This document shows positions 1-31,014 of a stretch of 31,014 bases of DNA, one piece after another. Source of the stretch: a virus (Duplodnaviria > Caudoviricetes); the IMG/VR virus record IMGVR_UViG_3300006120_000061, positions 1 through 31,014 of that record; one strand, given 5' to 3'. A program made the translations under genes and the position numbers. The notes beneath the pieces were generated by a model. The model saw only the letters and a program-made list of their open reading frames with translations. It was not told the origin of the DNA and did no database searches. Numbering within the stretch: the stretch's first letter is position 1; every line of letters starts with the position of its first letter.

Positions 1-92
1 CCTTTAAGCAAATCTTTCTTGTCATCTGAGTCGTAATAATCTTTACCATCGTTGTCTATGATGTAACCAAATGGTGCGTATATCTTACCCAT
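1..92 (-). CDS. hypothetical protein, N-terminal part (runs off window edge)
   Basis: Read manually: ATG at 92-90, MGKIYAPFGYIIDNDGKDYYDSDDKKDLLK, open to position 1; starts just after the stop of the upstream minus-strand ORF and is preceded by AGAGGA. Confidence 0.6.
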   Translation of the reverse strand, partial: MGKIYAPFGYIIDNDGKDYYDSDDKKDLLK

Positions 93-93
93 A

Positions 94-243
94 TTATTTT
101 CCTCTTACCTTTTCTATTATTAAATTGATTATACTTGCTATTATTCCAATAATTATTATAGGAACTGACATTACTAACGAAAATATTGTTGATGCCACAG
201 CTATTATTAATCCTAGCCAAAACAATGTTATTAGAATATTCAT
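94..243 (-). CDS. small hydrophobic (membrane) protein, 49 aa
   Basis: Read manually, below the ORF-track cutoff: MNILITLFWLGLIIAVASTIFSLVMSVPIIIIGIIASIINLIIEKVRGK; tiles exactly between neighbouring minus-strand ORFs. Confidence 0.65.
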   Translation of the reverse strand: MNILITLFWLGLIIAVASTIFSLVMSVPIIIIGIIASIINLIIEKVRGK

Positions 244-244
244 G

Positions 245-550
245 TTAGAAACCTAGTATTCCTTCTAGCCAATCTGGTGTAGCTTTCGGAGCAACTTGTT
301 CTGCTCGCATAGACTTCCACTTTCTTGATTCTTTAACTTTATCTGTTGCTGGGTATTTACCTTCTTGCTGTATCTTACGCCTAACTCTAGTAATAGTTTC
401 AGGTGAAGTAGCTTTCATAAACTTTTCTTGCTGTGCTGGGCTAAAGTATAAACCTTGTCCTTCCCAGATTCGTAGCATTAGTTCTTTATCGCTTGATCTT
501 GTTTCAGGAAACATGTGCAAAATGTTTTCTACTTTAGTTGCGGTTTTCAT
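245..550 (-). CDS. hypothetical phage protein, basic, possible helix-turn-helix (SPETITRVRRKIQQEG)
   Basis: ORF track 101 aa; ATGA overlap with upstream ORF; function is inference. Confidence 0.7.
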   Translation of the reverse strand: MKTATKVENILHMFPETRSSDKELMLRIWEGQGLYFSPAQQEKFMKATSPETITRVRRKIQQEGKYPATDKVKESRKWKSMRAEQVAPKATPDWLEGILGF

Positions 551-648
551 ATATCCCTACTTTCTATTATTGCAATTATCAGGTAAGCAACAAATGTTGC
601 TATAAATATTCCTGCTAATATTTCTACAGTTAGTATTAGTGAATCCAT
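547..648 (-). CDS. small single-pass membrane protein, 33 aa
   Basis: Read manually: GGAGGG SD then MDSLILTVEILAGIFIATFVAYLIIAIIESRDI; its TGA overlaps the next ATG. Confidence 0.65.
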   Translation of the reverse strand: MDSLILTVEILAGIFIATFVAYLIIAIIESRDI

Positions 649-656
649 ATACCCTC

Positions 657-1355
657 CTAGTAAGGAATTTTATCCATTAGTTTGCTTATATCTTCTTCTA
701 AGTCTATGTCTATTGCATTGTCTTCTATATGCTTGACTTCTGGTGCTAAGTCCATTGATTCACGTTTAGCACTTTTAGCCCACCATTCTATGTCTGATAT
801 AGCTTTGTCCATTTCTGACATCTTAACTTTGTTAACCTCTTTACCAAGTATTGTACTTAATAGGTTTAGAACTTCATCAGCTTCAGGATATTCTCCCCAA
901 CTGTTGTATGTCCATTTAACTTTATTAATAAGTAATGTAACTTGTTTAGCTGTTATGTAACGATCAGTAGTCGTTGAGTGTCCAGTCGGTGCTGTGTTTA
1001 CTCTGGCTTTGTGCATTTCATCGGCTGATGCTATTGATTCAATAACACCTATTCCCATAAAACCAAGCGCTCTACCTACGGCTGATGTTTCAGCGTTTTC
1101 AAGTGCAGCAGTCTTATTTACCATTCCGTCACCAATTACAGCTTGTGAGTAACCTGTAAAGCATCTGATAGTATCTGCGTCTGGTATAACTATAGCTTTT
1201 ATAATTATGTAATCGTTGCTAGGATCGCTAACTAGTTCAGTGGTTATTGATCCATTAGGATAGTTCTCATTAAAGAACTGTACTCGGTCAGACACTAGAA
1301 CATATTTTTTGCCTTTGATGTCTATTGCTTTGCTGGTTAATGATTTAGAAGTCAC
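657..1355 (-). CDS. putative single-strand DNA annealing/recombination protein (Rad52/Sak-like)
   Basis: 232 aa, GTG start with GGAGG SD; IKGKKYVLVSDRV, ENAETSAVGRALGFMGIG and IASADEM motifs recalled from phage SSAP-like proteins; acidic tail ending IPY. Confidence 0.6.
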   Translation of the reverse strand: MTSKSLTSKAIDIKGKKYVLVSDRVQFFNENYPNGSITTELVSDPSNDYIIIKAIVIPDADTIRCFTGYSQAVIGDGMVNKTAALENAETSAVGRALGFMGIGVIESIASADEMHKARVNTAPTGHSTTTDRYITAKQVTLLINKVKWTYNSWGEYPEADEVLNLLSTILGKEVNKVKMSEMDKAISDIEWWAKSAKRESMDLAPEVKHIEDNAIDIDLEEDISKLMDKIPY

Positions 1356-1506
1356 TTTTCCATTCCTCCATAGTTTTATTAATGTTGTGTATGTACTCGT
1401 TAAGTAAATTCTTTATGTCAGTTACTATTGCTGACTGTTCTTCCATTACTGTAGATAACTCATCAAGTGATGTAGTTAAGCTGTCTAATATTTCGTCATC
1501 CAACAT
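1345..1506 (-). CDS. hypothetical helical/coiled-coil protein, 53 aa
   Basis: ORF track gives 1345..1539; the start at ATG 1506 is preferred because it follows GAGGA and abuts the upstream stop. Confidence 0.6.
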   Translation of the reverse strand: MLDDEILDSLTTSLDELSTVMEEQSAIVTDIKNLLNEYIHNINKTMEEWKSDF

Positions 1507-1507
1507 T

Positions 1508-1759
1508 TTATTCCTCAACTCCTCTCCAATACTCAGCATCTAACCATTCAGCATCGTATTCATCATCTTGTCTTTTTAGTTCAGTGTGGTACTGATCATC
1601 AGTTACACCTGTACAATCTAATGCGTCACACTCAACGTGCATTTCGTCACAAGCTTTGTCGTACCATACGCAAAGGCTTTCATGGTTGCATAGGAAAGCA
1701 TCGTCATCACCAAGAACAAATGTTCCTGTATTGATGTAGTTTACGTTTATAGTTTTCAT
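1508..1759 (-). CDS. highly acidic Cys/His-containing hypothetical protein, first gene of the leftward operon
   Basis: 83 aa, 22 D/E versus 5 K/R, 5 Cys; SD AAAGGAG; directly downstream of a near-consensus promoter. Confidence 0.75.
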   Translation of the reverse strand: MKTINVNYINTGTFVLGDDDAFLCNHESLCVWYDKACDEMHVECDALDCTGVTDDQYHTELKRQDDEYDAEWLDAEYWRGVEE

Positions 1760-1793
1760 AGGGCGTTTACTCCTTTATTTAATTTACTTTACT

Positions 1794-1822
1794 ATAATAA
1801 GCTTAATCGTTTGCTATGTCAA
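1794..1822 (-). promoter_or_regulatory. sigma70-type promoter of the leftward (early) operon
   Basis: Minus strand TTGACA-N17-TATTAT. Confidence 0.8.
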
Positions 1823-1860
1823 CACTTTTTTATATAAATATAGTGTGATTTTCCTCACAT

Positions 1861-1942
1861 TAAAAATACCCCCTGTAATAGAGGGTATTATGGGGACATA
1901 AGAGAGTTAGAGTAAACGCACCATTAACAATTTAGTCCCCAT
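1861..1942 (-). ncRNA. candidate small RNA (about 80 nt) with closing stem and intrinsic terminator
   Basis: Minus-strand TATAAT at 1951-1946; ATGGGGAC (1890-1897)/GTCCCCAT (1935-1942) inverted repeat; then AATACCCTCT-loop-AGGGGGTATT-TTT hairpin (1889-1862); no ORF. Confidence 0.5.
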
Positions 1943-1965
1943 GCTATTATACACTAAATAATATA

Positions 1966-2124
1966 TGTTATAATGGTTATGTAGTTGGTGCAACTAAGTA
2001 CTTTATACACTCCAAATAGGTTTAATTTTGATCACCCCCAAATTAAAGCATTAATCAAATCGTTTTTTATTCTAAAATGACAAACTCTCGTTTATGAAAG
2101 AGCCACCGCACCAGGCTCTTTTTT
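1966..2124 (+). ncRNA. candidate small RNA unit: extended -10 promoter, about 140-nt RNA, terminator
   Basis: TGtTATAAT 1966-1974; TAGTTG-GTG-CAACTA hairpin 1982-1996; terminator AAAGAGCC/GGCTCTTT-TTT 2097-2124. Confidence 0.4.
2097..2124 (+). terminator. intrinsic terminator
   Basis: 8-bp stem AAAGAGCC/GGCTCTTT, 9-nt loop, T-tract. Confidence 0.75.
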
Positions 2125-2126
2125 AA

Positions 2127-2160
2127 TTGGCTTGACAGTAATGCTTACTAGGCATACAAT
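2127..2160 (+). promoter_or_regulatory. sigma70-type promoter, copy 1 of a 22-bp direct repeat
   Basis: TTGACA(2132)-N17-TACAAT(2155); TTGGCTTGACAGTAATGCTTAC is repeated exactly at 2224-2245. Confidence 0.75.
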
Positions 2161-2192
2161 AGTAGTTAGATTGTAGGATAACTCCAAAAATT

Positions 2193-2221
2193 AGAAGCCT
2201 TTTGCTGTAGGGCTTCTTTTT
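2193..2221 (+). terminator. intrinsic terminator
   Basis: AGAAGCCTT/AGGGCTTCT stem followed by T-tract. Confidence 0.7.
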
Positions 2222-2223
2222 AT

Positions 2224-2257
2224 TTGGCTTGACAGTAATGCTTACAAGGCTTAATAT
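2224..2257 (+). promoter_or_regulatory. sigma70-type promoter, copy 2 of the 22-bp direct repeat
   Basis: TTGACA(2229)-N17-TAATAT(2252). Confidence 0.65.
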
Positions 2258-2290
2258 GAACACAACTATTGTTAATGTTTAATGCAATAG

Positions 2291-2314
2291 AAAAACCCCT
2301 CGTTAAAGGGGCTT
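2291..2314 (-). terminator. intrinsic terminator (minus strand), same AGCCCC/GGGGTTTTT type as the late leaders
   Basis: Minus strand AAGCCCCT-TTAACG-AGGGGTTTTT. Confidence 0.6.
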
Positions 2315-2620
2315 GCTAATGTTTAATATTATTATACTAGCAATCTATATGTTAAAAATCAATAGTTATAAATACTTTTACAAATTAGTTCTCAGCACTA
2401 AACAAAACTGTAGTTATGATCTCGCTTAGGTATAGCTAATAGTGTGTGATAAATCCAGGCTCTGATTAATACCGCTAAACGTCATCCTGGTCAAATGCTG
2501 AGGGTGTAAGAAGGATACTACCTTATGCCCTCTGTGTTACACATTAAGATTTAATAACTTAAAGTAAAAGTAATAACAAGTGGGTAACCTAGCTACAGGT
2601 AAGGCGGAGATAGTGCCTAA

Positions 2621-2629
2621 TGTTATAAT
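2621..2629 (+). promoter_or_regulatory. extended -10 element, probable tRNA promoter
   Basis: TGtTATAAT about 75 nt upstream of the tRNA. Confidence 0.5.
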
Positions 2630-2702
2630 GCTATTGTTCTGGTGCAGTACCAAAATAGTACATAGGACTTAAATCTTTCACTGAGGAGCCAGAACACTCC
2701 AT

Positions 2703-2778
2703 GCCCTTGTAGCTCAGTTGGTAGAGCAATAGTTTTGTAAACTATGGGTCGCAGGTTCAAATCCTGTCGAGGGCTCCA
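2703..2778 (+). tRNA. tRNA-Thr (anticodon UGU), CCA encoded
   Basis: 76-nt cloverleaf: acceptor GCCCTTG/CGAGGGC, D arm GCTC-AGTTGGTA-GAGC, anticodon arm ATAGT-TT TGT AA-ACTAT, T arm GCAGG-TTCAAAT-CCTGT, ends TCCA. Confidence 0.97.
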
Positions 2779-2783
2779 GACTA

Positions 2784-2812
2784 TTGACATTACATAACCC
2801 TTATGTTATACT
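2784..2812 (+). promoter_or_regulatory. strong sigma70-type promoter with a palindromic spacer
   Basis: TTGACA-N17-TATACT with TGn extension; ACATAA-CCC-TTATGT inverted repeat at 2792-2806. Confidence 0.75.
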
Positions 2813-2818
2813 TATAGA

Positions 2819-2928
2819 AGTTAGATAAGTAATTACCTAACACTAAGACAATCCTAAACAGTGATATACGCTGAGCGAGCCAATAGGTAAGCCAATAAGT
2901 CGAACAAGCTGCAGATGGGTTGTTTTTT
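2819..2928 (+). ncRNA. candidate structured RNA/leader (about 110 nt) upstream of terS
   Basis: Hairpin GTTAG..TAA-GTAA-TTA..CTAAC; long-range stem AAGACAATCC(2845)/GGGTTGTTTT(2917); internal CAGTG/CGCTG hairpin; ends in a T-tract. Confidence 0.4.
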
Positions 2929-2951
2929 AGTTATGGTATAATGCAAATAAG

Positions 2952-3383
2952 ATGGCAACTGTAAAACAAATTAAAGCAGTTCAATATATAAGTCAGGGAG
3001 ATAGTGTATCTAAGGCTATGTTAAAGGCAGGATACTCTAAAGCTACAGCTAAAAACCCAGACCATTTGACAGAGCGTAAGGGTTTTATTGAATTGTTGGA
3101 AATTGTAGGAATTACTGATAATAAGTTATCCACAGTATTAAATGAGGGTTTATCAGCTACTAAAGCAGTTGTAATGGGTAAAGAGAGTGCAGACAGTTTT
3201 GTTGATGTACAGCCTGATTTTATGATTAGACACAAATACCTAGAAACAGCATTGAAACTTAAAGGACATACCAAAGAGAATACAACCAATAATAATACAC
3301 TCGTAATACCAATCTTAGGAGGGCTAAGTGTACAAAGCAACAGCGGCGACCAAGAAACTAGCTCAACTCAACAAGAGAATTAA
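2952..3383 (+). CDS. terS: terminase small subunit
   Basis: 143 aa; N-terminal HTH-like SKAMLKAGYSKATA motif; immediately upstream of and overlapping terL. Confidence 0.8.
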   Translation: MATVKQIKAVQYISQGDSVSKAMLKAGYSKATAKNPDHLTERKGFIELLEIVGITDNKLSTVLNEGLSATKAVVMGKESADSFVDVQPDFMIRHKYLETALKLKGHTKENTTNNNTLVIPILGGLSVQSNSGDQETSSTQQEN

Positions 3384-4596
3384 AGGCGTTGCTGGTGGTA
3401 CATCTGCTGGTAAAACTATTTCTATTCTTCAAATCCTTATAGACTATGCACAATCGATAGATAGCCAATTAATCAGTATAGTATCTGAATCGTTCCCACA
3501 CCTTCGTAGAGGAGCTATGAGGGACTTTCTGAACATAATGCAAGCTCATAACTACTTCAAAGACGATGAGTGGAGTAAGACAGAGTTTACTTACACATTT
3601 CCTAATAAGAGTAAGATAGAGTTTTTTAGTGCAGATCAACCAGGTAAGGTGCGTGGACCAAGACGTGATGTGTTATTTGTTAATGAAGCTAACAATATAG
3701 ACTATGAGAGCTTTGACCAGCTTAGGATTAGAACCAGAAAGAGCATTTGGCTTGACTGGAACCCTACTAACGAGTTCTGGTGGTACACAGATATATTGCC
3801 AAACTACAATGTAGACTTCATCACCTTGACCTATAAAGACAATGAAGCATTAGACATATCTATAGTTAGGGATATTGAGTCGCACAAACATAATAAACAA
3901 TGGTGGCAAGTATATGGTTTAGGACAACTTGGAGAACTTGAGGGTAAGATATTTACTAACTGGCAAATAATAGATGAAATACCCCACGAAGCTAGACTAG
4001 AGCGTAGAGGCATGGACTTTGGTTACTCCAACGATCCAACAGCCATAGTAGATATATATCACTACAACGGCGGCTTTATACTTGATGAGATGCTGTACCG
4101 CAAAGGATTAAGCAACAAGCAAATAGCAGACTTTCTTAACAATGCACCAGAACCAGAAACACTTATTATGGCAGACAGTGCCGAACCTAAGAGCATAGAT
4201 GAGTTAAGAATGTATGGAGTGAATGTACTTCCAGCACAAAAAGGTCAGGGCAGTATCAATCAAGGTATACAGTTTGTACAAGACCAACGCATCAGTATGA
4301 CCAAGCGCAGTCTTAACTTAATAAAAGAGTATAGAAATTATATGTGGAAAACTGACAAAGAAGGCAAGATAATTAATACAGCTGAAGATATGAATAATCA
4401 CTTGATGGACGCACTACGCTATGGCCTAGAAGGACACATAAAGAACTTTGATAAGAACGTTGGACTAGTAGATGCCACGCCACGACCAGACAAAATTGAA
4501 TCATTTGTTGTCAATGAACAAGGGGATGCTGAAGCATTTCATATTGACTTAGGTGCGATAGCTAAGAAATCACAAGAGGAGGAGTGGTACCAATGA
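3328..4596 (+). CDS. terL: terminase large subunit (PBSX/XtmB-like)
   Basis: Walker A GGTSAGKT, Walker B-like VLFVNEAN, DWNP coupling motif, nuclease motifs GMDFGYSNDP, ADSAEP and NHLMDALRY; GTG start with AGGAGG. Confidence 0.95.
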   Translation: MYKATAATKKLAQLNKRIKGVAGGTSAGKTISILQILIDYAQSIDSQLISIVSESFPHLRRGAMRDFLNIMQAHNYFKDDEWSKTEFTYTFPNKSKIEFFSADQPGKVRGPRRDVLFVNEANNIDYESFDQLRIRTRKSIWLDWNPTNEFWWYTDILPNYNVDFITLTYKDNEALDISIVRDIESHKHNKQWWQVYGLGQLGELEGKIFTNWQIIDEIPHEARLERRGMDFGYSNDPTAIVDIYHYNGGFILDEMLYRKGLSNKQIADFLNNAPEPETLIMADSAEPKSIDELRMYGVNVLPAQKGQGSINQGIQFVQDQRISMTKRSLNLIKEYRNYMWKTDKEGKIINTAEDMNNHLMDALRYGLEGHIKNFDKNVGLVDATPRPDKIESFVVNEQGDAEAFHIDLGAIAKKSQEEEWYQ

Positions 4597-4811
4597 GAAT
4601 AACAATATATATTTATCATAACCAAATACCACGCAGGGAGATAAGAATGATGCGCTGTCTTAAATGCAATAGACCTATGTTCAAGTATGCAAGTGATCAA
4701 GTTGTAATATCCAATGCTGGAGTAAGCTTAGACATGTACGAACCAAGTAATGCAGTCATAGAATACAAGTGTCATTCATGCGCAAGTCTATATAATATAT
4801 GGTTTCAATAA
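4593..4811 (+). CDS. zinc-ribbon protein resembling phage Mu Com
   Basis: 72 aa from ATG 4593 (ATGA overlap with terL); RCLKCNRPMFK...IEYKCHSC matches the Com pattern RCxxCNxxxFK...IExxCxxC as recalled. Confidence 0.65.
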   Translation: MRITIYIYHNQIPRREIRMMRCLKCNRPMFKYASDQVVISNAGVSLDMYEPSNAVIEYKCHSCASLYNIWFQ

Positions 4812-6082
4812 TGAAATATATAATTAACCACGCAGACATATACGAATGGGCTAAGAACTACAAAGGTGAGCCATTTGACGCTGTATTATGCGACCCACCT
4901 TATGAGCTAGGATTTATGGGTAAAAGTTGGGATTCAACAGGTATAGCATTTAACAAAGATATGTGGGAAGCAGTATTCAACATACTCAAACCAGGTGGAC
5001 ACCTTCTAGCGTTTTCGGGTAGTAGAACTTATCACCGAATGGCAGTAGCAATAGAAGACGCAGGATTTGAGATTAGAGATATGATTGAGTGGGTATATGG
5101 CAGCGGATTTCCTAAGAGTCTAAACATTGGTAAAGCAGTAGATAAGATACAGGGTAATGAAAGAAAAGTGATTGGCGAATATGAAACACACGATATACGC
5201 AATAATGCATTAATGGATAAAAAAGGATCAATGACTGTCCAAAATACTAAAGGCACATCACCCTACGAAGGCTACGGCACAGCTCTTAAACCAGCACACG
5301 AACCTTGTGTACTAGCTCGTAAACCTATAGAGGGTACAGTAGCTAACAACGTCTTAAAGCACGGTACTGGTGGGTTGAATATAGATGGTACGAGAGTTGC
5401 GACAACTGAAACATGGAAGAATGCAGCACAAGATATAAGGGGCGGAAATTTTAAGGGCAGTACAAAAGGCAGACACCCAGATTTAATAAAAGAAAGTAAC
5501 AGTTTGGGTCGCTTCCCTGCAAACCTTATCCACGATGGCTCTGATGAAGTAGTAGGGTTGTTTCCTGATACAAAGAGTGGGGCGATGAACTCAATAGCCA
5601 AACCAAACCAATACAACACATACGGCAAGATGTACGAACGAGTAGTCACTAATCCTGCTAGCCAAGGCTCTGCTGCTCGCTTCTTCTACACAGCGAAAGC
5701 CTCTAAGAGTGAACGTAATGCAGGACTAGAAAGAATGCCAGATATAGAACAGCATGGTCACTACGCACAAGATGAGTGGTCAAGACAGAATATGGGTAAT
5801 ACACCTGATGCTAAGCGTAAACCTACAAAGAATAACCACCCAACAGTTAAACCTTTATCTTTAACTAAATACCTAGCTAACCTAATCAAACCACCAACAG
5901 GCGGCAGACTCCTAGTTCCTTTTAGTGGTTCAGGCTCAGAAATGATAGGAGCTTTACAAGCAGGCTGGGAATATGTTGAGGGTGTAGAACTTACTGAAGA
6001 ATACATACCTATTGCAGAAGCTAGAATTAAATATTGGCTTTCAAAAGTAGAAGAAGAATCTATACAAACTAAACTTATATAA
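4811..6082 (+). CDS. orphan DNA N6-adenine/N4-cytosine methyltransferase (beta-type motif order)
   Basis: Catalytic DPPY near the N-terminus, HPTVKP and SAM-binding PFSGSGS near the C-terminus; start ATG 4811 overlaps the upstream TAA. Confidence 0.9.
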   Translation: MKYIINHADIYEWAKNYKGEPFDAVLCDPPYELGFMGKSWDSTGIAFNKDMWEAVFNILKPGGHLLAFSGSRTYHRMAVAIEDAGFEIRDMIEWVYGSGFPKSLNIGKAVDKIQGNERKVIGEYETHDIRNNALMDKKGSMTVQNTKGTSPYEGYGTALKPAHEPCVLARKPIEGTVANNVLKHGTGGLNIDGTRVATTETWKNAAQDIRGGNFKGSTKGRHPDLIKESNSLGRFPANLIHDGSDEVVGLFPDTKSGAMNSIAKPNQYNTYGKMYERVVTNPASQGSAARFFYTAKASKSERNAGLERMPDIEQHGHYAQDEWSRQNMGNTPDAKRKPTKNNHPTVKPLSLTKYLANLIKPPTGGRLLVPFSGSGSEMIGALQAGWEYVEGVELTEEYIPIAEARIKYWLSKVEEESIQTKLI

Positions 6083-6113
6083 TGAAATATAACACCTTAG
6101 AACACAATTTCAA

Positions 6114-6188
6114 TTCACTATTGAATCAATTAGTGTTATTATCTACCTATAGGCAACTATAACCAGCCCCATCGCATTGGGGTTTTTT
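6114..6188 (+). promoter_or_regulatory. promoter + TAGGCAA leader + terminator, copy 1 (before portal)
   Basis: TTCACT-N17-(TGn)TATTAT(6137); TAGGCAA 6150; AGCCCCA-TCGCAT-TGGGG-T6. Confidence 0.75.
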
Positions 6189-6205
6189 AATTTAAGGAGC
6201 ATTAC

Positions 6206-8401
6206 ATGTCAACACAATGGGATTATGGTTCAGCAGCACCAGCCTTTGACGATACTAAAGTAGACAGGATTGGTGACAGACCACCTGAAGTTATTGATGA
6301 ACTTCCATCACTATCATTAGACATACCTGACACAGACATTATTAAAAACTTAAACAATCGTATCAACGATTCACAAGGTTATTGGAACGATAGCGTAGGC
6401 TATAACATGTCTAAGGTACTAAACGATAACCAAAGACTATACTTGAACAAACAGCAGGATACTAGACAGCTATACCGCTATCAAATGCCATACAATGAGA
6501 ACCAAGTATATGTTGCAGTACAGTCAATCAAAGCATATCTTACTGCTCGTACACCTGAACCAGAAGTTAGCCCAAGCCAAGACACACCTAGAGCACGCAA
6601 GTTTGCTATGGACTTAGAAAAGATATTGATGGCTCACTCCAGCAAAGTACAGCTATCCAAGATGCTTGAGGACTTATCACAGCTAGCACTTATTAAGCGT
6701 GTTGGTTTCCTAGAATTAGAGTTTGACCCGAGCGTTGGTAAGAATGGTGAGATTGTACCAAGAGTTCGTGACCCTGAACATTGTTGCGTTGACAAAAATG
6801 CTATGCAGACTGACAACCCAGCTTTCTTCTCAATCACTATAAAGATGTCAGTAAATGAAATGTGTTCACGCTGGCCAGAGAAAAAAGAAGAAATTTATGC
6901 ACAGTGCAACATTGTTCGTGGAACATACAAACAACTAGAACAAGTAGTATCTATCCGAAAGGTTTACTTAACCCACTACGATAAGAACTACGAAGCACAC
7001 GAAGGTTTAGTATATTACTTTAATGATTGTGTACTAGAGAAGATGAAGAACCCTAACTGGTTATATGCAGACAAGAGCAAGAACTTTAGTGATTCACCTA
7101 TAAAGCCAATCATAGCCCTAAACTTTGACAACGATGGCTCACACTGGATAAGCCAGACATCAGCAGTAGAACAAGCTATGCCAATGCAGAACATGTTAAA
7201 CAAGAGAGGTAGACAACTATCTGAACTTGCAGACAAAGCCAATGGTGTTCTTATTGTTTCAAGCGAAACAGGTCTTACCAAAGATGATTTACAGAACCTA
7301 ACGATGGACCCTAACCAGAGATTAATCATCAAAACTTCAAACAAGAGCGCCCAAGAATTAGTTTATCAACTCCCACCGCCACAAATCGCACCGTTCCTGT
7401 ATCAGGACAAAATGGATATTAGAGCACAAGTTGGAAACATCATGGGCGCACCAGTTGACTTCACTGGACAAGATGACAAGACTAACTCCGAAGATACACT
7501 TGGTCAATCATTACTTAAAAAGAACCAAGCTGCTGGTCGACAAGACTTATACATTCGTTCAATAGATAGGTTCATGAATCAATACTTTAACCTACTATTC
7601 CAGATGATGATAGTTTGGTACAACGAAGACCACATGTTTGTCTACAATGGTAACGATGGTGAGTTTGACTATTTAATGGCTAACAGATATTTATTTGATG
7701 AAGGTATTGCAGTCAATGTAAAAGCTGGCTCTACTCCACCAATCGACAAGCAACGCCAAGAAGCTATCGCATTACAACTATCTAAGATGGGCGTATTATC
7801 ACCACTTGATATATACAAGATGCTACACTTGCAAAACCCACAGCAGTTATATGACAACTACTCTAAGTTCAAAGCTGACCCTATGTCACTTGCTCGTGAT
7901 GCTATGGATGATGTTGACTCAACTAAGGCATACATGGCTTGGACAGTTATTCGTGCTGGTAAAGAAGCCGAAGATGCTAAAGATGCTGACAAAGAATTTG
8001 TACTCACACTTCGTAAGATTATGCTCACAGATGAGTTCCTTGACTCTAAGAAATCTGTTCAGAAGAAGTTCCTTACTTATGTTGATAAGGCAATATCTAG
8101 TCTTGAACTTAGAACTAGCTTAGATCAGATGAGCCAACAAGGTGTGCAGAATTTAGAAACTAACATTCCTATACAACCACCACAACCAGCACAGCCACCA
8201 ATGAGTCAACCTCCTATGGGCGGTAGCGCAATACCTCCAATGGGTGGACAACCACCAATGGGACAACCTAGTGCTATCCCACCAATGGGAGCAGGACCAG
8301 TAGCTCCAGGCGGACCAGTACAAAATGGTACACCACTTATGAACCCAGCTAACCCACAGATGCCACCAGCTGGAAACGTTACAAGTTTGCCAACTCTTTA
8401 A
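6206..8401 (+). CDS. portal protein (P22/podovirus-like size) with Pro/Gln/Gly/Met-rich C-terminal tail
   Basis: 731 aa; position between terminase and scaffold/capsid; helical acidic composition; AAGGAG SD. Confidence 0.8.
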   Translation: MSTQWDYGSAAPAFDDTKVDRIGDRPPEVIDELPSLSLDIPDTDIIKNLNNRINDSQGYWNDSVGYNMSKVLNDNQRLYLNKQQDTRQLYRYQMPYNENQVYVAVQSIKAYLTARTPEPEVSPSQDTPRARKFAMDLEKILMAHSSKVQLSKMLEDLSQLALIKRVGFLELEFDPSVGKNGEIVPRVRDPEHCCVDKNAMQTDNPAFFSITIKMSVNEMCSRWPEKKEEIYAQCNIVRGTYKQLEQVVSIRKVYLTHYDKNYEAHEGLVYYFNDCVLEKMKNPNWLYADKSKNFSDSPIKPIIALNFDNDGSHWISQTSAVEQAMPMQNMLNKRGRQLSELADKANGVLIVSSETGLTKDDLQNLTMDPNQRLIIKTSNKSAQELVYQLPPPQIAPFLYQDKMDIRAQVGNIMGAPVDFTGQDDKTNSEDTLGQSLLKKNQAAGRQDLYIRSIDRFMNQYFNLLFQMMIVWYNEDHMFVYNGNDGEFDYLMANRYLFDEGIAVNVKAGSTPPIDKQRQEAIALQLSKMGVLSPLDIYKMLHLQNPQQLYDNYSKFKADPMSLARDAMDDVDSTKAYMAWTVIRAGKEAEDAKDADKEFVLTLRKIMLTDEFLDSKKSVQKKFLTYVDKAISSLELRTSLDQMSQQGVQNLETNIPIQPPQPAQPPMSQPPMGGSAIPPMGGQPPMGQPSAIPPMGAGPVAPGGPVQNGTPLMNPANPQMPPAGNVTSLPTL

Positions 8402-8433
8402 CTTTAGAGTAAAATAAGCATCAAGGAGGAATA

Positions 8434-9432
8434 ATGGATACAAATTCAATTCCAGGTCTAACTTTAAGTCCAAGCTTAGACGCTAAACTAAACGCACTAG
8501 ATGATAACCTACAACCTTTAGAGAAGGAGGAAGTTAAGAGTGAAAACGTACCAACAGAGGAAACAACAAAAGAAGATGACACAGCTCCACAAGCTGAAGA
8601 AGAACAAGAAGTCGATGAATCTGAGGAAGCAGGCGATGATAGTGAAGAAAGCGGCGATGAAGAATCTACAGAGCCAGCAGATGATGATGACTCCGCCTAC
8701 ACTATAGATGAAGGTGATGATGAAGATGTACAATCTGAGCCAGCACCCACAACCTCAACCCAAGCTGGTCCTAACCAGTTCACAGCCGAACAGCAATACA
8801 TACTAGACAACATACAACCTATTAAGGTTCGTGGTGATGTTGGTGGTGAAACCAAAGAGTTCGAAATATTAACTCCAGACCAACTACCAGCAGGATTCAA
8901 ATTCCTAGACGATAGGGACATGGCACTTGCGACTAAAGCATTTGCTATGCTTGAACAGAAAGCCGAACAACTACAGAATGATTTTCGTAATCAGGAAACA
9001 AACAAAGCTGCTAAAGAATTCAAGCAAAAAGAAGATGATGCAGACCGACAGGACATTGGCGCATTACAAAGAAGTGGTGACTTGCCTAAGTTTACTGTTG
9101 CATCAACAGACCCTAAGTTCGAACAAGATCCAAACGTACAACTTGTACAAGACATATTAGATTTTAAGGAAGCACAGAACCAGAAATACTTTGATGAATA
9201 CCAAGCTGGTCGACCTTACAAGCACATTGGCTTTGAAGAAGCATTTAGAATGTTTAAGCGTGAACAACCTGCTAAGGCTAACCAAGCACAAGTTAAAGAA
9301 GATGCTGAACGAAAGAATGTAGCCAAGAGAACCACAGGAAGTAAAAGCAACAAAGCTGATGCACCTAGACCTAGAACTGTACTTCGTAGCAGTAGAGATA
9401 TTGATAGTTTTATCGAGAACCTTGACTGGTAA
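8434..9432 (+). CDS. putative capsid scaffolding protein
   Basis: 332 aa, long acidic disordered N-terminus and coiled-coil, located between portal and capsid. Confidence 0.65.
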   Translation: MDTNSIPGLTLSPSLDAKLNALDDNLQPLEKEEVKSENVPTEETTKEDDTAPQAEEEQEVDESEEAGDDSEESGDEESTEPADDDDSAYTIDEGDDEDVQSEPAPTTSTQAGPNQFTAEQQYILDNIQPIKVRGDVGGETKEFEILTPDQLPAGFKFLDDRDMALATKAFAMLEQKAEQLQNDFRNQETNKAAKEFKQKEDDADRQDIGALQRSGDLPKFTVASTDPKFEQDPNVQLVQDILDFKEAQNQKYFDEYQAGRPYKHIGFEEAFRMFKREQPAKANQAQVKEDAERKNVAKRTTGSKSNKADAPRPRTVLRSSRDIDSFIENLDW

Positions 9433-9455
9433 TAAATTAATAAGAAAGGAACGCC

Positions 9456-9707
9456 ATGCACAATTGGTGGATCGCAGCATTAGAACATGCTGGTATATGG
9501 ACAAGAGAACAAGCACAACATGTTTCTGAGAACATCAGATTAACAACTCATCGTGAGAACTATAAAGAAGCTTACGAAGAACTAATTGATATATTAGAAA
9601 AAGGTAATTACTTAGAGCAAGGTGTAGTCAAGCGATTAGGACAAGATGTTGCACATCTAAAGTCAGTTGCTGAAACCAAAACTATTGCAAAGCCAAAGAA
9701 AGTCTAG
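9456..9707 (+). CDS. hypothetical protein
   Basis: 83 aa, AAAGGA SD, co-oriented with the head genes. Confidence 0.7.
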   Translation: MHNWWIAALEHAGIWTREQAQHVSENIRLTTHRENYKEAYEELIDILEKGNYLEQGVVKRLGQDVAHLKSVAETKTIAKPKKV

Positions 9708-9759
9708 TATTATAAATTCATAGGCAATCAAACTAGCCCCTCACCTGAGGGGTTTTTTT
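9685..9759 (+). promoter_or_regulatory. promoter + TAGGCAA leader + terminator, copy 2 (before major capsid)
   Basis: TTGCAA-N17-TATTAT(9708); TAGGCAA 9721; AGCCCCTC-ACCT-GAGGGG-T7. Confidence 0.8.
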
Positions 9760-9793
9760 AATTTACCTACAATAATTAAATAAAGGAGATAAC

Positions 9794-10882
9794 ATGGCAG
9801 GAATGGTATTTACCGATAGAGTGGCAGACATCACCTATCAAGACATACTTCCTTCGATTGTTGACCAGATCAACAACTCGAACGTTTTCTTGGCTCGTAT
9901 TTTAAGCAAGCCAGGCACATGGAGAGGTATCTATGAGGCACAGCCTATAGAAACCGCTAACAGTACAACGGGTGGATCATTCTCAGGAATGGATACTTTC
10001 CCAACAGCAGCAACTAACAATACACGTCTTATGACATGGTACTTGGCAGCTTTCGAGCAGTCAGTAGTAGTACCTGGTATTGAACGAGCTGTAAACGCTA
10101 ACAACGAAAAGCAAGTTCTAATGCTTCTTAAGACTCGTCTTGACGAAGCTAAAATCTCAGCTTTACAGGCTGTTGGACAAATTGCTTACGGTGTTGGTTC
10201 AGGAAAAGACTTTGACGGTCTTGGACTAATCGTAGACAACGGTACTAACTCTAGCTCATACGCTGGTCTTACACGATCTACAAACACATTTGTAAACGCT
10301 GACGTTACAGCTGTAACAAACGGTATCATTACTCTTGACTACTTGTCATCTGAGTTCGATAACGTTTCTGCTGCAAGCTCAACTTCAGAAAGCCCAACAA
10401 TTGGTCTAACTACAAAAGCTATTTGGACTTACATTGAAGGTCTTATTCAACCTATGGTTTCTGCTCGATACGAAACTCTACAGCTTAAGGGCTACGACAG
10501 AGTTGACGGTGGTACACCAAATGGTGAACTTCGCCCAAGTGGTGAAAAAGTTTCAGGTTTTGCTGGATTCAACGCTATTAGTTACAGGGCTCGCCCATTA
10601 GTAGCTGATGACAACGCAACTTCACAGACATTCTTCTGGCTAAACGAGAACTACATGGAATTCAAACGCCTAGTAGATTCATCTCTAAAGCAAGTTGCTT
10701 CAACTGTTGAAGTTACTGAAGGTTACTACAAAGACGTACCATCACCTAGTGCATGGCAGTTCAGAGAATTAATTGCTCCTGTTAACCAGTATGGTGAAGT
10801 AGGTCTATTGATTCTTATGGGTAACTTAATCCACAGACAACCTCGAAGAAACGGTAAACTAACTGGTATTACTTCAAACTAG
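9794..10882 (+). CDS. major capsid protein (HK97 fold expected)
   Basis: 362 aa; position after scaffold; YGVGSGKDFDGLGLIV and terminal PRRNGKLTGIT patterns typical of phage capsids; strong SD and biased codons. Confidence 0.85.
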   Translation: MAGMVFTDRVADITYQDILPSIVDQINNSNVFLARILSKPGTWRGIYEAQPIETANSTTGGSFSGMDTFPTAATNNTRLMTWYLAAFEQSVVVPGIERAVNANNEKQVLMLLKTRLDEAKISALQAVGQIAYGVGSGKDFDGLGLIVDNGTNSSSYAGLTRSTNTFVNADVTAVTNGIITLDYLSSEFDNVSAASSTSESPTIGLTTKAIWTYIEGLIQPMVSARYETLQLKGYDRVDGGTPNGELRPSGEKVSGFAGFNAISYRARPLVADDNATSQTFFWLNENYMEFKRLVDSSLKQVASTVEVTEGYYKDVPSPSAWQFRELIAPVNQYGEVGLLILMGNLIHRQPRRNGKLTGITSN

Positions 10883-10906
10883 GTTTGATAGAAAGGATTA
10901 TTTATC

Positions 10907-11683
10907 ATGGATGTAGGAATTAGAACATTAACAGAACAAGACATCAATACTCTATCTACTTCAAAGCAGGTACAGTATGGTGCAACAGGAATGACTGAAG
11001 ACGGTCGAAAATATCGATACGTATCTTTCGGTGGTACATCAACAATCAACTCAGGCCAATTAGTTGTTGCTGCAGCAATAACAGCTAACTATCAAGGTCT
11101 AACAATCACAGCAACTGGTACAGGTGGTCAGGTTGCTGCTAACCTAGCAACTGGTGCAACACAAATCGTTATTACTAACGGTTCAACTGCAATTACTCAA
11201 GACCAATTTGCTGAAGGTTACCTCGAAGTATTAGTAGGTGCAGCTGGTGTTACTAGCTCATACTTATATAGAGTTAAAGGAAACACAGCAGCAGCTGGTA
11301 GTGCAACTTTCACAGTTTACCTAGCTGAAGCTATGCGACACACAACTGCATTAGTACCTGGTACTGACACAGTTAACCTAAACCCAAGCATTTACAGCGG
11401 TGTAAACACATCAGCAACAGCTGATATCCCTGTAGGTGTAACAGTAATGACTGTTCCTAACACAGCTTCTGTAACTAACTACGGTTGGGTACAAACTGCT
11501 GGACCTGTTGACGTCAAGAACGACGCAGCTGGTACAATCGCTGTTGGAACTGCAATCGGACAAAGTGTATCTGTAGCTGGTTCTGTAAGAACTGCAACAG
11601 CTTCAACTAGCCCAGTAATTGGATACTCACACGCTGCTATCTCAGTATCAACAAGTGGACCAGTATTCCTAATCATTAACTAA
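10907..11683 (+). CDS. putative capsid decoration/accessory protein (paralog A)
   Basis: 258 aa, T/A/G/V-rich, directly after capsid; GRKYRYV and YGWVQT motifs shared with 12275..13075. Confidence 0.6.
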   Translation: MDVGIRTLTEQDINTLSTSKQVQYGATGMTEDGRKYRYVSFGGTSTINSGQLVVAAAITANYQGLTITATGTGGQVAANLATGATQIVITNGSTAITQDQFAEGYLEVLVGAAGVTSSYLYRVKGNTAAAGSATFTVYLAEAMRHTTALVPGTDTVNLNPSIYSGVNTSATADIPVGVTVMTVPNTASVTNYGWVQTAGPVDVKNDAAGTIAVGTAIGQSVSVAGSVRTATASTSPVIGYSHAAISVSTSGPVFLIIN

Positions 11684-11706
11684 TATCCTTTTAAGGAGGG
11701 GTACTT

Positions 11707-12255
11707 ATGGCAATCATTAATAAAAACCGCCTATTAGAGAAGTACGTTCAAGTTGTCCGAATGGATGGCTTAAACACAAACAAAAACGTAAACGTTGGTA
11801 TCGCAGCGGGTGGCTCTACAGCTACCTTAAGCGTTGGTGCTGGTGGTATCTCTACTACTGGACCATTGGTATCAGGTGCTAGCACTCAAAACCATACTTC
11901 AGTAGCTATTAACGCTACAGCAACAGCTACAGCTGTACAGGTTGCAAGTGGATACATTACATCTACTTCAGCCGCAGCAGTAGGAATTACTTTGCCTACA
12001 GCTACAGCTCTAGCTACACAGCTAGGTGCAACAGCAGGTTCAGTATTTGACCTTTACATAGATAACACAGCAGGTGCTAACACAGTTACAGTAACAGCTG
12101 GTTCAGGAATGACCGCTTCAGCAGTAGCTCAGGTTGCAACTTACGGTGTACCTACATTTGGTCTTATGACTGTTCCTTCAGGTACAAGTGGACAAGGTTG
12201 TTTCCGATTTGTTTTCTCATCGGCAACAGCATGTACATACGCTAGAATATTCTAG
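11707..12255 (+). CDS. putative virion structural protein
   Basis: 182 aa, A/T/G-rich, ITLPTA motif, AAGGAGG SD, in the capsid operon. Confidence 0.6.
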   Translation: MAIINKNRLLEKYVQVVRMDGLNTNKNVNVGIAAGGSTATLSVGAGGISTTGPLVSGASTQNHTSVAINATATATAVQVASGYITSTSAAAVGITLPTATALATQLGATAGSVFDLYIDNTAGANTVTVTAGSGMTASAVAQVATYGVPTFGLMTVPSGTSGQGCFRFVFSSATACTYARIF

Positions 12256-12274
12256 TAAAAACTAAGGAGAATAT

Positions 12275-13075
12275 ATGCAACAGGCTGGTAGGGAACTGAC
12301 TAGCGTTGACTTGAGAATAGTCACAAACGACAAACAAGATTTTCTTGGATCAACTGGTCAAACAGGTGATGGTCGTGTGTTTCGATATGTCAAAGTCGGT
12401 GCAAGTCCAGTAGCTGCTGGCCTAGTTATGTGTACTCCATACACAAGCAATTTCGTAGGATTAACAGTAGCGGCTGCTTCTGCGACTACAGTTGGACAGG
12501 GAGTGTATGAACTAAAAGTACAACTCAATGGTACAGCTTTAGGTCTTAACGATTTACAAGATGGTGAAGTAGATATAATTACTGGTACTGGTAAAGGTAC
12601 TAGTTATAGGATTCGTGGTAACACACCAGCGGCTTCCAATGGTATTACTACAATAAATCTTGCATCACCTCTTGTATTAGCTGTTCCAGCTGGTTCAATA
12701 GTCAATTTAGGTTACAGTCTTTATTATAACGTTGTAACAGATTATGCAGCCAACCAAGCTGGTTCAACAACAAACAAGCATCAAATTGGAGTAACAACTG
12801 TTGCTATGGGAGCTAACCAATATGGTTGGGTACAAACTCATGGTAGAGGACTTGTAACTAGCGACAATAACTACTGGAACGGTACTACAGTTACTACTGG
12901 TCAAATCCCACAAGGATTTTCACTCGTGCTAACTAAAAACATTCTTACTCCAGGTTATGTTACTGGCGCTAACCCAACTACAGATGCGGATAAGCAAATT
13001 GTAGGTTATGGATTAGAAAACCCTTACACAGCAGGTGCAGGTATCTTATTCCCAGCCGATATAGCCATTGGTTAA
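12275..13075 (+). CDS. putative capsid decoration/accessory protein (paralog B)
   Basis: 266 aa; GRVFRYV, YRIRGNT and YGWVQT align by eye with 10907..11683. Confidence 0.6.
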   Translation: MQQAGRELTSVDLRIVTNDKQDFLGSTGQTGDGRVFRYVKVGASPVAAGLVMCTPYTSNFVGLTVAAASATTVGQGVYELKVQLNGTALGLNDLQDGEVDIITGTGKGTSYRIRGNTPAASNGITTINLASPLVLAVPAGSIVNLGYSLYYNVVTDYAANQAGSTTNKHQIGVTTVAMGANQYGWVQTHGRGLVTSDNNYWNGTTVTTGQIPQGFSLVLTKNILTPGYVTGANPTTDADKQIVGYGLENPYTAGAGILFPADIAIG

Positions 13076-13095
13076 AACAAATACAAACAGCAACT

Positions 13096-13119
13096 AGCCC
13101 CTCAAAGCAGGGGTTTTTT
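13096..13119 (+). terminator. intrinsic terminator closing the capsid operon
   Basis: AGCCCCT-CAAAGC-AGGGG-T6; lacks the TAGGCAA-N7 leader. Confidence 0.8.
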
Positions 13120-13145
13120 GCATTAGAGGAATTAAGTGCTATAAT
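13118..13145 (+). promoter_or_regulatory. promoter for a probably leaderless transcript
   Basis: TTGCAT-N16-(TGc)TATAAT, with only 6 nt between the -10 and the ATG at 13152. Confidence 0.65.
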
Positions 13146-13151
13146 GCGAAT

Positions 13152-13367
13152 ATGAATAGGAATGAGCTAGAACAGGCTCGAGCTAATATTGAAACTCAGT
13201 ATAATAATCTGAGCAATAATGCTTGGGTTTCGCAAGAGCTTAAGTACCTACAGGGCAAATATGATGCCTTGACTGAGTTAATAAACAAACTATCTAACGA
13301 GGAGGCTCAAAATGCCACAAGTCAATCCACAACAAGCAAGTCAAAAGACAGCAACGTCAATAAGTGA
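13152..13367 (+). CDS. hypothetical protein
   Basis: 71 aa, helical; promoter directly upstream. Confidence 0.65.
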   Translation: MNRNELEQARANIETQYNNLSNNAWVSQELKYLQGKYDALTELINKLSNEEAQNATSQSTTSKSKDSNVNK

Positions 13368-13833
13368 AGGTAAACCTTTCCGAGAACGCTTAAGAGATAG
13401 ATACAAGGCTACTGACTACGTTAGAGTAATTAACATAGACAATGAAGAATTCACATGGCAATACTTTCCAATTGATGGTGAGCTTGAAACATTTGATGAC
13501 AATGGTGCTACAAGAGTCATACAGGGTCGCCAGAGGTTTACAAGTAACTTTGACGGTAGATTAGCTGGCAACGAGCAAATATGGGCTCTAGGAGCTGGAG
13601 AAACTGAAGTATTGGTTGGTGCAAATTCTGATTTATTCATAGAAGGATTGTACAAGAAGCTTATTGCTAAGAAGCGTATTTCTGATAACCCAAAAATTTC
13701 TGAAACACAGGCACGAAGCTTCAACTGGAACGATGGATTATTACAAGAACAGATGATAGATAAATTATTCTTAGGAATAGAAAATCCAACCTTCAATGAA
13801 CCTCAACGAAGCCAAACTACAGCAAAGAAGTAA
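13312..13833 (+). CDS. hypothetical protein
   Basis: 173 aa, GAGGAGG SD. Confidence 0.75.
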   Translation: MPQVNPQQASQKTATSISEGKPFRERLRDRYKATDYVRVINIDNEEFTWQYFPIDGELETFDDNGATRVIQGRQRFTSNFDGRLAGNEQIWALGAGETEVLVGANSDLFIEGLYKKLIAKKRISDNPKISETQARSFNWNDGLLQEQMIDKLFLGIENPTFNEPQRSQTTAKK

Positions 13834-14587
13834 GGAACTTGACGCTAGGGAAGAATACCTAGATGCTAAATTAAAGACGCTTGAAGAAGCTCCAATTACA
13901 TTAAAAGTATATGAAGCAAGATTCAAAGTATTTGAAGATAAGTTAGAGGCTATCCAATTGCAAGTTAAACAAGCTACACAACAATTTGATGAAAATACAA
14001 GAATATATAATGCTCACTATGATAATTACCAAGAACTAGAAGATAACATAAAAAAAGAAAAGTTATTTGTTAATGAACTTAAGAGAGAAGCACAGGAAAG
14101 CAAACGAGAAGTTACTCTTGCTAAGAATGAACTTAAATCTTTAGAGAGATACTTAAAAGAACAGCAGGAATTGATTGACCAAAGCGTTACACAAGGCAAT
14201 AAGAAGTTATTAGACCTACAAGATAATATGTTCGAGTTGGAACATGAGATTAATGAACTGAAAAACGCCAGAACTAGCTTAGAACATGACATAGATGATA
14301 TAGCATTGGTTAAAATACAAGATGAGCAAGACTTATACAATGTGCTTAATACACTTAGTGATCAAAAAGCTAATCTTGAAAACGAAATTAATGAACTTAT
14401 TAACCGAATTACTAAGAAAAGTGCTGAGTACAAGCGTGTAGAAGCACAAACTAGTGAAAAGTTAAACAAACTTAAAGAAAAAGAAGAAAGTATAATTGCT
14501 AAAAGAGATGCACTACGACTTGAAAGACAAGAACTTGAAGAAGATAAACGCAGATTTACTTCAACTAAATCATTATACGAAGATTAG
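13796..14587 (+). CDS. long coiled-coil protein
   Basis: 263 aa, E/K/L/Q-rich heptad-like sequence almost free of Pro and Gly. Confidence 0.75.
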   Translation: MNLNEAKLQQRSKELDAREEYLDAKLKTLEEAPITLKVYEARFKVFEDKLEAIQLQVKQATQQFDENTRIYNAHYDNYQELEDNIKKEKLFVNELKREAQESKREVTLAKNELKSLERYLKEQQELIDQSVTQGNKKLLDLQDNMFELEHEINELKNARTSLEHDIDDIALVKIQDEQDLYNVLNTLSDQKANLENEINELINRITKKSAEYKRVEAQTSEKLNKLKEKEESIIAKRDALRLERQELEEDKRRFTSTKSLYED

Positions 14588-14643
14588 TGATATAATATGT
14601 GTTATTAGGCAACTAACTAAGCCCCATTAGGAGGGTTTTTTTT
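14588..14643 (+). promoter_or_regulatory. promoter + TAGGCAA leader + terminator, copy 3 (before fibre-like gene)
   Basis: TGaTATAAT 14588-14596; TAGGCAA 14606; AGCCC-CATTAGGA-GGG-T8. Confidence 0.75.
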
Positions 14644-14647
14644 ATTT

Positions 14648-16390
14648 ATGAGCAGAAGCGGATCACCATATTCAACACCAAGAGATGCAAACAGAGTACC
14701 ATTCTTAACTGCCGCATCAACAGCAGACGGAGTTACACCTGTTGTACTTGAAGCTGACCCTACGACTCATCTACTACAAGTATCTAGTTCAGGTGGCGGT
14801 GGAGGTACACAATATACCGATGGGTCAGCTACAATAGCTCATCCAATAGGAACAATACCTGTTTATGATAAAGCAGGAACAATAACATCTGTATCAGTGG
14901 CAAACCCTTTGCCAGTAAGTGCTTCAATAACTCCAACAAGCGATACAACTCAAACAGGTTCTATCACAGGCTCTGGACAATCTGTTACATTTGCAGTAAA
15001 TGCACAATCAACTGTAGGTATACAAGCATCTGGTACTTTCTCTGGCACTATTTTAATTAAAGGTTCTGTAGATGGCTCTACATACACACCAACAACCGCT
15101 ACTAGCTTATCTACTGGTGGTACGGTGTCTACTATAACTTCATCGTTTACAGGTCAAGTTAATGTTGCAGGTTTTGTATCTTTTCAACTTACTAGCGTTT
15201 CTTGGACTTCGGGAACAGCAAATATATCTTTAAGAGCTTCAACTGGAATATCTAACATAATGTTAGACAATCCACTTCCTGTAGGGACTAATTCGATTGG
15301 TAACGTAGGACTTAACGCTGGTACTAACGCTATTGGTTCTATTACTAATACTTCGTTTACCGCTACACAAGCTACGGGTACAAACTTACACACAGTAGTA
15401 GATTCTGGTGCTGTTACAGCTAACATAGGAACAACTAACGGACTTGCTTTAGACGCTACTCTTACGGGTGGAACACAACAATCAAAAATTACAGACGGAA
15501 CTAACATAGCAAGCGTTGTTGCTGGTGATACAGGTTTTAATGGTACGGCAATAGCTTCTGGAACAAAAACCATAGCAATAACAACTTCTGGTACTGGTGC
15601 TCAAACTATTGGACCATTTGATGTAAGAGGCTACCAAACAATAGAAGTTGTATGGACAGTTAACGGAACTGGTCTTACATTAACTGGTGCTCAATGGTCG
15701 CCTACATCAGGTGGAACTTTTCAAACAGCAAGCACATTTACTACTGGTATTAACGCACCATCTAACGCTTTAGGTACAGTAATAAATACAGTTTACAAAT
15801 CACAAATCTGGGGTAACTATTTCCAAATAGCTGTATCAGCTTTAACATCAGGAACTGCAACAGGCTACATTACGCTAAGAAACATGCCCTTATACACTTC
15901 GACTGTATCCGCTAACATTACTGCTACTAACAATACAACATCTACTATTCCTACTTCTGCATTACCAGTAGGATTTAAAGCTTTATCTGCCGACCAAACT
16001 GCAACTACAACTACCTATAACACTCAGGGTATAGTTGACCTTGTTGGTAAGCAAGTCGTAATGCCTTACTCCATTAACCAGCAATTTGTGAAGGGTACAG
16101 GTAACGCCACAGGTACAGCTTCGACATCACTTATAACTGCAGTAGCTTCTAACTCAATCTACTTAACATCAGTTCAGGTAATGAACACAGGAACAGTTAC
16201 ATCACAAATTTTATTACAAGACGGTAACGCAGGTACGACACTAGCTTACGCACAGGCTCCTGCTGGTGGTGGTTCTAACATTACATTTCCAGTTCCAATT
16301 AAAAACACATCAGGTAACGCTTGGTATTTTGCAGCAGGTTCTGCTTCATCAACAATTTATGTATCAGCACAAGGATATTACGGAGTTTAA
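14648..16390 (+). CDS. Thr/Gly/Ser-rich beta-structured virion fibre/spike-like protein
   Basis: 580 aa, few charged residues, GTNSIGNV/GTNAIGSI repeats; function inferred. Confidence 0.6.
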   Translation: MSRSGSPYSTPRDANRVPFLTAASTADGVTPVVLEADPTTHLLQVSSSGGGGGTQYTDGSATIAHPIGTIPVYDKAGTITSVSVANPLPVSASITPTSDTTQTGSITGSGQSVTFAVNAQSTVGIQASGTFSGTILIKGSVDGSTYTPTTATSLSTGGTVSTITSSFTGQVNVAGFVSFQLTSVSWTSGTANISLRASTGISNIMLDNPLPVGTNSIGNVGLNAGTNAIGSITNTSFTATQATGTNLHTVVDSGAVTANIGTTNGLALDATLTGGTQQSKITDGTNIASVVAGDTGFNGTAIASGTKTIAITTSGTGAQTIGPFDVRGYQTIEVVWTVNGTGLTLTGAQWSPTSGGTFQTASTFTTGINAPSNALGTVINTVYKSQIWGNYFQIAVSALTSGTATGYITLRNMPLYTSTVSANITATNNTTSTIPTSALPVGFKALSADQTATTTTYNTQGIVDLVGKQVVMPYSINQQFVKGTGNATGTASTSLITAVASNSIYLTSVQVMNTGTVTSQILLQDGNAGTTLAYAQAPAGGGSNITFPVPIKNTSGNAWYFAAGSASSTIYVSAQGYYGV

Positions 16391-16392
16391 TT

Positions 16393-16536
16393 ATGAAACC
16401 AACATCTTACACAATAGTTAGCCAAACAGATACAGAAAACGATTCAGTAGTAGTTTATAAAGACCAAGACGGGTTTGAATACCAGATTTTAGTTCCATTA
16501 GGTTCTAACTTAGACCAAATAATTTTAGGAGTTTAA
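16393..16536 (+). CDS. small hypothetical protein, 47 aa
   Basis: ATG 16393 after GGAG; fills the gap between two structural ORFs (ORF-track start 16321 is probably too early). Confidence 0.6.
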   Translation: MKPTSYTIVSQTDTENDSVVVYKDQDGFEYQILVPLGSNLDQIILGV

Positions 16537-16537
16537 T

Positions 16538-17233
16538 ATGGCTATTTCGTTTGTAGCTACAAGAGCCACAACAGGAACAGCAGCAACAACAACTACTGTA
16601 ACGATTGCAACTTCTACTGCTATACAGATTAATAATCTTTTAGTTATAGCTGTAAAAGTATCTGGTGGTAATACTGTGAGTTCAATAACTGATACAAGAA
16701 CTAACAACTGGATAACAGGTGCTTCCAATCAGACTGCTGGTCCAGATATAGATATTTGGTATCAATATGTAACTACTCCATATCAAGCAGGTGATTTGAT
16801 TACAGTTACAGCTTCGGCAGGTACTAATCAAATTGTAAATGTTGTTTTATTAGAGTTTTCAGGATTGTCACGAGATTTTGGTTCCGTTTTAGATACTAAC
16901 CAAAGTCCAGGTACAACAGCTTCTCCTGCATCTGCTACGACTAAAACTATGGCATTAACAGCAACAACTAAATGGCAAGATTTGGTAATAGCTGGAGTAG
17001 GAACTGGTGGTGCAACTTCACAAACATTTACTTATAACACAGGTAATGGCTGGACTGGAGTAACTTCTACTGGACCAAGTGCCACAGTTCAATTAGGCCT
17101 TCAATGGAAAATACAAACAGCAGTAGGTACAGAAAGCACCACTATTTCATGGACTGGTTCACAACCATACGGGTATGCTATGGCTGCTTTTTATCCTAGA
17201 AACTATTTTGGTGGATTGTTAGGTGTTGGATAA
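16538..17233 (+). CDS. putative virion structural protein (Thr-rich beta-sandwich)
   Basis: 231 aa, AGGAG SD, composition like neighbouring structural genes. Confidence 0.6.
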   Translation: MAISFVATRATTGTAATTTTVTIATSTAIQINNLLVIAVKVSGGNTVSSITDTRTNNWITGASNQTAGPDIDIWYQYVTTPYQAGDLITVTASAGTNQIVNVVLLEFSGLSRDFGSVLDTNQSPGTTASPASATTKTMALTATTKWQDLVIAGVGTGGATSQTFTYNTGNGWTGVTSTGPSATVQLGLQWKIQTAVGTESTTISWTGSQPYGYAMAAFYPRNYFGGLLGVG

Positions 17234-17238
17234 ATCAA

Positions 17239-17311
17239 TTGTTATCAGAAAACAATAATGATATAATCGTTTCATAGGCAACTATATCAGCCCCTCACAA
17301 GGGGTTTTTTT
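17239..17311 (+). promoter_or_regulatory. promoter + TAGGCAA leader + terminator, copy 4 (before tail gene block)
   Basis: TTGTTA-N17-(TGa)TATAAT(17262); TAGGCAA 17275; AGCCCCT-CACA-AGGGG-T7. Confidence 0.8.
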
Positions 17312-17329
17312 ATTTAATAAGGAGTAAAT

Positions 17330-17716
17330 ATGGCATATACACCAACACCTCTAAGACAAAAAGGAACACAATCTTTTGGCTCATTGGTACAAGATCAAAA
17401 CAGAGTAGAAATGACAGGTGCTATTGGAAACACATTACAGTCACAAGACGCAACAGCAACACCTGTACTATCACCATTAACTAATGGTAGTGCCTCAGGA
17501 TTTGCTCTTACAGTACCAGCTAACGCAGTACAATGTACAATCTATTGCACCACAGTAGCAGTTACACTATTAGTCGGTGAGGATTCAAGTTACGCTCAGG
17601 GTATGTTTGTACCTGCAACAACTTATTTCACAGTAGATTGCGCAAGAATGGCTAATATTTATATTAAACCTTCTAGCGGTACTAACACTATATATTTCCA
17701 ATTCAAAGTAGTTTAA
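17330..17716 (+). CDS. putative virion structural protein
   Basis: 128 aa, AAGGAG SD. Confidence 0.65.
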   Translation: MAYTPTPLRQKGTQSFGSLVQDQNRVEMTGAIGNTLQSQDATATPVLSPLTNGSASGFALTVPANAVQCTIYCTTVAVTLLVGEDSSYAQGMFVPATTYFTVDCARMANIYIKPSSGTNTIYFQFKVV

Positions 17717-17726
17717 GGAGATTTAA

Positions 17727-18089
17727 GTGGCAGTTAAGAATGTAACAACTTGGGCTCCAGCAAGTGGAGCAGGAACAATTCAGCAACAGGCTAGTTTTAA
17801 CCTTGCCACAAATACTGGTTCTTTAATAGTTACTAACTCTGGCAACTTCTTAGTCACAACTACAAACAAATATATACCAAAAAGTTTATCTACATGGACA
17901 TTGACTCCTAAAACAAAAACAACATGGGGTGCGCCAAGTGGTACAGGTTATTTCAAAGCAGGAACAGTTACTGCAATAACAGATCAATTAGCTTCAAACA
18001 TTACCGACCAAACAGGTGCATCAATAACAGATAATGGTGTAAGTTATTCAGACAAATACGTAACAACATGGACAGCGAGCGGAGCATAA
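17727..18089 (+). CDS. putative virion protein with short internal repeats
   Basis: 120 aa, GTG start with AAGGAG; repeated TTW and ITD(Q/N) motifs. Confidence 0.65.
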   Translation: MAVKNVTTWAPASGAGTIQQQASFNLATNTGSLIVTNSGNFLVTTTNKYIPKSLSTWTLTPKTKTTWGAPSGTGYFKAGTVTAITDQLASNITDQTGASITDNGVSYSDKYVTTWTASGA

Positions 18090-18090
18090 T

Positions 18091-19002
18091 ATGGGACAAC
18101 TTAATTCATACCCAACAGCCAGCACAATAGACGCAGTAAATGACAAGTTAGTTATATGGACTAACTCTTTAAGTGCTGTTCAAAACATTAACCGAAATAC
18201 GTTCCTCAATTTATCTTCCCAGCCTGTCGGACTGAGTGATTCCCAGACGCTGACAAACAAAACACTCACATCACCTACTATTAATGGTGCTACTTTAAGT
18301 GGCACCCTTTCTGGAACATACACAATAGGTGGTACACCAACATTTCCTTCCTCAGTCACACAGAACACTGTTGTGCAGACGTTAACCAACAAAACGTTAA
18401 CAAGTCCAACTATTAACTCACCAACCATTACAAACGCTACAATAAGTGCAGATACACTTACTGGATATACAACTTCAAACAGTGGAACAATATATGGTGT
18501 ATCTATAACAAGTGGTGCAATTAATGGTTCTTCATTAACATCATCTAGTGTACCTTTAACAAAATTAACATCCGATTCTTCATGGGCTTGGACTACTTGG
18601 ACTCCAACATTTACAAACTTCACTATAGGTAATGGAACATTAAATTGTTATTACGTCACAGTTGGTAAAAATGTTTATTTCACTATGCAAGTAGTTTTAG
18701 GTACAACTTCTTCGGTAGGAACAAACCCCTACTTCACTTTACCAGTGAACAACAATACAACTACTTATCCAACAACTGGTAATAATCAAAATATGATAGC
18801 TACAGGTTGGGGTTTTGTAGGAGGTAGTAATTATTTCTTATATGGTGCAATAAACAACACAACAGGTGCTAATAAATGTCAATTACTAGCTTCTTTAGTT
18901 TCTTCTACTTATGTTCAAATAACTGGAGTTTCTGCAACTGTTCCAAATACATGGGCTAACACTAACCAAATTACTTTGCAAGGGGTTTACCAATCATCAT
19001 GA
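18091..19002 (+). CDS. tail fibre-like protein, paralog 1
   Basis: 303 aa; QTLTNKTLTSPTIN twice; C-terminal domain beginning WTTWTPTFT, a pattern common in fibre tip domains. Confidence 0.7.
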   Translation: MGQLNSYPTASTIDAVNDKLVIWTNSLSAVQNINRNTFLNLSSQPVGLSDSQTLTNKTLTSPTINGATLSGTLSGTYTIGGTPTFPSSVTQNTVVQTLTNKTLTSPTINSPTITNATISADTLTGYTTSNSGTIYGVSITSGAINGSSLTSSSVPLTKLTSDSSWAWTTWTPTFTNFTIGNGTLNCYYVTVGKNVYFTMQVVLGTTSSVGTNPYFTLPVNNNTTTYPTTGNNQNMIATGWGFVGGSNYFLYGAINNTTGANKCQLLASLVSSTYVQITGVSATVPNTWANTNQITLQGVYQSS

Positions 19003-19919
19003 GTAATGTAACAATAAACTCATTACCAACTGCAAGCACAATAGATGCTACTAATGATTTACTTCCTATTTACACTAATTCATTAACAGCTACTCAAGCT
19101 ATATCTAGGAACACTTATCTTAACCTATCTAGTCAGCCAGTAGGATTAACAGATAGTCAAACACTTACTAATAAGACATTGACTTCTCCAACAATAAATG
19201 GTGCAACATTATCTGGAACATTATCTGGTACTTATACTATTGGTGGAACTCCTACATTTCCTGCAACAGTAGTTCAGACAACTACAAGCCAAACATTAAC
19301 TAACAAAACACTTACAAGCCCTACAATAAACAGTCCTACAATTACTAATGCAACTATATCAGCTGACACACTTACAGGATATACAACAAGTAATTCAGGT
19401 ACTATTTATGGAGTGCCTGTAACAACTGGAACTATTTCTGGTAGCTATTTAACAAGTGGTACAGTTACTTCAACTCAGATAGCTACTAATGGAGTAGCTG
19501 CAACTAACCTAGCAACATCAGCAATTACTTTAGGGTATGCGCAAATAACAACCAATGTAACAACCACAGCAACAAGTGCTTCTTACGCAACAGGATTAAC
19601 AATTACTGTAACTATTCCTGCTGGTGGTCGCAGGGTCAAGGTTACCGTATATACAGTAGCTTTAAATACAAGCGGTAGTGGTAATGCACAGATGTCGTTA
19701 TGGACTGGTGCTTCAGCGGGTACATTAACTACGCAATTACAACAATGGAACGCGCCGCAAGGAACAAATCTTAATGCAGGAGCTAGTATGATATTTTCTC
19801 ACATACCCTCTGCGGGATTGCTAACATATAATATTGGCTTTAATAGTACATCAGCAGGTACTACAACTTTAAGTGCAGCATCAAATCTGCCTGCATTTAT
19901 TTTAGTGGAGGCAATCTAA
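18999..19919 (+). CDS. tail fibre-like protein, paralog 2
   Basis: 306 aa; N-terminal about 150 aa nearly identical to paralog 1, different C-terminal domain. Confidence 0.7.
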   Translation: MSNVTINSLPTASTIDATNDLLPIYTNSLTATQAISRNTYLNLSSQPVGLTDSQTLTNKTLTSPTINGATLSGTLSGTYTIGGTPTFPATVVQTTTSQTLTNKTLTSPTINSPTITNATISADTLTGYTTSNSGTIYGVPVTTGTISGSYLTSGTVTSTQIATNGVAATNLATSAITLGYAQITTNVTTTATSASYATGLTITVTIPAGGRRVKVTVYTVALNTSGSGNAQMSLWTGASAGTLTTQLQQWNAPQGTNLNAGASMIFSHIPSAGLLTYNIGFNSTSAGTTTLSAASNLPAFILVEAI

Positions 19920-19935
19920 TGAGGAGAAATAAAAA

Positions 19936-20838
19936 ATGCTAACTTTTACCACAATGTATAACAGAGCAGTCAACATGGTTGGCATTAGCTCTACAACAAA
20001 CGCTCAAGATGTTACTAACATGAAGTCAGATATAAATCAGGCTTTAAGATTATTTAAGAATTCATCAAGAAGATACTGGACTCGTAAAGAAGTATCGGCT
20101 AACTTGGTTGCTGGTCAGCAGTATTACACATTTCCAGAAGATATGGTTCGTATTACTGAGGTTAAGTCTAATACAGGTTCTGGAAGTTATAACTGGCCGC
20201 TTGTAGGAATTGATTCCGAAGCTATATGGAACAGATACAACATTATTCCAAACAATACATTAATGGTGCCTCAGTTTTACTTCATTAGAGGTAGGAACGA
20301 AATTGGTTTATATCCAATCCCTTCACAGAATGTTACAGCAGGACTTATTGTAAGCTATGAGCCACGTATGCTCGATATGAATACAGATGATACAACTACA
20401 ACCACTGTTACAGTTACAAATGGATCACAGTATGTTACAAGCCCAAGTACAAACTTCAGTACAAACATGGTAGGTATGCAATTCAGTGTTACTGACGGAA
20501 GTGATGGTAACTGGTACCTAATAACAGCTGCAACAGCTACACAGCTTACACTAGAGAACGCTTATCAAGGTCCTAGTTCTAGTGCAGTAGCTTGTACTAT
20601 TGGACTTGTTCCAGATATTCCAGAGGAGTATCAATTAGGCTTAGTTTATTACGCTTGTTATAATTACTACTTGAAGCGTAATGAAATGGCTAACGCTACA
20701 CTATATAAAAGTCTGTATGAAGAACTGCTCAATAGATTTGTTGATGTGTACGCAGCTAAAACAACTGGTATTGTTCAGAAATCAATTAGTGATGATATAT
20801 TCAACATCTTCTGGTTGCCACCAGGAACGATGTCATAG
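19936..20838 (+). CDS. putative head-tail adaptor protein
   Basis: 300 aa; YYTFPEDM, IGLYPIP and PDIPEEYQLGLVYYA motifs recalled from podovirus-like adaptor proteins; GAGGAG SD. Confidence 0.6.
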   Translation: MLTFTTMYNRAVNMVGISSTTNAQDVTNMKSDINQALRLFKNSSRRYWTRKEVSANLVAGQQYYTFPEDMVRITEVKSNTGSGSYNWPLVGIDSEAIWNRYNIIPNNTLMVPQFYFIRGRNEIGLYPIPSQNVTAGLIVSYEPRMLDMNTDDTTTTTVTVTNGSQYVTSPSTNFSTNMVGMQFSVTDGSDGNWYLITAATATQLTLENAYQGPSSSAVACTIGLVPDIPEEYQLGLVYYACYNYYLKRNEMANATLYKSLYEELLNRFVDVYAAKTTGIVQKSISDDIFNIFWLPPGTMS

Positions 20839-20847
20839 GAGGTCAAT

Positions 20848-22956
20848 ATGGCAGGTCCTAAAAACACAGAAAAGTTCAAGATTAACAATGAATACTTTCA
20901 GGGTGGTATTTCTGTTGACCCAAAGTTAGCTGTTGCTAATTCATTTTATTACTCACAAAACTTAGACTTTAGAAGCAAGCCAAGTCAAATATCTGTACTT
21001 CCTGGCACACGACAAATAGCTAGTAACATGAATGACTTAGTTACTGCTATGGATCAGGACTTAAATGGCGTTAGATGGGGCGTAGGAGCATCTGGTGGTT
21101 TATATAAGATAAACAACTCGAATGTTATTTCTAAGGTCGCCCAACTGCCCGAAAATGGCTCTGCTGGGCTTTTATACAACCAAGTAACTGACCAACTCTA
21201 CATTCCAGGTCAAACTAGTGTATCAATGTATGGACAAGTCACTTCTGGTAACACAGGAAACCCAAACTACAAGCCAAACCAATTTGGTATATCTGCATCA
21301 CAGGGTAATGGATGTGTAAACATATTTAATACAAGTTCTGGATTCTTTGATGGTAACGCTGGTGTTAGAAACAATGCTGCAGCCATAAACCAAGTAGGTA
21401 TTACAAGCTCAAGCCAAGTTACAACATATTCAACAGCAACTTACACCTTGCCAAATACATTAACTGAAACGACAGGTAATTATTGCTACTTTGCTCCAGA
21501 CATAGAACCATTTCACTCAATAGATGTTTACATTACTAACATTGGAACAGGTAACTGGACACTTACACTACATGATAGCCTCAACAATGCTCTTGCTTCT
21601 GTAACAGTAACTAATGCCAACTTAACAGCCAACGCATATAACAAATTTACATTTGGTAAGCAAATTAGAGCTATTGTGAACGCTTCACAGACAGGTACTA
21701 GTGCAACTTACCATTTTCACTTAACATCTAGTGTAGCCAGCGATACTGCAACAGTTGGAACTATTACAGCTGGTGATTTATCTAGTGTTGACTTCTTGCT
21801 TTACGCTTACAGGCTTATTCAGACAAGTAATGGCTGGCACCCAACTGCTTTCTTTACAGGTGGTGGTGTTCCTTTGCTTTGTATAGGTAATGGTCAATAC
21901 TTATCCACATATAACTTTGGTAATGATGCAAACCCTACAAATTATCAATGGAATAGACATGCACTTTATTTCAAACCAGGTTACGAAGTTTGTGGAATAA
22001 CATCTAACAACCAATATCTAGTTATTGCTGCCGAAAGACGATCGAGTAACACAAGTCGTAGTTTCCAAGATGGAATACTTTACTTTTGGGATGGAACGAC
22101 CAATGCACCTAACTTTACAATAGATATACCAATGGGCGCACCTTATGGAATATACACATTTAACAATGTTACTTATTTCTTTGTAGGTGGTTCATTATTT
22201 GCATGGAGTGGTGGACAGACTGTTATTAAAGTTAGAAATATGGGTTACCAGAATACTGATTACTTAAATGCTAGTGATAGCACAATTATTAACCCTAACA
22301 TGATGACATCAAGATATAACTTACTCATGATGGGCTTTCCAAGTTCAACAACTAACTCAAATATACCTTATGGAGTTTATTCTTGGGGTACAGTCGAGCT
22401 TACATTTCCTAATAGCTTTGGATTAAGTTACACACTTTCAAATGGCTATGTAAACAATAACACCTCTGGTATTACAAACTTACAAATAGGTACGATACAA
22501 AACTTTGTAGATTCTATGTACATTTCATGGAGCTATACTTTGGCTGGAGTTACATACTATGGTATGGATGTTGTGGATAACTTTTCTACACCTGCAAGCA
22601 CATATAGCTGGCAATCGTTAATCTATGATGGTGGAGTTAGATATAAATCTAAAAAGGCATTAAGAATGAAAATATCCTTCTTGCCATTACCTACTGGAAC
22701 AACTCTTACAGCCCAATACTCATTGGACAGAGGTGCGTTTAAGTCTACTGACCCAATAAGCGGTAATTCATATACTGCAACAACAGGAGATACAAGCCTT
22801 ATTGTTGAATTTGATAACATGCGATTTTTTGAATTTCAATGGGGATTCTTTGGCACATGTTCAAGTTCGGCTGCATCAGCACCAACAATAACAAGTGTTG
22901 CAATAGAAATTGATGGACTTGCAGATGAAGTTGCACTTAAGAAGGATTACGCATAA
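20848..22956 (+). CDS. putative tail nozzle/stabilisation protein (P22 gp10 / T7 gp12-like role)
   Basis: 702 aa; N-terminal FQGGIS...QNLDFR, beta-propeller-like aromatic repeats (YFWDG, FAWSG); follows the adaptor. Confidence 0.55.
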   Translation: MAGPKNTEKFKINNEYFQGGISVDPKLAVANSFYYSQNLDFRSKPSQISVLPGTRQIASNMNDLVTAMDQDLNGVRWGVGASGGLYKINNSNVISKVAQLPENGSAGLLYNQVTDQLYIPGQTSVSMYGQVTSGNTGNPNYKPNQFGISASQGNGCVNIFNTSSGFFDGNAGVRNNAAAINQVGITSSSQVTTYSTATYTLPNTLTETTGNYCYFAPDIEPFHSIDVYITNIGTGNWTLTLHDSLNNALASVTVTNANLTANAYNKFTFGKQIRAIVNASQTGTSATYHFHLTSSVASDTATVGTITAGDLSSVDFLLYAYRLIQTSNGWHPTAFFTGGGVPLLCIGNGQYLSTYNFGNDANPTNYQWNRHALYFKPGYEVCGITSNNQYLVIAAERRSSNTSRSFQDGILYFWDGTTNAPNFTIDIPMGAPYGIYTFNNVTYFFVGGSLFAWSGGQTVIKVRNMGYQNTDYLNASDSTIINPNMMTSRYNLLMMGFPSSTTNSNIPYGVYSWGTVELTFPNSFGLSYTLSNGYVNNNTSGITNLQIGTIQNFVDSMYISWSYTLAGVTYYGMDVVDNFSTPASTYSWQSLIYDGGVRYKSKKALRMKISFLPLPTGTTLTAQYSLDRGAFKSTDPISGNSYTATTGDTSLIVEFDNMRFFEFQWGFFGTCSSSAASAPTITSVAIEIDGLADEVALKKDYA

Positions 22957-23291
22957 TGTTTGGCGGAGGCGGTTCACAGTTTACTAGTGATGTTTACCAA
23001 AACACCCCTAATATGTCGATGATGTTTACCATGTTTACACCTACATTTGGTAATGGTGATTTTATTATTCAACCACCTAATCCTGGCGAACTCGGACAAG
23101 GTTTTCCAACAATTCCTTACTTACCCCTTGAAGCATTAATTTACCAGCAACAATCAAGCAACCCTAATGTATCACCTGTTAATACAATGGCTGGTAGCAA
23201 TACAGGACAACAAGTTATATCATCAACTCAATCTACTAACGATCAAACTGGAATACCTAGAATGGTTGTTGGTAATCAAAACACTACTTAG
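22956..23291 (+). CDS. hypothetical structural protein
   Basis: 111 aa, TAATG coupling with the upstream gene. Confidence 0.6.
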   Translation: MFGGGGSQFTSDVYQNTPNMSMMFTMFTPTFGNGDFIIQPPNPGELGQGFPTIPYLPLEALIYQQQSSNPNVSPVNTMAGSNTGQQVISSTQSTNDQTGIPRMVVGNQNTT

Positions 23292-23299
23292 GAGTAATT

Positions 23300-23542
23300 A
23301 TGGCAACACAAGCAAATGTACCGTCAGGTTCAAGTAACGAATTCTTTGGTCAAAAGGTTTCTAAAAAAGGTATCAATGTTTATAACGCCTCTGATAAAGA
23401 TTTAATTTACAAAAACGATTACTCCACAACTACCTACTATGATGCTACTAATGCTAGAATACTTATAGGCTTACTTCCAGACGGAAGCTATGGCATAGTA
23501 ATATCTAAACCAGGATATGATGTAATTAAATTATTTTCATGA
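23300..23542 (+). CDS. hypothetical structural protein
   Basis: 80 aa, AGGAG SD; VSKKG/ISKPGYDV motifs. Confidence 0.65.
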   Translation: MATQANVPSGSSNEFFGQKVSKKGINVYNASDKDLIYKNDYSTTTYYDATNARILIGLLPDGSYGIVISKPGYDVIKLFS

Positions 23543-23904
23543 CAGTTAATAATACCAACTTGAATTATAACTCCAATTGGGATATAGATCAGCTTACACA
23601 ATCTGGTACTACAACAATTACTGCTGCAACAGGAGTTAATTCATATTCAATAGCCAATGTATCTTTTACTAACCCACCAGTGGTTGAAGTTTATTATCAA
23701 CCTGCTGGAACAAATTATTGGTTTCAAGCTGCTAGTCCAATAGGAGGTTTTGGTGGCACAATTGGATTAAATGCTATGAATAAAATTACAGTGGCATGGA
23801 TATCAAGTTCTACTAATCTTAGTGTTCAAGTAAATAATGGTTCAAGTGGCACAATTAACTTAAAGATTAGATATTATATTTGGTCAGATAAAATTAATTA
23901 TTGA
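23539..23904 (+). CDS. hypothetical tail-tip-like protein
   Basis: 121 aa, ATGA coupling, ends IRYYIW. Confidence 0.6.
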   Translation: MTVNNTNLNYNSNWDIDQLTQSGTTTITAATGVNSYSIANVSFTNPPVVEVYYQPAGTNYWFQAASPIGGFGGTIGLNAMNKITVAWISSSTNLSVQVNNGSSGTINLKIRYYIWSDKINY

Positions 23905-24251
23905 TGAGTATTCCTACTAAAAATTTACAATACATATCGTTTAGTTCCCAATTTAGATATGAATATATAGCTAAAAAAGGAAATGTCTATACAAATACGT
24001 CTGCGGTCGTAAACCATAATTTAGGATATGTTCCATTTTATAAGTTGTATATCAAATATCCAAATGGTGTTTATTCTTCTACAAGTAACGCTCCATCTGC
24101 TGGCTACATTACTCCAAGCGTGGGTTACCAAGAATTTACAGTTAGTTCAAATGCTACAAGTACCTCTTTAACAATTACACCATTTGATGAAACTTTAGCT
24201 AATAGATTTGTTACAATATATTACAGAATTTATGCGGAGCCACAATCATGA
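23904..24251 (+). CDS. hypothetical tail-tip-like protein
   Basis: 115 aa from ATG 23904 (TGATG coupling); VNHNLGYVP motif; ends IYYRIY. Confidence 0.6.
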   Translation: MSIPTKNLQYISFSSQFRYEYIAKKGNVYTNTSAVVNHNLGYVPFYKLYIKYPNGVYSSTSNAPSAGYITPSVGYQEFTVSSNATSTSLTITPFDETLANRFVTIYYRIYAEPQS

Positions 24252-24604
24252 GTATTAATTACGCTGGATTGCAAATGTCTTCTTCCACATCTTCATTAAA
24301 AATATTATTACAAGGTAAAGGAAGTGGTATTATACCAGCTAATGATGGAACAGGTGTAGTAACTTACACACAAATAGTAATACCTCATGGATATGCCAAT
24401 GATAATCTCATCTGGCAAGTTGGAGTTCAAGATTCAGCATTAGGAAGTTATCAAATTTTACCTTTTGGTTCACATGATAATACTAGACTTTATATTGCAT
24501 ATCTCGATTCTACTAATTTATATATAGAAGGTATTGAAAACGAACCTTTCTCATCTATTCCTAATATTAATTTCAATTATTATTATCGAATTTTCATACC
24601 ATAA
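24248..24604 (+). CDS. hypothetical tail-tip-like protein
   Basis: 118 aa, ATGA coupling; IPHGY motif; ends YYYRIF. Confidence 0.6.
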   Translation: MSINYAGLQMSSSTSSLKILLQGKGSGIIPANDGTGVVTYTQIVIPHGYANDNLIWQVGVQDSALGSYQILPFGSHDNTRLYIAYLDSTNLYIEGIENEPFSSIPNINFNYYYRIFIP

Positions 24605-24680
24605 TTGAATATTTTATTGTAGGGTGTATAATGTTAGATATTAGGCAACTAACATAGCCCTTCGAAGGAGGGTTTTTTTT
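24605..24680 (+). promoter_or_regulatory. promoter + TAGGCAA leader + terminator, copy 5 (before ejection-like genes)
   Basis: TTGAAT-N16-TATAAT(24627); TAGGCAA 24642; AGCCCTTC-GAA-GGAGGG-T8. Confidence 0.75.
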
Positions 24681-24685
24681 ATTTT

Positions 24686-25618
24686 ATGGCACCAGTATCA
24701 GCATCACAAACAGCAGCAGACGTAAATGCAGCCAGACAACAAGGGCAAGCATTACAAAATCAATATAACCAACAAGCTGGTCAGACTTATGGTCAGTATC
24801 AGAATACGCTAGGAACTGCTCAACAATCACAGCAAAGTTTACAGGACTACGCTAACCAAATGGCTAAAACTAATTATGGTGATGTATATGCACAAGATTT
24901 AGCATCTGCACAGCAACAATATGGATTTAACCCTCAATCATTAGCTCTAGCAAATAAAAACTTACTTAACACACAAACTGCTTTACAATATGCCCCACAA
25001 GCTGCTCAACAAGGTGGGAACTATTATGGTGCTACTGCTGGTCAAACACAGCAAGCATACCAGAACATGGGTCAAAATCTTAATGCCACATTAGCTAACC
25101 AATCTAACGCTGTTAATCAATATCAAAACTTATTGTCTGCAACTCAAAATCAAGCCAATCAACAAGCTGGACAGCAAATAGCTGGTTCAACTGCAACATC
25201 AGATGCGTTAACAAACGCTGCAGCTCAAGCTAATCAAGTAATGGCTAATGCTGAAAAAACAATGAACGACATAGAAACTTTGCAACAAAGTCAAGGTAAA
25301 GTTACTGCAGATCAAATTGCTGCATATCAGAATGCTTACAATAATTATCTATCAGCTAAAGCTTCCCAAGTTTCTGCTCAAGGTCAATTATTATCAGGAC
25401 AAGCTGCAAAGCAAACTTCAGACCAACAAATTACTCAATACCAAAACTTACAGGCTGGAATGAAAGCTATATATGGTAACGATTGGCAAAAAGCTATTGC
25501 ATATTTGCAAAATGGTCAAAGTGTCCCAGCTAATTTATCAAGCGCACCAACTCCTCAATCTAGTGTTACTATAGGCGGAGGCGGTGGTGGTGTATCAGGA
25601 AGTAGTGTATTACGATGA
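24686..25618 (+). CDS. Gln/Ala-rich helical protein, putative internal virion/DNA ejection protein
   Basis: 310 aa; composition and position after tail genes. Confidence 0.55.
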   Translation: MAPVSASQTAADVNAARQQGQALQNQYNQQAGQTYGQYQNTLGTAQQSQQSLQDYANQMAKTNYGDVYAQDLASAQQQYGFNPQSLALANKNLLNTQTALQYAPQAAQQGGNYYGATAGQTQQAYQNMGQNLNATLANQSNAVNQYQNLLSATQNQANQQAGQQIAGSTATSDALTNAAAQANQVMANAEKTMNDIETLQQSQGKVTADQIAAYQNAYNNYLSAKASQVSAQGQLLSGQAAKQTSDQQITQYQNLQAGMKAIYGNDWQKAIAYLQNGQSVPANLSSAPTPQSSVTIGGGGGGVSGSSVLR

Positions 25619-27669
25619 ACCCAACCACATCCCAACTATTAGATAATGCAGATGTAAGTGTAGGAGCACAGCCAACAAGAAATGTTGGTAGTTTAACTAT
25701 AGGTTCAGCATTACCTCAACAAACAGCATCAGTTGCTCAAGGAGTACCTCAAACAAGCAACCCAATGGCACAACCAGCTTCTGACAGGGGTAATTGGTTT
25801 ACTAAAGCCCTACCTACTATTGGTGGAGTATTAGGAGGTCTAGTTAGTCTTCCAGCCGAAGCTTTAGATTTAGTTAGTGGCGTTGGCGGTACAGCATTAA
25901 ACATAGCTGGTGCAGGTGCAGGCGCAGCTTTAGGACAAAAGCTAGAAAATGCTTTAACTGGAACTCAAGGTAGTACAATAGGTGCTGGTGTTTCTGGTAC
26001 TTTGGGTCAGATAGCTGGTGGTACTGTTGGCAAACTAGCATCTGGCGCATTAAAAATAGGTGGAAACTTAGCTGGTGCTGGTGCAGATCAATTTGTAGCT
26101 GGACAAGCTTCAAAAGGACTTATTGGAAAAGATTTAGCTCAAGACTTGAGAGTTAATCATGGAATTACTAACATTGGTAATCAAGGGGCTAAAATTGCAG
26201 GAATTATTACTGGTTCTTCAGATTCAGCTCCTGGACAAGCTCTTGTTAACAAAGTTGTCGAAAACGGTATATTTAAGAATGGCCCTCAAAGAATTGATTT
26301 AGCAGATTTAACTGCTAGAAAACTAACTGGCAAGACAGCTTCAGTAGCACAAGGTCAAGCACAGTCATCTGGAAATCTTGCTGAAAGTTTTATGGAACAA
26401 AATGCTTTGATACCAGAACAAAGAAATGCTATTAGAGCACAACTAGGAGCTATCTCCGATGCTCAAGGTAAAACAATATCAGGTGCTACCGATTCTTCTG
26501 GTGCTTTGAACTTTCTTAGAAGAGTAAACAGCTTAGCAGATGAAGAAAGACAAGCATATCTAAAAAGTGGCTATACTGATACCGAGGCTAAAAATATGAT
26601 GAAAACTTATGAACAAATTGGTAATGAAGTAAACGATAGAATATTCAGTCCTGGTGGTCAATCTGTAGCGGTTAGCCAAGCAGAGAAAGACGCTTTAATA
26701 AAAGATATACAAACACATGTAGCACCAGTTAACCAAAAAGCTGCATTAGCAATTACAAATGATGTTAAAAATTCTAATACATATTCCGATTTAAGAAAAC
26801 TACAAGCTAAATGGGTTACAGTTAATCAGGCTGTTCAAAAAACTTCAGATTTGGCTGCTAAAAACTATGGAACAAGCGCTGGTGATTTTATGAGAGCTGG
26901 ATTACCTATGATTGGTGCATTAACTGGTGGTCCTAAAGGGGCAATAGCTGGTGCTGGTTTAGCCGCTGCTAGTGCATTAAATCCATTGGAAGCTGCAGGT
27001 GCAGGTATATTAACTAAAGCACAAAAAGCTGCAACAGGTAAAGTATCACAAGATATATTACCAGCACTATCAAGAGCTGCTGGTGTAGCTGGTGCAACTG
27101 GTATTAATATGGCAACACAACCATCGGCTAGTACACAAGTAGGCGTAGGAGGAACACAACAACAACAAGGAGTAAATATGGGAAATCAACAAGATCAAAG
27201 TCTGGCTTCAAATCCATTCTTATCATTAACAGGTCAAGCACCTTCAGTGTTACAACCAATAGCTATGCAAGCATTATTAGGTATGTTTGCACCTTCATTA
27301 ATGAATCAAGGTACAACAACTGCTGCTGCTAACGCATCACAACAAGTACAAAAAGCCCAGCAAGCTGGTGCTCAATTACAAGCTTTAATGCAACAATACA
27401 ATCAAGGTGGTGGTGCGCAAGGTGGTATTTTGGGTACATTAGCTCCAATCAAAGCTGCTATTACAGGTGGTCCTGCTGGAAGTTATGGTGCAAATGCAAA
27501 CCAAGTATTACAGCAAATATCTCAGGCTACAGGTGTTCCTGCAAACCAATTAACTGCTCCTCAGTTATCACAAAACCAAGCAGCTGCTGGAAACACAGTA
27601 CAGCAATTAGTGGCACTATTAAACGCTTCAGGTGCAAATGTCGGCGCTCAGCCAACTATGGCTCGGTAA
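25615..27669 (+). CDS. Gly/Ala-rich protein, putative DNA ejection/pilot protein
   Basis: 684 aa; glycine-zipper hydrophobic segments (GGVLGGLV, GAGAGAALG, GAIAGAGLAA). Confidence 0.55.
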   Translation: MNPTTSQLLDNADVSVGAQPTRNVGSLTIGSALPQQTASVAQGVPQTSNPMAQPASDRGNWFTKALPTIGGVLGGLVSLPAEALDLVSGVGGTALNIAGAGAGAALGQKLENALTGTQGSTIGAGVSGTLGQIAGGTVGKLASGALKIGGNLAGAGADQFVAGQASKGLIGKDLAQDLRVNHGITNIGNQGAKIAGIITGSSDSAPGQALVNKVVENGIFKNGPQRIDLADLTARKLTGKTASVAQGQAQSSGNLAESFMEQNALIPEQRNAIRAQLGAISDAQGKTISGATDSSGALNFLRRVNSLADEERQAYLKSGYTDTEAKNMMKTYEQIGNEVNDRIFSPGGQSVAVSQAEKDALIKDIQTHVAPVNQKAALAITNDVKNSNTYSDLRKLQAKWVTVNQAVQKTSDLAAKNYGTSAGDFMRAGLPMIGALTGGPKGAIAGAGLAAASALNPLEAAGAGILTKAQKAATGKVSQDILPALSRAAGVAGATGINMATQPSASTQVGVGGTQQQQGVNMGNQQDQSLASNPFLSLTGQAPSVLQPIAMQALLGMFAPSLMNQGTTTAAANASQQVQKAQQAGAQLQALMQQYNQGGGAQGGILGTLAPIKAAITGGPAGSYGANANQVLQQISQATGVPANQLTAPQLSQNQAAAGNTVQQLVALLNASGANVGAQPTMAR

Positions 27670-27951
27670 TTAATTCTTTTTTAGTTCAGCTTTTATTGCT
27701 TCTGTTGGTACTTCTCTAACAAATAATATGTTGTCTTCTTTTTCTAAATCTATTTCAAATACTAAGTTCTGGTCATCGCTGTAATCAAATCTGTTATTAC
27801 AAACTTGGTATAGGTACCCTGAAATAATCTTATCTTTGTAAACATTAAACTGGCAGGAAATGTTAACTAACTTGATGTAATTTACTTCCCTATCTGTTAG
27901 TTCATGCTTTGTGCCTTTTGGTTCTTTCTCAGCGTTCTTAATTTTACCCAT
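27670..27951 (-). CDS. hypothetical protein
   Basis: 93 aa, AAGGAG SD, last gene of the groES/EL operon. Confidence 0.7.
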   Translation of the reverse strand: MGKIKNAEKEPKGTKHELTDREVNYIKLVNISCQFNVYKDKIISGYLYQVCNNRFDYSDDQNLVFEIDLEKEDNILFVREVPTEAIKAELKKN

Positions 27952-27960
27952 TACATCTCC

Positions 27961-28206
27961 TTATAGTTTTTTTAAGTCTTGGTCACTAGGTAAGAAATTA
28001 TATACTTCTTTGCTTTCCATTGGAAAAGCTTTCACAAAGTCTTCGTTAACACTACCATCTCTTTTATATGGCTGAACAATATCTCTAGCGTGGTCATTTC
28101 TTTGCATATTGTGATCATGCTGTTTGAAAGTAGCATTATATCTACCTGTCATTTGGTCAATGTTTGGTTGACCCCTGTGATATTTACCATCTAATATATA
28201 ACCCAT
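27961..28206 (-). CDS. hypothetical protein
   Basis: 81 aa, TAATG coupling. Confidence 0.7.
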   Translation of the reverse strand: MGYILDGKYHRGQPNIDQMTGRYNATFKQHDHNMQRNDHARDIVQPYKRDGSVNEDFVKAFPMESKEVYNFLPSDQDLKKL

Positions 28207-28490
28207 TATCTTGGCTTAACCTTTACATTAAGATTCATTTCTCTAAGGCGTTCGGATTCTTCCCATTCAAGTTGTTGAGGTGTTTTAGGTTCAACAACAC
28301 CAACTTCACCATCTTGGTTAATTCTTTGTATAGTTCCGCCATTGTAACTACCAGCAGTAGCCCCTATTTCTGGTTCTGGTTCGGATATTTTCTTTTCTAG
28401 TTTCTTTATAGTAGTTTGTAAGTCTTTATAAACATATCCTACAACTGTGCCAATAAGTGCAAAGATTAAAATCTCTACAATAGTTTTCAT
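28206..28490 (-). CDS. hypothetical protein with an N-terminal transmembrane segment
   Basis: 94 aa, IVEILIFALIGTVVGYVY; TAATG coupling to groEL. Confidence 0.7.
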   Translation of the reverse strand: MKTIVEILIFALIGTVVGYVYKDLQTTIKKLEKKISEPEPEIGATAGSYNGGTIQRINQDGEVGVVEPKTPQQLEWEESERLREMNLNVKVKPR

Positions 28491-30043
28491 TAGTCTGACT
28501 TCATTTCTCTGTCTTTGAAAGTAATTGCAACAGATGTAGTCACAAGTGTAGAGACAACGCTAATAGCATTTCTAACTGTTTCTTTGACAACTTCGGCTGG
28601 GTCAATGATTCCTGCTTCTAATAAGTTTACTGGTTTATCAGCATCAATGCGTAAGTCAAAGCCATGCCATTCCTTAGAATTGTGTAAAGCATATAGAGCG
28701 CCCTCAGGGTTAAAACCAGCGTTCTCAACCAATGTCTTGAATGGTGCTTCAAATGCGTCTTGGAAAGCCTCTGTGCGTACTCTAGCTAGTGTTGTTGCTC
28801 CACCAGGAACAATACCATCACGAATTGCAGCTTGTGTACTTGCAATAGCATCTTCAACTCGCAATTGGACTTCACCACGCTCTACTTGTGTAGGTGCGCC
28901 AACTTTAATGATTGCAACTTTACCTGTCAATGCACTAAGTCGTTTCTTTATTTCTTCTTTGTCTATTAGGCTTTCAGCTTCTTCTAGTTGTGTTCGGAGA
29001 TCAGCAACTCGCATATCTATGTCTTCTTGTGCGCCTTCACCATTCATAATAGTTGTTGAATAACTGTTAACTACTACTTTCTCGGCTGAACCAAGCATGT
29101 TGACTTGAAATGATTTAGCGTTTGCTCCTGTAGGAAATACAGTACCATTAGTATAAGATGCAATATCTTCTAGGAATAGGCTTCTTAGTGGTCCATATAC
29201 AGGTACATCAACAAGTGTTGGGAAGATGTTCTTGTTAACTTTGTTAAGTGCTAAAGTGGCTAGTGCTTCATCTACTACTTCACCAATAATTACTAAGTCA
29301 CTACCTTTACCACCAGCCATTATAATCTTCTCTAAGATTGGTGCTATGTCTGAAGCTGTCTGTAATGTTTTCTCGGTAATAAATATGTCAGCATCGTCTA
29401 TCTTAGATTCAAGATTAGTCAAGTTGTTAATAAGGAATTCATTAGTGAAACCCTTTCGGAAGTAAAACCCATCCACTTCTTCATCGTATGAACCAATTCC
29501 GTCAAATTCCTCAACAATAATGTTAGATTCTAGTCCAACTCTTTCCATAACATCGGCAATCATGTCTCCTATTGCTTCATCGCTTGCAGAAACTTTAGCC
29601 ACAAATCTTGTAAGTTCTGGTGTAGTTTCTTTTTTCATAGCATCAATTTGCTCAATAACATCAATAGCTACTTCTTTTAGCTTGCGAGATACAACCATAC
29701 GATTGTGTCCAGCACTAATAAGTTTCATAGCTTCTTTGTATAGGTGGTAGCTTAGGATTACGACAGCAGTAGTTCCATCTCCAACTAGCTTGTTAGATTT
29801 TTCACTAGCTTGAACAATGTAGCGTGCGCCCATGTTCTCAACAGCATCTTCTAAGTAAACCTTGCGTACATTAGTAACACCATCTCTGGAACTAAGTGGA
29901 TCACCAAAATTTAATTCTAGTGAAGCATTACCTGCGCCAGGTCCATAAGCCGCTTTAGCAACTCTATAAACCTTTTCAACACCTTTGGCTAATTTATCTT
30001 CAAGTTGTTCTTCGTACCATATATCTCTACTGAGTTTAGACAT
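28490..30043 (-). CDS. groEL: divergent phage-encoded GroEL/Cpn60-like chaperonin
   Basis: 517 aa; YGPG, DGVT, GDGTT, GKVAIIKVGAPT, RVEDA, GIVPGG and AGIIDP motifs. Confidence 0.93.
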   Translation of the reverse strand: MSKLSRDIWYEEQLEDKLAKGVEKVYRVAKAAYGPGAGNASLELNFGDPLSSRDGVTNVRKVYLEDAVENMGARYIVQASEKSNKLVGDGTTAVVILSYHLYKEAMKLISAGHNRMVVSRKLKEVAIDVIEQIDAMKKETTPELTRFVAKVSASDEAIGDMIADVMERVGLESNIIVEEFDGIGSYDEEVDGFYFRKGFTNEFLINNLTNLESKIDDADIFITEKTLQTASDIAPILEKIIMAGGKGSDLVIIGEVVDEALATLALNKVNKNIFPTLVDVPVYGPLRSLFLEDIASYTNGTVFPTGANAKSFQVNMLGSAEKVVVNSYSTTIMNGEGAQEDIDMRVADLRTQLEEAESLIDKEEIKKRLSALTGKVAIIKVGAPTQVERGEVQLRVEDAIASTQAAIRDGIVPGGATTLARVRTEAFQDAFEAPFKTLVENAGFNPEGALYALHNSKEWHGFDLRIDADKPVNLLEAGIIDPAEVVKETVRNAISVVSTLVTTSVAITFKDREMKSD

Positions 30044-30293
30044 TTGCGTATCCTTTTATATCTTTATAACTAATAAATGAATATGTTTTATCGTCTACGC
30101 TAAATTGGGTACCATCTTTAAAATCTTCAAAAAATACTTTCTTGCCAAGTAATATCTCGTGGTCTTCATTAGATACAGCTTTGACTATTCCAGATGTCTT
30201 TGTTGAGTATTGTTTATCTGGTGTAACAACTGCGCTGTATGTTTCAGCTAGTTCTATGAGTACATTATTGTTGATTGGCGTTAACTCATTCAT
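30036..30293 (-). CDS. groES: GroES/Cpn10-like co-chaperonin
   Basis: 85 aa; LTPINNNVLIE, SGIVKAV, GKKVFF and KDIKG match the GroES layout; adjacent to groEL. Confidence 0.85.
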   Translation of the reverse strand: MNELTPINNNVLIELAETYSAVVTPDKQYSTKTSGIVKAVSNEDHEILLGKKVFFEDFKDGTQFSVDDKTYSFISYKDIKGYANV

Positions 30294-30301
30294 TGATTTT
30301 T

Positions 30302-30343
30302 ATTATAGCAGTATGCCGATTATGATGCAATCTATGTTATAAT
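30302..30343. promoter_or_regulatory. back-to-back promoters for groES-groEL (minus) and HNH (plus)
   Basis: Minus: TTGCAT(30330-30325)-N17-(TGc)TATAAT(30307-30302). Plus: TGtTATAAT 30335-30343. Confidence 0.7.
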
Positions 30344-30349
30344 AAAGTA

Positions 30350-30880
30350 ATGAAATCATGTATTAAATGTTTTGAAAATAATCAAAAAAAATTACGATTA
30401 TATTCGCCATATTGTCTAAAATGTAATTCAGAAAGAATAAAAAAATATTATAAAAAAAATGAAAAATATAGAGAGTATGCTAAAAACTTCAGTGTTAATA
30501 AATATAAAAAACAAATAAACGGTAAATATAAACTAGTACACAAATCTGTAACATTAGAAGAAAGGATTAAAAAATTTTGGGAACAAGCAAAACTAAACGT
30601 CAAAAATGGTTGTTGGGAATGGCAAGGATATATATTTTATCCCAAAAGAACGCCTGAAGGATATGGTAAAAATGGTCATCCTATAAAAAATGAACAAGCT
30701 GCTCATAGGATTTCATATACAATTGCTAATGATGTACCAATCCCAAAAGGTTATGTAGTAAGACATGGTTGCAACAATACAATTTGTGTTAACCCTTATC
30801 ATTTAGATATAGGAACTGTAGCAGATAATAACAAGGATAAAATAGTTCAAAATAAATCTGTTGGTATTGTCTGGAGTTGA
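30350..30880 (+). CDS. HNH (His-Cys box-like) homing endonuclease
   Basis: CWEWQG...GYG...AHRISY...VRHGCNNTICVNPYHL...NNKD; N-terminal CxxC...CxxC; visibly more A-rich than its flanks. Confidence 0.9.
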   Translation: MKSCIKCFENNQKKLRLYSPYCLKCNSERIKKYYKKNEKYREYAKNFSVNKYKKQINGKYKLVHKSVTLEERIKKFWEQAKLNVKNGCWEWQGYIFYPKRTPEGYGKNGHPIKNEQAAHRISYTIANDVPIPKGYVVRHGCNNTICVNPYHLDIGTVADNNKDKIVQNKSVGIVWS

Positions 30881-30943
30881 TAAATAATATATAATCTCAA
30901 TAGATAGGCAAATATATCAGCCCCAAGTAACTGGGGTTTTTTT
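30867..30943 (+). promoter_or_regulatory. promoter + TAGGCAA leader + terminator, copy 6
   Basis: TTGTCT-N17-TATAAT(30890); TAGGCAA 30905; AGCCCCA-AGTAAC-TGGGG-T7. Confidence 0.8.
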
Positions 30944-30964
30944 AATTTATAAAGGAAATAATAA

Positions 30965-31014
30965 ATGTTAGTCAAAGACTTACTTAAAGCAGATTTACCA
31001 CCAACACATGCAGA
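30965..31014 (+). CDS. start of a gene truncated by the window edge
   Basis: AAAGGA SD, then ATG: MLVKDLLKADLPPTHA. Confidence 0.55.
   Translation, partial: MLVKDLLKADLPPTHA

Follow-up and report, generated by a model that had tools for sequence, protein, structure and literature searches.

Organization of the locus

The window analysed here is the whole 31014-nucleotide stretch of IMG/VR record IMGVR_UViG_3300006120_000061, from a virus of the Caudoviricetes. The features relevant to this study are as follows.

2952..4596, plus strand: terS-like gene and terL, in the same orientation as the zinc-ribbon gene and coupled to it
4593..4811, plus strand: zinc-ribbon gene (72 aa, CxxC..CxxC) between terL and portal; candidate leader-binding antiterminator
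4799..6082, plus strand: DNA methyltransferase gene, inserted between the zinc-ribbon gene and leader 1
6114..6188, plus strand: leader 1; -35 at 6114, -10 at 6137, GGC at 6152, AGCCC at 6165, T-tract 6183-6188; precedes portal (6206)
9685..9759, plus strand: leader 2; -35 at 9685, -10 at 9708, GGC at 9723, AGCCC at 9735, T-tract 9753-9759; precedes major capsid (9794)
13096..13120, plus strand: hairpin of the same type (13096-13115) with T-tract, without GGC element
14591..14643, plus strand: leader 3; extended -10 at 14591, GGC at 14608, AGCCC at 14620, T-tract 14636-14643
17239..17311, plus strand: leader 4; -35 at 17239, -10 at 17262, GGC at 17277, AGCCC at 17289, T-tract 17305-17311; precedes the 17330-24604 block
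24605..24680, plus strand: leader 5; -35 at 24605, -10 at 24627, GGC at 24644, AGCCC at 24656, T-tract 24673-24680
30867..30943, plus strand: leader 6; -35 at 30867, -10 at 30890, GGC at 30907, AGCCC at 30919, T-tract 30937-30943

A PHROG search identified the gene at 6206 as portal (phrog_156, E 1e-13) and that at 9794 as major capsid (phrog_9953, E 3e-56), which bears out two of the gene labels in the earlier note. Its other labels (fibre, tail, ejection) derive from position; the same search gave no match for the first genes at 14648 (580 aa, without family match), 17330 and 24686, and weak tail and structural matches were found inside the 17330 block. Leader 6 precedes a gene that starts at 30965 and is truncated by the window end. 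No leader of the TAGGCAA type gates terS-terL in this genome, where TGGTATAAT lies directly upstream of 2952. The hairpin at 13096, the seventh of this type and absent from the earlier note, is followed by its own TATAAT, a promoter-like site at 13117-13145. From its sequence, this hairpin is likely a plain terminator that ends the capsid operon, and it provides an internal control.

Six leader copies in the window

Scanning the whole window located TAGGCAA on the plus strand at 6150, 9721, 14606, 17275, 24642 and 30905; two minus-strand occurrences (9082 and 11992) are without the remaining parts of the leader element. The heptamer by itself is not enriched (8 observed against 6.48 expected, with at least 8 in 35 of 100 shuffles). 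The composite TAGGCAA-N7-8-AGCCC is present six times, compared with none in 200 third-order Markov simulations of the window.

Each copy is arranged in the order -10 box, TAGGCAA, 7–8 nt, AGCCC hairpin and T-tract of 6–8 nt, with a start codon 4–34 nt further on. The -10 hexamers (TATAAT in four copies, TATTAT in two) end 7, 7, 9, 7, 9 and 9 nt before TAGGCAA in copies 1 to 6, AGCCC follows TAGGCAA after 8 nt in the 6150 copy and after 7 nt in the other five, and the distances from T-tract to ATG are 17, 34, 4, 18, 5 and 21 nt. Five copies have a -35 that matches at 4/6 positions with a spacing of 16–17 nt, against a background of 169 of the 744 TANNNT hexamers in the window that score at least 4/6 when spacers of 15–19 are allowed; the copy at 14606 lacks a -35 but has the TG of an extended -10. 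Predicted hairpin energies range from -4.4 to -12.6 kcal/mol, the weakest being that of copy 14606. In an Rfam scan of the window no family reached the gathering threshold for the leaders, a tRNA alone passing; the family DUF2815 overlaps copy 6 below threshold (23.7 bits against 41.2, E 2.3). Thus, the earlier description of these copies (their positions, -10 and -35 hexamers, hairpins, T-tracts and nearby start codons) held copy by copy. The six promoter-like sites with hairpin and T-tract, in front of portal, capsid and four other blocks, are likely to be attenuators.

Two competing predicted RNA folds

In the earlier note the leader to be recognized was marked by TAGGCAA at a nearly fixed spacing. 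A short conserved leader element is indeed retained among relatives, but it is a 3-bp mini-hairpin, (A)GGC...(A)GCC, with a loop of 4–16 nt; in the window the loop starts with A and is 10–11 nt long. The 3' strand (GCC) of this mini-hairpin doubles as the 5' arm of the terminator, and the two folds are mutually exclusive because that strand is common to both. The mini-helix, at a predicted energy of about -1.7 kcal/mol, is far weaker than the terminator (-4 to -13 kcal/mol) and would therefore need a ligand. Since the loop length and the distance from GGC to the -10 box (5–13 nt across the leaders of relatives) both vary, the element appears to act at the level of RNA rather than DNA.

We aligned leaders by anchors set regardless of pairing, which parsed 174 of 251 leader candidates and left 77 unparsed. 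The parsed rows contain GGC..GCC (125), GGT..GCC (15), GAC..GTC (10) and GAC..GCC (0); the 10 GAC..GTC rows represent eight distinct leaders from three phages, and the covarying rows are phylogenetically non-independent. In phage G028 all six leaders carry GAC..GTC, a compensatory change of the middle pair, and in G026 the stems GTC/GAC, GCC/GGC, TCC/GGA and TGC/GCA surround a C-N3-GA loop. At the level of structure, the leaders thus have the alternative hairpin excluding an intrinsic terminator that is expected of a protein-dependent attenuator, with covariation in relatives. The helix is just 3 bp long, and some leaders (GGA..GCC) have a mismatch at its inner pair.

These variants bear on the idea that opening of the leaders depends on a host factor or a metabolite, either through a small riboswitch or through the pyrG-type mechanism, in which reiteratively added G residues would pair with GCCC. 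Such a scheme agrees with the GG found where the RNA is predicted to begin and with the CCC of the terminator arm. However, there are just two G residues, at a variable distance from the -10 box, the GAC/GTC and C-N3-GA loop variants break the poly-G model, no Rfam family was found at threshold, and the leader motif differs between phage clades. We consider this explanation very improbable.

Leaders across relatives

The leader pattern matched seven of 10 genomes, each on one strand only, and a reversed-pattern control gave no matches. The layout of promoter, leader, terminator and late gene is family-wide, with several occurrences in a genome on the strand of the late genes; by eye the terminator-like hairpin is repeated before 3–8 operons per genome. 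This hairpin is present in 146 of the 171 distinct regions examined upstream of four orthologous genes. The GGC/GCC element is found in promoter-proximal hairpins only and is missing from those at operon ends. In two relatives (L048 and L064) the hairpin that carries the motif hides the Shine-Dalgarno site and has no T-tract, which fits the expectation for an element read by an RNA-binding protein.

The terminator is missing in the other 25 of the 171 upstream regions, including those of portal genes in zinc-ribbon-bearing phages. Some relatives have just four T residues after the stem.

If there were no switch, the hairpins would be leaky terminators or 5' stabilizers for constant expression, or just the ends of upstream transcripts. 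The same type of hairpin does end an operon at 13096, one window copy is weak (-4.4 kcal/mol), and an entire clade, described below, manages without leaders. Such a reading, however, leaves unexplained both a covarying element restricted to promoter-proximal copies and the joint absence of leaders and zinc ribbon, and it seems quite unlikely to us.

The zinc-ribbon protein and Mu Com

The ATG of the zinc-ribbon gene overlaps the terL stop, with an alternative GTG start at 4584. In the homologue alignment the four cysteines are invariant or nearly so, and flanks like those of Mu Com are present (RCxxCxxxLFK ... IExxCxxC). Alignment to Com with hhalign gave a probability of 91% (E 1e-6, 31 columns). 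In profile scores Mu Com ranked right behind 14 family members and ahead of 64 other small CxxC..CxxC ORFs (16.8–18.3 bits against at most 9.4). The Pfam family Zn_ribbon_Com (PF10122) had no match at E<=1 for the window protein and five close homologues; among 16 distant homologues the scores of P0045 (20.9 bits) and P0030 (15.0 bits) were both under the cut-off of 22.9. An AlphaFold model is all-beta (pLDDT 82.7), and a structure search of the ESM Atlas placed Com-named clusters in rows 8 and 10, at TM scores of 0.45–0.46 that are under the bar for naming a family. The sequence-profile comparisons suggest that the 72-aa protein is weakly homologous to Mu Com, a small four-cysteine zinc protein likewise, although it has an extra N-terminal strand and an insert of about 19 residues.

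According to PMC6483171, Com activates translation of one gene, and its target is CC(N)2-3GAG inside the loop that caps a short hairpin closed by C-G, beside a competing inhibitory structure. The core CC(N)3GAG was found in leader loops of relatives G005 (5/5), G026 (five distinct), G024 and G025. In contrast, none of the six window leaders has CC(N)2-3GAG, their A-initial loops being without the Com core, and the competing structure here is a terminator-like hairpin that recurs at several operons per genome. The short CC(N)2-3GAG pattern is also seen in other contexts, for example in five of 10 candidates of G004.

The zinc ribbon is present in all 131 loci (a redundant set) in which 1800 nt or more of sequence precede portal, and for 55 of the 59 distinct proteins the end of its gene is within 700 nt of where portal starts. 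It was found in 15 of 16 leader-bearing genomes, that is, in all 15 informative ones; in the single miss (G006) the contig breaks inside terL, where the zinc-ribbon gene would sit. From these sequence data, the protein encoded at 4593-4811, outside the 6114-30943 span of the earlier note, is the best candidate for an antitermination factor.

Might the zinc ribbon act chiefly on translation, like Com, either on the adjacent downstream methylase or by making ribosome-binding sites within the leaders accessible? Mu com overlaps mom, and in the window the gene after the zinc ribbon encodes a methylase; GGAGG lies within the 3' arm of the hairpin in window copies 3 and 5 (13 nt upstream of ATG 14648 and 14 nt upstream of ATG 24686), and the L048 and L064 hairpins bury the Shine-Dalgarno site. 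Against this, a methylase separates the zinc ribbon from portal for just one of 59 distinct proteins, and the Shine-Dalgarno site follows the T-tract, outside the hairpin, in four window copies. We regard this as the least probable of the readings considered; by sequence comparison the methyltransferase at 4799-6082 is lineage-specific and outside the conserved system.

The leaderless sister clade and the host

The closest named phage is TM7 phage DolZOral124_53_65 (MG269973.1), whose capsid is 56.7% identical and which has portal, terL and the groESL operon in common with the present phage, but neither the zinc-ribbon gene nor the leaders. A Saccharibacterium (TM7) is the likely host. The zinc-ribbon gene and the leaders are missing from the sister clade that includes this phage. 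The zinc-ribbon profile had no match in 14 records of the clade, where the end of terL is 42–84 nt from portal; no hairpin with T-tract was seen by eye after the portal promoter in 24 loci, and a blind motif scan of nine genomes found no shared leader motif. The joint absence concerns one clade and so one event, as judged from a quick tree only.

The clade also has no detectable homologues of the genes at 27670, 13796, 17330, 18091, 25615 and 9456, and co-loss therefore cannot single out the zinc ribbon. The terminators could thus be conditional with another phage protein as the factor, such as those encoded at 27670-27951 or 13796-14587, the zinc ribbon having some other role. Both genes lie outside the leader-gated operons, and they were found in 14 and 15, respectively, of 16 leader-bearing genomes and in none of nine leaderless ones. 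However, two leader-bearing genomes, G026 and G006, have no detected copy of the gene at 27670, family searches matched neither protein to a nucleic-acid-binding family, and the Com-type loops of G005, G026, G024 and G025 would be left unexplained. Another factor of this kind is unlikely. The gene at 27670-27951 encodes 93 aa and belongs to the groESL operon.

A proposed local antitermination switch

The reading that we favor, with a probability of roughly 0.6, is that a Com-like protein antiterminates the late operons locally, at the level of RNA. Host sigma-70 polymerase would initiate just upstream of AGGC, and by default the hairpin and T-tract would halt transcription after about 40 nt. 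The transcript of terS, terL and the zinc ribbon would be made first and would switch on the rest: the zinc-ribbon protein may bind the leader RNA and stabilize the GGC-loop-GCC mini-hairpin, which, once held, would take the 5' arm away from the terminator and permit read-through into the virion genes late in infection. The action would be local at each leader and not processive.

Protein-stabilized small hairpins that overlap the 5' arm of a terminator, with local read-through at several leaders, are known from ANTAR, BglG/SacY-RAT and HutP. These are host metabolic regulators under signal control, and they differ from the present system in protein fold and RNA motif, the ANTAR target being two hexaloop hairpins and RAT being about 30 nt long.

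Alternatively, a factor (the zinc ribbon or another) might be loaded onto RNA polymerase at the leader and then ignore later terminators. Lambda N, a phage protein, reads the boxB hairpin of nut in nascent RNA, and four of the six window copies can form a hairpin with a GCAA (GNRA) tetraloop, which we take to resemble boxB. However, just 17 of 148 leaders could form a GNRA hairpin with a stem of 3 bp or more, its stem is not conserved, and the leader site, unlike nut, overlaps the terminator arm and recurs at every operon. The layout also recalls lambda Q at pR'-tR' and the Q21-like BrrG of the Bartonella GTA (BaGTA), for which bioRxiv 10.1101/2024.11.20.624540 describes a promoter of host type followed by a terminator and then the late structural genes, read-through that requires a phage factor, binding of that factor to promoter DNA, a -10-like pause element, and processive action from one site. 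Here, in contrast, there are at least six sites, and the element, RNA-like and variable in spacing, overlaps the terminator. A DNA element in fixed register was not found, GGC lying 5–13 nt from the -10 box, and just 11 of 132 hexamers spanning AGGC have the T end of a -10-like pause. A family search found no Q homologue among the 41 ORFs of the window, a partial genome, and a probable plain terminator is retained at the end of the capsid operon. We judge processive antitermination to be distinctly unlikely. The gating of late genes proposed in the earlier note is retained as a proposal, the layout being conserved across the phage family and resembling a conditional gate, but its closest analogy, lambda Q or N, is replaced by local RNA-binding attenuation with a Com-like protein.

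Implications

We see an even chance that Com-like zinc ribbons form an unrecognized class of master switches of phage late genes, in which a single RNA-binding protein of 72 aa would act on a regulon of scattered attenuators, one per virion operon, and open them, with protein and target hairpin diverging together between clades. Our literature search found no paper describing such a leader system. Both parts, a protein of 72 aa and a leader of 40 nt, are very small and exist in several natural sequence classes, so that a laboratory test of the switch would be cheap and might yield orthogonal RNA switches. If the proposal is true, a small unannotated phage protein family gains a function, and Com-type proteins, which in Mu control the translation of one gene, would also time the transcription of a whole virion programme. 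Such a switch would control late genes by a route other than Q/N processive antitermination, promoter activators or phage sigma factors, here in phages whose hosts are likely Saccharibacteria; within the literature searched, it would rank among the earliest regulatory circuits put forward for Patescibacteria phages.

Six leaders in the window

The earlier note described six leader copies, and its positions and spacings all stood when we checked them copy by copy. The leaders and the genes discussed with them are as follows.

6150, 9721, 14606, 17275, 24642 and 30905 (+): TAGGCAA of leaders 1 to 6, each a promoter-like site, TAGGCAA, an AGCCC hairpin and a T-tract
4593-4811 (+): 72-aa zinc-ribbon gene between terL and portal, candidate Com-like reader of the leader
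13096: seventh hairpin of the leader type
13796-14587: rival candidate factor gene
27670-27951: rival candidate factor gene (93 aa), in the groES-groEL operon

A -35 had been claimed for five copies, and five do have a 4/6 match to it; an extended -10 is present in three, among them the copy without a -35. The composite of TAGGCAA and AGCCC was recovered in 0 of 200 Markov simulations, against six copies in the window. TAGGCAA had been proposed as the recognised unit, and this proposal was abandoned, because the heptamer alone is at chance level (8 in the window versus 6.48 expected) and is replaced by CAGGCA, AAGGCA, AAGGT or AGAC in relatives. In Rfam, a tRNA-Thr is the only match at threshold in the window. 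The mini-helix of the window leaders has about -1.7 kcal/mol, compared with -4.4 to -12.6 kcal/mol for the terminator. A GNRA/boxB hairpin is visible in four of the window copies, yet it is possible in just 17 of 148 leaders, and was rejected. The hairpin at 13096 contains no GGC element, is followed by a promoter-like site of its own, and has counterparts in relatives that likewise lack GGC.

Leader architecture in relatives

The leader is a real and conserved feature. Terminator-like hairpins were found in 146 of 171 distinct upstream regions of four orthologous genes and are absent in 25; the capsid-upstream regions were compared at 51 loci. The leader pattern matched seven of ten whole records, on one strand each, the three missed records having variant motifs, and the reversed pattern gave no match. 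A loose promoter-motif pattern was uninformative, giving dozens of matches in sample and control alike among 33 records.

The constant unit consists of (A)GGC, a loop of 4-16 nt that mostly ends in A, and GCC, with which the 5' arm of the terminator also begins. GGC lies at a variable distance of 5-13 nt from the -10 box. Because both this distance and the loop length vary, an RNA element would fit better than a DNA site.

In a pairing survey with anchors picked blind to pairing, 174 of 251 candidates, which include some duplicates and false candidates, could be parsed. The pairings were GGC..GCC (125), GGT..GCC (15), GAC..GTC (10), GGC..GTC (4), GGC..GCT (3) and GAC..GCC (0). The middle pair was G:C in 145, G:U in 5, A:C in 10 and A:U in 14 (Fisher p 1e-10, the rows being non-independent); nine of the ten A:C rows are mis-anchored by eye, with a GG triplet close by. 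The GAC..GTC rows represent eight distinct leaders from three phages: all leaders of genome G028 (6/6) are of this form, and loci L212 and L137 have it before the capsid gene and a GG triplet before the portal gene. One leader each has GGT/ACC (L147) and GGA/TCC (G032), and the inner pair is mismatched in a few leaders.

In a second class of leaders the terminator arm begins with the mini-hairpin, whose loop is C-N3-4-GA. In genome G026 four different complementary stems surround this loop, and the same loop type occurs in G005, G024 and G025. Both classes stand in tandem at locus L223 and in one G026 leader. Genome G004 has leaders also before terL and before a gene upstream of terL; therefore the wiring varies between genomes. 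Furthermore, in the portal leaders of two loci (L048:6468-6530 and L064:2028-2090) a hairpin containing the motif buries an AAGGA site, and no T-tract follows. These are likely to be a translational version of the switch.

The zinc-ribbon protein

ORF clustering of 12 records revealed a four-cysteine protein of 72-76 aa between terL and portal, the window copy of which is the product of 4593-4811. A profile search of the loci found 61 distinct versions, and the protein is present in 131 of 131 loci that have enough DNA before portal, a redundant set. Among 1.84 billion representatives just 65 clusters matched at E<=0.001. Its likeness to Mu Com is weak but specific, lying below the Pfam Com cut-off, and NCBIfam gave no match for the window protein. 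The predicted model is all-beta (pLDDT 82.7); a fold search against 48,161 PDB representatives gave a best Z of 3.0 and nothing usable, and BFVD gave no match at E<=0.001.

Com recognizes CC(N)2-3GAG within a hairpin loop that has C-G as its closing pair and lies next to an inhibitory structure (PMC6483171). This core is present in the second leader class, whereas it is absent from the six leaders of the window; it is a short pattern that occurs in other hairpin contexts too. Control of an adjacent methylase in the com-mom style was rejected as the conserved role, because a methylase stands behind the zinc ribbon for just 1 of 59 distinct proteins, which makes it particular to the window's lineage. 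Five homologues of 147-173 aa (P0023, P0025, P0038, P0054 and P0061) appear to contain the zinc-ribbon unit doubled, which hints that the single-unit protein works as a dimer.

A clade without the gene

The DolZOral phage has neither the zinc-ribbon gene nor a leader before portal or capsid. The zinc-ribbon profile found nothing in 14 records of its clade, in which terL ends 42-84 nt before portal, and inspection by eye of 24 loci of the clade showed no hairpin and T-tract after the portal promoter. When promoters, hairpins, T-tracts and starts in combination were scanned for in one uniform way and the output was judged by eye, each of 16 genomes had 3-8 leaders that share a motif, and three distant records had one apiece; nine gene-less genomes gave 23 heterogeneous candidates with no common motif. 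In a quick portal tree these nine form one branch (support 100) among gene-bearing lineages, the base being unresolved, so the joint absence of gene and leaders counts as one event.

Six further gene families of the window are likewise undetected in the gene-less clade. Two of these genes, 27670 and 13796, remain rivals to the zinc ribbon as the factor; both are located outside the gated operons. Genome G006, with leaders and no zinc ribbon, was considered as a counter-example to the zinc ribbon and set aside, since its contig breaks inside terL, where the gene would be. Its terL, which runs off the contig end, carries a large insertion with intein-like boundaries (L083:143-2392).

Other promoter-like sites

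2128-2160 and 2225-2257 (+): tandem promoter-like sites sharing TTGGCTTGACAGTAATGCTTAC(T/A)AGGC
2193-2217: terminator-like hairpin after the first tandem site
2784-2930 (+): near-consensus promoter TTGACA-17-TATACT after tRNA-Thr
13117-13152 (+): promoter-like site before an ATG

In both tandem sites an operator-like inverted repeat, GTAA-N3-TTAC, lies between the -35 and the -10. After the promoter at 2784-2930 come about 110 nt in which no ORF is listed, and a T-tract, right before the terS promoter; this region possibly encodes a small RNA. Promoter-like sites end 6-7 nt before ATG at 13117-13152 and at the portal starts of loci L257 and L268, pointing to leaderless mRNAs in this family of phages.

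Gene content and host

The record is a single contig of 31 kb and contains terL, portal, major capsid, GroEL/GroES, methylase and HNH nuclease genes; its tail and structural genes gave weak matches. The nearest named phage is the TM7 phage DolZOral124_53_65 (capsid identity 56.7%), whose record gives TM7 as host, and one of two bacterial-genome matches is on a Saccharibacteria MAG contig; the host is therefore likely to be Saccharibacteria. A search for relatives of the capsid of phage MW202566 (30% identity) found none. In MG269973.1 (L246), the gene at 18550-19626, annotated 'homeodomain-like protein', is a major capsid homologue (56.7% identity) placed away from portal.

27670-30293 (-): groES-groEL operon with small conserved genes
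30350-30880 (+): inserted HNH endonuclease gene, with the divergent groES start on one side and leader 6 on the other
30965-31014: edge gene

GroEL, GroES and an 81-aa gene are present in all 25 genomes compared, and the HNH insert is absent from genome G001. By eye, the edge gene resembles an 86-108 aa protein family of unknown function, whose operon in G001 continues to a pectate-lyase-like beta-helix protein and a papain-like protease (L070:3249-6694 (-)).

A putative protein-dependent attenuator

Full-text literature yielded no paper on the motif or on a Com-like antiterminator; its coverage of subscription and older Mu work is thin, and this negative does not extend to supplements of RNA-motif screens, where the element could be listed. 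The system lies outside the formal Com family, the Q and N systems and any Rfam family, and its leaders would behave as protein-dependent attenuators do, the reader being Com-like. Judged from sequence, the leaders very probably gate transcription conditionally, and we give the full mechanism, protein-dependent attenuators opened by a Com-like zinc ribbon, a probability of roughly 0.6. All promoters would be fired by the host polymerase, and transcription from the six leaders would halt at the T-tract. The zinc-ribbon protein would accumulate in the window phage, because its terS-terL-zinc ribbon transcript carries no gate, and would bind the nascent GGC-loop-GCC hairpin ahead of synthesis of the terminator 3' arm. 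On a protein-bound leader the polymerase would continue into the virion genes, and plain terminators, such as that at 13096, would still stop it. The protein may also act on translation, because GGAGG occurs in the freed 3' arm of leaders 3 and 5, 13-14 nt before ATG, and a ribosome-binding site is buried in the L048 and L064 leaders.
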